Shown here: one piece after another, positions 1-58,605 of the stretch
How the letters are laid out: every line of letters starts with the position of its first letter
Numbering within the stretch: position 1 is the first letter of the stretch
From: an uncultured Pirellulales bacterium
Lineage (GTDB): Bacteria; Planctomycetota; Phycisphaerae; Sedimentisphaerales; Anaerobacaceae
Length of the DNA stretch: 58,605 bases
Direction: 5' to 3'
Assembly (NCBI GenBank): GCA_964597535.1
Contig: CAZQYB010000001.1
Coordinates: forward strand, 1-58,605
Notes under the pieces: generated by a model
Told to the model about the DNA's origin: nothing
Databases searched by the model: none
Seen by the model: the letters and a program-made list of their open reading frames with translations, nothing else
Position numbers and translations under genes: made by a program

Positions 1-655
1 GGCCGGATATGTGCGATATATCCGCCAAAAGATATGCGCCTACGCTGTCCGCGATTTCTCTGAATTTCTCAAAGTCTATCGTCCTCGAATACACACTCGC
101 CCCGCATATAATCAGCTTCGGCCTGACCTTGCCCGCGACTTCGCCAATCGAATCGTAATCCAGAAGATAGGCGTGTTTGTCGAGGTAGTAATTTTCTATA
201 TTGAAGAATTTTGCTGTGATAGATTCTTCATCGCCGTGTGAGAAATGCCCTCCCTGTTCCAGCGGCAGGCTCAATATCTTATCACCCTTTTCCAACAGTG
301 CCGTAATAACAATCAGGTTTGCGGCGGTGCCGGAATGCGGCTGAACATTTGCGTATTGTGCGCCGAAGGCCTTTTTCGCCCTGTCGATAGCGAGCCTCTC
401 CAGGTCATCAACAACTTCACAGCCGCTGTGCCGTCTCCTGCCGGCAAAACCCTCAGCCGTCTTGTTCTGAACGACCGAGCCCAGGGCCGCCAGGACTGCC
501 CTTGAGCACTGGTTCTCCGCTGCGACAAGCTGCAGGGTGCTTTGCACTCTTTCGTACTCGTTCGTTATTAACTTATAAACTTCTTCGTCTGCCTTTTTCA
601 AGACGCCGAATTGACCCTCGTGATATTCTTCGCAGCGGAGTTTATCCCGTAACAT
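1..655 (-). CDS. glyA: serine hydroxymethyltransferase, N-terminal ~218 codons (rest runs off the window start)
   Basis: This is my own minus-strand translation from the ATG at 655-653: MLRDKLRCEEYHEGQFGVLKKADEEVYKLITNEYERVQSTLQLVAAENQCSRAVLAALGSVVQNKTAEGFAGRRRHSGCEVVDDLERLAIDRAKKAFGAQYANVQPHSGTAANL...GGHFSHG...LLADISHISG. These are the classic SHMT blocks. The ORF is absent from the supplied track because it has no stop inside the window. The in-frame upstream stop is TAA at complement(680..682). Confidence 0.9.
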   Translation of the reverse strand, partial: MLRDKLRCEEYHEGQFGVLKKADEEVYKLITNEYERVQSTLQLVAAENQCSRAVLAALGSVVQNKTAEGFAGRRRHSGCEVVDDLERLAIDRAKKAFGAQYANVQPHSGTAANLIVITALLEKGDKILSLPLEQGGHFSHGDEESITAKFFNIENYYLDKHAYLLDYDSIGEVAGKVRPKLIICGASVYSRTIDFEKFREIADSVGAYLLADISHISG

Positions 656-783
656 TTCCAACACCTTCGAATCCTTTCTTTACTCAGCGAGAAGGTCCAT
701 CCTTGTATGGCAACTCTTAAAGGGTTTTCTTTGGCTTTTCTGGAAATAGCCCAATAGTTGTGTAAGCGCAGGCACCCAACAGC

Positions 784-2991
784 TTAGCGAAAAAGTATAT
801 TAAGTATATCGTTAAACGTTAAGTAAATAAAAAGTCCCAAAATAAACGTTATGCCGGCGTAAGCCACAACTTCTTGCACCCGTTCACTTAATGCCGAACC
901 CTTGATTTTCTCGACCAGCAAAAGCACAAGCCATCCTCCGTCAACAGGCGGTACAGGTAAAAGGTTAAACACTGCAAGAAGAATACTTATTATCCCAAAG
1001 AAGCGAACATATTCAATCAAAGGCCGACGAGCGGCAATCTGATAGCTTATCGCTATCATTCCGATAGGCCCCGAAAGCTCTTCCTGACCGACAAGCCCTG
1101 CTATCAGACACTTTATACTCACGTACGTCTGGACAACGACTGTCAAGGTTCTCTTGCTCCCAATCACGATTGCATCGATTGGCCCATCGGCCTTGTAAAG
1201 TCTCTCTAAAATTTTGAACGGAACGGGTTCGGCAAAAGTGCTCTGGACAGTAACAAAATCTTTGGAGTTATCGACAGTGAAAGCGACATCGCCGGCCACT
1301 TCCTCATTGATGCGCCAATCAATCGAGACGCGCTCACCATCGTATCGTCTGAGTTCCCTGATTACGTCATAAAAGTTTGACACGTCTGTCTTATCGACAG
1401 CCGTTATTGAAGCGCCGCGGGGAATTTCCAGCTTTGTTGGACCGCCCTCGGCGGCAATAGTCTTGGCAACAACCGGATGTTCCATATCAAGCGCGACGCC
1501 AACACCGATAAACACGCCGTCACTACCCTGCGGACTTCTGGGCACGACGGTAACTGTAAGGACCTTTTCTGCGTCCTCGGCACTCGTGCGTAAAATTTTT
1601 ACAGGCAGTTTCTGGTCCTTATATTTTGTGGTGACATCGCGCATCTCTTTAAAAGTGGGATTCTCAATATCGCCAATCGCAAGAATAATATCACCGCTCT
1701 CCAGGCCGTCACCAGTATCAACATATTCCTCTTTCGTGTTTGCTTTACCGAAGAGGGCCAATAATTTATTCTTAATTTTGCCTAACAAAGATGTAACTCT
1801 GTTTTTATCGGGCACTGGTGCGACAGCAGTTACCCGCAGACGCGGCACGATAGAATATATGTGATTAAGGTCGGCCTCAGGCTTAACTTCCTCTTTCTTG
1901 GCAGGACTAAAATTGAGTCTGACCTGCGATTCAATCGTCTCAATTTTCTTTGAAACAGGGTCGGTTCGCTTCGCCAAAATGGTCACTGACGGGACAAAGG
2001 CCTTTTGAACTATCTCTTTCAGCTCCCAATAGGCATCCACATCCTCGCCATTAACAGATATAACTCTATCACCGCCAAGTAGCCCTGTTTTTGCCTGCAA
2101 ATCCCTGGCATCAGCTTCGGAAAGTTTTGCGATGGTCAAGCTTTGCGGCGGCAAAATGCCGAAACCTCTCATCGCCCTGTCCCGGGACCGCTCCGGCACA
2201 ATTGCAAACTCTTTTTCTTCTAAGCTGTCTGCCCGCCGGACCTTTAGTTTGACCGCTTCGTTCTTACCCGCAAGGGCCGCCGCCATTAAGATATTCCTGA
2301 AGTCAAAATTATCTCTTTTACCCGCAATCTCAACTATTTCATCACCAGGTTTCAAACCTGCCCGAGCCGCAGGATTATTCGGAGTTACTCCGCCGACTAC
2401 CGGAGGTGTCAGTCTTATTCCGACAAGGAACACTATCGTAAAAATCAGGATAGCGCTGATAGCGTTAAAGATAACTCCTGCTGCTATAACGGCCATTCGA
2501 ACACCGACCGACTTGTTGGCAAACGACCGCGGGTCGTCGCCGGTCTCAACCGCCTTGGTGTCTTCCTGACCTAATATCTTGTTATAGCCCCCGAATGGAA
2601 TGAGGCCGATACGATACTCCGTTTCGCCTGGCTGAGCTTTCCTGCCGATAATAAATGTTACCAGGCTCCCGTCTGACTTTTCGTCTTTGGTGCGAAAAAA
2701 ACCGGGCAAGATACGAACACGATACCCGTTCTCTGTTCTCATAACACCAACCAAAGTAGGAGGAAAGCCGATTGAAAAAGCCTTAATCGTTATACCCGAA
2801 AGCTTGGCAACGGTGAAATGCCCCAGCTCGTGGACCAGTATCATCACCCCAAAACCAATCACTACCAGCAGGATGTTACCGAAAGCGCCGATGTTCCGCA
2901 CAATCAGATAAATGACTGCCGCAAAAACAGCGAGCAACAAAAATGCTCGAAAATTCCTTCTTAATAAACCATTTCGTTTAGACATTGACAA
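784..2991 (-). CDS. rseP: RIP site-2 metalloprotease (M50 family, RseP-like), long multi-PDZ form
   Basis: The 735-aa ORF has HELGHF (HExxH) in an N-terminal TM segment and C-terminal FNLLPVPPVDGGW (the M50 NxxPxxxxDG motif). PDZ-like stretches (GLKPGDEIVEIAG, GLESGDIILAIGD) lie between them. The gene is adjacent to dxr, as in many bacteria. Confidence 0.9.
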   Translation of the reverse strand: MSMSKRNGLLRRNFRAFLLLAVFAAVIYLIVRNIGAFGNILLVVIGFGVMILVHELGHFTVAKLSGITIKAFSIGFPPTLVGVMRTENGYRVRILPGFFRTKDEKSDGSLVTFIIGRKAQPGETEYRIGLIPFGGYNKILGQEDTKAVETGDDPRSFANKSVGVRMAVIAAGVIFNAISAILIFTIVFLVGIRLTPPVVGGVTPNNPAARAGLKPGDEIVEIAGKRDNFDFRNILMAAALAGKNEAVKLKVRRADSLEEKEFAIVPERSRDRAMRGFGILPPQSLTIAKLSEADARDLQAKTGLLGGDRVISVNGEDVDAYWELKEIVQKAFVPSVTILAKRTDPVSKKIETIESQVRLNFSPAKKEEVKPEADLNHIYSIVPRLRVTAVAPVPDKNRVTSLLGKIKNKLLALFGKANTKEEYVDTGDGLESGDIILAIGDIENPTFKEMRDVTTKYKDQKLPVKILRTSAEDAEKVLTVTVVPRSPQGSDGVFIGVGVALDMEHPVVAKTIAAEGGPTKLEIPRGASITAVDKTDVSNFYDVIRELRRYDGERVSIDWRINEEVAGDVAFTVDNSKDFVTVQSTFAEPVPFKILERLYKADGPIDAIVIGSKRTLTVVVQTYVSIKCLIAGLVGQEELSGPIGMIAISYQIAARRPLIEYVRFFGIISILLAVFNLLPVPPVDGGWLVLLLVEKIKGSALSERVQEVVAYAGITFILGLFIYLTFNDILNILFR

Positions 2992-3041
2992 TCTCCAAAC
3001 TCAGTGCATTATTACTGCAAATATACAAATTACAAGTTCAC

Positions 3042-4217
3042 TCATGCTCTTATACTCTTGTGCTCTTTTGCTCTTTTTTCAACTTCTTTTCTCGCCCAGG
3101 CGTCGGCCTCAAGCAGCTCCTCAAGCGATACGCTTGTTTTAGCGCTATGTTTATTCAGACAATGTTCGATAGACTCGATTATATTAACAAATTTGATTCT
3201 ACCTGCCAAGAACTCTTGCACCGCCGCCTCATTTGCCGCGTTAAAGACAGCCGCTGTCGTTCCGCCCATTCGTGCAACCTCAAAACCTAATGACAGCGCA
3301 CGAAACGTCTCCAAATTGGGTTTCTCAAATGTAAGTTTGCCTATTTCCTCCAGCCGCAGACGCTTACCAATCCCTGTGACACGCCGAGGATACGTCAAAG
3401 CATACTGAATCGGAAAACACATATCAGGCGTGCCAAGCTGGGCTATTACCGACCCATCCACAAATTCGACAAGCGAATGTACTATTGACTCAGGATGAAC
3501 CAGGACCTCTATTTTTTCGACCGGCATATCGAAAAGCCAATGTGCCTCAATTACCTCGAGCGCTTTATTAACCATAGTCGCAGAGTCGATAGTGATTTTC
3601 GGCCCCATATCCCAAACCGGGTGCGCAAGCGCCTCTTCAAGCGTTACGTTTTGGATATCGGCGGCGGTGGCTTTTCTAAACGGCCCACCTGAAGTGGTCA
3701 GTATGATTTTGCTGACCTCTTCAGCTAAACCGGCCTGCATCGCCTGGAAAATAGCCGAATGTTCACTGTCCACCGGCAAAATAATGCCGCCGTTTTCCTT
3801 AACGGTCCTCGTGAGCAGCTCGCCGGCAACAACCAGCGGCTCTTTGTTCGCGATGGCAAGCGTCTTGCCCTTTCGCGCAGCCGCAAGCACCGCAGGCAGA
3901 CCCGCCGCACCAACAACTGCTGTAAGAACAATATCGACCTCTTCAAGTTGCGCAATCTCTACCAGACTATCCGGCCCAGCCAGAAGCTCAACATCCAAAT
4001 CACCAACCAGTTCGCTAATCCGCGTTGCATAATCAGCATTTGTGATAGCGACAAATCTCGGCTTATAGCGCTTCGCCTGCTCAGCCAAAAGCTCAATGTT
4101 GCTGTGAGCAGTCAGCGCAACAATTTCATACTCCGGCCCAAGCGCGTCAATGACCCGCAGGGCATTTTTGCCAATCGACCCCGTCGAACCCAAGATAGCG
4201 ATACGTTTAGGTCTCAA
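3042..4217 (-). CDS. dxr: 1-deoxy-D-xylulose 5-phosphate reductoisomerase
   Basis: The 391-aa ORF has IAILGSTGSIGKNAL (NADPH loop), LAIANKEPLV and VDSEHSAIFQ signature blocks. The last ~11 codons (KRAKEHKSIRA) are encoded by a tandem octamer array, so the true C-terminus is slightly uncertain. Confidence 0.93.
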   Translation of the reverse strand: MRPKRIAILGSTGSIGKNALRVIDALGPEYEIVALTAHSNIELLAEQAKRYKPRFVAITNADYATRISELVGDLDVELLAGPDSLVEIAQLEEVDIVLTAVVGAAGLPAVLAAARKGKTLAIANKEPLVVAGELLTRTVKENGGIILPVDSEHSAIFQAMQAGLAEEVSKIILTTSGGPFRKATAADIQNVTLEEALAHPVWDMGPKITIDSATMVNKALEVIEAHWLFDMPVEKIEVLVHPESIVHSLVEFVDGSVIAQLGTPDMCFPIQYALTYPRRVTGIGKRLRLEEIGKLTFEKPNLETFRALSLGFEVARMGGTTAAVFNAANEAAVQEFLAGRIKFVNIIESIEHCLNKHSAKTSVSLEELLEADAWARKEVEKRAKEHKSIRA

Positions 4218-4334
4218 AATGCAAGCGCCTTTTTCGTTGAAGAAAACACGTCAAATTCACTGCCAATAAGTTAGGATAGTATGATAGTACCACTGAACTG
4301 TCAAGCCGGCATTCGCCAATCAACTACTCGCCGC

Positions 4335-5879
4335 TCACCATATCGATTTCATCTGCCAGACGTCAAGTGACCTGACCCTGGCGGCCCCGCCCTCAGCGAA
4401 CAACTCAATACCAAGGTCCTTTTCGGCGGGATAGATTACCTTTGCCACCGCACGCCGGCCATCGTTTACAAATACTTCCATCACCGACTTATCCAGGAAA
4501 ACTTGAAGCGTCAGGGTCTTTTCGTTACTTGCCGGCTCCAGAGCAACTTTCACGCCGGCCACGTCAAGAGTCTCTCCATCGCAGCTTATCACGACGGCAC
4601 GCTTCCCATCTTCGCTGCGTCGCACCTTAAGGGCGACGACATTGGCGTCGATAAACTCGAACTTAACGATAATCTCAAGCGTATCTCCCCGTGCTTCTTC
4701 AAGAACTAAGCTGCTATTGTCCAAGTCCACAGTCTCGGCCGCGATGTGCTTACGCCGAAGCTTCCGCAGTTCCTTGGCCGGCCTTTGCCGCAGGAGCCCA
4801 TCCGAATCCAGCGATAGCACCCGCGGCAGGGCTAAGCAGCCGTTCCACCCGCGACCATCCTTAAATCCGCTTATCCAGCCGTACATGATGCACCGGTCTT
4901 CTTCATCAAAGAAAACGTGGGCCGACGAGAAACCACGGTCACTGGAAACACCTTCGCATTTATTCTGTCCGTAATTATGAGTCAGAATCCCCGCTGTTTC
5001 CGGCCGGAAGGTCAGTGTGTCCACATCAAAGCCCCCCATCCAGTACCTCACCGGTCCGCTCGGATGCACCATCAGCACCCATCTGCCGTCGAGCTCAAAG
5101 AACATTGGCACTTCTACATTCTTCAACTCGCTCTTGGGGGCCTTATACAACAGTCCCCGGTACTGCCACCGAGCGAAACCCTCGTCCTGGCTCTCGTATA
5201 TTGGCACGGCTCGGTCCCGGCCCACAGAGTCCGCTCCAACGACCATGAAAGTTCTTCCGCCATGCTCGAAAACGTACGGGTCACCGCCGCCGCCGAAGCT
5301 CGGCCCGCCGTGGATGGCAGGATGCAAAATCGGATTGTCCGGATGCCTCCTCCACGTAATCATTTCATCGTCGCCCAGGGCCGCCCGCTGGTCACGCGGC
5401 CCCTTATAGTTTGGAACGTGCGTGTAAAAAATCATCGGCACGCCTTTCTTATTGATTGTCACACAGCCCGAATTGCACCGCAGCTCATCTTCAGCCGGCA
5501 CCAGAGCAATCGGCAGGTGTTCCCAGTGCACCAGGTCTCTGCTGCGGGCGTGTCCCCAGTGAATATTGGCCCAGTGGTCGGCATAAGGATTGAGCTGGTA
5601 GAACAGGTGGTAATAGCCCTTATACCGAATGCCCCCGCACGGGTCATTCATCCATTGGGCTATCGGCCGAAAATGGTAAACCGGCCGGGTCCGGTCCGCC
5701 TTGGCCCTGACAGCAGCAGCACGCAGCGCCTCAGCCGCCTTGACCAGCGCCGGGTCGGAACTCACAGACCGGCGACAACCAGACGGGCCTGACAACACTA
5801 CCGCCATCAGCAAAAGAAGCTTCCCTAAAGCGCGTAAACATAATATCACTAACATAAGTAATGACGTTCTAAATTTCAT
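4335..5879 (-). CDS. glycoside hydrolase family 32 (beta-fructofuranosidase/levanase-like), secreted or membrane-anchored
   Basis: It has the WMNDPCG catalytic block followed by YHLFYQLNP, and a later EVPMFF (EC-like) block. The N-terminus is hydrophobic (MKFRTSLLMLVILCL...). I prefer the ATG at 5879 (GAGGAG 9 nt upstream) over the track start at 5906. Confidence 0.85.
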   Translation of the reverse strand: MKFRTSLLMLVILCLRALGKLLLLMAVVLSGPSGCRRSVSSDPALVKAAEALRAAAVRAKADRTRPVYHFRPIAQWMNDPCGGIRYKGYYHLFYQLNPYADHWANIHWGHARSRDLVHWEHLPIALVPAEDELRCNSGCVTINKKGVPMIFYTHVPNYKGPRDQRAALGDDEMITWRRHPDNPILHPAIHGGPSFGGGGDPYVFEHGGRTFMVVGADSVGRDRAVPIYESQDEGFARWQYRGLLYKAPKSELKNVEVPMFFELDGRWVLMVHPSGPVRYWMGGFDVDTLTFRPETAGILTHNYGQNKCEGVSSDRGFSSAHVFFDEEDRCIMYGWISGFKDGRGWNGCLALPRVLSLDSDGLLRQRPAKELRKLRRKHIAAETVDLDNSSLVLEEARGDTLEIIVKFEFIDANVVALKVRRSEDGKRAVVISCDGETLDVAGVKVALEPASNEKTLTLQVFLDKSVMEVFVNDGRRAVAKVIYPAEKDLGIELFAEGGAARVRSLDVWQMKSIW

Positions 5880-6378
5880 AACCCTAATCTCCTCTTCGTC
5901 GGCCAACTACTAATGGGCCGCCCCCACACTTTGTCAGCGTGATTCCTCCTATCAGCCCCTCCACGCAAGGACTGATGGTCCACCATAAATTGCCGCGGCA
6001 AATTATCCCGATTCCAACTCCCCTGTCAACCCCGTTGGAAAGTTTTTTTGGAAAAAATGTCCCTAACAAGCCGAATTTCTAACGGGGTAAACAAAAATAT
6101 AAAAAAATTCCCCTTGCAAAATCGCCAAACCAGATTAGCGCATAAGTCAAAAGAAAAAAGAGCACAAGAGCATAAGAGCATAAGGGAAATTTCGTCGCTC
6201 GTAGCTCGTAACCCGTATCTCGTCCGGATTCCCGCTACCCGCTTTCGCTGGCACAAGCTTCGCGGGAATGACCCCGCACCAAATTGCGGCAGAAGCCTAT
6301 TTCGTGCGGGGCAAGCAAGGGCGAAATTGCCGCGCCCCCCAATCAGGTAGGGGTGGCGGGTATGTGGTTAATAAAGAA

Positions 6379-7539
6379 TTACTTTAGCTCAACTATTTCT
6401 GCAAACCGCACCAAAGCGCCTTTGGTCGGCGGATGCGGCTCAATTGTTCCAACCAGGCCGACCTTTCGGCCCACAAGTTTGCTCAAATGCATAGTCGAAG
6501 CTGAACCGGTCGGTAAAGCGTAACAAACGGTTTTGCCTGAACCGTCAGTTATCCGGTAGTGTCCGGCACCATAGCTCTTGAAAATTCGAAACTGTCCTAT
6601 AGCCGCAAATCTGCCCAAATCCTGGACATCAGCTATCCTCGCAGCGGAGGCTGTTTTTATTCGCTGTCTATCCTGTCGTAACTTATCATCCTGACGCCGA
6701 ACGGCTTCAGCCACATCGCCGGCCAATTCATAGCGCATTATCTGCTTAATCGCAAATTCGGAATAGCGTGCGGCTTTGCCGGCCTCTTTATCGCCGGCAA
6801 TTTTAAGCAGCGCTTGCTTTATTTTTGTGTACTTCTGCCGGCTTATTGGTTTGGCTTGCTCAGCCCGTATTTGCTTTTCCAGAGCGTAATATTCTTTGAG
6901 CTTCCCGGCCTCGACAGGAATCCTTGTAGGAACAATCACTTTGCTATCAACGACAGGGGTGCCAACAACAGGCGGCGGCACCTGCCCAACTTCGCCTATG
7001 ACTTTTGTATGTTTGGTGCTTACCCAGCGGTAGGCACCCGCCGGCGGAACAATTTTATAATACTTGTCCTTCTCTTCGCCCATCAACTTAACTTTCTCAC
7101 CTTTGTTGAGCTTTAACCGACTGGTCGTAGAATATATCGGCCTGAGGCGGTCAGAACCAACCCAGACACGAACACTGTTACCGGTTACAGTCCCGATAGT
7201 GGGATTACTCGCGTCAACGCTAACGTACTGTATTGAAATCCACGAGAAACTACCGGCGGGCGGAACGATGCAAGACCAGTTGAATTGGTGGTTGACTACC
7301 TTTATTCTGTCACCTTTATTTAGCTTGCCACAACTGTAATAATTTACACCGGCACCGGAACGGATATTGACGTTATCGCCCGTTACCTCGGCAACATAGG
7401 GAAAGGAAACGCCCGCTTCATTAGAGTCGCTGGTCATAGTGACAGATTTTTCAGGGGCGGTCACGGCTTCCTGGGCAAAGCCGTTGCAGGCCAAACTTGT
7501 CAAAATAACAACAATGCAGAAACTGGTGCGAGATTGCAT
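6379..7539 (-). CDS. secreted protein with two SH3b-like repeats and a charged helical C-terminal half
   Basis: It has a signal-peptide-like N-terminus (MQSRTSFCIVVILTSLACNGFAQEA). A repeated pattern, GDNVNIRSGAGVNYYSCGKLNKGDRIKV and GNSVRVWVGSDRL...KLNKGEKVKL, is typical of bacterial SH3 domains. AGGAGA lies upstream of the ATG. Confidence 0.6.
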   Translation of the reverse strand: MQSRTSFCIVVILTSLACNGFAQEAVTAPEKSVTMTSDSNEAGVSFPYVAEVTGDNVNIRSGAGVNYYSCGKLNKGDRIKVVNHQFNWSCIVPPAGSFSWISIQYVSVDASNPTIGTVTGNSVRVWVGSDRLRPIYSTTSRLKLNKGEKVKLMGEEKDKYYKIVPPAGAYRWVSTKHTKVIGEVGQVPPPVVGTPVVDSKVIVPTRIPVEAGKLKEYYALEKQIRAEQAKPISRQKYTKIKQALLKIAGDKEAGKAARYSEFAIKQIMRYELAGDVAEAVRRQDDKLRQDRQRIKTASAARIADVQDLGRFAAIGQFRIFKSYGAGHYRITDGSGKTVCYALPTGSASTMHLSKLVGRKVGLVGTIEPHPPTKGALVRFAEIVELK

Positions 7540-7840
7540 TTTTCTATCTCCTAAAAAGAGATTTTATCAAAAACACTAAAACACAAACGGCTTTACGCAT
7601 TTCAAATTAGCACCCGTCTCACTAATTGTCAACTTTTTTATTTTTTCAAAGATGGGCAGCAGGGCACATCGAGTTTGCCGGCAAAACAGCCCTTCGATAG
7701 CTGGTATGGGCAGTTTTATAAAAAGTGGCCGAAATTCGGATTTTTTGTAAACGAAATCTGATTTGGAGTCTCTATAATTACGAATATGTGCCCCGTTGCA
7801 CATCCGAGTTGTGTATAACTCAAGGGCTTTGCAAGACAAA

Positions 7841-8341
7841 ATGGTGCAGAAGATAAGTTTTAAGGCGTTGCTCAACGATTACAGTGCGGCGGTCCTGAAC
7901 ACTGCGATACGGGTTCTGGGCGACGGTCAAAAAGCCCAGGATGTCCATCAGGAAGTGTTTCTGGCAATATGGCGGCGATGGCACAAGTATAACGGCAACA
8001 CAAAATGGGGCGCATATCTGTACCGAACAACCGTCCGAAAGGCAATTGAGTTTGCCAAACGCTCAAGAGCCGAGCGGCTTATAGAGCGGCAGCCGGGAAA
8101 TCCGACTGCGAACGAAAAGCCGGATGGGCGGTTAAGAACTGCCGAACTTCAACAGAAACTCGTCAACTGCCTTGGACGATTGCCAAAACGTCAGGCGGAC
8201 GTGTTCGTGTTATCGAGAATCGAAGGATTAAAACATAACAAGATTGCCGAGGTCCTGGGCTGTTCGCAGGAAACCGTGAGAGTGCATCTTCATCGGGCGA
8301 CGAAGCGATTGACGCAGGAACTCAGCGAATATTTGGGGTGA
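7841..8341 (+). CDS. ECF-type RNA polymerase sigma factor (sigma-70 regions 2 and 4 only)
   Basis: Region 2 is DVHQEVFLAIWRRW. Region 4 HTH is LPKRQADVFVLSRIEGLKHNKIAEVLGCSQETVRVHLHRATKRL. The track ORF begins at TTG 7796; ATG 7841 gives a typical ECF length of about 166 aa. The stop lies 3 nt before the anti-sigma start. Confidence 0.88.
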   Translation: MVQKISFKALLNDYSAAVLNTAIRVLGDGQKAQDVHQEVFLAIWRRWHKYNGNTKWGAYLYRTTVRKAIEFAKRSRAERLIERQPGNPTANEKPDGRLRTAELQQKLVNCLGRLPKRQADVFVLSRIEGLKHNKIAEVLGCSQETVRVHLHRATKRLTQELSEYLG

Positions 8342-8344
8342 GAT

Positions 8345-11300
8345 GTGAATACACATGAAAAAATAAAGGAATTGCTAATCGGCTTTGTTCTTGGCGAACT
8401 CTCCGAACAAGAAGAAAGAAAAGTTAAAACGCACGTCGCTGAGTGTGCCGAATGCAGCAGCGAGCTAAAACGCCTTCGAGCATTACTTGAATGTACCGAC
8501 GAAATGAGGGAATTGTCGGCTGATAATCATTTGTGCCAGTCAGCCAAAGAAACGCTCCTTGCAAGTATAGGCAGCGAGGAGAAGCAACTAGCGCCGAGCT
8601 CGAATATCAGCGCCGGCTGCGTAAGGAGAACAATTATGCAAAGCAGAATAATAAAACTTGCCGCCGCAGCAGTGATAATCATAGCAGTTTGTATTGGGCT
8701 AAAAATGTTTATTCACCCATCGGAGAAGCAGCATGTAGGGGAAACAAGCATTGTAAATGAAGTGGAAACTACGGCCGAAGTGCTCGAAGCTGAACGAAAC
8801 ACGGTCAGACAAATGTTTGCTGCTCGCGACGTTCGCGGTTTGGAGGCGATGCTGCTAAATGCTCAATTTGATGAGAGCAAAGTCCTGGCGGCAAATTATC
8901 TCGCCTTGATTGGCGATTCAGATAGCGTTGAGGTTCTGCAGCAGGTCGATGAAGAGTACGGCGGCACCGAGCCCGCATTTGCAGAAGCGATAGCAGCTAT
9001 TGAAACCAGAATCGCAGATGCCGGCACGGAGGACTCGGAAGGCACGGAAGCCCCGGAAGGCACTTCCGCCCTTGATGGAAACGATACGGCCGTTGCCGAG
9101 GGCAGTGGTCCGGCGGTTGAGCAGGCGCCCGATGAATTGCTTCAATTAGTGCCGGCCAAGAGTATGTTCTGTGTGCGTGTGAACAATTTTGACTACGTTT
9201 TGGGAATGATAGACCAGTATTTGGCCGGCATTTCGCCGATGCCCGCCGGCGCAACAATGTTCGCGCGTATGCAGCTCGTAAGTGCGCTGGGCGACCCGGC
9301 ACTGAATGGCGTCAACACAGCAGGTAGTTTCGCTCTATTCGGGCTGGCGTCACCACCCGAGCCGAACGAAAATCCGTTGGGCAATCTGTTTATAGCGGGG
9401 CTCGTGCCTGTTACCGATTATGCGAAGTTCGTCAGCGATAATCCGAATTGCGAACAGCCCGATGCTAACGGCATCTCCATAATCAAAACCGGCGGCGCTG
9501 TCAACCCGAATAAAAAAATGCTCGCTGCGAAATTAGGCGGCTATGTCCTTCTCAGTTCGGCGAACAATTACGGCAAGCTGGTTTCGATTGCAAAATCGGT
9601 TTCTCAGGGTGTCTCCGGACTTGGCGATTCACTTGATGCTGGCGAGGTCGCAGCGGCAACCAATCAGCCGCTTTGGGCGTACGGTAACGTTCAGCGGGCT
9701 GCGAAAGTATTTGGACCTATGGTTTATGCCCAGCTTGAGCAGATGAAAAAGCAGTTTGAAACTATGAATGCCAGCCCCCAGGGCGGACCCGCACCGGCAG
9801 CAGCAATGAATATGTATTTCGGTATGTTCAATATTCTGACCGAAGAGGTTGAGTTTCTCAGTATCAGTGTCAACCCTAAAGTTGATGTTCTCAATTTGAC
9901 CATAAGTGCTGCAGCGGTGCCAAATACGCTGATGGCCAAGATGTTTGTGGCCGATGCCTCGGACGCAGCCAATACGCTCTTGAATTACCTAAAAGACGGG
10001 GCAATTCTTAATCTTGGATTCAAAATGAACACGCCTTTTATGGAAGAGTTAAGCATGACCGAGTACGACTTTATTGCTTTTCTTAGTGACCAGAATATTC
10101 CTGATGAGACTATCGATAAATTTGAAAACATGGTGGCCGATATGGTATCCTGCGCAGCGGGACCTGGAATAGCCTCTTTTACCTATAACAGCGAAGGATG
10201 GCCGCCTTTCGCAGGTAAGTACATCGTTGCGGTCAAAGACGAGGAAAAATGGAAGCAATTAATTAAAGCAGGGGCCGACCTTTACAATACCGGAGAATTT
10301 GCCGACCTCCATAACAAGATGGGGATCGAGTACAGGTATGAAATTAAGACTGGAGCGGACGACTGCAATGGTGTTTCAATTGATGTTGGCAAACTCGTAA
10401 TGGAACCGAACGACCCTAATTCTATGTATGGCAAGATAATAGACCAAACATACCGTGGTGGATTTGACTTCAGATACGCTATAGTCAATGGCCTCTGGCT
10501 CTGCGTGTTCGGCACGGACTGCAACTCGGCTATGTGCGAGTTGATTGATGAGGTCAAAGCCGGTGGGCCGAAAGAATTGGCATCTGAGATGGCCACGGCC
10601 CTGGAGGCTCTCACCAAAGCAGACAAGGCTGAGTTTGCAGGTACCGTGAATTTCATCCGCTACCTGAATATGGGTGCAAGTATGATGCAAGGTATAGAAA
10701 TAGAAGTTGGTGTAGATGCAGGGCAAATAGGCCCACCAATAGTGCCGGTTGACGTTGAGACCAATAGCAACATAGCGTTTGCCGGCAAGGTAACTAATGG
10801 CAAGATAGCCGTTGAGATTGCCCTGCCTAAACAGCATATATTGGAGATTAAAGCGGGCATTGAGACAATGGGGCAGCAGATGACAGTGATTATGGCGCGT
10901 CAAGAGGCCATCTCGCAGATACCTTCGACCGGCCCTATTATCGGTGAACCTCAGCCCGGTATGCCAACTCTTTACACGGTTGCCCCGGATGTGAACTTGT
11001 CCGATGAGCAAACCCTAATAGAAGGACTGCGTACGTTCGCTGAGATTTCAAACGGACGATATCCAAGCAACCTGAATTTGATGATAACAATGAGAGAAGC
11101 CGGTGAAGCCCTTAGAAAAAGCATCCTTGATGACCAAAACAGAGACCCCAATGTGACGCTGCCAACAAGAGAAGAGCTAATGGCTAAGTTGGCCAATATT
11201 GAAGCAGCTTGTCTGTTCTACGATAAATTGGTCAAGGAAGGCAAGGACGTTGTTTACCGTGGCGATAAGGTCACAACCGAATTTCCGCACGTGATCCTGA

Positions 11301-12361
11301 TGCAGTGGGAAATATCTGAAGACCGGCACAGGGTAATCTTTGCAGATTTAACTATCGAAGACGCTACCGCTCAAAGGCTGGCTGAACTTGAGGCCATGCC
11401 TCTCAATCTTGCGCCAAACGCGATCAAGCCTCAGCCGGCAGATGGAGGAGTCGCAAGCTCAGTTAGCAAACTGGAACTAAGCTGGATGCAGGGATTGAAT
11501 GCAGCCGAGCACAGAGTATATTTCGGCACCAACATTGATGAGTTATCACTTTTGGGCGAGGTCACAAGCCCCAGTTTCGACGAGCTCCCCGAACTCCAAA
11601 CCGACACAACCTATTACTGGCGTGTTGACGAAGTTCAGGCAGATGGTTCAGTTGTAGTCGGCGACGTTTGGAGTTTCAACACAAACAGAATAATGTGCCT
11701 CTGGTGGAAGTTTGATGAGACCAGCGGCAGCATCGTCAGTGATTCTTCCGGCAACGGCTATCACGGCGCAGGGGTGAGGAAAGTCCCAATCTGGGACCCC
11801 GACGGCAGGTTCGGTGGCTGTATCAACTTCGATGAAACGTATGGTGTGTCAATTCCGGGTGATGTCTTTGGCAACCATATCGACAGCGAAATAACCATTT
11901 CGGCCTGGGTCAATGGTGACGCGAACCAGATGAATCACAGTAACGTAATCCTCCAGGCTGGCAGTGGACCCTATGGAAGGCCGTATATCGTCAGCGTGTA
12001 CACGGAGTGGCAAGATGATGGTCGCGTCGAGTTCAAAACAGGACGCGACGAACCAGATGAAGTCAGCTATAATGCCGCCCTTGAGGAATGGGCGGGACAG
12101 TGGAATCACTATGCCTTTGTCAAAAATGCTAATGAAGGCTTCCAGAAGATATACCTTAATGGTGAATTGGTAGCTGAGAAGACCGGCACCAACGCATCGA
12201 TGGCCGGGGTGGGCACTGCCAGAATCGGTATAGCTCCTGACCGATACGGCGACCAATACATAGGCAAGCTCGACGACGTGCGCATATACAACTATGCCTT
12301 GTCCCAGGATGAGATAGGCCGGATTTACGAGGGTACTGACGCTGCTTCGGCGAAAAAATAA
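8345..12361 (+). CDS. giant anti-sigma factor: zf-HC2 N-terminus, one TM helix, ~1200-aa extracytoplasmic region ending in a YYWRVDEV module plus LamG domain
   Basis: The GTG start is 3 nt after the sigma stop. HVAECAECSSEL is the zf-HC2 anti-sigma motif. The TM helix is at about aa 103-122 (IIKLAAAAVIIIAVCIGLKMF). The C-terminus has EHRVYFGT...TTYYWRVDEV...GDVWSFNT, then a LamG-like block ending GKLDDVRIYNYALSQDEI. Confidence 0.8.
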   Translation: MNTHEKIKELLIGFVLGELSEQEERKVKTHVAECAECSSELKRLRALLECTDEMRELSADNHLCQSAKETLLASIGSEEKQLAPSSNISAGCVRRTIMQSRIIKLAAAAVIIIAVCIGLKMFIHPSEKQHVGETSIVNEVETTAEVLEAERNTVRQMFAARDVRGLEAMLLNAQFDESKVLAANYLALIGDSDSVEVLQQVDEEYGGTEPAFAEAIAAIETRIADAGTEDSEGTEAPEGTSALDGNDTAVAEGSGPAVEQAPDELLQLVPAKSMFCVRVNNFDYVLGMIDQYLAGISPMPAGATMFARMQLVSALGDPALNGVNTAGSFALFGLASPPEPNENPLGNLFIAGLVPVTDYAKFVSDNPNCEQPDANGISIIKTGGAVNPNKKMLAAKLGGYVLLSSANNYGKLVSIAKSVSQGVSGLGDSLDAGEVAAATNQPLWAYGNVQRAAKVFGPMVYAQLEQMKKQFETMNASPQGGPAPAAAMNMYFGMFNILTEEVEFLSISVNPKVDVLNLTISAAAVPNTLMAKMFVADASDAANTLLNYLKDGAILNLGFKMNTPFMEELSMTEYDFIAFLSDQNIPDETIDKFENMVADMVSCAAGPGIASFTYNSEGWPPFAGKYIVAVKDEEKWKQLIKAGADLYNTGEFADLHNKMGIEYRYEIKTGADDCNGVSIDVGKLVMEPNDPNSMYGKIIDQTYRGGFDFRYAIVNGLWLCVFGTDCNSAMCELIDEVKAGGPKELASEMATALEALTKADKAEFAGTVNFIRYLNMGASMMQGIEIEVGVDAGQIGPPIVPVDVETNSNIAFAGKVTNGKIAVEIALPKQHILEIKAGIETMGQQMTVIMARQEAISQIPSTGPIIGEPQPGMPTLYTVAPDVNLSDEQTLIEGLRTFAEISNGRYPSNLNLMITMREAGEALRKSILDDQNRDPNVTLPTREELMAKLANIEAACLFYDKLVKEGKDVVYRGDKVTTEFPHVILMQWEISEDRHRVIFADLTIEDATAQRLAELEAMPLNLAPNAIKPQPADGGVASSVSKLELSWMQGLNAAEHRVYFGTNIDELSLLGEVTSPSFDELPELQTDTTYYWRVDEVQADGSVVVGDVWSFNTNRIMCLWWKFDETSGSIVSDSSGNGYHGAGVRKVPIWDPDGRFGGCINFDETYGVSIPGDVFGNHIDSEITISAWVNGDANQMNHSNVILQAGSGPYGRPYIVSVYTEWQDDGRVEFKTGRDEPDEVSYNAALEEWAGQWNHYAFVKNANEGFQKIYLNGELVAEKTGTNASMAGVGTARIGIAPDRYGDQYIGKLDDVRIYNYALSQDEIGRIYEGTDAASAKK

Positions 12362-12420
12362 TCTTCCGCAGGCTTTAACAAAACAGCTTGATTGTCTTAT
12401 CAGTCTTCTGTTGCAAATAG

Positions 12421-12449
12421 GCCGGGCATGTATTGCTCGGCTTTTTTTT
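12421..12449 (+). terminator. intrinsic terminator after the anti-sigma gene
   Basis: The hairpin is GCCGGGCA-TGTAT-TGCTCGGC (one mismatch), followed by T8. Confidence 0.6.
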
Positions 12450-12454
12450 ACACT

Positions 12455-13639
12455 TTAATTTTGTAATTTAGCAAGCTCGTCATTGCACATCTTCAATTGG
12501 CCGGGGTCAGAGAGCTTTTTGACCGCCACCTGCAGGTGCTTTAACGCCAGCTCTCGCTGGTCAAGATACCGCGAATACAATAAACCCACCATCAGCTCGA
12601 CCTGCTCAATATATTCATAGTTGCTGTAGTGAGCCAGAAACTTTTCGTAAGCTTCTGCCGATTCAGCGTGTTTACTCTCACTGGCAAGCTGATTGGCAAT
12701 ATCCAGCAGATATTGGCGCGGCAGAATCTGCTTGCTATCGAGGTCGGCAAGCTCCAAATATAGTTGGGCTGCGGCCGGTAAATTGCGTTCGTCAATCCAA
12801 CGGGAAATCTCGTTGCGAAGCTGCCTGACTTTTTCCTCTTGCTGTTTTTCACCCGGTGTTTTTCTTATTTCTTTTACTTTTATCTGTTTTGTCACTGTCC
12901 GGCCGGCAAATGGGTCGTAACCATTCGAGACAGCATCGCGATAACACCGCCGCCGATTCCATCGTTTTATCATTGCCCACAGGTCGAAACTGCTGCCTGC
13001 AATCAGGCCGGTCGCCAGCATACCTAACACAGCCAGAATGCCGAAGGCATAACCGGACAGGTGTGCATCATAAGCGACATTGGGAATGTGTCTTAAGTAC
13101 ATATTGTCCCAAAAAATCAACTTGAAACCGATGAAATACAAGGCGGGGATTTCAAAGGTACCAATAAAAAAGAGCAGCCAGTAAAAAACCGTAATCAAGG
13201 TCTGGGGAAACAAGACAAAATATGCTCCGGTTACGGCAGCAACGGCGCCGCTTGCTCCCAGAGTGGGTATAGGTGAAGACAAATGGAGGACTGTATGACC
13301 TATACCGCTGAATGCGGCACCGGCCAAATAAAGGCACAGATACCCAATGTTGCCGAGTTTGTCGTTGACATTGCGGCCAAAGACATACAAAAAGAACATA
13401 TTGCCTAAAATATGCCAGAAGTCTCCGTGCAAAAACGCGTAACTTACAAGCTGCCACAGACGAAGTTCATTAGGGGTAAGCATAAAGCGCGCAACCCACG
13501 GTCGAAATACCAGACCACCTTGGGGGGCTACATGTAATTCCAGTAAAAAAATAATCGCATTGACAATTATCAGGGCGTAATTTGCGTATGGCGTCCGCCA
13601 CGGCCGAATACTTGTCCGAATGGGCAATACAAAAAACAT
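12455..13639 (-). CDS. rhomboid family intramembrane serine protease with a C-terminal soluble helical (TPR-like) extension
   Basis: Rhomboid motifs are WHILGNMFFLY, the catalytic-Ser block GASGAVAAVTGAY and the catalytic-His block AHLSGYAFG. About 150 aa of charged, helical, non-membrane sequence follow. Confidence 0.85.
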   Translation of the reverse strand: MFFVLPIRTSIRPWRTPYANYALIIVNAIIFLLELHVAPQGGLVFRPWVARFMLTPNELRLWQLVSYAFLHGDFWHILGNMFFLYVFGRNVNDKLGNIGYLCLYLAGAAFSGIGHTVLHLSSPIPTLGASGAVAAVTGAYFVLFPQTLITVFYWLLFFIGTFEIPALYFIGFKLIFWDNMYLRHIPNVAYDAHLSGYAFGILAVLGMLATGLIAGSSFDLWAMIKRWNRRRCYRDAVSNGYDPFAGRTVTKQIKVKEIRKTPGEKQQEEKVRQLRNEISRWIDERNLPAAAQLYLELADLDSKQILPRQYLLDIANQLASESKHAESAEAYEKFLAHYSNYEYIEQVELMVGLLYSRYLDQRELALKHLQVAVKKLSDPGQLKMCNDELAKLQN

Positions 13640-13720
13640 AATTTAGCTGCCAGTTTAATTATAAGATTGAGCTAAAAACCCTGCCCATTGTATCGGAGAA
13701 AAACGACAGCGACAAGACAT

Positions 13721-13859
13721 AAAAAAAAGGACGGCAATCGCCGTCCTGTCCGGTAAAATCAGTCATTACAAGCTGTTTCCCTCCCTCGCGGAAAGCATCA
13801 TGAGCTGGTACGATTCCTCACAACAACCAGCTTCCCTCCCAGCCGAAGTCTAATCTGCT
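13721..13859 (-). ncRNA. candidate small RNA, GGA-motif rich (possible CsrA-binding Rsm/Csr-like RNA)
   Basis: The minus-strand sequence is ...GACTTCGGCTGGGAGGGAAGCTGGTTGTTGTGAGGAATCGTACCAGCTCATGATGCTTTCCGCGAGGGAGGGAAACAGCTTGTAATGACTGATTTTACCGGACAGGACGGCGATTGCCGTCCTTTTTTTT. A sigma-70-like promoter lies upstream. It ends in a 7-bp GC stem (13729..13746) plus T8. Seven GGA triplets are present, and two of the GGA groups sit in hairpin loops. There is no ORF. The 5' end is only estimated. Confidence 0.4.
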
Positions 13860-13865
13860 AATAAA

Positions 13866-13894
13866 AATATAAGATACAAACGCCACAAAGCCAA
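13866..13894 (-). promoter_or_regulatory. sigma-70-like promoter for the candidate sRNA
   Basis: The minus strand reads TTGGCT - 17 nt - TATATT. Confidence 0.35.
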
Positions 13895-13992
13895 ATGCCG
13901 GACCAAAAAAAACTTTATTTTTTGCTCAGGTGATGTTAATCAATTGTATTTGGCAGTGGGCGAAACGCTAACTAAACCGTGAGCTTGAGTAA

Positions 13993-15108
13993 ATGAACGA
14001 CAAAATTATAAAAAATCGCATCAAGGCGATTCGCCGCGACTTAAAGAAAAAGCGGATTAACTGTCTCATAGTGACAAGGCCGGCCAATGTAACTTATACA
14101 ACCGGTTTTTCCGGCGACTATAGCTGGGCGGTAATTACCGCCAAGGTGGTTTATCTTTTGACCGACAGCAGGTACGTCGAGCATGCTGAAAAAGAATGTC
14201 CACGGTGCAGGATAATCCAACGGACCAGGTCGCTTCCTGAAACAGTATCGAAACTGCTGCAAAGGCTAAAATCGATACAAGCGGTAGCCGTCGAAAAATC
14301 CACCTCACTTGCTGTGTATGAGGCATTGAAAAAAAATGTTAATGTCCGGCTGAACGCAGTCGCAAATATTGTTGAACAGGTGCGCACCATAAAAGATACC
14401 GGCGAAATCGCCGCTATCGGAACGGCTGCTCAGATAGCGGGAAAAGCACTTAAACGAACCCGAAGATATATAAAGCCCGGTGTGACCGAAAACGAGTTAG
14501 CCGGCACCCTGGATTTTCAAATTCGTAAGTTTGATGCAAAAACCAGTTTTGAAACAATTGTTGCATTTGGCCCTAATGCCTCACGTCCTCATCATCAGCC
14601 CGGCGCAAGGAAACTTAAAAAAAATGATACTGTGCTTATCGATTTCGGCGTCAGATACAAAAATTACTGCTGTGATTTGACCAGATGTTTTGTCGTTGGA
14701 AGGGCGACTGCTTTTTATAAAGAGGTTTACAATGCTGTGCAGGAGGCCCAGGCGGCTGCGATAAAAATGGTGAAGCCCGGTGCCAAAATCAGTGAAGTTG
14801 ATGCGGCCGCAAGGCAGGTGATTAGTAAATATGATTTACCCGTTTACGGACACGGAACAGGACACGGTCTGGGCCTGGAGGTGCACGAAGAACCTGTCAT
14901 CGATGAAAAAAGCAAAGGCAGGCTGGAAGCTGGTATGGTCTTTACAATCGAGCCGGGCGTATATATCCCGGGAAAACTCGGCGTTCGAATCGAAGATGAC
15001 GTGCTCGTAACCAAGAACGGCAGCAGCATACTAACTCGCAGCATTCCCGACCCCCACGTATTCTTGTCCCGCATCTTGCCTCTCGCCTGCCCCCGCCAAA
15101 TTATGTAA
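13993..15108 (+). CDS. Xaa-Pro aminopeptidase/dipeptidase (M24B family)
   Basis: It has the HGTGHGLGLEVHEEP metal-binding block and the FTIEPGVY and RIEDDVLVT blocks of the pita-bread fold. The N-terminal creatinase-like domain includes LIVTRPANVTYTTGF. Confidence 0.88.
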   Translation: MNDKIIKNRIKAIRRDLKKKRINCLIVTRPANVTYTTGFSGDYSWAVITAKVVYLLTDSRYVEHAEKECPRCRIIQRTRSLPETVSKLLQRLKSIQAVAVEKSTSLAVYEALKKNVNVRLNAVANIVEQVRTIKDTGEIAAIGTAAQIAGKALKRTRRYIKPGVTENELAGTLDFQIRKFDAKTSFETIVAFGPNASRPHHQPGARKLKKNDTVLIDFGVRYKNYCCDLTRCFVVGRATAFYKEVYNAVQEAQAAAIKMVKPGAKISEVDAAARQVISKYDLPVYGHGTGHGLGLEVHEEPVIDEKSKGRLEAGMVFTIEPGVYIPGKLGVRIEDDVLVTKNGSSILTRSIPDPHVFLSRILPLACPRQIM

Positions 15109-15198
15109 CTCAATAAGAGCAAAAGGATTATCTTTTACATAAGCGCACTTTTAAAATAGATGCGGTATAAATTGTTTTTCAGGGACAATTAACTACGT

Positions 15199-15238
15199 AA
15201 AAAAACGTCCTGTTTGAGATGATTATTCAAACAGGACG
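15199..15238 (-). terminator. intrinsic terminator downstream of csrA
   Basis: A 12-bp stem pairs CGTCCTGTTTGA with TCAAACAGGACG (15206..15217 with 15227..15238). It is followed on the minus strand by a T-run (an A-run on the plus strand at 15199..15205). Confidence 0.7.
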
Positions 15239-15306
15239 CCACGCGAAATTTTATAAAGACAGCTTTGCCGAGTTGATGATTTTGCTGCTGCTCTACCTGC
15301 TCCTGC

Positions 15307-15504
15307 TCATTTTTGCTCTTCTGTCCCTTGCCCCTTCTCTCGCTGAATCGCTTCGTAAACTTCTCTGCGATGAACCGGAATCCGCTTCGGGGCTGTTATG
15401 CCAAGACGAACCTTGTCACCGCGGACATCGACAATAGTAATCTCGACGTCATCACCAATCATAATCGACTCATCTTTTTGCCTGCTTAAAACCAACATTT
15501 TCAA
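15307..15504 (-). CDS. csrA: carbon storage regulator CsrA (RNA-binding translational regulator)
   Basis: The 65-aa ORF reads [51 protein letters not shown], nearly the textbook CsrA sequence. AAGGAG lies upstream. Confidence 0.95.
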
Positions 15505-15815
15505 CTCCTTTTGTCGGCTGGTCTTAATTTAGTTACGAAGAAACCCTGCCATTTGTTCACTCGCCTGTTCGCCGAGGATTTTTGTATGCCGTTATTACAC
15601 AACGAGTTAACTTAAAAACAGCAGCGAACAAACAAATCTCGAACACAATAATATTTTCGACCAATTATAGGAGTGAAAACAACTATTTTTGCCCCGGTTC
15701 CTGCCGACAGGGGGCTATTATGGGGTTCTCTGGACATAACTACTTAAATCACATAGACTTATCATAAAGATGCGGTCTGAAAAAAGATGGATTAAATTTG
15801 CCGTATCAGGCCTGT

Positions 15816-16709
15816 TTAACCTTCTTGTCCGTGTTTTCGCCAATAATTATAGCGTACGGCCAGCCAGTAGCCGGTAATCGAGCCTAAAGTACCAAGAGCC
15901 ACGATTTGCACGGGCAATATAGAAATAACTGCGTTTGGGAAAAAAACTACCGGCCACTCCTGAGCAAGGCGCTGCAACGTGCTTTGTTTGACGCAAGTCA
16001 TTATGGTAAAACCGGTTACGAGAGCACTGGCAATTGTTGGCCAGATATAGTTGGCATCGAGAAATTTTTTGACTATGAAAGCGGCGAGGCCGAACGAAAC
16101 GAATACAGCAAAAACTATCTGCCCGACGGTCGGCTGGGCCACAAGTGAACCTATTCTGACGTCCTGGGCCAATATTCTTATGCAAAATTGAGCAATGAGG
16201 CCGGAGGCGATTAAAGCACTTGCTGTATTTAAGTATATATTTGATTTAGAGTTAGCTTTTTTTTTGGCCTCGTCCAGTTCGGGCTTCGCTCGGATTTTCT
16301 GGCCTGCAAGGACGCCGGCAAAACCGGCAGCCACAATAACCAGCCAGAAAACCGGCTCCCATTTAAGCGCTGCGAAAAGCGCCTCACGCTGTGGGAGGGT
16401 TGAATTCATGCGCATCAGGCCAGCCATATTTCCACATCGCACAGCCCAGATGGCCAGGCCGGACGGTACAGCCAGAATGCCGATTTCTCGGCCGTAAGGC
16501 CAGGCAAGAAAATAGGCCAGCAAGCCCGCCAAGAACGCCAAAGCCGCTAAGATTATTGCGTTGCTGAAACTCACATCACCGGCAAAGAGGGATACGGTGC
16601 CCAACGGCTCAGGTGGTGCCGCTAACGGCCAAGCCCAAAAACCTATCAGTACAACTCCTATGGCGACCGCAGCAGCGATTCGCAGTTTCATTAGCCAAGA
16701 TAGTTCCAC
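15816..16709 (-). CDS. polytopic membrane protein, function unknown
   Basis: The 297-aa ORF has about 8 hydrophobic segments. I recognise no motif. Confidence 0.5.
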   Translation of the reverse strand: MELSWLMKLRIAAAVAIGVVLIGFWAWPLAAPPEPLGTVSLFAGDVSFSNAIILAALAFLAGLLAYFLAWPYGREIGILAVPSGLAIWAVRCGNMAGLMRMNSTLPQREALFAALKWEPVFWLVIVAAGFAGVLAGQKIRAKPELDEAKKKANSKSNIYLNTASALIASGLIAQFCIRILAQDVRIGSLVAQPTVGQIVFAVFVSFGLAAFIVKKFLDANYIWPTIASALVTGFTIMTCVKQSTLQRLAQEWPVVFFPNAVISILPVQIVALGTLGSITGYWLAVRYNYWRKHGQEG

Positions 16710-16839
16710 AACTTAGCTCCTTTAAATTACACAATGATAGGATGCCATCGAAACTAAACCACGTTCGTGACGATACAATCCAACTACTTAGCTGCTAAAT
16801 GGTTGAATGATTCGGTTTTCTTCACCGCTCTGACTTGCA

Positions 16840-17220
16840 TCACTTTCTTTTTTGTTGGCAAGGACAGCCGCCCTTCCTTTTCGTTCTGGATGATGTTTTT
16901 GTCTTTTTCTTCGCCGTTGACGCCTGCCTGGGTTTAGGAGGGGTTTTCGATACTTTAGCGATTTTCTTTACTTTTTCGTCCTTTGGAAGCTGTGCCTGAC
17001 ATTTTTGTAGTTCACTCGTGACTTCAAAAAGGATGCCGGTCGTTGCTTCTGCGTTGTCTTTTAGCTCATCAATTTTGGTTTGTTGGGCTTCCATAGTCTT
17101 TTGCAATTCCAGCATTTCCCGCTCACAGTGGGCTTGCTGATTCAATACGCAACCACTGAGCAGCAGCGTACTTAGTATCAGGCCAACTGCCTGACAGACC
17201 ACAACATTAATACGTTTCAT
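16840..17220 (-). CDS. small coiled-coil lipoprotein with a lysine-rich tail
   Basis: An internal ATG at 17220 gives MKRINVVVCQAVGLILSTLLLSGC, with lipobox LSGC. The upstream part of the track ORF (to 17334) looks non-coding. Confidence 0.55.
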   Translation of the reverse strand: MKRINVVVCQAVGLILSTLLLSGCVLNQQAHCEREMLELQKTMEAQQTKIDELKDNAEATTGILFEVTSELQKCQAQLPKDEKVKKIAKVSKTPPKPRQASTAKKKTKTSSRTKRKGGCPCQQKRK

Positions 17221-17360
17221 AAGAGTTGTCCTTTCACAAAAAAAAGTAAACTTATAGCTTCCCATAAATCGGTAGCTAAGGATAATCACTATAATACCGG
17301 ATTTCTTTTGGGAAAGCAAGCTTTTCCGGGACAATGTGGAGAATGGGGTGCATGTTATGC

Positions 17361-17389
17361 TTGACAGGACACTACAGGTTGCCTATTTT
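17361..17389 (+). promoter_or_regulatory. sigma-70-like promoter inside the leader repeat (distal); identical copy at 22587..22615
   Basis: The sequence is TTGACA - 17 nt - TATTTT. Confidence 0.3.
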
Positions 17390-17440
17390 AAACGCTGGGA
17401 AAATTTATCGCACCCCGTCCGATAATTTAGTGTTTTCTTC

Positions 17441-17470
17441 TTGACGAGGGGGCAGCTAATTTGGTATAAG
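17441..17470 (+). promoter_or_regulatory. sigma-70-like extended -10 promoter inside the leader repeat; identical copy at 22667..22696
   Basis: The sequence is TTGACG - 18 nt (ending TGG) - TATAAG. It would give a 5' UTR of about 325 nt. Confidence 0.35.
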
Positions 17471-17801
17471 GGTATAAGTAAGACTGGTTAAGGATACCGA
17501 TTCTTAGGTGCCAGTTTGTGCAGTTTTTGCCGTTTATGGGCGAAAATTGAGTAAAAAGGTACAGACTTTAGTGAGACCCTTGTGGCTCGGAAGTGGGAGT
17601 TTTGTGCCTCGAAGACGGTTTTTTTTGGATTTTCGTACACATCTGGGCTTGCCGTCTAAACTTGAGTGGGATGACAGACGAACCATCAAAGGTTGTCAGG
17701 GACAGGCGTCAAATATGTGGATGCCTGTTGAAAATAACGGATGTTTTGGCGTTTAGCCGAAAAACGTAGTCATAGTTTAATTTTTGAAAAGGAGGAACGT
17801 T

Positions 17802-20800
17802 ATGTGTAGGAAATTAACAGTCTTGATTTTTGTCGTCTTTATGCTGGGGCTGGTTAGCAATGCTCCAGCGGCTGAGTACCCTGGGAAGTATATGGAATTG
17901 AAAGTGGACTTCGGTTACTCGGATGACCCATCTACTTGGAAACCAGGCTGGCTTCCGTGGGCTTCATGGAACGACGAGGACAGGCATGACGCGAAACTGT
18001 TCGCCAATATTGGCGGTTCGACCATTGATGCGTGCATCAGTGTCGGTCACGAAGGAGACCTGGCCCTGGGGCAGGACTTAGAAGATAATGTTGAGGATGA
18101 GCCTATGTGCAATAGCTTTATGCACTATTATAGGACCCCCATTTGGTACTATGAAGACGGGAAAGCCCCGGGTCATTCCGGTGGCGATATTCTCCTGTTT
18201 CTGACCAGAGAAGGTGGGCTGGAGCCCGGCGAATACTGGCTCTATAGCTACCACAGGCATCCGGCTGACATGAACGACATTCAGAAGATAGAGGTCACGT
18301 GTAGTAAGGATGGACGCTGGCCCAAGGTGGCAGGTCAGTATGCCGAGTACGGGCAGGAGCCGATTGGTGAAGAGTGGCTCACAGGCGATATCAATTGCCC
18401 CAATTATCCCGGCGATCCCTGCGGCGGTGTTTTCCAAATCCACGACGAGGACACTTTTGACATAAACGTACCCATTGAGGGGGACCCTAACAACAATGGG
18501 GACCCTTGCCACGATGCTGACCTTACGCCATCGTTGGTGAAGTTTTACACCGATGGCAGACCCGTTCTCATCAGATATTGGGCGCCGGACGATGGGTCTT
18601 GCGCAGTGCTCAACGCTTTCCGCCTTCTCGGTCCTATACCCAGGGCTGCCTGGGGGCCTTTGCCGCGAAATGGGGCCGAAGATGTTTGCCCGGATGCTAA
18701 TCTCACCTGGCATTCAGGAGAGTACGTAGCATATGACACAGATGCGAATGGCCATGATGTGTACTTCGGCACGGATTTGCGGAATGAGTTTGTCTTGTTG
18801 GATGACGGTTTTGAAGGCGGCATTGATGCAAACTGGACGGCATCCAACTGGTCGCAATACGACGCAAATGGTGATGGGAACTCCCACTCCGGCAGATACT
18901 CGGCCACTCCGGGAAGCGGTGCCGGAACTTTGACCTCTATAGCTTTAGATGCCAGTTATGCACGCTCACTTGAAATAGAATTGTGGCTTCATAAATCTGA
19001 AGAGATAGGGGCTGGAGATATTGACCTGTACTATTCTGACGGAAATAACTGGGACTTTATAGCCGACTTGAATTCTATCGGCCCAAATGATGTGTGGCTG
19101 CATTACACCGACGAGGTAACGGACAGCCAGTATATGGTAAGCACTTTCAAGCTGGAGCTGCGGAGCGACATAAGCAGTGGCGAGGTATTTGTTGACGATG
19201 TTTTGGTGGTCAACACGTGGCCGGTCGGCGACCAGTGGTTCATAGACAATCGAGACCCATGTAACTACGACCCACCCGGTCTTATGGATTTTAACACCAC
19301 TTACTACTGGCGGATTGACGAGGTCAATAATGCTAATCCCAACAGTCCGTGGAGAGGCGGCACCTGGAGCTTTACGACCGAAGACGGAAAAGCTTCTGAG
19401 CCCAGTCCGGCTGACGGCGCCTGGAGTGTGCCGACGACGGACGCGAGCCTTAGCTGGACTGCGTCCTGCCTGGCAATCAAGCACGATGTCTACTTCAGCA
19501 CGAATTTCGCTGATGTCAACACGGGCAGCGACCCCAACTCCGGGGCCGGCCAGGGCCGTCAGACAGAGACCATGTTTGACGACCTACCGATTCTGGAGCC
19601 ATTCACGCGCTATTACTGGCGTGTCGATGAGAAAGGTGCAACTACTTTCGTCAAGGGAGACGTCTGGACGTTCGTAACGGTCGGCGGTGTTTTGATGCAC
19701 TACAAATTCGATGGTGTTGAAGATGCTAACATTGGGGACGCCGGCGACGCAAATCTTGTCACAGACTCTACCGGCAACGTCACGTTCAGGAAGCGGGGTG
19801 ACTATACGTCTCTGACGTACGGGCTGAGTAATCCACTTATCAATCCAGGTGGAACGTCCGCCCACTTCCATCAGTGGGAGGAAGACATTCCCGACGAGGA
19901 TGACATCCAGCACCGAGTAGGCCTGCTTAGAGATGCCGAGGGGCCTGATATTCTCGACCTGGCCGGCGAGGCATACACCATCGAGATGTGGGTCAGGCAG
20001 GATTCGTTTTATTCCGAGAGTGTGGGAGATGATGACTATGCTGCGACGTTGTTCAGGAAATATAACAGGAGTTATGTCCTTGCTATAGGCGAAGACAATA
20101 TAGTTCGCTACGGGCATAGCGGCAGCATAATAACATCGGCGCCGGATGCCAACTATCCCGTAGAGATAGAGCTGGAAAGGTGGTATCACATTGCCGCAGT
20201 CTTTGATTCTACCGACCCCTGTGAGTCGCAAAGGCTCTATATTAACGGCGAACAAGTCAGCGACGGTAATACCTCGTCTCCAAATCCCCTTAATGATGAC
20301 GACTATGTCGGAATCGGGTTTACGAAACAGCCACAGCGGGTTGGCCCCGGGCTTGAACAAAACTTTTTCAACGGTCTGATTGACGAACTGCGGGTGACCG
20401 ATGTGGCTCTTAAACCGAACCAATTCCTGATACGCGGCGGCCCGGGACAGGCCTGGTTCCCCATACCCCAAGACTATTCCAGGGACATCCAGTTTAATGT
20501 GGACCTTAGCTGGAGGCCGGGAGACTATACGGTTGATGTTAATGGGCACGATGTGTACATCGGCACCGACTGGTACGAAGTCAACGAAGCCAACGCCACG
20601 GCCCACCCGAACGTGGGCTACGCCAATCTGGATGTCAACAGCTACGACATCCCGTACTATCTTAGTTTGGACCAGATCTATTATTGGCGTGTGGACCAGG
20701 TCAATGATGTCTGCGAGCCCTACCTGTGGAAAGGCGCTATCTGGCGTTTTACTGTGCCAGAATACATCATCATCGACGATATGGAGGACTACACGCTGAG

Positions 20801-22319
20801 CTATACGGATTATCCAATAAGCGATGATGAAGAGCCATATGGATGGGAGAGCTCCCTGAACGGTTCCAGTTACGGGGGGTCATACCTTAGCCTTGTGACA
20901 CCTACGAATTTTAGTTGGATACCATCTCACGGCGGCGTGCAGACAATGGCGCACGTATATTTTAACGGTGACTACTACTATTCTGAGATTGCAAACCACT
21001 TTGTCCTTGACCCGTGTGATTGGACTTACGGCGGCATAAAGATGTTATCGCTGTGGTTCTATGGCGCGGTGACGAATGACCCTGACGGTCAGACCCAGCA
21101 GATGTATGTGGGGCTGGAAGATGCCGACAGCAATTATGCAGAGGTCAGGTATGGCGACAACGAAGGTGAAGATATGGATAATGTGAAAATTGAGGAATAT
21201 CACCAGTGGAATATGCCGCTAAGTTGGTTTACCACGGCGAATCCCGACTTAGACCTGGACCGTATGAAGAAGCTTTATATCGGCTTTGGTGACAGAACCA
21301 ACACTACGGAGTATGGCAGTGAGGGTGTCGTATATTTCGACGATATCCGGCTGTATCCGCCGACGTGTATTCTTTCGAAAAGAACGTCTCAGTTCGCTGT
21401 ACTCGATTTGGACGACGATTGTATCATTAGCTTCGGCGACGTTGAGCTAATGGCAGAGGATTGGCTCAAGCACGATGTCAATCTTGGCGAAGTAAGCGAG
21501 CCCTGCGATGCCAACCTTGTCGGCTGGTGGAATTTCGATGAGGATGAGGATGATGGCGACGGGAATGTGGTTACCGATTCCAGCGACTACGGCAATGACG
21601 GGACGATAGAGACCAACGATGTTAACGTATGGTGGGTTGCCGGCCACCCTAACGATGTGAACTACGCTCTTGATTTCGACGGCGGCAGGGTCCTGGTGCC
21701 GGATGCAGCAGAGTTGAGGCCGATGCATCAGGTCAGCGTGTGCGCATGGATATACTATTCCGATGAGCAGAGCAGCGGCCGCATAGTGGTCAAAGGTGCA
21801 GATAACAAGGAAACGTACAGCCTCGAAGTCGGCAGTAACGACGAGCTGGTGTTCCTGGTGCGTGACGGCAATGACCCTAATGCCGAAGACTATCCAAAGT
21901 ACGATGCAGAAAGCGGCGAAGATGCTCTCGACCGTGATGGATGGGTTCACGTAGCCGGTACGTACGACGGCAATACGGTAAAGTGCTACATAAATGGTGA
22001 ACTTGCTGCCGAGAGCAACGACCCAAATACAAGTGCGATACCCCTCCTCTCCCAGGACACTAATGATTTGGCGATAGGCAACCAGTCGGATGCTATGGAC
22101 AAGCCGTTTAAAGGTATCATAGACGACGTTCGCGTTTACAACTATGGTCTGTCAGCGGCGGAGGTCGCGTACATTGCCAGCGGTCCCACCGGAATATTCC
22201 TGATGGACTCGTTCGCCAATCTGTCCGACGAGGAGGAAAAGGGTCACAGAGCGGTCAACTTGAGGGACTTTGCTAAACTCTCGGATGCCTGGCTTGAAGA
22301 GGAGTTGTATCCTGAGTAA
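17802..22319 (+). CDS. giant secreted multidomain protein (about 1505 aa): three HDVYFGT/YYWRxDEV modules, two LamG domains, jelly-roll-like domains, dockerin/EF-hand-like segments
   Basis: The ATG at 17802 is preceded by AAAGGAGGA; the track start at 17784 is a TTG inside the SD region. The signal peptide is MCRKLTVLIFVVFMLGLVSNAPA. LamG ends are LIDELRVTDVAL and IIDDVRVYNYGLSAAEV. The Ca-loop-like segment is DLDDDCIISFGDVELMAEDWL. Confidence 0.85.
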   Translation: MCRKLTVLIFVVFMLGLVSNAPAAEYPGKYMELKVDFGYSDDPSTWKPGWLPWASWNDEDRHDAKLFANIGGSTIDACISVGHEGDLALGQDLEDNVEDEPMCNSFMHYYRTPIWYYEDGKAPGHSGGDILLFLTREGGLEPGEYWLYSYHRHPADMNDIQKIEVTCSKDGRWPKVAGQYAEYGQEPIGEEWLTGDINCPNYPGDPCGGVFQIHDEDTFDINVPIEGDPNNNGDPCHDADLTPSLVKFYTDGRPVLIRYWAPDDGSCAVLNAFRLLGPIPRAAWGPLPRNGAEDVCPDANLTWHSGEYVAYDTDANGHDVYFGTDLRNEFVLLDDGFEGGIDANWTASNWSQYDANGDGNSHSGRYSATPGSGAGTLTSIALDASYARSLEIELWLHKSEEIGAGDIDLYYSDGNNWDFIADLNSIGPNDVWLHYTDEVTDSQYMVSTFKLELRSDISSGEVFVDDVLVVNTWPVGDQWFIDNRDPCNYDPPGLMDFNTTYYWRIDEVNNANPNSPWRGGTWSFTTEDGKASEPSPADGAWSVPTTDASLSWTASCLAIKHDVYFSTNFADVNTGSDPNSGAGQGRQTETMFDDLPILEPFTRYYWRVDEKGATTFVKGDVWTFVTVGGVLMHYKFDGVEDANIGDAGDANLVTDSTGNVTFRKRGDYTSLTYGLSNPLINPGGTSAHFHQWEEDIPDEDDIQHRVGLLRDAEGPDILDLAGEAYTIEMWVRQDSFYSESVGDDDYAATLFRKYNRSYVLAIGEDNIVRYGHSGSIITSAPDANYPVEIELERWYHIAAVFDSTDPCESQRLYINGEQVSDGNTSSPNPLNDDDYVGIGFTKQPQRVGPGLEQNFFNGLIDELRVTDVALKPNQFLIRGGPGQAWFPIPQDYSRDIQFNVDLSWRPGDYTVDVNGHDVYIGTDWYEVNEANATAHPNVGYANLDVNSYDIPYYLSLDQIYYWRVDQVNDVCEPYLWKGAIWRFTVPEYIIIDDMEDYTLSYTDYPISDDEEPYGWESSLNGSSYGGSYLSLVTPTNFSWIPSHGGVQTMAHVYFNGDYYYSEIANHFVLDPCDWTYGGIKMLSLWFYGAVTNDPDGQTQQMYVGLEDADSNYAEVRYGDNEGEDMDNVKIEEYHQWNMPLSWFTTANPDLDLDRMKKLYIGFGDRTNTTEYGSEGVVYFDDIRLYPPTCILSKRTSQFAVLDLDDDCIISFGDVELMAEDWLKHDVNLGEVSEPCDANLVGWWNFDEDEDDGDGNVVTDSSDYGNDGTIETNDVNVWWVAGHPNDVNYALDFDGGRVLVPDAAELRPMHQVSVCAWIYYSDEQSSGRIVVKGADNKETYSLEVGSNDELVFLVRDGNDPNAEDYPKYDAESGEDALDRDGWVHVAGTYDGNTVKCYINGELAAESNDPNTSAIPLLSQDTNDLAIGNQSDAMDKPFKGIIDDVRVYNYGLSAAEVAYIASGPTGIFLMDSFANLSDEEEKGHRAVNLRDFAKLSDAWLEEELYPE

Positions 22320-22346
22320 TCAGGTTGTTGTAACTTCGAAGAAGTT

Positions 22347-22386
22347 CGGGGTCTATACCGATTCGGTATGGGCCCCGCTTTTTTTT
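22347..22386 (+). terminator. intrinsic terminator of giant gene 1
   Basis: The hairpin CGGGGTCTATACCG-ATTC-GGTATGGGCCCCG is followed by a T-run. Confidence 0.8.
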
Positions 22387-22522
22387 ACATTATTTCGTGC
22401 GTGACGGGTATTGCGGCTGGAGCGCTCAAAAATCATAATTGGGGCAAAGATATCGCTTGCGGGCTACAACTTGCGTTTTTGAATTGATTATAGTACTTTG
22501 GGAGCAGGGTATAATAGTTACA

Positions 22523-23000
22523 CCGGATTTCTTTTGGGAAAGCAAGCTTTTCCGGGACAATGTGGAGAATGGGGTGCATGTTATGCTTGACAGGACACTA
22601 CAGGTTGCCTATTTTAAACGCTGGGAAAATTTATCGCACCCCGTCCGATAATTTAGTGTTTTCTTCTTGACGAGGGGGCAGCTAATTTGGTATAAGGGTA
22701 TAAGTAAGACTGGTTAAGGATACCGATTCTTAGGTGCCAGTTTGTGCAGTTTTTGCCGTTTATGGGCGAAAATTGAGTAAAAAGGTACAGACTTTAGTGA
22801 GACCCTTGTGGCTCGGAAGTGGGAGTTTTGTGCCTCGGAGTAGGTTTTTTTCTGAATTTTCTTACACACCCGGGCTTGTTGCCTAAACTTGAGTGGGATG
22901 ACAGGCGTCAAATATGTGGATGCCTGTTGAAAATAACGGATGTTTTGGCGTTTAGCCGAAAAACGTAGTCATAGTTTAATTTTTGAAAAGGAGGAATGTT
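22523..23000 (+). repeat. leader repeat, copy 2, upstream of giant LamG gene 2
   Basis: See copy 1. The offset is +5226 for the 315-nt identical block. This copy lacks the 28-nt segment present at about 17678..17705. Confidence 0.95.
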
Positions 23001-26000
23001 ATGTGTAGAAAACTAATTCTGCTGGTTTGTGTTGTTGCAGTCCTGGGTACGGTGGACTTTGCCTACGGTCATACTCGCTGGAATGGCACCGACAGCAATG
23101 ATTTTTGCGACCCGTGTAACTGGAACAATCCTGTATTCAAGGGGGACGAGCTGGCAATGGTTATCGATAAGAGCCCCTGGCGTGACCCTAACAGTGGCGA
23201 TTACACTCCTAACGCTCCCTATTTGTTCCGTTACGCAGACCCCAACGTTTTTTTACCAGGAGATTTTCTGAGAGGGCCGGGATACGATGCAGGCACCCGC
23301 GCTGATTGGTTTATTCGCCCTGGGGGATGGTTCCATTGCGCCAGTGCGTGGCGGATGTGCTACAATGCGAACACGACGGGCTACACGGAGATGACGGGGG
23401 GAACACTTATTTTCGATGGGGTGATTCGGTGCCCACACCACGCGGACGCGAACGCAGCAATAGTGCTTCTCCACGGCGGGACTATTACAGCCCCCAGTAT
23501 CAGCTTCGGACCACAAGGCCTATTTGACTTTGCCGGCGATGGTACGCTTATCCTTGACAGCTATCCTGGTATAATCGCTGATGTCGAAGGTTGGGTAGCT
23601 GCCGAGAATATAACCGCCTATGACGGTGCGGGCACGGTGGTCTATGACTGCAATGTGACGAATCCCGGCAAGACCACGATAACCAGTGAGTTTGGTCACG
23701 CGGCCGCCTGGAACCCAAGCCCTGAATACCTGGCTGAAGATGTGTGTCCGGATGTGAACCTTGGCTGGACGGAAGGAGATAGCGCCGATACGCATACTAT
23801 CTACTTCGGCCCAAGCCCGAATGACGTAAATGTAAGCACCGCTGACCCCTGCGAAGAAGGCTACGACAGCAACAGTTGGAAGCCGCCCGCCCTTGAATTG
23901 GGCAAAACTTACTATTGGCGGATTGTTGAGGTCAACGACGGCAACGAGTGGGTCGGGTCGGTGTGGCAATTTACGGTTGAGACCGGAAAAGCTCGCGACC
24001 CGAGCCCGGGCGACGATATGAAAGGTGTACCTGTAGATGCGAACCTAAGCTGGACGGCATCGTGCCTTGCAGATTCGCACGATATGTACTTCGGCGCCAG
24101 TTGGGCTGATGTAAATAGCGGCGGCGGCGACACGTCTAAAGGCGGTCAGAGCTCACCCTACGACCCGGGCCCGCTTGACGCAGGCACCTGGTACTATTGG
24201 CGGGTGGATGAGGTTGGCGATACGACAATCAAAGGCGACGTCTGGAGCTTCAAGACCCAGGTGGGGGTCTTGCTTTACTACTCGTTTGACGGCAGCGAAG
24301 GTACAGACCTGCCGAGCGAGATTACGTACGCTCCCACAAACATCACGTTTACAAAGTATATTGACCCGAACTATCCTGACCCCTGTGGTATTGAGGACCC
24401 TAACGGTTCGGTGAAGTATAGCGAGCCAAATCCGCTTATCTATACGGATAAGACGTCCGCTGATTTCGAGCCTTTTGCGGGTCTGTATCGACTTGATACC
24501 GGCGACGGCGATATTCTGCGCCTGGACTACCCGCAATACACCATCGAGATGTGGATTTACGTCAACAGCGGCGATTACGATAGCAAGAATATGATGGTGA
24601 TTGGCAAGGGTGAGGGTATGAGCGATGACAGAGAACCCTGGTCGCTTATGCTAAGTGACCTTGGTTCTGACGACGACCTCCGCTGGTACCATAACGGCGA
24701 CAGGACAGAGAATGACGTTATGGATGATAACCTGGATGAATGGATTCACGTTGCCGCAGTTTTTGACCAGAGTCTCCCCACGGCCAACCGGAAGTTGTAT
24801 CTTAACGGTGAAGTAATTGCGGATGATACTGACCACGACACCAATCCTGCTGATAATAATGACCCTGTCGGGATTGGCTGTCAGAGGGATGCCGACGGTA
24901 CATTTGATGATGGTATGTTCTTCGACGGTAGAATTGACGAGCTTCGGATTTTGGATGTGGCGCTTCAGCCAATCCAGTTCCTGTATCCGCGGGCTGCTGA
25001 CCCCAGTCCGGAGGACGGCGAGGGAGACATCGACCCGAACGACCCGAATGACCCGAATGTAGTCCTTAGCTGGACACCATGGGCGGGCGCAAATCAGCAC
25101 GATGTGTACTTCGGCACCAATTACGTGAACGTAAGGGACGGCAATAATCCCAACGTGTACATTGGCCGAGTGGATTCTAACAGCTATATTATCAGCGACG
25201 TGTGTGACCTTGAATACGCTACGACCTATTATTGGCGTATTGACGAGGTCAACGGCAGTGACGCTTATACGGGCGTTGTCTGGCAATTTTTAACCAAGTA
25301 TCAAATCGTTGACCCGAATCTTCTGCTTTGGTACCCGTACGATGAGATGGAAGGCGACTGGGTTTATGACCATTCCGGCCACGGTCTTCACGGCCAGAAC
25401 GGCGACGTCAGCGACGGCTGGGACCCTGATGGGCGGTTCGATGGCTGCCTGGAATTTGATGATAACATGGGTTTTGACCTTGAGAAGCGAACGCTTAGCA
25501 ACATTAACAAGGAAATAACCATAGCCGTTTGGCTGGATGGCTACCGAGAGGAGGATGACAACTGGGTTATTAACGCGGGCGCCGATGGCAACTTCGTAGA
25601 GGTAATAGTTCCTGACCCGGAGGACGACTACGTGTACTGGCGTGCAGGCAACGACTCCAATGACCTGCTGATATGGAATGATGCCACTCCGAGCGACTGG
25701 GTAGGTGACTGGCACCACTTTGCGTTTGTCAAGAATGAGAATGCAGGTACGATGAGCATATACTTCGACGGCGAGGTGGCGAAGTCAAAGTCCGGCACTA
25801 TCAGTTCGCTCTCCAATATCGCGAATACGGATTTCAGTGTCGGCGCGAAGTTAGGTAACTCCGCAGACTACGTAGGTAAGATGGATGACTTGAGGGTGTA
25901 TGACTATGCCCTGTCAAAGAAAGAGATAGCGGGGCTGTTCAGGGGGGGCGACATCGAGCTTGCCTGGGGTCCGAGCCCCTATGATGGCCAGCCGGACGCC

Positions 26001-27788
26001 CGCATGAATGCAGACCTTAGCTGGAAACCGGGAGACTATGCGGATTTGCACGATGTGTACTTCGGCACCGATTTCGACGAGGTCAGCGATGCCAACACTT
26101 CGAACATCGCCGGCTATCCCGACGTCAACTACGCCAGGGTCGATGTAAATAGCTATGACCTCGATACCCTTGATTTAGGCGAGACCTACTACTGGCGTGT
26201 CGATGAGTTTAATGACCCATGCACCTGGAGAGGCAAGGTCTGGCGATTTAAGGTCGCTGAGTTTATTGTTATTGACAATATGGAAGATTACACGGTCATC
26301 GGCGGTGACTACCCAATAGCCGGTTTTGCAGAACCCCGTGGCTGGGATTGTGGGTATAATAACGACACCAGCTCAGCGCTTGGCCTTGTTTACCCCGGCT
26401 CTATATACACCGTAGCGGCACACCGGAGCGACCAGGCGATGAACTATTATTACGGCAACGATGATAATAGCGGCCTGGGCTATTATTCCGAGATTTCAAA
26501 CCATTTCACTATGGACCCGAATGACTGGACTTCCGCCGGCGTCAAGATGCTAACATTATGGTTCTATGGAACCGCTGGTAATGATGCTAATGAACAGGTG
26601 TACGTGGGCCTGGAAGACATCAGTGGCATCGGCAGTTATTCACAGGTTGACTACGGTGACGAAGGCGAAGATATGAATGATATAAAGCTTGCGGAGTGGC
26701 AGGAGTGGAATATCCCGCTAAATAAATTCACCACCGCCAATCCCGGCTTAGACCTGACCTGTATAAAGAAGCTGTATATCGGCTTTGGCGAAAGAGGTGC
26801 TTCGGAGGCCGGCGGGATAGGCTACATGTATTTCGATGATATCCGGCTGTATCAGCCCACTTGCGTTCCCTCGATGAGAAAACCTGACTACGACTTGAAC
26901 GACGACTGCATTGTTGACTTCGGGGACATTCAGGTAATGGCAGAGGACTGGCTCAAGAGCGATGTCAATCTTGGCGAAGTAACAAAACCATCAGACGCTA
27001 ATCTCGTCGGCTGGTGGATGCTCGATGAGGGCAGCGGTGGTATCACTTACGATTCCAGCGGCAACGACAATGACGGTGTGATAGAGACGATAGAGACCAA
27101 CGTGGAGTGGGTTACCGGGCACAACGACGTGAACTACGCTCTGGACTTTGCCGGCGGCAGGGTCCTGGTGTCGGATGACGGGGACACACCAGAGCTGAAC
27201 TCGATGAGCCAGTTGACCGTATCCGCGTGGGTCAATTACTCCCAAACACAAGAGCAGAGTTCCCGCATAGTTGTCAAAGGTGCAGACAACGCGGAAAAAT
27301 TCAGTTTCGAGATTAATAATGATGACGAGTTCGTGTTCCTTATACGTGACGCTAATAAGCCCAAAGACCACAAGTATGATGTGAACGGCATTGATAAGCT
27401 CGAGCACGATGAATGGATTCATTTAGCCGGGACGTACGACGGCAACAATGTACTGAGCTGCTATGTGAACGGCGAACTCAGGGATCGCGCCGAGGACGTA
27501 AATCTTATAGAAGGTCTTTGCCGAGACCCCAACTATGGTCTGGCAATAGGTAACCGGTCGGACGCCACGAGCCGTGCTTTTACAGGTACCATAGACGACG
27601 TTCGTGTTTACAACTCTGCACTGTCTCCGGAGGAAATTGCATACATTACGACGGACAGCACGGGCATCATGGCACTGGAATCGGTTGCCGATATCTACAA
27701 GGAGGCGCGCGGAAAAGGAGTAATCAACCTCAAAGACTTTGCGGTGTTGGCGGACACCTGGCTCGAAGAGAAGCTGTATCCTGAGTAA
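23001..27788 (+). CDS. giant secreted multidomain protein (about 1595 aa), paralogue of 17802..22319 with a different N-terminal third
   Basis: It has the same SD and ATG context. The signal peptide is MCRKLILLVCVVAVLGTVDFAYG. There are four HD[VM]YFG/YYWR[IV][VD]E modules and three LamG-like blocks ending RIDELRILDVAL, KMDDLRVYDYALSKKEI and TIDDVRVYNSALSPEEI. The Ca-loop-like segment is DLNDDCIVDFGDIQVMAEDWL. The C-terminal ~600 aa are colinear with gene 1. Confidence 0.85.
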   Translation: MCRKLILLVCVVAVLGTVDFAYGHTRWNGTDSNDFCDPCNWNNPVFKGDELAMVIDKSPWRDPNSGDYTPNAPYLFRYADPNVFLPGDFLRGPGYDAGTRADWFIRPGGWFHCASAWRMCYNANTTGYTEMTGGTLIFDGVIRCPHHADANAAIVLLHGGTITAPSISFGPQGLFDFAGDGTLILDSYPGIIADVEGWVAAENITAYDGAGTVVYDCNVTNPGKTTITSEFGHAAAWNPSPEYLAEDVCPDVNLGWTEGDSADTHTIYFGPSPNDVNVSTADPCEEGYDSNSWKPPALELGKTYYWRIVEVNDGNEWVGSVWQFTVETGKARDPSPGDDMKGVPVDANLSWTASCLADSHDMYFGASWADVNSGGGDTSKGGQSSPYDPGPLDAGTWYYWRVDEVGDTTIKGDVWSFKTQVGVLLYYSFDGSEGTDLPSEITYAPTNITFTKYIDPNYPDPCGIEDPNGSVKYSEPNPLIYTDKTSADFEPFAGLYRLDTGDGDILRLDYPQYTIEMWIYVNSGDYDSKNMMVIGKGEGMSDDREPWSLMLSDLGSDDDLRWYHNGDRTENDVMDDNLDEWIHVAAVFDQSLPTANRKLYLNGEVIADDTDHDTNPADNNDPVGIGCQRDADGTFDDGMFFDGRIDELRILDVALQPIQFLYPRAADPSPEDGEGDIDPNDPNDPNVVLSWTPWAGANQHDVYFGTNYVNVRDGNNPNVYIGRVDSNSYIISDVCDLEYATTYYWRIDEVNGSDAYTGVVWQFLTKYQIVDPNLLLWYPYDEMEGDWVYDHSGHGLHGQNGDVSDGWDPDGRFDGCLEFDDNMGFDLEKRTLSNINKEITIAVWLDGYREEDDNWVINAGADGNFVEVIVPDPEDDYVYWRAGNDSNDLLIWNDATPSDWVGDWHHFAFVKNENAGTMSIYFDGEVAKSKSGTISSLSNIANTDFSVGAKLGNSADYVGKMDDLRVYDYALSKKEIAGLFRGGDIELAWGPSPYDGQPDARMNADLSWKPGDYADLHDVYFGTDFDEVSDANTSNIAGYPDVNYARVDVNSYDLDTLDLGETYYWRVDEFNDPCTWRGKVWRFKVAEFIVIDNMEDYTVIGGDYPIAGFAEPRGWDCGYNNDTSSALGLVYPGSIYTVAAHRSDQAMNYYYGNDDNSGLGYYSEISNHFTMDPNDWTSAGVKMLTLWFYGTAGNDANEQVYVGLEDISGIGSYSQVDYGDEGEDMNDIKLAEWQEWNIPLNKFTTANPGLDLTCIKKLYIGFGERGASEAGGIGYMYFDDIRLYQPTCVPSMRKPDYDLNDDCIVDFGDIQVMAEDWLKSDVNLGEVTKPSDANLVGWWMLDEGSGGITYDSSGNDNDGVIETIETNVEWVTGHNDVNYALDFAGGRVLVSDDGDTPELNSMSQLTVSAWVNYSQTQEQSSRIVVKGADNAEKFSFEINNDDEFVFLIRDANKPKDHKYDVNGIDKLEHDEWIHLAGTYDGNNVLSCYVNGELRDRAEDVNLIEGLCRDPNYGLAIGNRSDATSRAFTGTIDDVRVYNSALSPEEIAYITTDSTGIMALESVADIYKEARGKGVINLKDFAVLADTWLEEKLYPE

Positions 27789-27815
27789 TCAGGTTGTTGT
27801 AACTTCGAAGAAGTT

Positions 27816-27852
27816 CGGGGTCTATACATTTGGTATAGGCCCCGCTTTTTTT
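27816..27852 (+). terminator. intrinsic terminator of giant gene 2
   Basis: The hairpin CGGGGTCTATAC-ATT-TGGTATAGGCCCCG is followed by T7. Confidence 0.8.
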
Positions 27853-28034
27853 GTGCGTGTTCGACTATGGGATTGCGCGTGCGGAGTTTGACATCGTCCC
27901 GTACTATGGTAGTGAAGGGCAATTCGGGAATGGGGTCCTGCAATTGGTAGTTGGCCGGTGATTATCGATGATTTGCGATTTCCCGGTGTGGCGCTGTCGC
28001 CCTTATGGGGAGCTGCTGTGTCGAAGACAGTTAG

Positions 28035-28319
28035 TCAAAAAGTTATTTTGAAGTCTTTGTATTGGGTGTTGGGAGTGATTTCCTCGACTTTGGTTTCTCT
28101 GATGTAACCTGCGAGGGTGTTATTGATGTCGCGGAGGCAATCGTCAATGTCGTCAGAAAGACCCTGAGCGAGCATCTCAACAGTGCCGTCCGGAAGGTTG
28201 CGGACCCACCCGGTTAACCTGTGACGATTAGCCATATTGTGAGCGGTGAAGCGAAAGCCGATGCCCTGGACTCGGCCAATAAAGATTATATGTTTAGCGC
28301 TCTGGCTCATTTTTCGCAC
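28035..28319 (-). CDS. acyP: acylphosphatase
   Basis: The 94-aa ORF has the GRVQGIGFRFTA signature and the WVRNLPDGTVE block. The start could be the second ATG at 28310. Confidence 0.85.
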   Translation of the reverse strand: MRKMSQSAKHIIFIGRVQGIGFRFTAHNMANRHRLTGWVRNLPDGTVEMLAQGLSDDIDDCLRDINNTLAGYIRETKVEEITPNTQYKDFKITF

Positions 28320-28484
28320 TGCGTATTGCGTATATCGTATTGCGTGTTAAGGATAACAGCCATACATCTTTTATATTAACCCAGGACGATTTTTGCTGCA
28401 AGGGGGCAGTGGTGAGATAAGTTGGTGGTTCACGGGGGACGTAAAGTAGCGTATAATCTGATGGATTTGTGAATTTGGTTGATT

Positions 28485-29777
28485 ATGGCAAAGAAGACGA
28501 AGAGACAAATTGAGAGAGACGAGCAGATTTATCAGCTTACCACGCTTGTGGCGGGGGAGTTTTCGCTTCAGGAGGCGCTGGATAAGCTTGCGGAGGCGGC
28601 TGTGAAGATTGCCGGTGTCAAGGCCTGCTCGATTCGGCTGCTTGATGAAGAGGCCGGCGATTTGAAGATGCGAAGTACGTACGGGCTCAGCGAAGAATAC
28701 CGCGATAAAGGAGTTGTTTCCAAAGAAGATAGAGTGATTAAGGCGGCCTTTGCCGGTGAAGCGGTGGTGCTTGACGATATGCGGGTTGACGGCAGGGTCA
28801 AATATAAGGGGGCGACAATAAAAGAAGGGCTGGTCAGCCAGCTCACGGTTGCGATGCAATTCAGGGGTAAAGCTATCGGCGTGCTTCGTCTTTATAGTCC
28901 TAAGCCGATGCGCTTTGATGAAGATGATATTGCCCTTGCGCGGGCGGTTGCTTCGCAGTGCGCGGTGGCGATAACTAATGCCAAGCTGTATGCAAGGGCG
29001 ATTGAAGGCGCGCGTGTAACCGAACAGATGCGGCTGGCGGGGGCCATTCAGCGAAGAATGATTCCCGAAAGAGCGCCGTTGATACGGGGACTTGATATTG
29101 CGGCTGCTTATATACCGTGCTTCGATGTGGGCGGAGATTTCTATGATTTCCTTAAAATAGATGACAAGCGCATTGCGGTGGTGATTTCCGATGTGATAGG
29201 CAAGGGGATTCCCGCTGCGCTGAGGATGAGTTGCTTTAGAGGCGCTGTGCGGGCGTATGCTGATACCGAACGCAACGGCAAGGCCATAAAAGAGATGATA
29301 GGCAAGCTCAATAAAATGGCGTGCAGGGAGTGCGAGGAGAGTGAGTTTATCACGTTGTTTTATGCGATGATTGACACAGCAGATATGGCGATAACCTATT
29401 GCAATTATGGGCACGAGCCGACTGTGCTGATAAGAAGCGGAGAAATTACGGAATTGGACAAGGGTGGGCTTGTGCTTGGAGTCAGAACGGAAGCCGAATA
29501 TGAGATTGAAACCATTGCACTAAAAGAGGGTGATTGTTTGCTGTTCTATACGGATGGGTTGTTTGATGCCGCCAACTTTGAGGGTGAGTTCTGGGGCAGG
29601 GAAAGAATGCTCAGGATGGCAAAAAAGTTTGCCGCCGGCTCAGCGGGACAAATGGTTAAAAATATCCTGATGTACAGAAGGCGGTTTGTGGGACTTGCAA
29701 GACAGATTGATGACACAAGTATTATTGTTGTCAAGCTTGATAAGGCAACAGAGGCGGAATTTATGAAGCGAGGTTAG
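28485..29777 (+). CDS. GAF domain - PP2C/SpoIIE-family serine phosphatase (RsbU-like)
   Basis: The N-terminal GAF-like region includes ACSIRLLDEEAGDLKMRSTYGLS. The C-terminal region has DVGGDFYDF, VVISDVIGKGIPAAL, LLFYTDGL and DDTSIIVVK, typical of SpoIIE/RsbU phosphatases. I prefer ATG 28485 to TTG 28479. TATAAT lies at 28452..28457. Confidence 0.8.
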   Translation: MAKKTKRQIERDEQIYQLTTLVAGEFSLQEALDKLAEAAVKIAGVKACSIRLLDEEAGDLKMRSTYGLSEEYRDKGVVSKEDRVIKAAFAGEAVVLDDMRVDGRVKYKGATIKEGLVSQLTVAMQFRGKAIGVLRLYSPKPMRFDEDDIALARAVASQCAVAITNAKLYARAIEGARVTEQMRLAGAIQRRMIPERAPLIRGLDIAAAYIPCFDVGGDFYDFLKIDDKRIAVVISDVIGKGIPAALRMSCFRGAVRAYADTERNGKAIKEMIGKLNKMACRECEESEFITLFYAMIDTADMAITYCNYGHEPTVLIRSGEITELDKGGLVLGVRTEAEYEIETIALKEGDCLLFYTDGLFDAANFEGEFWGRERMLRMAKKFAAGSAGQMVKNILMYRRRFVGLARQIDDTSIIVVKLDKATEAEFMKRG

Positions 29778-29785
29778 TTTCCGGG

Positions 29786-30469
29786 ATGGCGGATTTGATT
29801 ATTACAATCGACGGTCCTGCCGCAAGCGGCAAAAGCACTGTTGCTCGGCTGCTGGCTGAGAAACTTGGAGCAAGCTTTCTTGATACCGGAGCAATGTATC
29901 GGGCGGTTACGCTGGCGGCGATGCAGGCAGGTGCAGATATGAGCAATGAGGAGGAACTGCTTGGCGTTTTGGAAACACGCGAATTTGAATTTGCCGTCAA
30001 AGGAGGCAAAATGATGGTTTGTATTGACGGTGTTGATGTTACCGAGCAGATACGTCGGCCGGCGGTTACTGCTAATGCTCGCCATATTGCCTCGGCGGCG
30101 AAGCTGCGGGAAAAGCTGGTGGCAATGCAGAGACAATTTGCGGCAGGCGAAGATAAAATCGTTACCGAAGGAAGGGACCAGGGCACAGCGGCATTTCCCG
30201 ATGCAGATATAAAATTTTATCTGACGGCTGCGACAGCCGAGCGGGCAAGGAGGAGACAAAATGAACTGCGGGCTAAGGGCGAAAACAAACATATTGAACA
30301 AATACAACGTGCCATCGAAGAAAGGGACAAAAGCGATGAAAGCAGGGCGGTTGGGCCTTTGAAGCCGGCCGGTAACGCTATCGTTGTTGATAGCACCGAT
30401 TTGAGTATAGAAGAGGTTGTGGAAAAAGTTTTAGGTTTCGTAAAAGAAAAATGCCCGGAAAAAAGCTGA
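29786..30469 (+). CDS. cmk: cytidylate kinase
   Basis: It has ITIDGPAASGKSTVARLLAEKLG (P-loop) and LDTGAMYRAVT. Confidence 0.93.
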   Translation: MADLIITIDGPAASGKSTVARLLAEKLGASFLDTGAMYRAVTLAAMQAGADMSNEEELLGVLETREFEFAVKGGKMMVCIDGVDVTEQIRRPAVTANARHIASAAKLREKLVAMQRQFAAGEDKIVTEGRDQGTAAFPDADIKFYLTAATAERARRRQNELRAKGENKHIEQIQRAIEERDKSDESRAVGPLKPAGNAIVVDSTDLSIEEVVEKVLGFVKEKCPEKS

Positions 30470-31107
30470 AAATGATGTGGTATTGGTTTGCGGTGTGGTG
30501 CTGTCGAGTTTTTTGTAGTGTATTTTTTAGCATGCGTATTTACGGCAGGAAAAACATCCCCAATAAAGGGGCTTTTGTATTGGTCGGTAACCATCAAAGT
30601 TTTCTTGACCCTGTGTTTTGTGGAATGTCTTTGAAGAGGTGTTTGTATTTTCTTGCCCGTGATTCGCTTTTTGCTAACAGGTTTTTCGGTCGGCTGATTT
30701 CCAGCGTGAATACAATACCAGTCAGACGGGGTAAGACGGATTTTTCTACAATGAAGAAGGTTATCGGCAAACTTAAAGAGGGTAATGGAGTTTGTCTTTT
30801 TCCGGAAGCTACGCGTACGTGCGATGGGAAAATTGCCCCATTCAAACCCGGCTTTGGTCTTCTGTGCAGGCGAGGTAACGCGGCGGTTGTACCGGTGGTG
30901 ATTGATGGAGCATTTGAATGCTGGCCCAGGCATCGAAAGATATTTATGCCCGGGAGCAGGATTGTAATCCGTTACGGTAAAGTCATAGCGGCCGAGGATG
31001 TAAAGAATATGAGTGATAGGAAACTGGCGGAGAAGTTGACCGATAAGTTGCGCGAAATGCAAAATGATTGCCGAGTTCAGCAAGGCAAAGAACCGTACAC
31101 TTATTGA
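30451..31107 (+). CDS. plsC: 1-acyl-sn-glycerol-3-phosphate acyltransferase
   Basis: It has NHQSFLDP (HX4D) and FPEATRT blocks. It overlaps cmk by 19 nt, the common cmk-plsC arrangement. Confidence 0.88.
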   Translation: MPGKKLKMMWYWFAVWCCRVFCSVFFSMRIYGRKNIPNKGAFVLVGNHQSFLDPVFCGMSLKRCLYFLARDSLFANRFFGRLISSVNTIPVRRGKTDFSTMKKVIGKLKEGNGVCLFPEATRTCDGKIAPFKPGFGLLCRRGNAAVVPVVIDGAFECWPRHRKIFMPGSRIVIRYGKVIAAEDVKNMSDRKLAEKLTDKLREMQNDCRVQQGKEPYTY

Positions 31108-31172
31108 TTATTTGTCAGTGGGCCAGTGTTGTTGCGAGATGAAATTGATAATAAGTCGGAAAAGTAGCGTCT

Positions 31173-32819
31173 ATGAAGCTGCTTGGTATTGAACTTTTGG
31201 ATTTTCTGGTTGTGGTGCTTTACCTGTTTGGGATTTGTGCGCTCGGAGTGTGGATGACAAGACGGGTGAAGAATACGTCGGATTTCTTCATCGGCAACTG
31301 GCGATTCGGTAAAGCGCTGCTGACGATGCACTCCTTTGGGACGGGGACGAGCAGTGAAATGCCTGTGGCGGTGGTGTCAAACTCTTTCAAAGGGGGGTTC
31401 TCGGGGATATGGACGCAATGGCTGTACCTTTTTATCACGCCGTTTTACTGGCTCTTTGCGCCGTGGTACCGAAGGCTTCGGTGCGTGACCATCGGTGATA
31501 TGTATGAGATGCGATTCAGCCGGGCAATCAGCATATTCTATACTGTTTTTGCTCTGGTTTTCTTTATGGTTTATGTAAGTCTCGGGCTAAAAGCTACATC
31601 GCAGACCGTCGCGGCCATTTCGGGCGGGCAGCTCAGCGCGGACAGCATTGTGATATTTATGGCTTTTTTGGTGGTCATTTACGGCTCTGCGGGCGGGCTT
31701 GGGGCTGTTGTTATCACCGACTTTATCCAGGGGCTGCTGATTATTGTGCTGTCTTTTATGTTGATTCCGTTCGGCCTGCAGGCAGTAGGTGGTTTTGAGG
31801 CACTGCATGGTAAAGTTGAAGCAGGAGTCTTTAGCTTGACATCACCGACTGGTTTTACACCTTTTTATGTGGTGATGGTAACATTTGCGGCGTTGTCCGG
31901 CATTGTGGCTCAGCCGCACCATATGGAGGTCATAGGCTCGGGCAAGACAGAATATGATGGTCGGTTCGGGTATTGCTACGGCTGCTTTATAAAGCGATTT
32001 TGCACAGTGGGCTGGACCTTTGTAGGTGTCCTGTGCATTGCTCTTTATGCAGACGTCGTCAAGAATCCGGATGAGGCGTTTGGCTATGCTATTAAAGACC
32101 TTCTGCCGATGGGGTGTGTGGGTTTGATGATTGTGGCAATGATGGCAACTGTGATGTCCTCGTGCGATTCGTTTATGGTCGATGCATCGGCGGTTTTTAC
32201 GCGTAATCTGTACCGGCACGTTAAACCGGGGCGGGATGAGAGGCACTATCTTCGGGTTGGCCGAGTTGTCGGTGTGTTTGTGGTTGCCGGTGGTGTTGTG
32301 GCTGCGTTTTTGTTTCCGAATATTTTTGCGAATCTCAAATTGGTATGGGATTTGCCCGCCTTCTGGGGAGCATCTTTCTGGCTGGGGATGCTCTGGCGGC
32401 GGGCCAACAGCAGAGGTGTGTGGATGAGTGTCATCGGAACAATGGTTGTCTATGTCTTCATCAAGATTTTGTGGGGCACTGAATTCCCTCATGCGTACCT
32501 GATAGCAATATATTTGCCTATCAGTTATATTCTGATGATTGTTGGAAGTCTGCTCAGTCCAAGGATGGCGGAAGAAAAGCTCGATGCGTTTTACGCCCGT
32601 GTGCATACGCCGATTAACACCAATCGCGACAAGGATAAAAAGAATGTTCAGGAGTCGGTGGAGTCTCCTCGCAAGTTCGAGCAGTATAAACTGTTCAAGT
32701 GGCGAGACCTGGAACTGCTCAAACCCGGAAAGGTTGACACTGTCGGCTTTCTGGTAGCCTGGGGATGGGTGGCCGTTATTCTGGGAGTTGCCCTTTTTCT
32801 GATTAAGTTTGGCGGTTAA
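31173..32819 (+). CDS. sodium:solute symporter family-like transporter
   Basis: The 548-aa polytopic ORF has about 13 hydrophobic segments. Its overall layout and Gly-rich helices resemble SSS-family permeases. The substrate cannot be inferred. Confidence 0.55.
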   Translation: MKLLGIELLDFLVVVLYLFGICALGVWMTRRVKNTSDFFIGNWRFGKALLTMHSFGTGTSSEMPVAVVSNSFKGGFSGIWTQWLYLFITPFYWLFAPWYRRLRCVTIGDMYEMRFSRAISIFYTVFALVFFMVYVSLGLKATSQTVAAISGGQLSADSIVIFMAFLVVIYGSAGGLGAVVITDFIQGLLIIVLSFMLIPFGLQAVGGFEALHGKVEAGVFSLTSPTGFTPFYVVMVTFAALSGIVAQPHHMEVIGSGKTEYDGRFGYCYGCFIKRFCTVGWTFVGVLCIALYADVVKNPDEAFGYAIKDLLPMGCVGLMIVAMMATVMSSCDSFMVDASAVFTRNLYRHVKPGRDERHYLRVGRVVGVFVVAGGVVAAFLFPNIFANLKLVWDLPAFWGASFWLGMLWRRANSRGVWMSVIGTMVVYVFIKILWGTEFPHAYLIAIYLPISYILMIVGSLLSPRMAEEKLDAFYARVHTPINTNRDKDKKNVQESVESPRKFEQYKLFKWRDLELLKPGKVDTVGFLVAWGWVAVILGVALFLIKFGG

Positions 32820-32865
32820 TACCACAGGTGTTTTAAGCTCGTGGTTTTGTATCAGTGAACTATTT

Positions 32866-33717
32866 ATGAAAGTGGTAGTTGCGGAAAAGTGTGGGTTTTG
32901 TCACGGCGTTAAAGACGCTATCAGTATGGCTGAAAAGATACTGGCGGAAGAAAAAGAGGTCTATAGTCTTGGCCCGATTATCCATAACAAAGATGTGGTG
33001 GAGCGGTTGGCCAAAAAAGGGCTAAAGACCGTTGGGAGTGTGGAAGAAATTCGGTCGGGCACAGTCCTTATCCGCTCTCACGGTGCTGCGCCGGAACAAA
33101 TAGCAAAGATTAAAGCGAAGGGACTTAAAATTGCTGATGCCACTTGTGTATTGGTTAAAAGAGTGCAGCAAATAGCCAAGGAGCTTGAAAGGGATGGTTA
33201 TAAAGTTGTCATTATCGGGGACAAAGACCACCCTGAGGTGCAGGCGGTTGTGGGCTGTGTCAGGGACGTTGTTGTGGTTGCCGATGAGACGGATTTGGAC
33301 AAGTTGCCTGAAAACGGCAGATTGGGGATTGTTTGTCAGACAACCCAAAGTCCTGAGCATTTCAGCAGAACGCTTGGAGCTATAGCAAAAAAGGGCTTTG
33401 ATGAATTGAAAGTAATAAATACTTTGTGCAAGGAAGCGATAAAAAGACAGGAATCAGCCGTGCAGTTGTGCAAACAAGTGGATATAATGTTTGTGCTTGG
33501 CGGCCTGAAAAGCGCCAATACGCGCAAGCTGGCAGAGCTTTGCAAAAATTATAACAGCCAAACATTTCACTTGCAAAATTGGAATGAACTTGATAGAAAT
33601 AAGGTTTCTGGTAAGAATATAGCCGGCGTTACGGCGGGCGCCTCGACGCCTGAATGGATAATTGCCGAATTTGTAGAAAATCTGGAAGTTTTTGACGAGA
33701 GCTGCGGCAGATTATAA
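32866..33717 (+). CDS. ispH: 4-hydroxy-3-methylbut-2-enyl diphosphate reductase
   Basis: It reads MKVVVAEKCGFCHGVKDAI (first cluster Cys), then GPIIHNKDVV and VLGGLKSANTRKL. I prefer ATG 32866 to the track start at 32809. The ispH-rpsA linkage is common. Confidence 0.88.
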   Translation: MKVVVAEKCGFCHGVKDAISMAEKILAEEKEVYSLGPIIHNKDVVERLAKKGLKTVGSVEEIRSGTVLIRSHGAAPEQIAKIKAKGLKIADATCVLVKRVQQIAKELERDGYKVVIIGDKDHPEVQAVVGCVRDVVVVADETDLDKLPENGRLGIVCQTTQSPEHFSRTLGAIAKKGFDELKVINTLCKEAIKRQESAVQLCKQVDIMFVLGGLKSANTRKLAELCKNYNSQTFHLQNWNELDRNKVSGKNIAGVTAGASTPEWIIAEFVENLEVFDESCGRL

Positions 33718-33943
33718 GTGCATATAAACATCCTTACGCTTGTATAATTCGGCGCACTTTGTCCAACGAATGCTAAGCAAGGTCCGGATATAAATTCTGC
33801 ATTGGCTGCGTGGGCCAATGTCTTTTTATAAATGGTTAACGGAAATGTTTTGTACTCGTGCAGCGGTGCACGAGGGCCTATCGGCGTAAATGTGGGGCGT
33901 CGGCGGGTCAGGAAAACAGACTCCGCAGAGGAATTTATGATTT

Positions 33944-35914
33944 ATGGTAGATAGAAATATAGTCAACAAATTAGGTTTGTCACAAGATGAGCTCGACCGA
34001 CAGGTTGGTGAAATGTTCACTGAGAAAGATGGCGAATTTTTGGAGGAGGTTTTGTGTGCGAAGGTCGATTCCCATCTGCCGGGGACTATCCTCAAAGGTA
34101 CAATCGAATCGCAAATAGGCAATGATGTTATCGTTGAAGTGGGTCTGAAAAGTGAAGGCGTTGTCGATGCGAGTGAATTTGACAGTCCCGAAGAGATAGA
34201 AGTGGGCAAAGAAATCGAAGTTTTTCTTGAAGATACCGACTCCGGAGGCGGCCTTATCCTGCTAAGTAAGCGCAAAGCCGACCGCATCAGAAGCTGGGGA
34301 ATGATTATTGACACAAAGAAGGAAGGCGATGTTGTCAGTGGCAGAGTTATAAGGCGCATCAAAGGCGGTTTGCTGGTTGATATTGGCGTGCCCGTGTTTT
34401 TGCCGGCCTCGCAGGTTGATATCAGAAGACCGGGTGACATCAGTAGATTCATCGGCAAGGAAGTCGAGTGCACGATTCTTAAGATTGATGCTGAAGGCCG
34501 GAATATTGTCGTATCGAGACGCAAACTTATTGAGGAAGAACGCCGGAGCAGCAAGGAAAAAATCATGGCGGAGATTGAGGTCGGCCAATTGCGAAAAGGC
34601 GTAGTGAAGAATATTTCCGACTTCGGTGTTTTCGTGGATTTAGGCGGCGTGGATGGCCTGCTGCATATTTCCGATTTGAGCTGGGGCAGGATATCACATC
34701 CGTCAGAAGTGGTTAAACTCGATGAGGAGATTGAGTGCGTTGTTATTGGTGTCGATAAAGAAAATGAGAAGATTTCCCTGGGGCTGAAGCAGAAAACCAC
34801 CAGTCCCTGGGAAGACATTGAGGAGCGTTATCCGATTGGAGCGAGGGTAAAGGGGACAGTTGTAAATGTTATGAACTATGGTGTGTTTGTTCGGCTCGAA
34901 GAAGGGATTGAAGGGCTGGTTCATATTAGCGAGATGAGCTGGACCAGGCGCCTGGCACATCCCAGTGAGATGCTCAATCTTGGTGACGAAACCGAGGTGG
35001 TTGTGCTGAACATCAACAAAGAAAAGCGAGAAATCTCACTTGGGTTAAAGCAGACGGAAATCAATCCATGGACGATTGCTTCTCAGAAGTATCCGGTTGG
35101 AACGATTGTTACCACGAAGGTGCGGAGTCTGACGAATTTTGGCGTATTTGTGGAGATAGAGTCAGGCATTGATGGTATGATACATATTTCAGATTTGAGC
35201 TGGACAAAGAAATTTAATCGTCCCAGCGAGATGCTGGAAAAAGGCCAGGAAGTAAAATGCGTTGTTCTTGAGGTCGATGAGCAGAAGCATCGGGTCTCGC
35301 TGGGGATAAAGCAGATGAGCGAAGACCCCTGGATTCGAGCCATTCCGGAAAAATATATTCCGGGACAAATTATCAAAGGCACCGTCACAAAGCTGACAAA
35401 TTTTGGCGCATTTGTTGAACTCGAACCGGATTTAGAAGGACTGTTACACATTTCCGAACTTGCCGACCATAAGGTTGATAAGCCCAGCGATGTAGTTAAA
35501 TTGGGTGATGAGGTTGAGGTTAAGATTCTAAGGATTGACCCTGAGTCGCGAAAGATAGGTTTGAGTTTGCGCAGAGCTCAATGGGCCGCCGAGGAACAGG
35601 CGGCCGAGGCCGCCCAGCAACAAACTCCAGCAGGTGTTCAGACTGTTCTTTCTGACAGTGATTTGGGCGAGATTGCAAAAACGCAAGAGAAGGCAGAGGA
35701 ATCTACAGAGGATAGTGTCGAACCGGCCCAGCCGGATAAACAAGCAAGTGAAGGAGCTGTGGCTGAAAGTGATGAGGTTGAAAAGACGGAAGAGACGCAC
35801 GAATCTGAAGAAGATAAGGGTGAAGAAACAGAGCAAAGTACACAGACAGATGAGCAGAGTGGGGGCGACAGCAGCGCAGAGGAGAAGAGCAAGTCTGATT
35901 CCGATAATGTATAG
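33944..35914 (+). CDS. rpsA: 30S ribosomal protein S1 with acidic C-terminal tail
   Basis: It has six S1 repeats (G.V..I..FG.FV.L....GL.HIS[ED][LM]SW pattern) and then a tail rich in E, D and S. Confidence 0.93.
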   Translation: MVDRNIVNKLGLSQDELDRQVGEMFTEKDGEFLEEVLCAKVDSHLPGTILKGTIESQIGNDVIVEVGLKSEGVVDASEFDSPEEIEVGKEIEVFLEDTDSGGGLILLSKRKADRIRSWGMIIDTKKEGDVVSGRVIRRIKGGLLVDIGVPVFLPASQVDIRRPGDISRFIGKEVECTILKIDAEGRNIVVSRRKLIEEERRSSKEKIMAEIEVGQLRKGVVKNISDFGVFVDLGGVDGLLHISDLSWGRISHPSEVVKLDEEIECVVIGVDKENEKISLGLKQKTTSPWEDIEERYPIGARVKGTVVNVMNYGVFVRLEEGIEGLVHISEMSWTRRLAHPSEMLNLGDETEVVVLNINKEKREISLGLKQTEINPWTIASQKYPVGTIVTTKVRSLTNFGVFVEIESGIDGMIHISDLSWTKKFNRPSEMLEKGQEVKCVVLEVDEQKHRVSLGIKQMSEDPWIRAIPEKYIPGQIIKGTVTKLTNFGAFVELEPDLEGLLHISELADHKVDKPSDVVKLGDEVEVKILRIDPESRKIGLSLRRAQWAAEEQAAEAAQQQTPAGVQTVLSDSDLGEIAKTQEKAEESTEDSVEPAQPDKQASEGAVAESDEVEKTEETHESEEDKGEETEQSTQTDEQSGGDSSAEEKSKSDSDNV

Positions 35915-36185
35915 CGGATAGTTACAGGGCAAGCAGAGGGAGAAACTAAACGCTGTTGTTAGTCAGTCATAACCACCCGGCTAAACTACGGGGCATTTTT
36001 GACCGATACCGGAGATAAGTGTCGTTAGGTGAAGAGCCAATCGTCCTAATAACAAAAGGTGAGGTCAAAACCAAATTTTGCCCTTATAGCTGAAGTCGAA
36101 AGACTTTTTAGCCGGGCGGGAGCAAGCTATAGCGTTCGACATCACAATAAAAGACTACCTGAAAGAGATTGACGAAGCGCCGCTA

Positions 36186-36950
36186 TTGACGATGGAACAG
36201 GAGCATTTTTTAGGCACGCTGATTGTTGAAGAAAATGATCAATGGGCCAGAGAACAATTGGTGCGGAGCAATCTCCGGCTGGTCGTTAATATTGCGAAGA
36301 AGTATGGAAGCCGAGGAATGAGTCTCGGTGACTTGATTGAGGAAGGAAATCTCGGTCTTATAAAAGCTGTTGATTACTTTGACCCAGAGCGCGGGACACG
36401 GTTCAGTACGTATGCAGCGTGGTGGATAAAGCAAAGTATCAAGCGTGCACTGCTTGAAAACGTTCAGCCGGTACACATTCCTACTTATATGGTTGCGTTG
36501 ATAAATCAATGGCGGCATATTGAGGCGGAACTGGAGAGCGGACTTGGCAGAATCCCGGATGTCGAAGAGATGGCGGATATAATGAAACTTTCACCGCGAA
36601 AGGCAAAAATAATACGTCGGGTCGTCAGGATTCTTGGTTCTGGTAGAGACGCTTACAGCTATGATGACTTGGACGAAGACTGGATGCTCGAAACGACTTT
36701 GGAGGACGAAAGCGCGGGCAGGCCGGAAGACGCACTGGTTGCCACTGAAGAGAAGGCGAAGGTTTTGCACTTGCTGGACGATATCGAGCCGAGAGAAGCC
36801 AACATCCTGAGGTTACACTACGGCTTGGATGGCCGAAAGCCAATGACACTAAGAGAAATCGGCAGGAAGTTAGGCCTGACGCGAGAGAGAATTCGCCAGA
36901 TTCAGCGTGATGCACTTACCAAACTCTATGAGTATATGAACGAAGAGTAA
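36186..36950 (+). CDS. sigma-70 family sigma factor (regions 2, 3 and 4); the true start is probably upstream at a non-canonical codon (the frame is open from 36090)
   Basis: It has NLRLVVNIAKKY, LIEEGNLGLIKAVDYFDPERGTRFSTYAAWWIKQSI and the region 4.2 sequence MTLREIGRKLGLTRERIRQIQRDAL. The in-frame upstream sequence encodes IKDYLKEIDEAPLLT, which is region 1.2-like. Confidence 0.85.
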   Translation: MTMEQEHFLGTLIVEENDQWAREQLVRSNLRLVVNIAKKYGSRGMSLGDLIEEGNLGLIKAVDYFDPERGTRFSTYAAWWIKQSIKRALLENVQPVHIPTYMVALINQWRHIEAELESGLGRIPDVEEMADIMKLSPRKAKIIRRVVRILGSGRDAYSYDDLDEDWMLETTLEDESAGRPEDALVATEEKAKVLHLLDDIEPREANILRLHYGLDGRKPMTLREIGRKLGLTRERIRQIQRDALTKLYEYMNEE

Positions 36951-37072
36951 CACTAAACAATAAGCTAATAAAACTTGCATTTCGTCATTTGTTTGCTAAC
37001 AATACACAGTGTTAATCAAGCGAAGCGAGCATTTTAACAGTTATATTGATAGGTGTTTGGTAGAGCAGACAA

Positions 37073-37600
37073 ATGGCAGCCGAAGAAGTTGATCTGGAAA
37101 AGTACATTCGCAGCATACCTGATTGGCCGAAGAAGGGAATTTTATTTCGTGACATCACGCCATTATTAGCTGACCGGAAGGCATTTGCAGCGGCAATAGG
37201 CGCTTTGTGCGCCGACTTTACAAAAACGGGGATTGAATATGTTGCTGCTGTGGAGGCCAGGGGCTTTATGTTCGGTGCGGCGGTTGCAAGAAAACTGGGA
37301 GTTGGTTTTGTACCCATAAGAAAGAAGGATAAGCTGCCTTTCAAAACTGAAAGTGTCACCTACAATTTGGAATACGGCACCGACACTTTAGAAGTGCATA
37401 GCGACGCCATAGAAAAAGGAGCGAATGTCTTAATGGTTGATGATTTGTTGGCGACGGGCGGAACAATGACGGCGGCGTGCGAGCTTATCGAAAAAATAGG
37501 CGGACAAATTGTGGGGATAGCATTTCTTATCGAGCTTAGCGAATTGGCCGGGCGGGGGAAATTGAGCGGATATAAGATTAAGACCGTCATCTCGTACTGA
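37073..37600 (+). CDS. apt: adenine phosphoribosyltransferase
   Basis: It has IPDWPKKGILFRDITPLL and the PRPP loop VLMVDDLLATGGT. Confidence 0.93.
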   Translation: MAAEEVDLEKYIRSIPDWPKKGILFRDITPLLADRKAFAAAIGALCADFTKTGIEYVAAVEARGFMFGAAVARKLGVGFVPIRKKDKLPFKTESVTYNLEYGTDTLEVHSDAIEKGANVLMVDDLLATGGTMTAACELIEKIGGQIVGIAFLIELSELAGRGKLSGYKIKTVISY

Positions 37601-37819
37601 CTGCTTTTTGGGCAGTGGTTTGTCACCGTTCAATTGATGGATTGATATTCTGTAAAAAATCGTTGCTCCGAGCGTCGGTCCCTGGCAGCTTTCGTTAGCC
37701 CCTTATCGGCAAAAATCTTAGATTATTTTTCAGCGACAACTATTTTAGGCGACAGAAAAATTTGCCGCACCACACCGTTTGATGACAGTTCTACCGCCGT
37801 TTTTCCAGCCGCTAATTCT

Positions 37820-39187
37820 CTACTTTATCGCCTCCCCTATCGCCCCATTTTCGCTTACTTCAGTCAGTTTCACCCTCACCAGCTCATTTTTTTTCAGTTT
37901 TTTCCGCGTTTTTTCAAGGCAGACCGTAAAATATCTTTCGCTTCGCCCGCATATCGCCCCGTTACTATTTTCCAGAAGCACCGTAGCTGTTTCACTGATA
38001 AATTTTTGGCGAAACTTTTTGCCCAGCGTAACGTCTAAATTATGCAGTATTTTTGACCGCTCTTTTATAACCCTATTATCTACAGCGTCTTGCATCGTTG
38101 CTGCTGCGGTGCCTTTACGTGGCGAAAAGCTGAAAACGTGCATTTTTGCAAAGTCGACCTCTTTTGCCACATCCACTGTTTGCTGAAAGTCAGCGTCCGT
38201 TTCACCGGGGAAGCCGACTATGACGTCGGTGGTTATGGCGGGTCTGTCCAGCCGTGATTTGATTAGTTCAACAGCCCCCATAAATTCGTCGATTTCGTAT
38301 TGCCGGCGCATCTTTTTCAGTATTTTGTTCGAGCCGGACTGAGACGATAAGTGCAGATGTGGCATAATGTTACGATATTTGCAGAAAGTACCGAGCAGTC
38401 GCGGCGTTACATCGGTCGGCTCCAGCGAGCTCAGTCTTATCCTTGCCAGGTCAGGGATTTTGGCCATTTTTTCGAGCAAATCGGCTAATTTGTCGTTTCG
38501 CGGCCCATCCCAGTTTTTTTGCCTGACGCTTGTTTGGCCGTAAGCACCGAGAAACACTCCTGTTACGACAATTTCCTTATGGCCTGCTTTTACAAGTGCG
38601 TGGGCCTCTTGCAGGGCCACTTCGGCTGGCTTGCTGCGAACATTAGGCCGTGTATGGGGTATGATACAATAGCTGCAGTATCCGTCGCAGCCGTCTTGAA
38701 TTTTTAGAAAAGCCCTGGTTTGGCCCTTGAATGCTGTTAATTGCGTAAGCTGCGGTTGGTTAACAAGCTTATTTTTGCGCTTGATTTTAGTAGCGTTTTT
38801 TGTTCTAATAGTATTTGAATATGGGTGCAGATGCTGGGCAGCAGCTTTGCCGTTGACTATCCGGCTCAATGTGGTGGCGAGCTCATCTTGGCTCCTGATG
38901 AGACGGACATTTTCACCCGGATTGTTTAGTTCGCCGATTTGCACGGTCGGCAGACAGCCGGAAACAACCACGACAGCTTCCGGGCTTAGTTTTTGTGCTT
39001 TTCGGATGTACTGTCGGCTCTTAGCTGATGCGGTGTGGGTAACGCAGCAGGTGTTGACAACAACCAAATCGGGCTTGCCGGTAGTTTCGACCTGGTGTAG
39101 TCCGAGTCGCTCAAGCAGCTCCCGAATCTGCTGGCTTTCGTATTGATTGACTTTGCAGCCAAGAGTATTTATGGCAAAAGTCTTCAT
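37820..39187 (-). CDS. mtaB: radical-SAM methylthiotransferase, MtaB-like (tRNA ms2t6A)
   Basis: It has MKTFAINTLGCKVNQYESQ (N-terminal UPF0004 Cys), the radical SAM motif CDGYCSYC and a C-terminal TRAM-like end. I prefer ATG 39187 to 39226. Confidence 0.8.
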   Translation of the reverse strand: MKTFAINTLGCKVNQYESQQIRELLERLGLHQVETTGKPDLVVVNTCCVTHTASAKSRQYIRKAQKLSPEAVVVVSGCLPTVQIGELNNPGENVRLIRSQDELATTLSRIVNGKAAAQHLHPYSNTIRTKNATKIKRKNKLVNQPQLTQLTAFKGQTRAFLKIQDGCDGYCSYCIIPHTRPNVRSKPAEVALQEAHALVKAGHKEIVVTGVFLGAYGQTSVRQKNWDGPRNDKLADLLEKMAKIPDLARIRLSSLEPTDVTPRLLGTFCKYRNIMPHLHLSSQSGSNKILKKMRRQYEIDEFMGAVELIKSRLDRPAITTDVIVGFPGETDADFQQTVDVAKEVDFAKMHVFSFSPRKGTAAATMQDAVDNRVIKERSKILHNLDVTLGKKFRQKFISETATVLLENSNGAICGRSERYFTVCLEKTRKKLKKNELVRVKLTEVSENGAIGEAIK

Positions 39188-39268
39188 AATATGATATAAT
39201 TTACAGTTGTTGAAGCGAACTGGCAAGATTATTCAGACCAGGTTTGGACCGTGGGCAGGAGGTCCGTT

Positions 39269-41527
39269 ATGATGTCAAAATTCAATGCAGTTTGGGCGAT
39301 AGATTTAGGCAATAATTCTCTAAAGGCACTGCATCTAAACATTGAGGGCGAGGTTGTCGAAGTTATCGGGTTCGACAATATTGAGCACGGCAAAATTCTT
39401 ACCGATAGCAGTGTAACAGCAGTGGAAAGAGACGAGTTGATTGCCTTGAGTTTGCGCCGGTTTGTCAAGCAGAACAATTTGGGTGGAGATGATATAGTTG
39501 TTTCTGTGCCGAGCCAGAACAGTTTTGCGCGGTTCGTGAATCTGCCGCCTGTTGACTCGAAGCGTATTCCTGAAATCGTCAGGTTCGAGGCCGCTCAGCA
39601 GATTCCTTTTGATATTGACGATGTGCAATGGGACTGGCAGTTGATGACGGGACCCGAAAGTCCCGAAAACAAGGTTGGTATTTTTGCCATAAAGAATGAC
39701 GTGGTCATCTCGGCGTTGGAGTATTTTGGCATAGAAAATATAACGGTCAGCTACGTTCAGATGGCGCCTATGGCATTGTATAATTATATGTTGTATGACC
39801 GTCCCGATTTAATTAGTTCCGAGAATCAGGGAGTCATTGTTCTTGACATAGGCGCGGAAAACAGCGACCTGGTTGTCTGCACGAAGTCAACAGTTTGGCA
39901 GAGAAGTATTCCTATGGGAGGTAATGCCTTTACGAGGGCGATAGCGAATGCGTTTAAGCTCAATTTCGAAAGGGCTGAAAAGCTGAAACGTACTGCGCCA
40001 ATGAGCAAATATGCCCGGCAGATATTCCAGGCGATGAGACCGGTTTTCACGGATTTGGCCTCTGAAATCCAGCGTTCGCTGGGCTTTTACAGCAGTTCCA
40101 ATCCCAGTACTAAATTGGTCAGGGCCGTTGCTTTTGGCGGAGGGACGAAGATGCGTGGCCTGCTCAAGTACCTGAGGCAGACATTGCAAATGCCTATCGA
40201 AAGGCCTGATTCGTTTAAGAACCTCGCGATAGGTTCGGGTGTCTCAACGGCGAAATTCCATGAGAATGTTTCAGATTTCGGTATTGTTTATGGCCTTGCT
40301 TTGCAGGGTTTAGGGCTGGCCAAGATACAAAGTAACCTTCTGCCGCGCAGTATTGCGCGGTCAATGGTGTGGGCAGCTAAAGCCAAGTACTTTACTGCTG
40401 CAGCGTGTGTGCTGCTTCTGGTTTCAGTTATGAGTTTTGGGCGAACGCTTTTCGACAAAGCCGGTTACGGTAAGCACGAAACAGATCGAACCAAAATCAC
40501 TGATGTTATCACCACAGGCAACAAAGCCATAAGCAGACTCAAAACCGTAAAAGCTAAGGGTGCAGACTCGAAAGCGAGGATACAAAAAGCGTTTGAACCT
40601 TTTAAGTATCGTGATGTGATACCACTGTTGTATCAGACTGTATTGTCGCAGTTGCCGAGCGAGAAAAACTGTTCCGAGCGGAGACAAAAGCAGCTTTACA
40701 GTGCTTTTGCTGCCGGTAACGTAGAAACGGTTTTGCAGACGCCCCGCAAAGAGCGAAAGCAGATATTTGTAACGAGTATGTCAGTTCGCTTTGTAGAAGA
40801 TGTTGAGGCGGCGGGCTTTGGTGCCACAAGTTTGCAGAGCGGGGTGAGTAGAAAAAAGGAAGGTAGAAAAGCGGGTGAATTGGATGAAAGGGCTTTACAG
40901 GAGTTGGGGATGTTTGGGCGTGGACCAGGCGCTGAGTATCAGAAAACGTTTTATCTTAAGGCGGGTGCGGAAGGTGACGTCTCAGAGGAAGCGAAGCCTG
41001 GATTTGTGGTAACTATGACAGGGTATAGTCCCTATAGAAACCTGGGTGAATTGATGGACCCCGCCCATGTGAAGGACCATCCAAACAGATGGGGAGTTAT
41101 TACTCGACTGATGCATCTTGATGATATTGTTGATGGGAACAGTCCGTTTGAGTTATATAATAAAACCAAACTTGAGCATTTTAAGTTGGAAATAAAACCT
41201 ATAGACATAGATGCTGAAATGCTTCTAGGGATAGGTGTTGTGGGTATGAAGCGTGCTGAAAGTGGAGAGCAGGTTTTGATTGACCCTATGACAAAGGAGA
41301 CTGTCAGTAAGGTTGCTGAGCTGGACGAGCAAGGGAAAAGAAAGCTGAACGGATTAGGCAACGTTGTTTACGAGGTCAATGACCATTGGTTTACGCTGAA
41401 TGCGAAATTTGTCTGGAAAGATGCGCCTAAACAGACTGTTGAAAAGACTGCGACCCCCACAGTGAAGCGTGTGGAAGTTGGATGGGGGGAAGGGGAGAAA
41501 ACGGGCGCCAAAAAAGCCCCAAAATAA
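39269..41527 (+). CDS. PilM-like actin-fold ATPase fused to a TM segment (PilN-like position) and a ~370-aa C-terminal domain of unknown function
   Basis: AGGAGG lies 6 nt before ATG 39269. It has WAIDLGNNSLKAL (phosphate-1-like), VLDIGAENSDLVV and AFGGGTKMRGLLKYL blocks as in PilM/FtsA-type proteins. The TM segment is YFTAAACVLLLVSVMSF, at about aa 390. Confidence 0.7.
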   Translation: MMSKFNAVWAIDLGNNSLKALHLNIEGEVVEVIGFDNIEHGKILTDSSVTAVERDELIALSLRRFVKQNNLGGDDIVVSVPSQNSFARFVNLPPVDSKRIPEIVRFEAAQQIPFDIDDVQWDWQLMTGPESPENKVGIFAIKNDVVISALEYFGIENITVSYVQMAPMALYNYMLYDRPDLISSENQGVIVLDIGAENSDLVVCTKSTVWQRSIPMGGNAFTRAIANAFKLNFERAEKLKRTAPMSKYARQIFQAMRPVFTDLASEIQRSLGFYSSSNPSTKLVRAVAFGGGTKMRGLLKYLRQTLQMPIERPDSFKNLAIGSGVSTAKFHENVSDFGIVYGLALQGLGLAKIQSNLLPRSIARSMVWAAKAKYFTAAACVLLLVSVMSFGRTLFDKAGYGKHETDRTKITDVITTGNKAISRLKTVKAKGADSKARIQKAFEPFKYRDVIPLLYQTVLSQLPSEKNCSERRQKQLYSAFAAGNVETVLQTPRKERKQIFVTSMSVRFVEDVEAAGFGATSLQSGVSRKKEGRKAGELDERALQELGMFGRGPGAEYQKTFYLKAGAEGDVSEEAKPGFVVTMTGYSPYRNLGELMDPAHVKDHPNRWGVITRLMHLDDIVDGNSPFELYNKTKLEHFKLEIKPIDIDAEMLLGIGVVGMKRAESGEQVLIDPMTKETVSKVAELDEQGKRKLNGLGNVVYEVNDHWFTLNAKFVWKDAPKQTVEKTATPTVKRVEVGWGEGEKTGAKKAPK

Positions 41528-41548
41528 AAATAGTTTGGCGAGTTAAAA

Positions 41549-42934
41549 ATGGATATTTCGAGATTTAAAGATGTTATACGGAGTGTTTTTAAGAATTATT
41601 CATCGCTGTTGGTGCCGGTGGTGATAGGGCTGGTTGCTTTGCTTGTTTTTGTACCTACCCAATTAATGAGCAGCAAGCTCAAGAAGCGGATAGTAGATGA
41701 AAGTATTATGAATAGGGGCAGGAAAATTCAGCGTTTAAGGCAAAGCGCCCACTCCCGCTATCAATATAAAGAGGAGCAAAAGTATCAGCAAGCTTACGAA
41801 AAGGATGCCAACGGGATAGACCTTTTAACCAAACAAAGCACTCAAAGGGAGTTATTAAGCTATGAGATATTTCCTGAGCCGAAAGATGTCTCTGCATTTA
41901 TTTTCGAGGATTTTGGTAAGCAGTACCGCGAGGTGGTACGCGGGCTGCTTGCTCGTGTAAACGCCCGTGATTGTCCCACAGATGCCGAGTTAGACAGGGG
42001 TTTGGAAGGATTGCCAATGTCCTCTCATGCGGCTCGGCTAAGTGGTAAAGGAACGTCACATTCGAAGCTCAGGGAGGCGAGAACTACGATAGTAGATGTT
42101 CTTTGCCGAGAGAAAGCGGAATCAGCTTCTGTTTATGCGAATCCATCCGGTCTGAGCGGATATAAATTCTGGGAAGAATACGAACCGACCAGTTGGGCGG
42201 ACGCTGTTAAGGATTGCTGGTATTGGCAATTAAGTTACTGGATTATCGAAGATATTATCGATACTATTGATACTTTGAACTCTAACTCTGGGTCGAACAG
42301 TGTGTTAACATCGCCGGTCAAACAGCTTGTGAGCGTCAGTTTCCCCACGAGCAGCACAAAACTGGCGGCCAGGGTTAGAGCCAGGTCCGCGGAAAAAGCG
42401 GCAGGTGAAAAGCCAAAATATGTTATTTCGGTTAAAGATGTGCTTACAAAGCCCTGCACGGGAAGGTTGTCCAATAAAGATATTGATGTTGTGCATTTTA
42501 ACGTTATTGTTGTGGTTAGTACGAGGGCGATTTTTCCGTTTATGCAGCAGATTTGCAGCGCCAAGCGGCATAAATTCAGGGGTTGGGACGGCGAGGCGCA
42601 AGAGCAGCTCTTCAGGCATAATCAGATAACGATTTTAGAAAGTAAGATTGAGTCGATAGACCAAGAAGATAGTGCTCACGAGCTGTATCGTTATGGCGAA
42701 GATGCTGTGGTAGAATTGAATTTAATTTGTGAATATGTCTTTGACAAAGCCGGCTACGATAAAGTTAAGCCAAAAGCCGTCAAAGAATCTATTAAAGAAT
42801 CACTGAAGAAGTTAGCAGATGAAGAGGCAAAAGCAGAAAGAATGAAAATGAGGAAAGAAAGAAAGAAGGCAATAACCGGAGGCAAAGCCGAAACAGGAAA
42901 GAAAACCAAGAGAACTTTGCCGGAGATACCTTAA
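41549..42934 (+). CDS. bitopic membrane protein, function unknown (461 aa)
   Basis: It starts 21 nt after the PilM-like gene. It has an N-terminal TM (LLVPVVIGLVALLVFVPTQLM) and a lysine-rich tail. I recognise no motif. Confidence 0.55.
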   Translation: MDISRFKDVIRSVFKNYSSLLVPVVIGLVALLVFVPTQLMSSKLKKRIVDESIMNRGRKIQRLRQSAHSRYQYKEEQKYQQAYEKDANGIDLLTKQSTQRELLSYEIFPEPKDVSAFIFEDFGKQYREVVRGLLARVNARDCPTDAELDRGLEGLPMSSHAARLSGKGTSHSKLREARTTIVDVLCREKAESASVYANPSGLSGYKFWEEYEPTSWADAVKDCWYWQLSYWIIEDIIDTIDTLNSNSGSNSVLTSPVKQLVSVSFPTSSTKLAARVRARSAEKAAGEKPKYVISVKDVLTKPCTGRLSNKDIDVVHFNVIVVVSTRAIFPFMQQICSAKRHKFRGWDGEAQEQLFRHNQITILESKIESIDQEDSAHELYRYGEDAVVELNLICEYVFDKAGYDKVKPKAVKESIKESLKKLADEEAKAERMKMRKERKKAITGGKAETGKKTKRTLPEIP

Positions 42935-43001
42935 TTGCTTCTTTTTCTGCAAACTCGGCGGTAAATGATTTTGTTCATAATATTCGAAGCGGGAATTTTG
43001 A

Positions 43002-45047
43002 ATGAGTAAAAAAGGCAGCAATTTTTTTGAAGAACATATTGAAAAGGTTGTTTTAATCGTTGTAGGATTTGTGTGTCTGTGGCTTTTCGTTACACATGCC
43101 CTTTTCAGTCCCAACAAAGTTCTATACGATAATAAGAAGCTTAGCCCCGGCAAGATTGATGTTCACATAAGGCATCAGTCTGAGATTTTGGAGTACGAGA
43201 AGCTGAACAGCAAGCCTGAGCCGAAACCTCTATATGAGCCAAAGCGTGGTGAATTCATTGCTATGCTGGACTCGTCGATACGGGATGTTGACATTAGCGT
43301 CCTTTGGCCACTGCCTGGTTGCAGTTCCACGCCCTTAAGTGATAATAGAAGATATCATCTTCCACAGGTTAGTAAAATCGGCAAGGCATCGGTCGAGCGC
43401 ATCAGAGCAGTGGCTTATGTGCCTACAAAAGAGATTAGCAGGGAAAACCTTTATAGCAGAGACAATTCTGAGCCTAATGATATAGATTTTGTTACTGTAG
43501 AATCGACGATTGATATTGCCGGCTTGTCAAATAATTTTCACCAAAGTTTTGCCGGCGAAAATGTTTCAAAAGAATGGCGTGACCCGTGCCTTGCGAATCC
43601 GGTTTTTGCCGCTGTGCAGTTGCAAAGACAAGAACTGCTTGCCGATGGCAGTTCGAGTGATTGGCAGACTGTGCCCCGAACCAGGATTGACCACCACGAA
43701 GAAATGTTTGAAATTATAGAAGAGGCAGAGGAACTGCCTCCCGGCGGGGTAAAGGTGCGTCTGCTTAACTTTGATAACAGGCAAGCGATGATGAATTTAT
43801 TGCAGCCGGAGGCTTATAGGATTGCCTCTGCAGAAGAAGAATGGTTTCCTCCTACCGTGCATAAGAAATATGCGAAGTACCAAAAAGAAGCAGAAGTGCA
43901 GGAGAAGCGTGAAGCCAAGGAGGCGGAAAAGAAGAAGCGTGAGCAGGAGCGTGAAAAACTACGCGAAGGACGTCTCGGCGCAAGGTCCAGAACAATGCTT
44001 AATCCGGGAAGGATTGGCAGAAGTTACGACGACGAAGATTCCAGAAGTACACGAGGGTCTTTTGGTAGCGCAAGAGCGCTACGTGAGGATAGAGGACTGA
44101 GAAGAAGACGCCCGATAACGGAGCGTAGGAGTGAGAAGTTTGAGACCAAGAAAAAAACTCCGGAAAAAACTAAAAAGGTTGTAAAGGTAACATCGATGAG
44201 TGATTTCTATGATGAATACAATAAGCTTTTGATTACCGAAACGACGGATATTGCCAAGATGCGTGAGCCACTGGCGTTCTGGGCGCACGATGATACCGTT
44301 GAGCCGGGCAGGAGCTATCGATACAGGGTCCGGTTAGGGGTTTTTAATCCAATAGCTGGAACGGACCAGGTCTGCGAGCAAGATAGGTTACAGAAGAACA
44401 ATGTTATCTTATGGAGCAATTTTTCTGACGAAACGGAAACTGTAAAAATCCCGGCAAAGCTGTACTTCTTCCCGCACAGGATACAGGAGGCTGCTGAGAT
44501 TGTATGGGTTAAAGTCTGCCGGTATGCTTTGGGTTACTGGTACAGTGAGGACTTTAGAGTCAAGCAGGGAGAAGTTATAGGTAAGGTCGAGGTTGTTAAG
44601 TCGGAAGAGGTAGATTTAGAAAGCGTTGAGCAGAAAGAGAAGAAGGTGAGTGTTACAATACCCGAAACGGTTGATTATTCTACCGGAGCGATTTACGTGG
44701 ATGCTGTGCTTGTGAATAATTGGGCCGGTGGAAAGAATATGCGTGCCAGGCGTTATTATAATATGCTTTACAGTTTTGACGGCGCCAATATAGAGCATAT
44801 GCCTATTGACCGAAGTTATTGGGGCCGGGAACTGCAAACTAAGTTTAGTGAAATCGAAGAGTTCGAAAAAAAGCAGAAAAAACCTTTGCGAGATTGGGGC
44901 GCCAGGCCAACCGAGCGCAAACGCGTTTCAAAAGCCACTAAAGGCAAAGCCGGGGAGGAGGAAACAGGGAGGCGAGACAGAGACAGAGACAGAGGAGAAA
45001 TGGAAGCATTTCAGAAGATGCTGCAGAAGAGGAGGGGCGGGCGTTAA
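43002..45047 (+). CDS. bitopic membrane protein with a central K/E/R-rich disordered segment, function unknown (681 aa)
   Basis: It has an N-terminal TM (VVLIVVGFVCLWLFVTHALF) and a highly charged region at about aa 290-390. I recognise no motif. Confidence 0.55.
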   Translation: MSKKGSNFFEEHIEKVVLIVVGFVCLWLFVTHALFSPNKVLYDNKKLSPGKIDVHIRHQSEILEYEKLNSKPEPKPLYEPKRGEFIAMLDSSIRDVDISVLWPLPGCSSTPLSDNRRYHLPQVSKIGKASVERIRAVAYVPTKEISRENLYSRDNSEPNDIDFVTVESTIDIAGLSNNFHQSFAGENVSKEWRDPCLANPVFAAVQLQRQELLADGSSSDWQTVPRTRIDHHEEMFEIIEEAEELPPGGVKVRLLNFDNRQAMMNLLQPEAYRIASAEEEWFPPTVHKKYAKYQKEAEVQEKREAKEAEKKKREQEREKLREGRLGARSRTMLNPGRIGRSYDDEDSRSTRGSFGSARALREDRGLRRRRPITERRSEKFETKKKTPEKTKKVVKVTSMSDFYDEYNKLLITETTDIAKMREPLAFWAHDDTVEPGRSYRYRVRLGVFNPIAGTDQVCEQDRLQKNNVILWSNFSDETETVKIPAKLYFFPHRIQEAAEIVWVKVCRYALGYWYSEDFRVKQGEVIGKVEVVKSEEVDLESVEQKEKKVSVTIPETVDYSTGAIYVDAVLVNNWAGGKNMRARRYYNMLYSFDGANIEHMPIDRSYWGRELQTKFSEIEEFEKKQKKPLRDWGARPTERKRVSKATKGKAGEEETGRRDRDRDRGEMEAFQKMLQKRRGGR

Positions 45048-45433
45048 TTGGTCCCGAATGCCGGTTTAAGCGAGCGCATATAAGAAGTGCTGCCCGAATT
45101 AGTTAAGTCTCTTGCTCACAATCGGCTGTCACGATAAACTCACCTGTGGTGTCAAGTCTTCAATATCTTCACAGGATTGACCATGCGCAATGGTTCTGAT
45201 TTGCCCATCGTCGGAGGCATGTTTGGTTTGGGTCGAGTTTCTAATCGGTGCAGAAACAATCACATCAGGAAGTTCCAACGGAGCGGACACAGTAAGCAGC
45301 CCAATCTCACAAGAAAAACAGTCTTAAATCCGCGCGAAAGCTGTTAGCAAAGATTTTACATAAGTTTTACTTTGTGCTGACGCTCTGATGATTGAGAATA
45401 GTAATATCCGAACATTTCGAAAGGAAAGTTGAA

Positions 45434-48400
45434 GTGAAGGCGTCAGAGAAGTTTTCGTTAGTAGTTGTTTTGTTAGTTCTTTTTGCAAGCCAGGCGTGTG
45501 AGGCCCAATCCGTGAGGCCAAGAGAGAGTCGTCACGATGAACGGTTGGCCTACGCCAGGTCTCTTGCCGAGCAGGGGAAAATAGATAAAGCAGTGCAGCA
45601 GTACCAGATGTACTATGCAGATAATCCCGAAAAGCACTTGGCGCTGCTTTGGATTTCAGAACTGTATGCCGCCAACCGGCACATTGCGGAGGCTATTGAA
45701 TTTGAGGAAAAGTTTCTTGTAAGTGGCGATGAGTACCTGACCAAGGGTGCGCATTTTGAAGATCACTATAACAGACTTCTTCGGCTGTGGGAGAATGCGG
45801 GGTGCAATGAGGCAGCCCGAGACCATTACCTTGTGATGCTTGAAGCAGCAGGTGCAAAACCCGCTGAAGTGATTGTGGCACGGCTGATGCTTGGCAATGT
45901 TGAAGACCGGGCTAAAAACATTGCTGGTGCACGGGAGCATTATCTGGCGACATTAGAAATGGTTTCGCCGGCGGAGGGTAAGTTTCAAAAGGTGGTGAAT
46001 CATGTTTTGCTGCGTGAGTTTGTGCAAAAACGCTGGCTTGATGATGCTTTGACGGCTTACCGGAATTGGCCTGATTACGGGTATGTGACGCAGTTGGGCG
46101 AATGGCTCAGGCGCGAGGGACGCGGCTTTGAGATGCTGGAGTTGTACGAGGATTACCTTATTTCTAAACGGGGTGAAATCACGGAAGCGGCGCGCGGGCC
46201 ACATTGGGACGGCTATCACGGCCGTCATGGTTTGGCAGGGCGAGTTATTGATGAGCTGGTGTCGCTGGGTCAAGGCGACTCGCTTATAAAGGAACTTGGA
46301 GTCGCAATTGCGGAGCAACCCAACAATGCCGAGTTGTATAAAAACCTTGGGCATTTGTTTTTCAAGATGAAGCGCTACGAAGAAGGACTGGGCGAGCTTG
46401 AGAATTATTCGGCAGTTTTGGAGAGGCCTTTAGTAAGCGACTACCAGTGGATTGGCGGTCTTTGCGAAGGGGCGGGAATGATTAACAAAGCCGTCGACTT
46501 TTATGAGAAAGCACGCGACACAGAAATAACGGACGAGGAAGTACGCAGGGATCTTATGGTGTCTGCAAGGTACATTCCAATGGAAGAGCGTAAGGCGGAT
46601 TTCAAGGCCCGCATCATCAAATCGTTGGGCGACCTTTACTTGAAGCAAGAACGATGGGCCGATGCGGAAGAATGTTTTAAGGAGATTGTGGATTTGGACC
46701 CGAGGTGGGGCAGGGAGGAAGTTCAGACGACGCTGGCGACGATTTGGGAACGGATGGGAAAAGAGAACGCGTTTGTTGAGGACTTGAAAAACGAGGTTGC
46801 CAAGGACCCGTGCGATGTGAAGTTGAGGGTCAGGTATGCAGAAACACTTTCGAGAGCAGGAAAGCCAAAGGAATCGATTGAGGAATATGAGCAAGCGGTG
46901 GAGTTAGCACCGGAGGATTTGTCGGTTCGGTTGAAGCTGGCAGAAGCGTTAGCTAGGAGCAAGCAAAATGAGAAAGCTATTGCCGAGTATAAGCAGGTAT
47001 TCTATGCGGCGTGCCAAAAGGGGAAAGATGAGTTTCGGCGGGGCAAAGGTGGAGATGAGACTGAGCCCTGGCGGGTTTTGCACAGACTAGCTGGGTTCTG
47101 TGAGCGGGCCGGTGAAAAAGACAAGCTGTTGGAAATCTACGAAGAAGCGCTTAAGCTGATGGATTCGCCCGATACCAAATGGAAGCCGGAGCCGTATGCA
47201 AAAGAGAGAATTCTCAGAAATATGGTCGATATACTTGAGGAAAAGCGCGAGTATGGCAGTATTATCGATTTGTGTCTGGCGTACCGCGGGGAGCTGAAAG
47301 ACCGTGCCAGACGTTTCATCCAGCGTTGCTTCAGATGCGTTGATTCGGTCAAACCATTTGTGGCAGAGCTGCAAGAAGAGACAAGAGCAGAGCCTAACGA
47401 CCACTGGGGGCGTTTTATTCTTGGGGATATGCTGGTTGCGGAAAACCGCGAAGATAAAGCTGTAAGAGTTTACAAGAAGCTCCTGACGGATGTTTCTGTT
47501 GGGAGCAGAATACATCAGAATCTTGGATACGTCTTTGAGCGTATGAAGCAGTATGATGTGGCTGTAGAGACCTGGAAGAAAGAATTGGCGAACACGGAAA
47601 AGGGGAGCAAGGCTTACGGGCGCTGGCTTGGACGGATCGGAGATACATATCTCAGGCTCGGGGACAGGGAAAAAGCGGCTGAGTCTTACCGGAAAGCGAT
47701 AAGCTGCGATTCTTCCGAAGCAGGGTATCAACTGGGTCTTTTCAAAGCGACCGATGGGAAAGAAGGCATCAGCAAGCTCGACACGGCGGTGGTGAAACCG
47801 GCTGAGGCGGTTGAAGATTTGGGTACTATGCGGAGGCGTGCGGCGTTACTGCTGGAGCACAAGAAGGATTATGTCGAGTCGATTAAGGCATATGAACAGA
47901 TTCTGGAACGAGCCCCAACAGATATTGAAAGCATGGTTCGTCTGGGCGAGGCGTACGAGAAGCTCGGCAAGGCCAACGATGCGGTCGGCCTCTATGAAAA
48001 GGCACTGAGGATGCGGGCTTGGTCCCGCGGTTCGGATTATGGCGCGTATGGTAATCTGGAGCGGATTTACAGGCAGAGGGGGGAGGACAAGAAGTTGATT
48101 GGGCTTTTCACCACTCGCGGCGACTACAATGGATTAAAGCATTTCTACAGAAATCGCAAAGAGCCGGAGAAGTACCACGAATATCTTGTGTCGCGGTCGA
48201 AGCAGAAACCTGGGGAGATAAAGCTTCGTTTCTACCTGGGCCGAAGTTACCTTGACCGAAAGGAAATGTCCGAGGCACGGGAGATATTTGAGAAGTTGAG
48301 GCTTGAGTTAGTTGGTGATGACGGCAAGGTCAGCGATGAAAGGAATGCGATACAATTAGCCGAAGCTTTTGAAAGACTTGGTGACTTTAAACACGGATTG

Positions 48401-49741
48401 GAGATTCTGCTCGGAAGCGATTACGAGAATGCTCCTGCTCGAGGCGGGCGTGTAGGGCCGGTGCTTATGCGGCTTTATGCTAAGGTGGGTCGATTTGATA
48501 AGGCACTTGAGGTTTGCCGTATTAGACTGAAGCAAGACCCCAGGGGGCATCAGACAGTAAACATTGCAGAGCAGATTACGGAAGTTTCACGCAACTGTAC
48601 CAGAGGGCCGAAGTTACTGGACACTTTTCTTGAGGAAGTCAAGGCCGATATGCAGCAGCACCAGTATCGACGTTTTAGCGGTGCTGTTAAAGCGTATTTG
48701 GCGGCACATCCTGCAGAGCAAGACAGTGGAGATGCCGGGGTTGACCCAGTGGCTTTGTTAAGATATGGGCGGAGGGTCGAGGTTCCAAAAAATTGCCGGA
48801 GCTTCGCAGAGTTTCTTGAGAAGCTGGCCGTGCAGGCCGACACCGTTGCGACCCAGTCATTTATGGGGCGATACGGGCAGAAGAGGAAACCTCCTGGCAT
48901 ACAGATGGAGAACGCTTCGGCATTTGAGGTATTGGCTGCAGTGCTCAATGGTACAAATATCCCTATGGAAATGACTCAGGATGGGCACTGGGGGTTCTGT
49001 GAAAGTGGAGATAAAAGCAGGAAGATCTGCTACGGGGGGTCTGGTGGATTGATTTGCCGATTTGACGGTTTCAATCGGCGAGCTGACCGGCCGCATGTTT
49101 GGCTGCTCGGCAGGGTTATGTTTGAACCAGTGGTCAAACGGCACATAGCGTCAATTCAGTCGTTGTTTATGGTGCTCGAGGTGATTGATGACAGAGGCAG
49201 GCAGGTGCCGATACCCAAAGAGGAAGGACGCTGGGGCTATTCAGGTCAGATTGAAGTACTCCTTGGCAAGCAGAATCCACCGGCCAGAAGTGTCACGAAG
49301 TTGCGAGTTAAGACTGCAGTGGTTGTGTGTACAAAGTGGGTGACATTTACTGTGGAACGGCTGGACCACACCGAACCTATCGTGCTGGAAAAGGATGGAG
49401 TGAAGGTTCAAATTAAGCCTATTAGAGAGGTCAAGTGGGACAGGGAATCTCGCTGGGAGATACCGATTGATGTCCGGAGGAAGGATATCGAACTGAATGC
49501 GGAAGGCAAATTGGCAGTTGAGCTAAAAGACCAATTCTGCTTTGTTAACAAAGATGGCGAAAAACTACAAACACACTGGGGTGGTTTTTTTTCTTCAGGT
49601 GGTCATTCGGAAGTTAAGCTTCGTCCGGAGATTGGTACTTTTGACCCTGCGACTACATCTTTATTCATAAAAGAGCCGGCGGCCATCGAGATTGTGCCCT
49701 TCGAATTGACATTCCACAATATACCGATTATTGATAGATAA
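45434..49741 (+). CDS. giant secreted TPR-repeat protein (about 1435 aa) with a non-TPR C-terminal ~350 aa
   Basis: GTG 45434 follows AAGGAAAG and gives the signal peptide (M)KASEKFSLVVVLLVLFASQACEA; the track start at TTG 45392 is also possible. Many 34-aa TPR-like units are present, with a recurring A..Y..AL...P pattern. Confidence 0.7.
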   Translation: MKASEKFSLVVVLLVLFASQACEAQSVRPRESRHDERLAYARSLAEQGKIDKAVQQYQMYYADNPEKHLALLWISELYAANRHIAEAIEFEEKFLVSGDEYLTKGAHFEDHYNRLLRLWENAGCNEAARDHYLVMLEAAGAKPAEVIVARLMLGNVEDRAKNIAGAREHYLATLEMVSPAEGKFQKVVNHVLLREFVQKRWLDDALTAYRNWPDYGYVTQLGEWLRREGRGFEMLELYEDYLISKRGEITEAARGPHWDGYHGRHGLAGRVIDELVSLGQGDSLIKELGVAIAEQPNNAELYKNLGHLFFKMKRYEEGLGELENYSAVLERPLVSDYQWIGGLCEGAGMINKAVDFYEKARDTEITDEEVRRDLMVSARYIPMEERKADFKARIIKSLGDLYLKQERWADAEECFKEIVDLDPRWGREEVQTTLATIWERMGKENAFVEDLKNEVAKDPCDVKLRVRYAETLSRAGKPKESIEEYEQAVELAPEDLSVRLKLAEALARSKQNEKAIAEYKQVFYAACQKGKDEFRRGKGGDETEPWRVLHRLAGFCERAGEKDKLLEIYEEALKLMDSPDTKWKPEPYAKERILRNMVDILEEKREYGSIIDLCLAYRGELKDRARRFIQRCFRCVDSVKPFVAELQEETRAEPNDHWGRFILGDMLVAENREDKAVRVYKKLLTDVSVGSRIHQNLGYVFERMKQYDVAVETWKKELANTEKGSKAYGRWLGRIGDTYLRLGDREKAAESYRKAISCDSSEAGYQLGLFKATDGKEGISKLDTAVVKPAEAVEDLGTMRRRAALLLEHKKDYVESIKAYEQILERAPTDIESMVRLGEAYEKLGKANDAVGLYEKALRMRAWSRGSDYGAYGNLERIYRQRGEDKKLIGLFTTRGDYNGLKHFYRNRKEPEKYHEYLVSRSKQKPGEIKLRFYLGRSYLDRKEMSEAREIFEKLRLELVGDDGKVSDERNAIQLAEAFERLGDFKHGLEILLGSDYENAPARGGRVGPVLMRLYAKVGRFDKALEVCRIRLKQDPRGHQTVNIAEQITEVSRNCTRGPKLLDTFLEEVKADMQQHQYRRFSGAVKAYLAAHPAEQDSGDAGVDPVALLRYGRRVEVPKNCRSFAEFLEKLAVQADTVATQSFMGRYGQKRKPPGIQMENASAFEVLAAVLNGTNIPMEMTQDGHWGFCESGDKSRKICYGGSGGLICRFDGFNRRADRPHVWLLGRVMFEPVVKRHIASIQSLFMVLEVIDDRGRQVPIPKEEGRWGYSGQIEVLLGKQNPPARSVTKLRVKTAVVVCTKWVTFTVERLDHTEPIVLEKDGVKVQIKPIREVKWDRESRWEIPIDVRRKDIELNAEGKLAVELKDQFCFVNKDGEKLQTHWGGFFSSGGHSEVKLRPEIGTFDPATTSLFIKEPAAIEIVPFELTFHNIPIIDR

Positions 49742-49746
49742 CAAAA

Positions 49747-49779
49747 AACGCCGTCCGGGGACAACAAAAAGACGGCGTT
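49747..49779 (+). terminator. hairpin after the TPR gene (possible terminator, weak T-tail)
   Basis: A 9-bp stem pairs AACGCCGTC with GACGGCGTT around a 15-nt loop. An A-run lies 5' and only a short T stretch lies 3'. Confidence 0.4.
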
Positions 49780-49845
49780 ATGGTTTAAGTCGCTGCAAAG
49801 CAGAGGGTTAGGTTGTTTGTTGCACAGCTTTGGGCAAATAAAAGC

Positions 49846-49874
49846 TTGCAAATTCCATCTCTTAAACTTACACT
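49846..49874 (+). promoter_or_regulatory. sigma-70-like promoter upstream of ahcY
   Basis: The sequence is TTGCAA - 17 nt - TACACT, 35 nt before the ATG. Confidence 0.3.
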
Positions 49875-49908
49875 CACCGTTTCTGTTTGTTTTTGAAAGG
49901 GTTGATAA

Positions 49909-51168
49909 ATGAAGAGTGACATAGCCGATTTATCGCTGGCGGCTGAAGGAAAGAAACGAATTCTGTGGGCTGATAAAGATATGCCTGTTCTGGCGGCGAT
50001 TCGCCAAAGGTTTGCCGGGGTCAAGCCGTTGAAGGGCAAAGACGTTTCGGCTTGTTTGCATATAACCGCTGAGACGGCTAATCTGGCGCGGACATTAAAA
50101 GCGGGCGGGGCAAATGTTGCTCTCTGCGCATCTAATCCGCTAAGCACGCAGGACGATGTTGCCGCTTCACTGGTGAAAGATTTTGGGATACCTGTCTTTG
50201 CAATCTGCGGCGAAAATCGCAGGACTTACTACAAACACGTCAATGCGGCAATTGACCATAAGCCGGTCATTACATTTGACGATGGTGCTGATTTGGTGAA
50301 CGAATTACATACTCGCAGAAAGAAGGAGGCCCACCGGATTATTGCGAGTATGGAAGAGACTACGACCGGGGTTATTCGTCTGCGGGCGATGGCAAATGCC
50401 GGCTTGTTGAAGTTTCCGGTTATTGCCGTAAATGACGCTGCGACCAAGCACCTTTTCGACAATCGTTATGGCACGGGCCAGTCAACAGTCGATGGTATCA
50501 TTCGAGCGACCGATTTTCTGATGGGCGGCAAGAAGATTGTCGCGGCCGGGTACGGCTGGTGCGGTCGCGGCTTTGCTATGCGAGCAAGAGGGATGGGGGC
50601 GATTGTTATCATTACGGAAGTTGACGCAATCAAGGCGCTTGAAGCGGCTATGGACGGCTTCGAGGTTATGCCAATGGCGCAGGCGGCAAAGGTAGGCGAA
50701 CTATTTGTAACGCTTACCGGCAATAAAAACGTTATACGAGCTGAGCACTTCCGGGCGATGAAAGACAGGGCGGTTGTGGCAAACAGCGGGCATTTCAATG
50801 TTGAAATAGATATACCGGCTTTGAAGAAGATAAGCAAAAAGGTGAACCGTAACGTTCGCAACCATGTGGATGAATATGTCCTCAGAAATAACAAGCGGAT
50901 TTATCTTCTTGCTGAGGGGCGATTAATTAATCTTGCAGCCGCTGAGGGGCATCCTGCAAGTGTTATGGATATGAGCTTTGCGACACAGGCGCTGGAGTCT
51001 GAATATGTGATAAGAAAACAGGGCAAACTTGCTGTTGCAGTCCATGATGTCCCTATCAAGATAGAACAGCAGGTGAGCAGACTAAAACTGAAATCAATGT
51101 CGATTGGAATAGATAAACTTACGCCGGAACAGGTTAAGTATCTTGCCAGCAGTGGTGAAGGGACATAA
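49909..51168 (+). CDS. ahcY: adenosylhomocysteinase (short form)
   Basis: It has DLSLAAEGKKRILWA, LHITAETANLARTLKAGGA, the NAD loop GYGWCGRG and NSGHFNVEID. Confidence 0.93.
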   Translation: MKSDIADLSLAAEGKKRILWADKDMPVLAAIRQRFAGVKPLKGKDVSACLHITAETANLARTLKAGGANVALCASNPLSTQDDVAASLVKDFGIPVFAICGENRRTYYKHVNAAIDHKPVITFDDGADLVNELHTRRKKEAHRIIASMEETTTGVIRLRAMANAGLLKFPVIAVNDAATKHLFDNRYGTGQSTVDGIIRATDFLMGGKKIVAAGYGWCGRGFAMRARGMGAIVIITEVDAIKALEAAMDGFEVMPMAQAAKVGELFVTLTGNKNVIRAEHFRAMKDRAVVANSGHFNVEIDIPALKKISKKVNRNVRNHVDEYVLRNNKRIYLLAEGRLINLAAAEGHPASVMDMSFATQALESEYVIRKQGKLAVAVHDVPIKIEQQVSRLKLKSMSIGIDKLTPEQVKYLASSGEGT

Positions 51169-51230
51169 CCTGACTCGTATTGTGTGTTTCTTTTTTCGCG
51201 ATGCGCATCACGCCCAGCGGGGTGAGGCTT

Positions 51231-53096
51231 ATGAATGATAAAAAGATGGAAAAGGCGCCTAAAGTGGCGCCGAAGTCTTTTATGACTGTTGGCCCTGTCC
51301 TGCACTATAGTCATAAGAATGTTCAGAGATGTTGGCTGCTTGCTGTTGCGGTTTTTGCGCTGAGTTGTCTTTTCTGGTCGAAGATAGTGACGGGCTTATT
51401 CTGGTCGTTCGGCTTTCAGACCGTGGTTTCTCCCGAGCTTTGGCGTTTGAGCCGGTTTGTAACGGGCGGTGTCAGTATATTTGAATACCCCTGGCAGATT
51501 TTTGTTTTGGGGCTGCTTATGGGTATTTTGGCAATTGTGCCGGTGCTGGTATCGCAGCTTATGAGCTTCCGGTATAGTTTGCTTTTTATATTGGCGGTGT
51601 TTTTTTTAGCGAATTTGCCGGGCTTTGCGATTTGCATTTTGATAAGTTGTGTTGCGGCGGCGTGTCGTCCGCTTCGTTTTCGGTCTCGTTTTATTGCGAT
51701 AGCATTGTGTACGGCTCCGCAGCTTATTTATTGGGGATATTTCGGCGGTGCAAGGGGAGGAGACCCTGTTGAATGGGGATTTTCTTTTACACCCTGGATT
51801 TGTGCTTGGCTTGTTGGTTTGGGCATAGCGGGATTGGTTCTCGGTATAGGGCATTTTACGCGTTATCGGCCGGGGCTGGTCTGGGCCTTTACTTCCGGTT
51901 TTCTTTTGGTGGCTGTCATAACTTTTGAAATAAAAATAGGTTTTGATGAACTGGACTATCAACTCTATGTAGCCAAGAATAATCCCGAACAAGCGAGCGA
52001 ATTTCACGGCCGCAGTATAACAGAAGCTCTGGATGAAACGATTACGAATCCTGCTGTGAGAGGGTACTTGGCGGTCTTCTATCCTACCGAACCGATACTG
52101 CTTCGTGCGGAATTGAAAAGGAAAATTCAAACTCAGTTGAGATTGGACCGTTGGCCAAGCTGGTTTATAGTACCACCTGAGCTAATGTACCAGGATAAAA
52201 AACGATGGCTTTTCGAACAGTACGATTCGTTTATAAAGCGCCGTCCCCAAAGCGGTCGCATGCCTATGGTGCTTTACTACAAAGCACTTCTAAGTGAATA
52301 TAGCCCGGATATTAATACGTTGGGGCGAAAAGAGATATTACATTTTTACGATGATTACCCGTATGAGAGGTCGCGAGAGATATGGTGGTCGCTGTACATA
52401 AATTTTGGCGGTGCCCCGGAGTCACTCGAGGCACGATGGCGAATTGCCAGGCATTGGGCTGGTCGGGGTGAATTTGAGCAGGCCGATAAGCTTCTTGCGG
52501 AGGCGCAAACGATGACGACCGAGCGATTGAAACTGCTCGAGAGGCAACAGGCACAAAATGATACGTTCTTTAGCCCATTTCGTCCGCCGGCTGATTCAGC
52601 AATGACAATATCTAAACTAACCGAATTACAGCGAAGATTAAATCAATTGCGCAGTCTTATAGGGTTGGAAAATCGAACCGGCAAGCCGGCGTCGTCCGAG
52701 CGTTTGGCAAGATTTGTTATACTAAACCCACACGCTTTCAATTATGACCGGTACCTCGATGAATTGCTGGGGGAAATAGGCGATAGCGACCCTCTCCGTG
52801 ACAATATCCTTTTGGCTAAAGCAAAACTTATTGCCGATGAGCAACTGCAGACTGAAAAGTTAACTCAGCTGCACGAGCAGTTCAAAGGTAAGGACGGTGG
52901 GATAGAAGCGCTTTATGAATCGGCCCTTTTAAAAAAGAATTTGTGGCACCGGCAGAGTGAATTAAATTCGGAGCAGAGGGGAAAAACTCTTGCAGAGATG
53001 CGAGCGATTCTGACGAGTTTTATCGATTTGTATCCGGACAGCATCTTTGTGGAGCAGGCTAAAAAGCTCTTGAGCAATCTACCGGCGGTTAAATAG
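51231..53096 (+). CDS. polytopic membrane protein with a C-terminal soluble helical domain, function unknown
   Basis: It has about 8 hydrophobic segments and then ~330 aa of helical, charged sequence. The start is ambiguous among TTG 51180, ATG 51201 and ATG 51231. Confidence 0.5.
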   Translation: MNDKKMEKAPKVAPKSFMTVGPVLHYSHKNVQRCWLLAVAVFALSCLFWSKIVTGLFWSFGFQTVVSPELWRLSRFVTGGVSIFEYPWQIFVLGLLMGILAIVPVLVSQLMSFRYSLLFILAVFFLANLPGFAICILISCVAAACRPLRFRSRFIAIALCTAPQLIYWGYFGGARGGDPVEWGFSFTPWICAWLVGLGIAGLVLGIGHFTRYRPGLVWAFTSGFLLVAVITFEIKIGFDELDYQLYVAKNNPEQASEFHGRSITEALDETITNPAVRGYLAVFYPTEPILLRAELKRKIQTQLRLDRWPSWFIVPPELMYQDKKRWLFEQYDSFIKRRPQSGRMPMVLYYKALLSEYSPDINTLGRKEILHFYDDYPYERSREIWWSLYINFGGAPESLEARWRIARHWAGRGEFEQADKLLAEAQTMTTERLKLLERQQAQNDTFFSPFRPPADSAMTISKLTELQRRLNQLRSLIGLENRTGKPASSERLARFVILNPHAFNYDRYLDELLGEIGDSDPLRDNILLAKAKLIADEQLQTEKLTQLHEQFKGKDGGIEALYESALLKKNLWHRQSELNSEQRGKTLAEMRAILTSFIDLYPDSIFVEQAKKLLSNLPAVK

Positions 53097-53246
53097 TAGG
53101 TGATACTGTTTTTTGGTTTGGTTTTAATCTGCTGAGTTTGACGGTGATTGGCGAAGGAACATATAGTTTCGGATTGTTCCTGTGGGTTTTTCTCCGGCAG
53201 ACTTATTGTTTTTGCCCGGTATAACAGCGAGCGGGGGGGATTTGGG

Positions 53247-53274
53247 TTGACTTTTCTGAAAATTATGCTATCAT
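53247..53274 (+). promoter_or_regulatory. sigma-70-like promoter upstream of the GGDEF gene
   Basis: The sequence is TTGACT - 16 nt (ending TGC) - TATCAT. Confidence 0.3.
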
Positions 53275-53424
53275 AAAGGCCGATAATTAAGCGGTTTTCG
53301 TGGCCTTTTGAGTCTTTTTATGGCAGATGATTGAGCTTGCCCGCCAGAAGAACATAACAGAGCAGTGGCCCTTATCGAAGCTTCTTACCATTAAGGCCGA
53401 ACCGGATACCTGGGGTTTAAATAG

Positions 53425-54468
53425 ATGGAAACCTCTGATACAGACGCTCGAAAAATTTTGCTGGTAGGCGATATCGACAGGGCGTTTTCGGATGCCGATG
53501 GCGTCCGACGGCTTCCCTGCGAAATCTACGCGAATATACCTGATGCAATCGATGCTGCAGCGAAGAACAGCTTTGCAGCAATCGCTGTTGTAATGTCCGG
53601 CTTGTCGGGCAAATTAAATTCGGCCCTGAGGGCATTAAGGCAGGAAAATTGCGATGCGAAGATTGTTCTTCTGGTGCAAATGTATGAAGAGCCGGAAGCG
53701 ATGCAATTGGTTTGTTTGGCGTCGGACGGTGCAAGTGTTGCGGACGATTATTTGATTTGTCCGATTCAGGCAAATAGATTTTACGAGTCCATTATGCCGG
53801 TCCAGGGTCAGCGGACAGCCGAAGCGCTTGTACCTGTCGCCATCGATGCAGCAAGAGCAATGAAAATGAAGCAGCTTGAGGAGTTGGCTATCACCGATGA
53901 CTTGACCGGCCTGAAGAACAGAAGGTATATGTGGGAATTTTGCAGGCAAATCATTGAGCGTGCCAGGCGAGAAGACAGGCAGGCGACGCTGCTGATTTTC
54001 GATATTGATAACTTCAAGCATTACAATGATGTTTACGGTCATTTAGCGGGAGACGAAGTTCTGAAACAAGCTGCTGTTCTGATGCGTCGCTGCTGCCGAC
54101 AGCACGATGCTGTCGGCAGAATTGGTGGCGATGAATTTGCAGTGGTTTTCTGGGATGACCCGCGAAGAAGATCTGTTGACTTACAAGCCGAGAGACGCTC
54201 AACGACCGCTGACCATCCTAAAGAAGCCATTTTCATAGCAGAGCGATTTAGAAAAGAGTTACAGAACGCCGAACTGCATTTGTTGGGTCCTGAAGGCAAA
54301 GGGGTCTTGACGATAAGCGGAGGGCTGGCGAGCTTCCCACGAGATGGCTCAGCGATAGAGGCGCTTTTTAAGCAGGCGGACAAAGCACTTTTGGAGGCCA
54401 AGCGCAGCGGGAAAAACAGAATCTACCTGGTTGGTAAACCTAATAGCGATATCGCCGACATCGGATGA
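53425..54468 (+). CDS. diguanylate cyclase (GGDEF) with a degenerate receiver-like N-terminal domain
   Basis: It has LTGLKNRRYM, the active site RIGGDEFAV and an I-site-like RQHD five residues upstream. The N-terminal KILLVGDID... segment has receiver-like spacing, but no Asp is visible at the expected phospho-acceptor position (AAIAVVMSG). Confidence 0.85.
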   Translation: METSDTDARKILLVGDIDRAFSDADGVRRLPCEIYANIPDAIDAAAKNSFAAIAVVMSGLSGKLNSALRALRQENCDAKIVLLVQMYEEPEAMQLVCLASDGASVADDYLICPIQANRFYESIMPVQGQRTAEALVPVAIDAARAMKMKQLEELAITDDLTGLKNRRYMWEFCRQIIERARREDRQATLLIFDIDNFKHYNDVYGHLAGDEVLKQAAVLMRRCCRQHDAVGRIGGDEFAVVFWDDPRRRSVDLQAERRSTTADHPKEAIFIAERFRKELQNAELHLLGPEGKGVLTISGGLASFPRDGSAIEALFKQADKALLEAKRSGKNRIYLVGKPNSDIADIG

Positions 54469-54506
54469 TAATCAGGGGTTGGTTTATAAGCCAGAGGCAA
54501 AATCCG

Positions 54507-55721
54507 CTACCGGTCATAACCAAGCACAAGCGTCTCGGTTGGACCAAGCAGTTTATAGCGTATTCCTCGCCAGCAGATAGTTCTTCCAAAGGCCGATGAA
54601 ATAATAAAAATCAACAGCAGCAGCGACCATAACCACGAGAAAAGGATGTCAGCGGTTGAGGCGGCCTTCATTTTCGGCAAATCTTTTTCAAGCAATTTGC
54701 CAATCATCTTCTGTCGCAGTATTGCTCTGACCAACTGACCTGCGAAAAAACAGATGGGTACAGCAGCAAAGAGGAGCAGGCGTTCTTTTGCGGTCATAGC
54801 GACATAGAGTGTCAGGACTGCTCCGGCCCACAGCCCCAGTACTGTGTACAAGCTGCTGCCTAATCCGAACCACCAGGTCCTTGGTGCGCCTATGCGGGTA
54901 ATCAGGAATTGTCTCCGGCCAAATTCAAAAAGCTCCGGCCAGGTTGTGGATTCGTGCGAACCTACTAAACAGGCAGGAACGAAAGCCACCTTCAAACCGG
55001 CTTTTTTGACGGCATAGCTTAACGATAAGTCATCGCTCAGGACTTTTGGCCAGATTTTGTCGAGACCCACCTTGCGAAAGACGTCCACACGGATAGCCAT
55101 AGAGCCGCCCCAGGCTTGATTGAAAATGGTGTTGCCAAGCAATTGGGCGATTTTGGCGTTCACTGCCGATAAAGCCAGGGTGGCAAAATTGTTTTTTTTA
55201 GGTATAAACCAACGATAGCCGCTGGCAGCACCGGTTTTGGCTTGCCTGAGAGGATAAACTATGTGACTTAGCCAGTCGCTGCGCACGCAAACATCCGAGT
55301 CGGCAAATGCCAGAACCTCGACATCATCACCAATTCTCTCGTAGCAGTAGAGTAGATTGTGAATTTTTTGGCTGCAAGATTGTCCTTGACCTGCAATAAA
55401 AACTTGTACCTCTTGGGCCTTTGAGCTTTGGCTTAGTTGGTTTTTCAATTTGCACAATTCGCTATAGGCCGGGTCTGATTGTTCGGCAACCACAAACCAC
55501 AGCAGATAGTTTTTGTAGTCCTGATTAAAAAAGGAGCTGATATTTTTTTGGAAGTCTGAATCCAGGCCCTTACACGGCACAATCAGAGCCGTGCAAGGCC
55601 GATAGAATAAACGCTGCTTTTTGTACTTGGCCAGTGCATAGCGGTAGTTCCTGTAAATGTGAACCAAAAAGACTAACTGTGACAGAATTGCCAGCAGGGC
55701 TATGTAGTAATACCAATCCAT
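54507..55721 (-). CDS. family 2 glycosyltransferase, membrane-integrated (ceramide glucosyltransferase/HpnI-like layout)
   Basis: It has an N-terminal TM, a PCKG..D block, FADSDV (DxD-like), QAWGGSMAIR and C-terminal TM helices. I prefer ATG 55721 (MDWYYYIALLAIL) to 55766. Confidence 0.65.
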   Translation of the reverse strand: MDWYYYIALLAILSQLVFLVHIYRNYRYALAKYKKQRLFYRPCTALIVPCKGLDSDFQKNISSFFNQDYKNYLLWFVVAEQSDPAYSELCKLKNQLSQSSKAQEVQVFIAGQGQSCSQKIHNLLYCYERIGDDVEVLAFADSDVCVRSDWLSHIVYPLRQAKTGAASGYRWFIPKKNNFATLALSAVNAKIAQLLGNTIFNQAWGGSMAIRVDVFRKVGLDKIWPKVLSDDLSLSYAVKKAGLKVAFVPACLVGSHESTTWPELFEFGRRQFLITRIGAPRTWWFGLGSSLYTVLGLWAGAVLTLYVAMTAKERLLLFAAVPICFFAGQLVRAILRQKMIGKLLEKDLPKMKAASTADILFSWLWSLLLLIFIISSAFGRTICWRGIRYKLLGPTETLVLGYDR

Positions 55722-55792
55722 TTTTGTATTTCGTATCTGGAATCCGTGTCCCGTTCCACGCCTCATAAGATACTTTTAATGAGACTTACCTA

Positions 55793-56641
55793 TCAGGATA
55801 AAGAAGCCAACGGCACTATTGAGTCGATTAGCTGTTCGATAGTATAAGATATTGAGAGGTCAATTGGAAGTAAACAACCGTGATTATGGTCGGAGGCGAT
55901 TATTATAAGGTTTTTGCCGGCTTGTTCCCATCCGGTCTGCTGTGGCTGATGGCCGAGGATGAAAATGTCAACATCAAGGAGCTTGGCCATTTTATCGAGC
56001 AGGTTTTGACTGTGGTTTCGTCCCCAGATTAAAAGGTGGGCTGAGCCCGGTTTCTTACAATCATCGATTTTCAGCTGCCTGTGCAAAATCTGTAGGTCAA
56101 ATTTATCCACGGAGCGGTCGTTGGGAAGCGAATGTGACATCCATATTCTATTATCGCACCTGACGGCTAATGGTTGGGAAAGCAGAAATTGTTTTATCGC
56201 CATTTTGACATCGGCGCTATTCTGCTGGAATTCCTGCTCCAGAGCCGACAGCATTGGTTGGTTCATTTCTCTGCCGTCTTTCATCACTTTGCTGTTGATG
56301 ATGAATGCGGCGTCGTGGTTTCCCATAACAACGTGGATTTGGTCTGGGAAGCTTAGTTTATAACGGGCGACATCGAAAAGCAATTTGTAAGATAAACACC
56401 CCCCTCTGGAACTTTCGGGGCCTCCGTGGATAATTTCCTGGAGGAGGATATGCCTGTCGGGATTGTTAGCGAGGTCGGCGAAGGCAGTTATCCTTTCGAA
56501 ATTTCGTCGATGCCCGTGAATATCGCCGGTTACCAGTAAACTGCCGTTAGCAGGCAAATAAATCAAATTGCCCTGTCGAAACCTATCTGCCTTGTTGGCT
56601 TCTACAGCCTTGTTTAGCAAATCAATTATTGCTTGATGCAT
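55793..56641 (-). CDS. metallophosphoesterase (PPP-family Ser/Thr phosphatase-like)
   Basis: It has the calcineurin-like motifs VTGDIHGH, GNHD and a later GH block. Its start overlaps the kinase stop by 20 nt. Confidence 0.75.
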   Translation of the reverse strand: MHQAIIDLLNKAVEANKADRFRQGNLIYLPANGSLLVTGDIHGHRRNFERITAFADLANNPDRHILLQEIIHGGPESSRGGCLSYKLLFDVARYKLSFPDQIHVVMGNHDAAFIINSKVMKDGREMNQPMLSALEQEFQQNSADVKMAIKQFLLSQPLAVRCDNRIWMSHSLPNDRSVDKFDLQILHRQLKIDDCKKPGSAHLLIWGRNHSQNLLDKMAKLLDVDIFILGHQPQQTGWEQAGKNLIIIASDHNHGCLLPIDLSISYTIEQLIDSIVPLASLS

Positions 56642-57485
56642 TTTTATTAATTTTTATCTTGTCACCCAATATACTGTGTATAATCAGGTCCAGTCTCGAT
56701 ATAACCATCGTTATATCGCGTGGGCGCTCTGCAGGACTGTCTTTTACGCAGTCCATTACAAGTTTCGAGACTCCTGCCGGTACTTTTTTTCTTATTTCGT
56801 GAGGAGCGGGACAATTTTTTGGAATAACCAGGCCGAGACCGTTATCTTTTTTTGGTATCAAAGTGGGGACGTTTTGACCGGTAAGGGCCCAGTACATTGT
56901 CGCCCCAAGATTAAAGACATCGGTTTTTGGGCCGAGCGGTTTGCGCCTGACCTGCTCAGGAGCAATATAGTCCGGCGTGCCCTGAATCCGCGGCTTTACG
57001 GTTCCGATTCTGCAGCTTTGACCAAGGTCTATAATTTTAATCGAGCCGGAACTGCTCAGAAGGATATTATTGGGCTTTATATCGCAGTGAGCAAATCCCT
57101 GCTGATGCATAGCATTGAGGCCGCCGGCGACCATTCTGAATACAAGCAAGACATCTACCAAACTTAAAGTGGGACCGTCTTCGAGAGACTGGCCGTCGAA
57201 CAGTTCCATAGAGAGCAGCATCTCTCTTACTTTGAACATGCGGCGTATCTTTATTAATTTGTTGCACTTACGGACGTAGGGATGGTCTATCTTGCGAGCT
57301 ATTTTGTATTCGGTCTCTACTTGCTCGAAGATTCTTGCGTCTTCCGGCCTTTCGAGGGTAACCCGTTTTAAAGCAACGTTGCTATTGTCCTCCTGGTCGG
57401 TTGCCATGTAGATTGTGCTGCGGGCACCGGTTCCAATGCGTTTGAGTATGGTGAAGCCACCGACGTCGAGTATATCTTTAGCCAT
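56622..57485 (-). CDS. Hanks-type serine/threonine protein kinase, catalytic domain only
   Basis: It has GTGARSTIY (Gly loop), VALKRV (Lys), HCDIKPNNILL (catalytic loop), DLGQS (DFG-like) and GTPDYIAPEQ. Confidence 0.88.
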   Translation of the reverse strand: MAKDILDVGGFTILKRIGTGARSTIYMATDQEDNSNVALKRVTLERPEDARIFEQVETEYKIARKIDHPYVRKCNKLIKIRRMFKVREMLLSMELFDGQSLEDGPTLSLVDVLLVFRMVAGGLNAMHQQGFAHCDIKPNNILLSSSGSIKIIDLGQSCRIGTVKPRIQGTPDYIAPEQVRRKPLGPKTDVFNLGATMYWALTGQNVPTLIPKKDNGLGLVIPKNCPAPHEIRKKVPAGVSKLVMDCVKDSPAERPRDITMVISRLDLIIHSILGDKIKINKNASSNN

Positions 57486-57839
57486 ATTATCCGCAACAGC
57501 CTAATAATTTAACAATCTGCTGATATTTCACTCTTTTTTATAAGATGCGCCAAACAGGCCTTCTGTTCCATTAATTATGCAATTTAGCAATAAAAATGCT
57601 AATAAAAAAACTGTTTTTACATAGATTTTACGTAGAATGGCGAACCGGTTCGATTAAGCTTTGTAAACCCAGCCGGTTGTAATATGTTCAATTTTTTGTC
57701 CGCGATTGCGGCGTTTCTTTGTAGTATCGGCGCAAAAAAGATACGGCTTGACAATCTTGCGGGAATTTGGACAATGTTTTAAGTTAGTTTCGACGAGAGT
57801 AGCTGTTGGATAGCGACGTATTGGTTTGTAGTCTGCTGT

Positions 57840-57912
57840 TCCCCGATAGCTCAACTGGTAGAGCGAGCGGCTGTTAACCGCTAGGTTGTAGGTTCGAGTC
57901 CTACTCGGGGAG
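57840..57912 (+). tRNA. tRNA-Asn (anticodon GTT)
   Basis: A 73-nt cloverleaf folded by hand. The acceptor stem pairs TCCCCGA with TCGGGGA. The D arm is GCTC-AACTGGTA-GAGC. The anticodon arm is AGCGG-CTGTTAA-CCGCT. The T arm is GTAGG-TTCGAGT-CCTAC. The discriminator is G and no CCA is encoded. Confidence 0.93.
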
Positions 57913-57914
57913 TT

Positions 57915-57955
57915 TCAGGGCAGCAGGTCTTCTTGACCTCGCTGCCCTGAAGTTT
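57915..57955 (+). terminator. long hairpin plus T-run immediately after tRNA-Asn
   Basis: CAGGGCAGC-AGGTC-TTCTT-GACCT-C-GCTGCCCTG is followed by AAGTTTTTC. Confidence 0.6.
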
Positions 57956-57963
57956 TTCTATAG

Positions 57964-58121
57964 GTAGGGCTCGAACCTTAAAAGGGTGTGGGAAAAGAAT
58001 TTTCCCACGTCGTCGGGGTGACAGGCAGCGTTGCTGCCGCCAGAGGGGCAGAGCCCCTATGGAAATTTGCGAAGCAAATTTAGGTTCTAGGCCGCAGGCC
58101 GGAGCCCTACTCGGGGAGTTT
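57964..58121 (+). repeat. hairpin-array element bounded by inverted and direct copies of the tRNA-Asn T-arm and acceptor 3' end
   Basis: GTAGGGCTC at 57964..57972 and GAGCCCTAC at 58102..58110 form a 9-bp inverted repeat. 58102..58121 repeats 57896..57915 with 19 of 20 identical. Four perfect short hairpins lie inside, at 57988..58008, 58024..58038, 58044..58058 and 58063..58081. Confidence 0.6.
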
Positions 58122-58346
58122 TGGACTTGGACAATCTACAATGAGAGGGGTTAACACAAATCAACCTTCCTTCATATCTTCAAGCTTCAGCTTACTGCGA
58201 ATCTCCGGCCAAAACGGTAAGCATCTTCTGCATTGTAATGCCGATAGCAAAATAGTATAATACCGACCAGAGTATGATTCTTAAAAGATCAATTGGAATT
58301 GTCAGTGAAAGATAACCAAACAAGAAAGGATAAAGGTGGGTTGAAA

Positions 58347-58605
58347 ATGAAAGAGAAAAAACTTACCACAGCAGCAGGTATACCTGTAAGTGATAATCAG
58401 AATTCACTCACTGCAGGAGAACGTGGCCCAACATTAATGCAGGATCATGTACTGCTTAACAAATTGGCTCATTTCAACCGTGAGCGTATCCCGGAACGAG
58501 TTGTTCACGCCAAAGCTGCAGGAGCACACGGTACATTTACTGTCACCAAGGATATAACAAAATACACAAAGGCAAAGATATTCTCAGAGGTTGGCAAGAA
58601 AACAG
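58347..58605 (+). CDS. katA: monofunctional haem catalase, N-terminal 86 codons (runs off the window end)
   Basis: My own reading from ATG 58347: [64 protein letters not shown], the catalase proximal block ([20 protein letters not shown]). Confidence 0.9.

Follow-up and report, generated by a model that had tools for sequence, protein, structure and literature searches.

The window analysed here, a stretch of 58,605 nucleotides from an uncultured marine-sediment bacterium of the Planctomycetota, carries on its forward strand a gene for an ECF sigma factor of 166 amino acids (7841..8341). A Pfam scan of the protein finds Sigma70_r2 (1.5e-12) and Sigma70_r4_2 (1.1e-16), with region 3 absent, and the NCBIfam model TIGR02937 (cut-off 42.9 bits) scores it at 102.7 bits, which places it among the ECF sigma factors; every NCBIfam ECF subgroup model scores under its own cut-off. 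The likely start is ATG 7841, in agreement with the JGI gene call. The TGA stop codon (8339-8341) is followed, after a gap of 3 nt, by the GTG start codon (8345) of an anti-sigma factor of 1338 amino acids (8345..12361, forward strand), exactly as a first-pass annotation of this DNA had described. This second protein matches zf-HC2 (PF13490) at 27.6 bits versus a cut-off of 22.2 in the Pfam scan, has the zinc motif H30-x3-C34-x2-C37, and contains a single hydrophobic segment, at about residues 100-122. Judged from their sequences, the two genes most likely encode a conventional pair of an ECF sigma factor and a zinc-finger (ZAS-type) single-pass anti-sigma factor.

In known ECF systems such as SigW/RsiW and SigE/RseA with RseP, a class-I ZAS/zf-HC2 single-pass anti-sigma factor is removed by regulated intramembrane proteolysis. 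Our pair resembles these systems in having sigma regions 2 and 4, an anti-sigma gene 3 nt downstream, an HxxxCxxC motif, one transmembrane helix, and an RseP homologue in the genome. However, it differs from them in its ectodomain, which here is a mosaic of 1,210 amino acids that includes HEAT, FN3-like and LamG segments and an orphan domain of 600 residues. The anti-sigma domain (ASD) with its HxxxCxxC motif occupies residues 1-95, and the transmembrane helix (about 100-122) leads into HEAT repeats (126-225) and then an acidic linker, a central domain (263-860), a helical linker domain (861-1030), an FN3-like module with the YYWRVDEV motif (1031-1125) and, directly after it, Laminin_G_3 (1127-1329). 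The first-pass annotation correctly recognized one transmembrane helix and a C-terminal module plus LamG block after it, but about 900 residues separate this cassette from the helix.

The ASD and transmembrane part, the HEAT segment, the central domain and the cassette of this mosaic each match separate sets of proteins. For example, the same ectodomain is fused to unrelated ASDs in three other proteins (P0004, P0008 and P0009; ASD identity 11-26%), and there are versions that lack the cassette altogether, both in a sigma/anti-sigma locus (L016, 845 aa) and in another anti-sigma factor (P0013). Among species A, B and C, which are that of the window and both of its sister species, the anti-sigma factors are 69-76% identical. 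A PDB sequence search with the anti-sigma profile returned only HEAT/alphaRep matches, covering residues ~126-225, and low-threshold Pfam scans of the linker and central domains gave nothing significant.

The central domain (9131..10924, forward strand) is an alpha/beta orphan domain of ~600 residues (AF2 pLDDT 78). It is found in loci of about 70 GTDB species of the Phycisphaerae/Sedimentisphaerales and also exists as a stand-alone secreted protein of ~750 residues; in about 60 species it occurs alone. Its conservation among species A, B and C is 78-80%. A fold search with this domain found no recognizable binding or enzymatic fold and returned one weak match, TP0453 (E 1.3e-3); no function is assigned to it. 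Anti-sigma factors with LamG were not described in any paper on Planctomycetes or Sedimentisphaerales that literature searches brought up, and the ectodomain most likely represents a previously undescribed architecture.

Farther along the forward strand lie the genes for two giant proteins, G1 (1505 aa, 17802..22319) and G2 (1595 aa, 23001..27788), which start at ATG 17802 and ATG 23001 and each carry a Sec-type signal peptide. G1 consists of this signal peptide, an N-domain, three FN3-like modules, the first of which is interrupted by an insert of ~150 residues, two LamG domains, a CBM-like domain and dockerin-like motifs, while G2 has four modules and three LamG domains. The two giants, which are 41% identical, are tandem paralogues and belong to a large family of FN3/LamG proteins secreted by the Sec route, whose k-mer depth is 10-18x the local depth. 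That they share FN3-like and LamG domain types with the anti-sigma factor, as had been noticed from the sequence, is correct. Of the three to four module pairs then counted in each giant, the modules themselves hold up, but only one module in G1 and two in G2 are directly followed by LamG, the arrangement of the anti-sigma factor. Searches for other parts were negative: Dockerin_1 (PF00404) has no Pfam match on the DxDxDxxIxxxD-like motifs of G1 and G2 even at E<=1, low-threshold Pfam scans of the giant N-domains, the G1 insert and the CBM-like domain gave nothing significant, and a PDB sequence search with G2 returned nothing.

The cassette at the end of the anti-sigma factor (11435..12331, forward strand) matches Laminin_G_3 (PF13385) at 5.8e-22, and its AF2 model (pLDDT 90.4) is matched by LamG/ConA-like structures, in keeping with membership of Laminin_G_3. 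PF13385 scores are 78.9 bits for the anti-sigma factor, 168 bits for G1 (two domains) and 228 bits for G2 (three domains). The zf-HC2, Sigma70_r2/r4_2 and Laminin_G_3 models, of the kinds that the first-pass annotation had proposed to run, all found their matches. In Foldseek the cassette model is matched best by domain 4 of arabinanase AbnA, a carbohydrate-binding domain (5hon_A; E 1e-10, TM-score 0.76 normalised to the target). The second half of the cassette shares the fold of this domain of a GH43 enzyme, at a sequence identity of about 20%. Between species A and B the cassette is the best-conserved region of the anti-sigma factor, at 89-91% (LamG 91%).

Cassettes of this type are extremely common. 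Cluster representatives matching the cassette number 40,035 at E<=1e-3, 11,655 at E<=1e-10 and 1,572 at E<=1e-30, and in metagenomes the k-mers of its motifs attain 14-44x the depth of the local genome. All 150 matches listed for the cassette exceed 202 bits, compared with 179 bits for G2 by BLASTP. In a word-indexed protein search, the nearest relatives among the matches listed are small proteins of the F5/8C-LamG type, 52-58% identical along the full cassette. Such searches with queries of ~320 residues listed only proteins under about 560 residues; they show that closer relatives exist while leaving anti-sigma factors and giants unranked against each other. The best giant match to the anti-sigma factor aligns residues 1011-1332 with residues 649-984 of G2 (34% over 349 residues, E=7e-49). 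This homology is far beyond chance, yet it is similarity at the level of a family.

A tree of LamG domains, with bootstraps from a distance method, leads in the same direction. The anti-sigma LamG forms a clade with those of small F5/8C-FN3-LamG proteins (55-64% identity, 100% bootstrap) and never groups directly with that of G2 (0%). To four of the five LamG domains in the giants it is only 19-29% identical. The exception belongs to an extra cassette of G2 (25029..25943, forward strand; module at residues 677-782, LamG at 784-981), the sole part of either giant that falls in the LamG superclade of the anti-sigma factor (97% bootstrap). This extra cassette is 34-37.5% identical to that of the anti-sigma factor, is found neither in G1 nor in the giant of species C, and has as its closest relative among the matches listed another protein, P0149 (59%). 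In a LamG tree, the kind of check that the first-pass annotation had proposed, one giant cassette thus joins the sensor at the level of the superclade, but the nearest clade is that of the small F5/8C proteins.

The expression signals of the giants were compared with those of the sigma operon. Upstream of G1 lies a predicted promoter (TTGACG 17441-17446, TATAAG 17465-17470) with a leader of ~330 nt, the unit extending over 17441..17801 on the forward strand. The corresponding promoter and leader of G2 (22667..23000, forward strand) are a duplicate of this unit, as evident from the 100% identity of 17296-17606 and 22522-22832. For contig Ga0309839_1000149, apparent promoter deletions of 199/200 nt were noted before both giants. 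The pattern TTGACG-N17/18-TATAAA is conserved together with spacer and leader blocks in the nine giant-family members that have upstream sequence, with leaders of 300-420 nt. Each gene is also followed on the same strand by a predicted intrinsic terminator, that of G1 (22347..22377) being a 14-bp stem and a T-run and that of G2 (27816..27844) also being strong. By these sequence criteria, each giant gene has its own sigma-70-type promoter, long leader and terminator. An exact 35-mer of the leader was not found in genome or metagenome contigs, and a degenerate leader pattern matched 11 loci. Apart from noise, a tRNA was all that Rfam searches yielded from the whole window at gathering thresholds and from the leader at E<=1. 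RNAalifold applied to nine leaders predicts one conserved hairpin and one helix; a structured RNA element in the leader is not claimed, as the net covariation term is unfavourable.

The sigma operon has a different candidate promoter, TGTAAAC-N16-TCTCTATAAT (7746..7778, forward strand), which two orthologous loci, L001 and L004, retain and which occurs once within the window. No bipartite motif conserved upstream of the sigma gene in the three species recurs before the giants, a test of limited power because the promoters of this ECF group are not known. The first-pass annotation had envisaged a self-contained circuit in which the sigma factor deploys the giants. Against this stand the sigma-70-type promoter and leader found throughout the giant family, the terminators of the two giants themselves, and an upstream block of the sigma gene that is not repeated there. 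Moreover, no ECF sigma factor or ASD is present in the flanking 2-12 kb of five other loci with leader-bearing giants.

In each of species A, B and C, a leader-bearing giant nevertheless lies 1-5.5 kb from the sigma/anti-sigma pair, on differing sides, and a 203-residue fragment at the edge of L001 is the N-terminus of such a family member. Given 10-18 copies of the family, chance alone would put a member within 6 kb of a locus in roughly 2-4% of cases. The species-C giant beside the pair lacks a cassette of the anti-sigma type, and L002, L003 and L005, which are relatives by their ectodomain, have no giants in their surroundings. On the other side of the sigma gene, a divergent gene encodes a secreted SH3b-domain protein (6379..7539, reverse strand) that belongs to a conserved core of five genes. 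A rhomboid protease gene (12455..13639, reverse strand) is convergent with the anti-sigma gene; it is syntenic in close relatives only, and the three species are 74-84% identical in rhomboid and M24 proteins. The GH32 fructanase, RseP and rhomboid genes to which the first-pass annotation drew attention are all present in the window. However, GH32 is not a conserved neighbour and rseP lies together with dxr, as it usually does; both are incidental neighbours, and the adjacency of the rhomboid gene is uninformative. Relatives of the sigma pair and of the giants are transcribed, as contigs from sediment metatranscriptomes show, and these contigs show no more than that.

The explanation we favour, by a modest measure, is that the pair forms an ECF/anti-sigma sensor of the ordinary kind, whose ectodomain had not been described before, and that the giants are a family with expression signals of their own, their nearness reflecting inherited synteny. 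An extracytoplasmic cue would be received by the anti-sigma ectodomain; this cue is probably a glycan or surface polymer to which the LamG cassette, as the region conserved best, binds. Removal of the anti-sigma factor would follow, probably by regulated proteolysis in which the housekeeping RseP acts last, and the freed sigma factor would drive its own operon and a further regulon. The proximity of the giants would most simply be inherited synteny and is no evidence of a dedicated circuit. Giants and anti-sigma factor share a cassette type because this cassette is a ubiquitous building block in the lineage. What sensor and giants share is genuine but of a generic kind, and therefore a private sense-and-deploy circuit is possible, not more. 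The proposal that sensor and giants bind the same ligand within a self-contained circuit is weakly supported, given the distant LamG domains of four of the five, the species-C giant without the cassette, and the ubiquity of the cassette. Two observations count against the explanation we favour, namely the giant beside the pair in all three species and the G2 cassette in the anti-sigma superclade (97%).

These observations count in favour of an analogue of RsgI/SigI, in which the cassette binds the polymer of the giants, the sigma factor is released and the neighbouring giant genes are switched on. In Acetivibrio (Clostridium) thermocellum, according to two reports (PMC10328401, PMC12203970), C-terminal CBMs of RsgI sense polysaccharides and cellulosome genes are controlled. 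Our system is similar in that a membrane anti-sigma factor carries a distal module of a carbohydrate-binding type that is also present in secreted multi-domain proteins, and in RseP, here by prediction, as the final protease. Unlike RsgI/SigI, it has an ECF sigma factor rather than SigI, and the shared module is generic; neither an RsgI-type domain nor a SigI-type sigma factor is called, as Pfam and NCBIfam give only the ECF sigma factor, zf-HC2, an anti-sigma model and Laminin_G_3. The giant-family genes flanking the pair in all three species, the extra G2 cassette, the fact that LamG is the best-conserved stretch of the anti-sigma factor, and a principle established in Acetivibrio thermocellus, as these reports have it, speak for the analogy. 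We nevertheless consider it unlikely: a promoter element common to the sigma operon and the giants was not found, the whole giant family shares a sigma-70-type promoter, the species-C giant lacks an anti-sigma-type cassette, and the two cassettes are 34-37% identical with closer relatives of each elsewhere among the matches listed. In addition, the species are close (74-84% for rhomboid and M24), and had the five-gene core been inverted just once, a giant would have stayed adjacent without selection. A more elaborate version, a planctomycetal RsgI-SigI counterpart in which the FN3-LamG anti-sigma factor senses a sediment polymer or a giant and controls the adjacent giant(s), with promoter spacer and leader as a second layer of control, is a rather remote prospect. 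FecI/FecR-like ECF systems in polysaccharide utilisation loci of Bacteroidota offer another comparison, since the original ECF10 group had carbohydrate-binding neighbour genes (PMC7826278) and our ECF pair likewise adjoins glycan-related secreted proteins. Pfam finds no FecR domain on the anti-sigma factor, and no TonB-dependent transducer was identified among the annotated neighbours.

Alternatively, the signal might be received by the central domain of ~600 residues, with the FN3-LamG tip an optional addition that anchors the protein or extends its reach. What the members of the family have in common is this domain, which occurs alone in about 60 species and is present in the cassette-less L016 and P0013; across species A, B and C its conservation is 78-80%. 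However, LamG is better conserved still (91%, A versus B) and no binding or enzymatic fold is recognizable in the domain, and we regard this alternative as quite improbable. It is very improbable that the ectodomain monitors the giants or their surface layer through FN3/LamG contacts and reports secretion load or surface integrity. Common domain types and proximity would suit such a role, and the dockerin-like motifs of the giants hint at assembly, but Pfam does not call a dockerin and no cohesin-like partner was seen.

To our knowledge, sediment planctomycetes resembling Phycisphaerae have very many LamG/FN3 giants and many ECF systems, neither of which is understood. In this lineage, common LamG cassettes alone are no evidence of a circuit. 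If a link between the sensor and the giants were true, it would provide a first handle on how these sediment bacteria choose which giant surface proteins to deploy, and the logic of cellulosome regulation, whereby a sensor borrows the binding module of its effector, would reach another phylum. As matters stand, our analysis defines a new anti-sigma ectodomain architecture, a family of orphan domains of ~600 residues, and a giant multigene family with a common promoter and leader.

By membership, the regulatory pair is an ECF sigma factor with a ZAS-type, single-pass anti-sigma factor. The sigma gene (forward strand, likely start ATG 7841, stop TGA 8339-8341) encodes 166 aa with Sigma70_r2 and Sigma70_r4_2 domains and no others, and its product scores above the cut-off of the ECF superfamily model TIGR02937 and below the respective cut-offs of all subgroup models. 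The first-pass annotation was right that its stop lies just before a GTG (8345, forward strand) opening a 1338-aa anti-sigma ORF, and right to call this protein zf-HC2-type: the Pfam threshold is exceeded and H30-x3-C34-x2-C37 is present. Exactly one hydrophobic segment was found, at about aa 100-122. Two JGI marine-sediment contigs are 99.84% identical to the window across its first 17 kb, the sequencing runs that contain the window are marine-sediment metagenomes, and the MAGs of relatives carry the labels Planctomycetota, Phycisphaerae or Sedimentisphaerales.

The anti-sigma factor is a mosaic protein. It does end in the reported cassette, an FN3-like YYWRVDEV module plus LamG, but this does not follow straight after the single membrane helix, as 900 residues intervene. 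These begin with HEAT repeats (aa 126-225; a profile search matches alphaRep/HEAT structures) and a more C-terminal acidic linker, and continue with a central alpha/beta domain of ~600 aa (window 9131-10924, aa 263-860) and a helical linker domain (aa 861-1030). The central domain has no match in Pfam or in PDB sequences, and the sole fold match of its AF2 model (pLDDT 78) is a weak one, to the Treponema lipoprotein TP0453. The module (aa 1031-1125) is FN3-like judging by an all-beta model and a weak Pur_ac_phosph_N match, and the best structural match of the Laminin_G_3 domain (aa 1127-1329, model pLDDT 90) is carbohydrate-binding domain 4 of the arabinanase AbnA. The anti-sigma domain and membrane helix match other anti-sigma factors with different ectodomains, the HEAT part matches yet another set of proteins, and the central domain also occurs as a secreted stand-alone protein of ~750 aa. 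One sigma/anti-sigma pair (locus L016, 845 aa) has the central domain without the cassette. The ectodomain also occurs in three proteins (P0004, P0008 and P0009) whose anti-sigma domains are only 11-26% identical to that of the window, so their sigma partners differ. Because ectodomain relatives carry divergent anti-sigma domains or mosaic parts, the only true orthologues are those of two other species, here B (locus L001, 76% identity) and C (loci L004 and L015, 69%). Between the window's species, A, and species B, LamG is the best-kept region of the protein, at 91% identity versus 76% overall. The central domain defines an orphan family at about 70 GTDB species-level Phycisphaerae or Sedimentisphaerales loci (L016-L084), mostly as the domain alone and with no conserved neighbourhood for the stand-alone genes; at one of them (L055) it follows an ECF sigma factor and a VIT-VWA protein, with a LamG protein 2 kb away. 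No description of the anti-sigma ectodomain architecture was found in the searchable literature.

The two giant secreted proteins, G1 (17802..22319, 1505 aa) and G2 (23001..27788, 1595 aa), are tandem paralogues with 41% identity, most likely starting at ATG 17802 and ATG 23001, each preceded by the ribosome-binding site AAGGAGGA. Both begin with MCRKL and a Sec-type signal peptide and include an N-domain that is variable, a CBM-like domain C-terminal to the final module, and motifs resembling dockerins, for which Pfam makes no call; both genes are closed by strong, near-identical terminators. With three modules and two LamG domains in G1 and four and three in G2, both contain the expected domain types, but the three to four pairs reported for each reduce to one directly adjacent pair in G1 and two in G2. 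The first module of G1 is split by an insert of ~150 aa (aa ~325-480, window 18774-19250) that has no Pfam match. Sediment metatranscriptome contigs (runs X21-X23; window 7500-27499) match stretches of the genes for the anti-sigma factor, CsrA, G1 and G2 at 95-99% identity; in one cDNA run, depth is 41 on a G2-like contig versus 3.4 on an anti-sigma piece (roughly 10x). Relatives of both the anti-sigma factor and the giants are therefore transcribed, an observation that is silent on whether one depends on the other.

The anti-sigma cassette is collinear with G2 aa 649-984 (34% identity, E 7e-49), by far its best match in the giants; its LamG shares 19-29% identity with the remaining four in the giants, and its module 28-40% with theirs. 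Secreted F5/8C-module-LamG proteins of ~500 aa reach 52-58% over the whole cassette and 55-64% over LamG. In a neighbour-joining tree of LamG domains (100 bootstraps), the anti-sigma factor and its orthologues cluster with these small proteins (100%), G2 LamG2 falls in a separate cluster with other proteins (89%), and a single superclade holds both groups (97%); the anti-sigma LamG and G2 LamG2 are direct sisters in 0% of bootstraps. The other giant domains form two orthologous trios elsewhere (G1, G2 and the species-C giant; 100% and 94%). The G2 cassette has closer relatives elsewhere (for example P0149, 59%) and is an additional unit with no counterpart in G1 or in the species-C giant. Among 1.84 billion cluster representatives, scanned exhaustively, the cassette matches 40,035 at E<=1e-3, of which 11,655 reach E<=1e-10 and 1,572 reach E<=1e-30; many are multi-copy proteins of 1,000-3,000 aa. 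Given these identities, the tree and the ubiquity of the cassette, the anti-sigma LamG is essentially no closer to four of the five giant domains than to unrelated LamG domains, and the fifth, G2 LamG2, shares its superclade without being its sister, which only half preserves the proposed kinship. The tree and the ubiquity also run counter to the proposal that the anti-sigma factor senses the same ligand that the giants bind, which now appears doubtful.

Genes for the small F5/8C proteins (L008-L011), the nearest relatives of the anti-sigma cassette among the matches listed, lie in a conserved operon with two proteins of ~390-490 aa of no known function and with large CarboxypepD_reg or thioredoxin-like proteins; some proteins of the latter types share the anti-sigma domain or HEAT segments of the window's anti-sigma factor (P0024, P0026-P0028). 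In metagenomes, k-mers of the YYWR[IV]DE motif reach 14-44x local genome depth, and unitigs in all of them break at this motif (window 19299-19330 and equivalents), joining many different modules. Such coding motifs will break up or mis-join assemblies of the giants.

Upstream of the sigma gene, a block TGTAAAC-N16-(T/C)CTCTATAAT is kept in species A, B and C and occurs once across the window; none of the bipartite -35/-10-type elements conserved there in the three species is found before the giants. The 311 nt ahead of G1 and G2 (17296-17606 and 22522-22832) are a duplicated unit of 100% identity, unlike the coding DNA, which is merely 70-79% identical. A degenerate pattern of this leader recovers 11 metagenome loci, eight encoding proteins that start MC[RK]KL or MYRK, seven of these with recognisable modules and/or LamG. 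Nine family members whose upstream sequence is available have in common a promoter, TTGACG-N17/18-TATA(A/T)(A/G), the spacer GGCAGCTAATTTGG, which is strikingly conserved, and a leader of 300-420 nt with conserved blocks, and leader k-mers stand at 10-18x flank depth. At least nine paralogous giants (including L085, L086, L088-L092 and L095) keep the promoter, spacer, leader and MC[RK]KL start. This conservation suggests gene conversion, control through a common operator or leader, or both. One conserved hairpin, TTTTTGCC-N6-GGCAAAAA, is predicted by RNAalifold, without net covariation support. A csrA gene (15307-15504, reverse strand) is located between the giants and the sigma locus, and GGA motifs occur at and just 5′ of the ribosome-binding site in the giant leaders (AACGGATG, AAGGAGGA); that CsrA might bind them is pure speculation. 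The JGI contig L006 (Ga0309839_1000149), otherwise 99.8-100% identical, lacks a segment of 199/200 nt ahead of both giants (window 17269-17467 and 22494-22693; joints at L006 17278/17279 and 22304/22305) in which the conserved TTGACG -35 and part of the -10 are located. The two copies differ in their left junctions, microhomology is absent, Logan contigs of runs X1-X3 cross the window's junctions, and the deletion joint appears in none of the eight runs examined (X1-X3, X5-X9). The gap is either a promoter-loss variant or an assembly artefact.

The first-pass annotation read this region as a self-contained circuit in which the anti-sigma cassette senses a ligand and the giants are deployed in response. 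Such an arrangement is plausible in kind: in the RsgI/SigI systems of Acetivibrio thermocellus, anti-sigma factors with CBMs are described as sensing biomass, with RseP making the last cut (PMC10328401, PMC12203970), and carbohydrate-binding neighbours are mentioned for the old group ECF10 in the ECF reclassification paper (PMC7826278). The window's pair resembles RsgI/SigI by analogy but falls outside that family, and its anti-sigma factor is not of the FecR type. Gene order is the strongest argument for the circuit. A five-gene core of SH3 protein (reverse), sigma (forward), anti-sigma (forward), rhomboid (reverse) and M24 peptidase (forward) is common to species A, B and C, and directly left of the SH3 gene, species B and C have a giant with the leader (in C 1457 aa, with 45% full-length identity to G1; in B the first 203 aa within the contig). 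The family has 10-18 copies per genome-equivalent, at which chance proximity within 6 kb amounts to a few per cent, so the giants were probably already beside the pair in a common ancestor. In the window, GH32-dxr-RseP takes the place left of the SH3 gene and the giants lie on the right, past CsrA and two small ORFs; a single inversion of the core would shift a flanking giant across without selection for linkage. The three species are close kin (rhomboid and M24 74-84% identical), and no giants lie near the ectodomain relatives L002, L003 and L005. The three enzymes invoked for the circuit are present, but GH32 is not a conserved neighbour, RseP sits in the classic dxr-rseP arrangement, and the rhomboid is syntenic among close relatives only; they are no evidence for a dedicated system. 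Further along the window lie a GAF-SpoIIE phosphatase (28479-29777), an alternative sigma-70 family factor with regions 2, 3 and 4 (36186-36950), a PilM-like protein of 758 aa (39251-41527), after which come two ORFs that match nothing in Pfam, and a 1449-aa TPR protein (45392-49741).

With a promoter shared across the giants, no element in common with the sigma upstream region, and no ECF sigma factor or anti-sigma domain in the 2-12 kb flanks of the other leader-giant loci, the comparison argues for a family-wide programme that would be run by the housekeeping sigma factor, perhaps with a repressor or with control through the leader, and against this ECF factor controlling the giants directly. 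Its power is limited, because it rests on a candidate promoter for that factor. The initial observation is real and partly overstated; the sense-and-deploy circuit is weakly supported, and we consider it unlikely. The best explanation, which we favour with somewhat better than even confidence, is that the pair forms an ordinary ECF/anti-sigma sensor whose mosaic ectodomain is undescribed, and that it owes to descent its place beside the giants, which belong to a large family under independent control.

Follow-up and report, generated by a model that had tools for sequence, protein, structure and literature searches.

An important question raised by this locus is whether non-coding DNA that is better preserved between two neighbouring genes than the genes themselves reflects selection on this DNA or exchange between its copies. 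Both genes lie on the forward strand of the window, i.e. the whole 58.6-kb stretch of DNA analysed here. Gene A (17802..22319) encodes a protein of 1505 aa and gene B (23001..27788) one of 1595 aa; both proteins have a signal peptide and Laminin_G_3 domains, of which there are three in B. The two proteins can be aligned only over A residues 430-1505, with 41% identity, which agrees with the unrelated N-termini noted in a first-pass annotation of the sequence, and the DNA encoding their C-termini is 70-79% identical. On this alignment, gene B is to be regarded as a paralogue of gene A over the C-terminal ~1100 aa only.

The repeat and its predicted promoter

By direct comparison, 17296-17611 equals 22522-22837 over 316 nt with 0 mismatches; the identity originally reported for 17297..17611 and 22523..22837 is exact, the perfect match being in fact 316 nt long. 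Chance is not a possible origin of such a repeat in 58.6 kb. Copy A of the identical block (17296..17611, forward strand) contains upstream DNA, the predicted promoter and the initial ~130 nt of the 5' UTR, and copy B (22522..22837, same strand) lies downstream of gene A's terminator; the window holds these two copies only. On the 3' side of the block follow ~60 nt at 82-85% identity between the copies and then a 28-nt segment (17673..17700, forward strand), which is present in copy A and in the related locus L031, absent from copy B and from L010, and bordered by GACAG direct repeats. The 101 nt preceding each ATG (17701-17801 and 22900-23000) show a single difference, C/T at 17798, so that the final ~100 nt, said to be identical including the Shine-Dalgarno sequence, are so except for this one base: the ribosome-binding site AAGGAGGA is the same in both copies (17789-17796 in A, 22988-22995 in B). 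In gene A the start region (17789..17813, forward strand) consists of this site, the start codon at 17802 and the opening codons (MCRK); gene B starts with the ATG at 23001. Past the ATG, identity is 11/12 nt, then 52% over +13..+60 and then ~22%, i.e. random level, in line with the collapse about 12 nt after the start codon that had been described.

Gene A ends in a strong intrinsic terminator (22347..22387, forward strand; a 14-bp stem, then a T-run), and gene B therefore needs its own copy of the promoter. The predicted sigma-70-type promoter, P2, at 17441..17470 (forward strand; copy B equivalent 22667-22696) has a -35 box TTGACG (17441-17446), an 18-nt spacer and an extended -10, TGG-TATAAG (17462-17470), the -10 box being doubled by an 8-nt tandem duplication GGTATAAG/GGTATAAG at 17463-17478. 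A dozen or so distinct related loci have a promoter of the form TTGACG-N17/18-TATAA(A/G) at 284-405 nt 5' of their ATG. Next to it, the upstream region 17385..17440 (forward strand), with an ATTTT..AAAAT inverted motif, CCGATAATT and a T-rich UP-like tract, is partly common to family members (L008, L022, L027 and L031 align at 39-49%). Two sigma-70-like promoters had initially been proposed, and P2 is indeed conserved in the family. The other, a TTGACA-17-TATTTT match at 17361..17389 (forward strand) that our scan also picks up, has no counterpart in the relatives, and in L002 its -10 box TATTTT is altered to CATTTT; this match is probably non-functional. P2, the conserved one, resembles a housekeeping sigma-70 promoter rather than an ECF-type one. 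ECF promoters have an AAC-containing -35 and a CGT-type -10 element instead of TTGACA/TATAAT, and TTGACG-18-TGGTATAAG does not follow this pattern in the sole ECF-motif comparison made. The 315-nt block is not leader over its whole length: its initial ~180 nt consist of the promoter and the DNA before it, and if this promoter is used, only ~130 nt of the block are transcribed.

The explanation that we favour, and regard as likely, is that the repeat serves two tandem LamG paralogues as a 5' expression cassette and owes its identity to recent recombination. From 5' to 3', each copy would comprise ~145 nt of upstream DNA and a strong promoter of the housekeeping type, preceded by a T-rich tract, then a ~320-nt 5' UTR with several hairpins, the consensus site AAGGAGGA and codons 1-4 of a Sec-type signal peptide. 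Such a cassette would provide the secreted proteins with common high-level transcription as well as common control of mRNA stability or translation, and judging from this anatomy and from its recurrence in other genomes, a shared role in expression and its control is most likely.

The predicted leader RNA and the wider family

The predicted 5' UTR of gene A, its start placed by the promoter position, covers 17479..17801 (forward strand, ~320 nt); that of gene B (about 22705-23000, forward strand) is 27 nt shorter, and homologous UTRs are seen in related loci. The first stretch, 17479-17520, has at most 45% identity to every relative. It is followed by the predicted hairpin H1 (17521..17549, forward strand; CAGUUUUUGCC, a 7-nt loop, GGCGAAAAUUG), which is also predicted in 4/5 folded relatives with compensatory changes at two pairs and contains a small ATG that is not conserved. 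In the predicted hairpin H2 (17557..17609, forward strand), AGGUACAGACUUU pairs with GGGAGUUUUGUGCCU around an inner hairpin, and the perfect identity of copies A and B ends 2 nt past it. H2 is bracketed by A/U-rich arms (17541-17557 and 17619-17635), of which the 3' arm contains a U-run that starts at 17619, i.e. after the end of H2 at 17609, and pairs with the A-rich arm 17541-17557; a scan for intrinsic terminators found none in either leader, where an attenuator would show a G+C-rich stem with a U-run directly after it. Within one subfamily the H1-H2 block is 79-93% identical, and the H2 block is absent from L007 and L022.

Further downstream, the predicted 3' domain (17691..17767, forward strand) consists of an extended hairpin with an outer stem GGUUGU/AUAACG, to which the 28-nt segment contributes the 5' strand, and an inner stem GACAGGC/GCCUGU, and of a second hairpin, AUGUUUUGGC-GUUUA-GCCGAAAAACGU, at 17741-17767; long-range pairing of 17657-17665 with 17770-17779 is possible. 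The domain is recognisable in 28 sequences. Conservation across the family is partly circular, since the search pattern consisted of the hairpin and the ribosome-binding site, and the invariance of the hairpin GTTTTGGYNTTTRGCC among the matches is circular. Two tiny ORFs had been described as identical in both copies; the 82-codon ORF at 17508-17756 runs across the 28-nt indel and is interrupted in copy B.

The degenerate pattern, i.e. the 3' hairpin plus the ribosome-binding site, was run on metagenome contigs and genome contigs. It matched 27 metagenome contigs, with 25/27 matches preceding ORFs that start MC(R/K)(R/K)L..FLISFVLVLGL, and seven genome contigs, of which five belong to Phycisphaerae, Sedimentisphaerales or 'Pirellulales' MAGs and show the same start; the two matches (2/7) without a start codon are both from unrelated bacteria. 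The ribosome-binding site in the pattern biases matches to gene starts, but not to this signal peptide. Random placement of copies elsewhere, the outcome that the first-pass annotation had named as speaking against a constrained leader, was thus not observed, 25/27 metagenome matches preceding an ORF with the same signal peptide. The unit as a whole (promoter, UTR, AAGGAGGA and MC(R/K)KL signal peptide) recurs at at least 20 other loci in Phycisphaerae/Sedimentisphaerales metagenomes and MAGs, with homologues reaching from promoter to ATG in L003, L012, L007, L008, L010, L020, L022, L027 and L031. Among five downstream proteins scanned, three contain LamG, one has a DUF1349-like match and one is without a Pfam match, and the likeness of gene A to the L010 or L031 genes is limited to the signal peptide. 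On these comparisons, a multigene family of uncultured Phycisphaerae/Sedimentisphaerales has this cassette in common, as a module placed before many different secreted proteins, and parts of the UTR, recurring as they do at many related loci, probably function. For these bacteria, the portable module marks a large family of giant proteins that are secreted and mostly contain LamG, and could be used for finding the secretome in MAGs, for predicting co-regulation and as a candidate strong expression cassette.

Recombination or constraint

Within this genome, the leaders are 100% and 99% identical in their two conserved parts, in contrast to 70-79% for the paralogous coding DNA and to unrelated N-termini. 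The test that separates recombination from constraint is the comparison with orthologues. Gene A and its L003 orthologue share 92% of amino acids and 93.8% of nucleotides, with 90% identity at fourfold sites, whereas leader A is only 71-76% identical to the L003/L012 leader (71% in a global alignment with L003), ranging from 17/40 to 38/40 in 40-nt blocks against L003. Recombination is therefore preferred over selection: set against A/B leaders at 100% and orthologous coding DNA at 94%, such orthologous leaders are the pattern of concerted evolution, and from orthologues, paralogues and sister strains together we conclude that exceptional purifying selection is not the cause of the A/B identity. 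Of the two options offered at first, gene conversion thus gains support, also from the mosaic structure of the leader, while strong selection alone cannot account for exact identity.

When compared segment by segment, leader A turns out to be a mosaic, in which the nearest relative changes from block to block, with boundaries at 17296, 17611, 17701 and about +12. It is nearer to leaders that belong to unrelated genes: its 3' domain has 99% identity to that of L010, located before an unrelated gene, and 79% to that of its own orthologue; homology of L012 to the window begins at 17438, just 5' of the -35 box, and the genomic neighbourhood of L012 differs. The B-like genes L042 and L043 have B's signal peptide, but two other leader variants, and an orthologue of gene B was not found among the related sequences searched. 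These patterns would be produced by gene conversion, a non-reciprocal form of recombination that leads to concerted evolution, between the two direct repeats at their distance of 5.2 kb, from A to B or the reverse, and by wider exchange among family members, with a 3' boundary of exchange ~12 nt inside the coding sequence.

That extreme purifying selection on a long structured riboregulator, i.e. a riboswitch or protein-binding leader, keeps the copies identical appears very unlikely, although the RNA has features that would suit it. UTR blocks recur across loci (H1-H2 within the subfamily, the 3' domain in its 28 sequences), there are a few compensatory changes, and the proposed hairpins are compatible with pairing in 94.9% (~95%) of cells, as compared to 31-50% in slid controls. 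The shuffle control, however, reaches 94.7%; four pairs changed on both sides stand against 2.4 expected, and no significant covariation above the shuffle control was detected across the family alignments. Neither did Rfam yield a relevant match up to E=10 in window positions 16000-24000 or any match up to E=0.1 in seven related loci, and over the whole window only a tRNA reaches the gathering score; the leader is thus a candidate RNA motif outside Rfam. Also speaking against such selection are the ~180 nt of the identical block 5' of the conserved promoter, which would not be RNA, the lack of the H2 block in two family members and an orthologous leader that is far less conserved than synonymous sites.

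A part of the identity may have arisen during assembly, if similar copies were collapsed into one graph edge that a short-read assembler traversed twice, a reading that we consider unlikely. The related contigs, including L001 and L002, are short-read metagenome assemblies, and two of them, L033 and L034, break within the repeat. The copies are the same within each assembly and different between assemblies, as collapse would also predict. The sister strain L002, 99.9% identical to the window, has 12/17 SNPs over 16.6 kb in the two leaders, with the same five SNPs at 17356-17392 and 22582-22618, a pattern that gene conversion would leave but that could be due to repeat collapse as well. Against this, four independent assemblies have the same block sequence beside A's unique flank, the copy-specific differences kept in the middle segment imply that the assembler did separate differing copies, and collapse cannot account for the existence of a repeat or for leader histories that differ from those of the genes. 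If the window is a short-read assembly too, collapse could hide a few real A/B differences.

Known systems and a possible promoter switch

Reused promoters and concerted evolution are already known, and the cassette adds a further case. Putative mobile promoters, i.e. promoter reuse in prokaryotes, were surveyed by Nijveen, Matus-Garcia and van Passel in 2012 (PMC3575422) as upstream sequences with at least 80% identity over at least 50 nt, located at -150 to -50 from the start codon of non-paralogous coding sequences, with selection or recent duplication as the cause of identity left open. Our case resembles these in that different coding sequences are preceded by near-identical DNA, reaching 100% identity across more than 100 nt in our case, and that this DNA is common to related genomes and, as often in the survey, has no Rfam match. 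The identity is in the range of the survey (17652-17752 is 82-99% identical to copy B, in addition to the 3' domain match with L010), but A and B, with 41% identity over ~1100 aa, are partial paralogues, which its strict criteria exclude. Other differences are the size of the unit, ~500 nt including the ~320-nt UTR and the first signal-peptide codons, and the homologous exchange within a family indicated here instead of an unknown route of mobilisation.

In their histories, the leaders resemble families of paralogous surface or secreted protein genes with discrete conversion-tract boundaries and discordant leader and gene histories. Concerted evolution of 5' ends is exemplified by babA/babB and other hop genes of Helicobacter pylori, opa of Neisseria and the vlp/vsp families of Mycoplasma, which have a conserved 5' UTR and signal peptide. 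As in these, the 5' non-coding region and the start of the signal peptide are conserved and the mature parts have diverged; unlike them, the LamG genes have a promoter each, silent cassettes, invertible elements or host-driven antigenic variation are not evident, and the bacterium is an uncultured and probably free-living planctomycete. Long stabilising 5' UTRs occur in E. coli ompA, in the Bacillus subtilis aprE leader and in S-layer gene leaders. With these the cassette shares a strong promoter, a long structured leader with 5'-proximal hairpins, an A/U-rich stretch preceding a consensus ribosome-binding site and an exported product, but its sequence is unrelated and a stabilising role is putative. 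Like riboswitches and other Rfam leaders, it lies between promoter and ribosome-binding site, extends over several hundred nt and has conserved hairpins; unlike them, it showed no Rfam match, significant covariation, terminator or sequestering expression platform here, and the block best conserved in the subfamily is dispensable in other members. For genome scans, the locus provides a worked example of non-coding DNA better conserved than coding DNA as a result of recombination rather than constraint.

The recombination model leaves one observation unexplained, i.e. deletions of ~200 nt before both genes in L001 (JGI sample 3300028837). Before gene A, 17269..17467 (forward strand, 199 nt) is missing, comprising 28 locus-specific nt and the first 172 nt of the identical block, which removes the -35 box and truncates the first -10 box; before gene B, 22494-22693 (forward strand, 200 nt) is missing, and the resulting short junctions join CCCATAAA to AAGGGTAT and GATTATAG to AAGGGTAT. 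That both loci either have or lack the segment, with the same right junction and no other difference in the background, might suggest independent insertion of a small promoter-carrying mobile element (MITE-like or Correia-like) 5' of both genes, and promoter-bearing miniature elements are known (PMC3575422). We regard this as highly improbable: the junctions of the block and of the ~200-nt segments show no terminal inverted repeats, target-site duplication or microhomology, at their left ends the two segments share no more than ~60% over 28-29 nt, none of the fetched loci contains a further copy of the 5' part of the segment, the promoter that forms its 3' part occupies the ancestral position in all family members, and the pattern matches are gene-linked (25/27 in metagenomes and 5/7 in genomes directly 5' of ORFs with the same signal peptide).

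Alternatively, besides belonging to a cassette, the promoter module might act as a switch, with precise excision and re-insertion of ~200 nt toggling both genes in a phase-variation-like manner, which seems quite unlikely. L001 has 0 SNPs compared to the window over ~15 kb, yet has lost DNA at two promoters, both deletions taking the -35 box and ending at the same base. The phenomenon is known from a single assembly, though, and may reflect assembly error; repeats usable as recombination sites were not found, and signs of an invertible promoter are lacking, with no flanking inverted repeats, one orientation in all assemblies and no recombinase gene adjacent or among the neighbouring genes. It is unlikely, but worth considering, that the 3' domain is an undescribed cis-regulatory RNA of a Sedimentisphaerales secretome regulon and that, jointly, the promoter module is a multi-gene switch. 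If so, the module would be precisely removed at several genes at once, as L001 would show, and the 3' domain RNA would co-ordinate translation or stability across the whole regulon, with the extended GUUGUU/GACAGGC hairpin, the UUUUGGC hairpin and the A/U-rich spacer 5' of the ribosome-binding site as its candidate parts.

Extent and setting of the repeated leader

The tandem giant genes A (17802-22319) and B (23001-27788) encode secreted proteins of 1505 and 1595 amino acids with Laminin_G_3 domains, and the sequences leading up to their start codons share far more than the genes themselves do. The identical leader block described in the first-pass annotation is real: positions 17297-17611 equal 22523-22837 with zero mismatches, and the repeat finder adds one further nucleotide (17296-17611 and 22522-22837), so that window alignment and repeat search agree on two copies of 316 nt without mismatch. 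On its 3' side follow about 60 nt in which copies A and B are 82-85% identical in a gapped alignment, as well as a 28-nt segment (17673-17700) that is present in copy A and absent from copy B. The final 100 nt or so before the ATG, said to be identical, indeed match over 101 nt, with the exception of a single difference at 17798. Identity then collapses as had been described, with 11 of 12 positions agreeing past the start codon, 52% at +13 to +60 and random level thereafter. Proteins A and B can be aligned over their C-terminal ~1100 residues only (41% identity), where the coding DNA is 70-79% identical. The repeat has just these two copies within the window, and a 23-mer of the identical block found no match in an exact scan of genome and metagenome contigs. 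The idea that the ~200-nt upstream segment is itself a duplicate of the leader that follows it was rejected (score 17 versus a shuffle mean of 17.9).

A strong intrinsic terminator (22347-22387) closes gene A, so that gene B must have a promoter of its own. A 126-amino-acid gene running in the opposite direction lies upstream of leader A; a gene of the CsrA family (63 amino acids, about 15307-15498, reverse strand) is found two genes upstream of this leader. Further upstream, an ECF sigma factor gene (7796-8341, forward strand) is followed by a gene on the same strand (8345-12361) for a 1338-amino-acid protein that has a zf-HC2 anti-sigma motif at its N-terminus and a Laminin_G_3 domain at its C-terminus.

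Gene A has its homologues among the LamG proteins of Planctomycetota MAGs, the closest being encoded on the related contigs L003 (91-92% protein identity) and L004 (70%), both of which hold diverged leader copies. For gene B, the gene that follows A in L003 and L012 is another family member with similarity confined to the N-terminus (29% identity), and a query with the N-terminal 600 amino acids of B retrieved no close orthologue, the best match being 62% over a partial protein. Family proteins, including A and B (window 22200-22319 and 27670-27788) and those on contigs L022 and L026, carry a similar C-terminal tail, ..NLRDFAKLSDAWLEEELYPE, as well as repeated ..TYYWRVDEVN.. modules; tail and modules may represent shared anchoring or assembly modules.

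Origin of the identity between copies A and B

The question is whether this identity reflects strong selection on a structured 5' UTR or gene conversion confined to the leader, the two explanations originally put forward. Strong constraint should keep a leader at least as conserved as the synonymous sites of its gene. Between gene A and its orthologue on L003, identity is 92% in the protein, 93.8% in the DNA and 90% at fourfold-degenerate sites; for the leaders, however, a global alignment gives only 71%, with 40-nt blocks ranging from 17/40 to 38/40, and blocks so far below the synonymous level must have been replaced. Leader A is a mosaic. Its first 40 nt of UTR (17479-17520) are 100% identical to copy B and at most 45% identical to every relative, its middle segment (17612-17672) is 89% identical to contig L010 and 82% to copy B, and its 3' domain (17701-17801) is 99% identical to L010, where it precedes an unrelated gene, versus 79% to the leader of its own orthologue. 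On contig L012, which has a different upstream neighbourhood, homology with the window starts at 17438, just 5' of the -35 box.

The sister strain L002, which matches the window at 99.9% across 16.6 kb, has five differences in copy A (17356-17392) and five at the same homologous positions in copy B; altogether, 12 of its 17 differences fall within the two leaders. Furthermore, two B-like genes of MAG GCA_054868845.1 (L042 977 and L043 1725) begin almost exactly with the signal peptide of B, MCRKLILLxCLVAVLG, behind two other leader variants, one with a UTR of about 370 nt and the other with one of about 210 nt that has neither of the predicted hairpins H1 and H2. To judge from these sequences, the type of leader is not tied to the type of gene, and since the signal peptide of B occurs with other leaders, the point in the window where an A-type leader meets a B-type signal peptide marks a recombination boundary.

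Orthologue, mosaic, sister strain and B-like genes all point to recombination rather than constraint, and thus support the gene-conversion half of the earlier interpretation; strong selection is not needed to account for the A/B identity. The results fit conversion of one direct repeat by the other along with exchange among family members. In short-read metagenome assemblies, however, a collapsed repeat edge would likewise give each assembly two identical-looking copies and could produce the shared differences of L002; contigs L033 and L034 do break inside the repeat.

A leader cassette in related genomes

The leader recurs beyond the window as part of a cassette. A degenerate search pattern (GTTTTGGYNTTTRGCC, N25-45, AAGGAGGA) that combines the conserved hairpin with the ribosome-binding site renders these two elements invariant by construction, with signal peptide, surrounding UTR and promoter being independent observations. 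It matched 27 metagenome contigs, 25 of which have an ORF 5-8 nt downstream that begins with MC(R/K)(R/K)L and continues with residues resembling FLISFVLVLGL. Seven genome contigs matched as well, five of them in planctomycete MAGs with the same ORF start; the other two, from Leptospira and Caedimonas, lack a start codon and are probably chance matches. Genome matches to the leader came from Phycisphaerae, Sedimentisphaerales and 'Pirellulales' MAGs. Homology from promoter to ATG is found in L003, L012, L007 (the same as L004), L008, L010, L020, L022, L027 and L031. A scan of five downstream proteins found LamG domains in three, one of which additionally has a PEP-CTERM tail; one of the remaining two gave a DUF1349-like match and the other no Pfam match.

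Tandem pairs of cassette genes are frequent, as on contigs L012 (leaders at 6754-6315 and 883-729, reverse strand), L003 (29-467 and 5900-6055) and L005 (1-109 and 2272-2365). The tandem leaders of these contigs have only the 3' domain in common, which makes full A/B identity specific to the lineage of the window.

Folding of nine full leaders with RNAalifold predicts hairpin H1 (17521-17549), the long hairpin H2 (17557-17609), a long-range pairing of 17657-17665 with 17770-17779 and, within the last 110 nt, an extended and a short hairpin. H1 was recovered in four of five single-sequence folds. Across 14 distinct 3' domains, 95% of cells can pair, versus 31-50% with partners slid, and shuffled controls are equally high; double changes affect four pairs versus 2.4 expected. 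By these predictions, a structured leader RNA is plausible, though not demonstrated. The window and seven related loci gave no match to an Rfam family.

Several specific roles were considered and set aside. The leader peptide envisaged in the first-pass annotation fails because the 82-codon ORF is broken in copy B by the 28-nt indel and the small ATGs lack conservation. No terminator or attenuator ends in the U-run at 17619-17626, as a terminator scan finds none in the leaders; the run is complementary to the A-rich arm across H2, with better pairing in copy B. Control by CsrA was suggested by GGAUG at 17718 and 17737 and by the nearby csrA gene, but other members of the family do not preserve the GGA motifs. 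Start-codon sequestration was likewise not retained: 17631-17642 (TTTCGTACACAT) is 92% complementary to 17802-17813 (ATGTGTAGGAAA, i.e. the start codon and codons 2-4), chance would yield about 0.4 such pairs, and the pairing shows a matching double change in L007 (GCACAT/ATGTGC) and is only partial in other members.

With its consensus-like promoter, T-rich upstream tract, extended -10, long structured leader, A/U-rich stretch and perfect ribosome-binding site, the cassette has the anatomy of a high-expression module. Our best inference is that it would confer common strong transcription and common control of mRNA stability or translation on a family of exported proteins.

Concerted evolution of 5' ends occurs in surface-protein gene families of other bacteria. 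The cassette matches this phenomenon, and it also matches that of putative mobile promoters or promoter reuse (PMC3575422). Comparison with their defining features sets it apart from MITEs, attenuators, ECF-type promoters and invertible promoters. Literature searches on this lineage with LamG or conserved leaders returned nothing relevant; what is new, and modestly so, is an as yet uncatalogued candidate family of leaders from an uncultured lineage.

The predicted promoter and the segments missing from L001

About a dozen distinct loci share the promoter motif TTGACG-N17/18-TATAA(A/G), mostly after TGG or TGT and 284-405 nt 5' of the ATG; it is not ECF-like. Two promoters had been proposed in the block, of which the one predicted at 17441-17470 (22667-22696 in copy B) is conserved in the family, whereas that at 17361-17389 has no counterpart in relatives and its -10 box is altered in the sister strain L002. 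The conserved -10 box is doubled by an 8-nt tandem duplication, GGTATAAG GGTATAAG (17463-17478 and 22689-22704), which is single-copy in relatives. Family-level similarity reaches about 100 nt 5' of the -35 box and then ceases.

Over the ~15 kb that surround gene A, contig L001 (JGI 3300028837) shows zero SNPs versus the window, yet two stretches are missing from it: 199 nt in front of gene A (17269-17467) and 200 nt in front of gene B (22494-22693). The resulting short junctions are CCCATAAA|AAGGGTAT and GATTATAG|AAGGGTAT (L001 9666/9667 and 14692/14693). Each missing piece comprises 28-29 nt of locus-specific sequence and, from the identical block, the initial ~172 nt, with the -35 box and part of the first -10 box; the two pieces share their terminal base and right junction, which lies within the first GGTATAAG copy. 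Conversion between A and B cannot produce these losses, since their left flanks are unrelated, and recombination between 21-nt direct repeats (81% alike, 189 nt apart) would remove 189 nt and leave a hybrid repeat, unlike what is seen in L001. The junctions lack microhomology and target duplications and are not flanked by inverted repeats. The losses could represent a precise, possibly programmed, removal of the promoter module at both genes, i.e. a switch, or an assembly error; the long form is present in four other assemblies. On the B side, L001 and the window show 48 differences, 42 of which fall within 268 nt (32168-32435) of a sodium:solute symporter gene (31173-32819), a cluster that looks like an imported recombination tract.

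Follow-up and report, generated by a model that had tools for sequence, protein, structure and literature searches.

A predicted PilM-PilN fusion gene heads a conserved three-gene unit in Planctomycetota, set apart from canonical pilus genes

The locus

The window analysed here, 58,605 nucleotides of an uncultured planctomycete, is the whole contig, and the absence of pilus genes reported below refers to that contig. Four co-oriented genes on the forward strand were confirmed as open reading frames with the sizes and gaps of the original prediction (752, 461, 681 and about 1435 aa; 21, 67 and about 390 nt). Gene 1 (39269..41527) begins at ATG 39269, where also the alignment of its homologues begins; an alternative GTG start at 39251 gives 758 aa. 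Gene 2 (41549..42934) follows after 21 nt and encodes a bitopic protein of 461 aa, gene 3 (43002..45047) after a further 67 nt a bitopic protein of 681 aa. The fourth gene, termed TPR gene, encodes about 1435 aa (45434..49741). Translation probably begins at GTG 45434, preceded by the ribosome binding site AGGAAAG, within a full open reading frame of 45392-49741; this start places the gene 387 nt after gene 3.

The product of gene 1 consists of a cytoplasmic PilM actin-fold domain, the motif NLLP, one transmembrane helix and about 355 aa of periplasmic sequence with a lysine-rich tail at its end; the earlier reading as a PilM domain with a membrane helix and a large downstream domain holds. 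PilM_2 (PF11104) was matched by residues 17-352 (Pfam, E 7e-36), and the pilM model TIGR01175 was passed with 150.2 bits at a cut-off of 133. The best family was Amuc_1101_fam (NCBIfam NF045709) with 232.7 bits (E 1e-68, residues 41-456), a score below the family cut-off of 650. Its alignment leaves the PilM domain and reaches at residue 456 into the membrane-proximal region. The FtsA model TIGR01174 failed (34.6 bits, cut-off 175.85), and T2SSL stayed sub-threshold (E 0.065, 13.1 bits, cut-off 25.5). Full-length homologues number more than 2000, and the listed ones, with 60-95 % identity, belong to Planctomycetota and are annotated as PilM. About nine residues past the end of the PilM domain lies N362-L-L-P365 (40334..40345), which does not vary among the 55 sequences aligned from Phycisphaerae (N13 L14 L15 P16, alignment A3) and is present also in two loci from other orders. 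The peptide INLLP is the N-terminus of PilN that is bound by PilM in the PilM-PilN peptide complex, and we take the motif in gene 1 to be this PilN signature. Residues 378-402 (40382..40456) form the transmembrane helix, the sole hydrophobic segment in a Kyte-Doolittle scan of the protein (mean hydropathy 1.89 over 19 residues). The periplasmic part had no PilN match in Pfam. By sequence, gene 1 is a predicted PilM-PilN fusion, because the PilM domain passes TIGR01175, the Amuc_1101 match continues to residue 456 and NLLP is invariant.

In the product of gene 2, an N-terminal transmembrane helix is followed by long helices and an alpha/beta core, and the tail is rich in K and E. Searches of its sequence against Pfam, NCBIfam and PDB sequences returned nothing. 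A confident AlphaFold2 model (mean pLDDT 86.6, pTM 0.77) was compared to the PDB with Foldseek: ranks 1-9 were chains of Amuc_1100 (6lad, 6laf, 6kny; probability 0.94-1.00, E about 1e-3), with TM-scores of 0.46-0.56 by target length and 0.2-0.26 by query length, followed by PilO structures (2rjz, 5uvr, 3jc8_O; probability 0.98-1.00). These modest scores suggest an Amuc_1100/PilO fold for the modelled protein.

Gene 3 is less readily placed. A transmembrane helix (residues 8-34) precedes an alpha/beta domain (about 120-270), a helix (284-327), a linker, a beta-sandwich (424-600) and a charged tail. The linker had been noted as K/E/R-rich and disordered, which the analysis bears out: K, R, E and D make up 50 % of residues 285-400, and pLDDT is below 50 for residues 332-392 of an AlphaFold2 model that is confident overall, with a mean pLDDT of 80.4. 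Pfam, NCBIfam and PDB searches with sequence and profile were all empty, and the only PDB matches from Foldseek were Ig/FnIII-like and of low probability. The family of the C-terminal domain comprises 2439 representative clusters; among the best 150 matches it is placed C-terminally, mostly in proteins of 590-755 aa. Sequence-level matches of genes 2 and 3 to PilO, PilP, GspM or GspC were not detected, and a profile comparison of the partner proteins with PilN and PilO of the same genome was negative.

The TPR protein carries a signal-peptide-like segment, as expected from the first reading, then TPR repeats (TPR families match at E down to 3e-35) and a beta-rich C-terminal region of about 300 aa. 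The latter resembles STN below threshold (E 0.029, 14.6 bits, gathering score 28.4).

Pilus genes on the contig and elsewhere in the genome

A Pfam scan of every open reading frame of at least 150 aa detected no secretin, T2SSE, T2SSF or pilin on the contig, which has neither a pilus ATPase nor PilC, and the prepilin motif, looked for in all six frames, gave no hit in the window versus 25 elsewhere in the genome. The reported lack of PilQ, PilB, PilT, PilC and prepilins in the window was thereby corroborated. The genome holds ten secretin matches, none of them on this contig. A complete canonical pilus cluster is located on contig C10 with PilB, PilC, pilins, PilM (358 aa), PilN (213 aa), PilO (189 aa) and a secretin, and more PilM-like genes adjoin secretins on contigs C5 and C3. 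Genes 1 to 3 are single-copy in the genome, whose canonical PilM reached no more than 74 bits with the profile of gene 1. The original description of a PilM-led scaffold spanning membrane and periplasm, set apart from all other pilus genes, stands, the C10 cluster included.

Conservation of the gene order

The order of genes 1, 2 and 3 was kept in the loci of 80 Phycisphaerae species wherever the flank was read, and gene 2 was always succeeded by gene 3 where the contig was long enough. These loci lie among housekeeping genes, the flanks being formed by a radical SAM gene (MiaB-like) and frequently by AdoHcyase, and canonical pilus genes adjoin none of the 80. The trio was found again among housekeeping genes in other orders and other parts of the phylum (L105-L109, L118); in Phycisphaerae and the other non-anammox lineages examined, motor, pilin and secretin genes were not present near it. 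Profile-profile comparison of the Phycisphaerae with the distant copies L106, L107 and L118 linked gene 2 with 91 % probability (E 1e-7) and gene 3 with 98 % (E 1.5e-13). NF045709, the long Amuc_1101-like PilM, matched 195 of 201 Planctomycetota genomes. In the best 150 of these matches the alignment runs beyond the PilM domain, and the open frames are mostly 536-897 aa long; about five shorter ones lie at contig ends. The LamG-rich giant genes of the window were observed next to the trio in one relative examined only (L121) and therefore are not linked to it.

The TPR gene does not share this conservation. In the 80 related loci gene 3 is not followed by a homologue, save for a remnant of 55 aa in L015, the gene is missing from two relatives at 71-74 % identity (L121, L122), and a paralogue was not found elsewhere in the genome. 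The sister strain L120 (about 98 % nucleotide identity) has it at 99.5 % nucleotide identity with an in-frame TAG. The TPR gene is restricted to one species, a recent and dispensable local addition at the species level and not a conserved operon member. The survey of gene neighbourhoods confirmed the first three genes of the proposed cluster and removed the fourth: the conserved unit comprises three genes (39269-45047), not four.

Two genomes positive for hydrazine synthase, thus anammox bacteria (L116, L117), contain clusters with the same PilM-PilN fusion family, for which no published description was found. The fusion carries INLLP and obtains about 200 bits with the profile of gene 1, compared to 74 for the canonical PilM of the window's genome, the match continuing past the transmembrane helix. 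Next to it in both genomes come two short bitopic genes (301-304 and 264-266 aa) and then a TPR-STN-secretin gene; in L117 the cluster continues with minor pilins, GspH-like and PilX-like. Both clusters differ from the window by their neighbouring secretin, and the one in L117 also by its pilins; the short partners can hardly be aligned to genes 2 and 3 (best 50 % probability, for the beta domain of gene 3). In a further locus (L119) a TPR protein holds the position after the scaffold genes.

Comparison with known systems

The nearest described relative is found in Akkermansia muciniphila, like the planctomycetes a member of the PVC group of phyla. Amuc_1098-1102 is known as 'pili-like' cluster or MUL2 locus (PMC5332112, PMC13174399), MUL2 being defined as amuc_1099-1102 and including a PilM (PMC13174399); the PilM-like Amuc_1101 is MUL2B. 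Intracellular accumulation of mucin products requires MUL genes (PMC12418764). Both loci start with a long PilM-like gene, Amuc_1101_fam being the best family of gene 1, and continue with a gene of the Amuc_1100 fold and a membrane-anchored third gene in the same order and orientation, the features by which gene 3 is likened to Amuc_1099. We take the trio to be the planctomycete counterpart of the genes Amuc_1101-1100-1099. The distance is considerable: gene 1 remains far under the equivalog cut-off of NF045709, gene 2 with its 461 aa is larger than Amuc_1100 as crystallised (PDB chains of 171-197 residues), and the pilin-like Amuc_1102 upstream and the secretin Amuc_1098 downstream have no equivalent next to the trio.

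With the PilM-PilN-PilO-PilP complex of type IVa pili (Pseudomonas, Myxococcus, Thermus) the trio shares an actin-fold PilM, NLLP followed by a transmembrane helix, a bitopic partner of the PilO fold and a third periplasmic component with flexible linker and beta-sandwich. In the trio, however, a single polypeptide combines PilM with PilN, the periplasmic domains have two to three times the size and bear no PilN, PilO or PilP sequence signatures, gene 3 is membrane-anchored instead of a lipoprotein and does not match the PilP fold, and the trio stands alone without pilQ. The type II secretion system offers a parallel in architecture. In GspL a single chain unites a cytoplasmic actin-like domain, a transmembrane helix and a periplasmic domain; GspM is its PilO-like bitopic partner and GspC a membrane-anchored third protein reaching the secretin. 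GspL lacks the NLLP motif, and GspM or GspC were not matched by the trio, nor did gene 1 reach the T2SSL threshold.

Function of the three-gene unit

We consider it probable that the trio is an alignment scaffold of the inner membrane and periplasm, of the type IV pilus/T2SS class, strongly diverged in a manner characteristic of planctomycetes and working with parts encoded elsewhere. Gene 1 would unite PilM with its usual membrane partner PilN, the peptide gripped by PilM being retained at the junction and leading through the membrane helix to an enlarged periplasmic domain. Gene 2 would take the position of PilO and pair in the periplasm with the PilN part of gene 1. The much larger gene 3 may occupy the place of PilP or GspC, and on its flexible charged linker the beta-sandwich could extend in the direction of the outer membrane. 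The motor ATPase and the platform protein, like the pilins and the secretin, would be supplied from elsewhere in the genome.

The original prediction considered a PilM-type protein recruited to a non-pilus machine, among the possibilities a cell-surface assembly, a scaffold of division or envelope growth, and a platform that exports the giant surface proteins of the window. The trio never stands beside pilus genes in the 80 Phycisphaerae species and the other non-anammox lineages examined, and its PilM family in 195 of 201 genomes of very different lifestyles suggests a core cell function. The partners have two to three times the size of PilO or PilP, and the phylum has lost ftsZ in all and ftsA in most members (PMC12673574). 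Against such a machine speak the failure of the FtsA model where the PilM model passes, the invariant PilN motif, the PilO/Amuc_1100 fold of gene 2 and the anammox orthologues adjoining a secretin and in one genome minor pilins. The Akkermansia relative, moreover, functions in the use of mucin although its host possesses FtsZ (PMC12418764, PMC13174399). As to the export platform, the LamG-rich genes are neighbours in a single relative examined. We regard a non-pilus machine as unlikely; the observation behind the original prediction was confirmed, its interpretation only partly supported.

Still less probable is a single system of four genes, in which the TPR protein acts as pilotin or secretin-docking partner close to the outer membrane, related to the anammox TPR-STN-secretin fusions. 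Its co-orientation, the weak STN match and the equivalent position of the TPR-STN-secretin gene or TPR protein in L116, L117 and L119 would fit. The STN score, however, is far under the gathering score, the likeness to anammox TPR-secretins is confined to generic TPR repeats, and the gap of 387 nt, the absence after gene 3 in the 80 genomes and in the relatives at 71-74 % identity, and the in-frame stop in the sister strain argue against it. Very improbable, finally, is an ordinary PilMNOP complex of the host's type IVa pilus, merely displaced from the other pilus genes. The PilM domain passes the subfamily cut-off and homologues are publicly named 'type IV pilus assembly protein PilM', but the host has a complete cluster with its own PilM, PilN, PilO and secretin on C10 and further PilM-like genes beside secretins on C5 and C3, its canonical PilM scores poorly against the gene 1 profile, and the partners of the trio give no PilN, PilO or PilP sequence signal. 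Two components do appear as long PilN-like and PilO-like proteins, as such a complex would predict; the third is unmatched, and adjacent pilus genes were absent in the 80 genomes.

For the diverged alignment scaffold, a role in polymer feeding is poorly compatible with the near-universal presence in the phylum, autotrophic anammox bacteria included. By analogy with MUL2, our best guess for the most likely role is nevertheless that the trio may assemble a surface fibre for the capture or import of polymers.

Gene layout and the conserved unit

Four co-oriented genes had been predicted in this part of the window, and all four open reading frames were found on the plus strand: gene 1 (39251/39269-41527), gene 2 (41549-42934), gene 3 (43002-45047) and a TPR gene (ORF 45392-49741) with a probable GTG start at 45434, preceded by an AGGAAAG site. 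The claimed spacings of 21, 67 and about 390 nt were measured as 21, 67 and about 387 nt. A promoter and terminator scan of 38800-50200 yielded sites no commoner than in shuffled sequence, and none in the gap that separates the TPR gene from gene 3. The homologues carry the taxonomic labels Planctomycetota, Phycisphaerae or Sedimentisphaerales.

Synteny was read in 80 species-level Phycisphaerae genome loci, each as far as its contig reaches. Wherever the contig was long enough, the same order was present: a radical SAM gene on the minus strand, then genes 1, 2 and 3. The gene after gene 3 varied; it was frequently an AdoHcyase or an unrelated gene of about 840 aa in convergent orientation, and sometimes a peptidase-like or other gene. 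A homologue of the TPR gene was located behind gene 3 in none of the 80 loci, except for a 55-residue remnant in one of them (L015). In two further relatives, L121 and L122, with gene 1 products 74% and 71% identical, gene 3 is directly followed by AdoHcyase. The sister strain, locus L120, is 98.2% identical in nucleotides over 13.6 kb and has kept the TPR gene at 99.5% nucleotide identity. Its copy (L120 7517-11863) presents an in-frame TAG for the Glu codon of the window (AFV*DLKNEV), leaving two ORFs, of 448 and 974 aa. A four-gene system that includes the TPR protein, which has a signal-peptide-like start, is favoured by the position of the gene, parallel to that of the secretin gene in anammox bacteria, and by a weak STN match (E 0.029), but was rejected because relatives lack the TPR gene and the copy of the sister strain contains a stop codon. 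From both observations the TPR gene is apparently a recent and dispensable insertion, not to be counted with the trio in annotation. The original prediction of a four-gene cluster thus stands for genes 1 to 3, which are conserved together, and falls for the TPR gene.

Aligned with the sister strain over window positions 37879-51364, the sequence diverges unevenly. Per 500 nt, the radical SAM gene and PilM domain have 1-5 mismatches, a number that climbs to 8-19 where the three scaffold genes encode periplasmic segments and to 44 at the linker of gene 3 (43879-44366). For the TPR gene the count is just 0-7. The extracytoplasmic parts change fastest, and the TPR gene looks to have been shared recently. 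Low-complexity tails rich in Lys, Glu and Arg end all three scaffold proteins (41430-41524, 42764-42931, 44874-45044), and a similar segment forms part of the gene 3 linker (43854-44200). Downstream of the operon, an AdoHcyase, a 638-aa multi-pass membrane protein without family match and a GGDEF cyclase (49909-54468) are kept together in many relatives.

Gene 1

The domains and motifs of gene 1 point to a fusion of PilM with PilN, of the type of Amuc_1101. PilM_2 (PF11104) covers residues 17-352 (E 7e-36), TIGR01175 pilM scores 150.2 bits above a cut-off of 133, and the phosphate and adenosine motifs IDLG, LDIGAE and GGGTK are visible in the sequence. The best family is NF045709, the 'Amuc_1101 family PilM-like pilus complex protein', with 232.7 bits and an E value of 1e-68. 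This match aligns residues 41-456 to model positions 32-449 of 608 and passes the PilM domain and the transmembrane helix. The equivalog cut-off of 650 bits lies far above the score, thus gene 1 is a relative and not an equivalog. PilN binds PilM through a conserved N-terminal peptide, INLLP. Nine residues past the PilM domain of gene 1 the segment N362-L-L-P365 is invariant in 55 of 55 aligned sequences, and the lone hydrophobic helix (residues 378-402) comes after NLLP as in PilN. Conservation peaks in the PilM domain and the junction and falls in the periplasmic part. These 355 periplasmic residues matched PF05137 (PilN) in none of 55 members at E values up to 10, had no PDB relative in sequence and profile searches, and gave a negative profile comparison with the genome's own PilN.

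Models of other actin-fold proteins did not fit gene 1. The FtsA model TIGR01174 scored 34.6 bits (cut-off 175.85) and PRK09472 18.9 bits (cut-off 409), while the Pfam FtsA match was restricted to the shared actin-fold subdomain. T2SSL remained at 13.1 bits, below its cut-off of 25.5 (E 0.065). In public annotation gene 1 is named 'PilM', and genes 2 and 3 are unnamed. For homologues of gene 1 we advise the label 'PilM-PilN fusion'.

Genes 2 and 3

Gene 2 encodes a protein with one N-terminal transmembrane helix, and its AlphaFold2 model is confident (pLDDT 86.6, pTM 0.77). In a Foldseek search with this model, chains of Amuc_1100 occupied ranks 1-9 of 350,542 PDB chains, with probabilities of 0.94-1.00, TM scores by target of 0.46-0.56 and modest E values of 1e-3 to 1.5e-2. 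PilO structures of Pseudomonas and Myxococcus (2rjz, 5uvr, 3jc8_O) followed behind Amuc_1100 with probabilities of 0.98-1.00 and TM scores by target of 0.40-0.52. Sequence and profile searches retrieved no match to Amuc_1100 in the PDB, the PilO families of Pfam and NCBIfam did not match gene 2, and the profile comparison with the genome's own PilO was negative. The Amuc_1100/PilO fold predicted for gene 2 is therefore a relation at the level of the fold. NF045710, considered as the Amuc_1100 family, proved to be an unrelated family.

The gene 3 protein also has one N-terminal transmembrane helix, and no lipobox. Its AlphaFold2 model (pLDDT 80.4) starts with the transmembrane helix and an alpha/beta domain; a long helix then leads, through a disordered charged linker, to a beta-sandwich. 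The linker had been predicted and was recovered: 50% of residues 285-400 are K, R, E or D, with a helix at 284-327 and disorder at 332-392 in the model. Sequence and profile searches of PDB, Pfam and NCBIfam with gene 3 were empty, neither gene 3 nor five homologues matched an NCBIfam family, and none of 49 members matched PilP or T2SSC. Foldseek gave low-probability Ig/FnIII-like matches, none to PilP or GspC, and the assignment of gene 3 to PilP/GspC was rejected. Gene 3 corresponds to PilP or GspC by position in the gene order only; no test supports homology. The profile of its C-terminal domain retrieved 2439 representative clusters from a set of 1.84 billion proteins. The best 150 of these matches had the domain at the C-terminal end, mostly in proteins of 590-755 aa.

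Genomic setting and known systems

The absence of pilus genes from the window, as claimed, was borne out by Pfam and prepilin motif scans. The window is one entire contig of a 242-contig draft genome, and Pfam scans of all ORFs of at least 150 aa detected no secretin, pilus ATPase, PilC or pilin on it. A six-frame scan located 0 prepilin motifs in the window and 25 elsewhere in the genome. The trio is single-copy, and the genome holds ten secretin matches, all on other contigs, as well as several more PilM-like genes. A complete canonical cluster is on another contig, C10, with a PilB-like ATPase, PilC, four prepilin-type genes, PilM (358 aa), PilN (213 aa), PilO (189 aa) and a secretin. The genes of the window are thus an additional system. 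We searched for a secretin of the trio with the TPR-secretin of anammox bacteria. The best match, on contig C5, already adjoins another PilM-like gene, so no secretin partner was given to the trio.

For a draft genome of 2.6 Mb, the set of pilus and secretion-type systems is unusually large. Nine secretin-domain matches exceed the cut-off of Pfam, and the open frames of three of these measure 1000-1130 aa; the prepilin-type motifs are spread over 18 contigs. The contigs concerned are C2, C3, C5, C9, C10, C11, C20, C59 and C149.

The closest described system is the Akkermansia mucin locus MUL2 (Amuc_1098-1102), with the order pilin-like Amuc_1102, PilM-like Amuc_1101, then Amuc_1100, Amuc_1099 and the secretin Amuc_1098 (PMC5332112). 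In the window, gene 2 resembles Amuc_1100 by fold, without a sequence match. The window differs in that gene 1 does not reach the Amuc_1101 equivalog score and a flanking Amuc_1102-like pilin or Amuc_1098-like secretin is missing. The flanks are instead the radical SAM gene, the TPR gene and AdoHcyase, and the 80 relatives likewise present housekeeping flanks. Compared to the type IVa PilMNOP complex, gene 1 has the actin-fold PilM, the NLLP segment and the transmembrane helix, but in one polypeptide; gene 3 differs from PilP in the helix instead of a lipobox and in the lack of a family match, and a secretin is not adjacent. Of the type II secretion proteins GspL, GspM and GspC no family signature was recovered: T2SSL is below threshold on gene 1, and genes 2 and 3 match neither T2SSM nor T2SSC.

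Distribution in the Planctomycetota

NF045709 matched at E ≤1e-20 in 195 of 201 Planctomycetota genomes, representing 167 of 171 genera. The best-scoring matches were mostly open frames of 536-897 aa, with about five shorter ones at contig ends, and reached model positions of about 412-568. At a looser threshold a single genus, with three genomes, had no match at all. These genomes (G135, G171, G188) are complete, with sizes of 3.4-3.9 Mb, and constitute the sole sampled genus without a PilM-type match. Two other genera of the same family carry the long fusion in open frames of 770-801 aa. This genus appears to have lost the system.

The trio was also present in six loci of other orders or other parts of the phylum (L105-L109, L118). 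Profile-profile comparison to L106, L107 and L118, which are among the remoter copies, gave a probability of 91% (E 1.3e-7) for gene 2 and 98% (E 1.5e-13) for gene 3. Beside the trio in L105-L108 lie housekeeping genes, among them MnmA and NIF3, or genes without family match. In distant lineages, genes for tRNA modification immediately precede the operon: the MiaB/RimO-like radical SAM gene of the window (37820-39226, minus strand) is upstream in nearly all Sedimentisphaerales, MnmA takes this position in L106 (4211-5332), and the upstream gene of L116 (11835-12842) and L117 (11075-12058) is MiaA-like by its GPTASGKT motif alone.

One genome family consists of anammox bacteria, with two hydrazine synthase alpha genes each. 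Their fusion of 581-599 aa carries INLLP and scores about 200 bits on the gene 1 profile, versus 74 bits for the canonical PilM of the genome that holds the window. In both anammox loci, L116 and L117, two bitopic genes come after the fusion, the first coding for 301-304 aa and the second for 264-266 aa, and a gene with a secretin domain comes next. This TPR-secretin gene on the minus strand (L116 5729-7939, L117 4508-7042) encodes 736-844 aa with an N-terminal TPR and a secretin domain (E ~1e-25); the 736-aa copy has also a weak STN match. Only L117 has GspH-like, PilX-like and other N-methyl pilin genes after the secretin. In L119, from another lineage, the fusion precedes one 264-aa gene with a weak T2SSM_b match (E 0.03), an 884-aa TPR protein and a T2SSG-like prepilin. 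When the profiles of genes 2 and 3 were compared with the partner genes of anammox bacteria and with PilN and PilO of the genome that holds the window, the outcome was negative, save a 50% probability for the beta domain of gene 3 against the anammox partners.

The arrangements in L116, L117 and L119 mirror the Akkermansia order. They argue for a descent of the stand-alone trio from a full pilus or secretion-type cluster. The argument draws mainly on gene 1 and the gene order, since genes 2 and 3 can hardly be aligned with the short partners in anammox bacteria. The loci would form an evolutionary series from compact scaffold genes beside a secretin in anammox bacteria, in one genome also beside pilins, to enlarged partners that stand alone in Phycisphaerae. 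Our literature search found the planctomycete trio without a description, and the Akkermansia locus described only within the Verrucomicrobiota. New here are the phylum-wide count, the secretin and pilin context in anammox bacteria and the evidence against membership of the TPR gene.

Two other readings of the trio were weighed against that of a diverged scaffold. The canonical cluster present separately on C10 speaks against an ordinary PilMNOP set displaced from its cluster. A role outside pilus biology, such as in division, would agree with a trio that is near-universal and isolated from pilus genes, but is opposed by the failure of the FtsA models, including the equivalog models for the divisome anchor, by the invariant NLLP motif, by the PilO-like fold predicted for gene 2 and by the anammox gene order. 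A pilus-type or secretion-type scaffold remains the preferred reading.

Possible role in the cell envelope

Hallmark features of the planctomycete envelope are crateriform structures, their fibres, and the import of intact macromolecules into an enlarged periplasm. The trio, present in about 97% of the sampled genomes of the phylum and related to the Akkermansia mucin locus, is a concrete candidate for this machinery, open to genetic tests. Amuc_1100 of Akkermansia has been studied extensively for how it affects the host; through the predicted fold of gene 2, the trio would link this protein to a structural role like that of PilO, in a machine common to the PVC phyla. Beyond the observed domain identities, fusion, fold match, synteny and distribution, we infer a mechanism for the trio. 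The PilM domain under the membrane would hold the NLLP segment of its own or a neighbouring chain, and the PilN-like periplasmic part of gene 1 would pair with the PilO-like product of gene 2. The flexible linker of gene 3 may carry the beta-sandwich towards an outer-membrane secretin encoded elsewhere, and an ATPase and pilins, also encoded elsewhere, would complete the machine.

In Akkermansia, intracellular accumulation of mucin products depends on the related locus (PMC12418764, PMC13174399). In planctomycetes, dextran binds to fibres from crateriform structures before uptake, with the players still unknown, and the crateriform structures are 'press-stud' complexes that tie the outer to the cytoplasmic membrane (PMC5394234, PMC12673574). 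Because of the Akkermansia mucin locus and the dextran-binding fibres, fibre assembly for polymer capture is our leading guess on the role, a tentative one that we hold to be rather less probable than its opposite. Anammox bacteria are autotrophs, and the presence of the system in them argues for a more general role than polymer capture. An absence from anammox bacteria, considered as support for polymer feeding, was rejected as these genomes carry the fusion.

It is unlikely, but conceivable, that the trio constitutes the cytoplasmic-membrane and periplasmic core of the crateriform structure and fibre apparatus. The near-universality, the independence from canonical clusters, the enlarged periplasmic domains, which would suit a widened periplasm, and the putative ancestral link to a TPR-secretin would fit such a core. 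The trio would then be homologous in origin to MUL2, and both would belong to a PVC-wide machine for the capture and import of large polymers.
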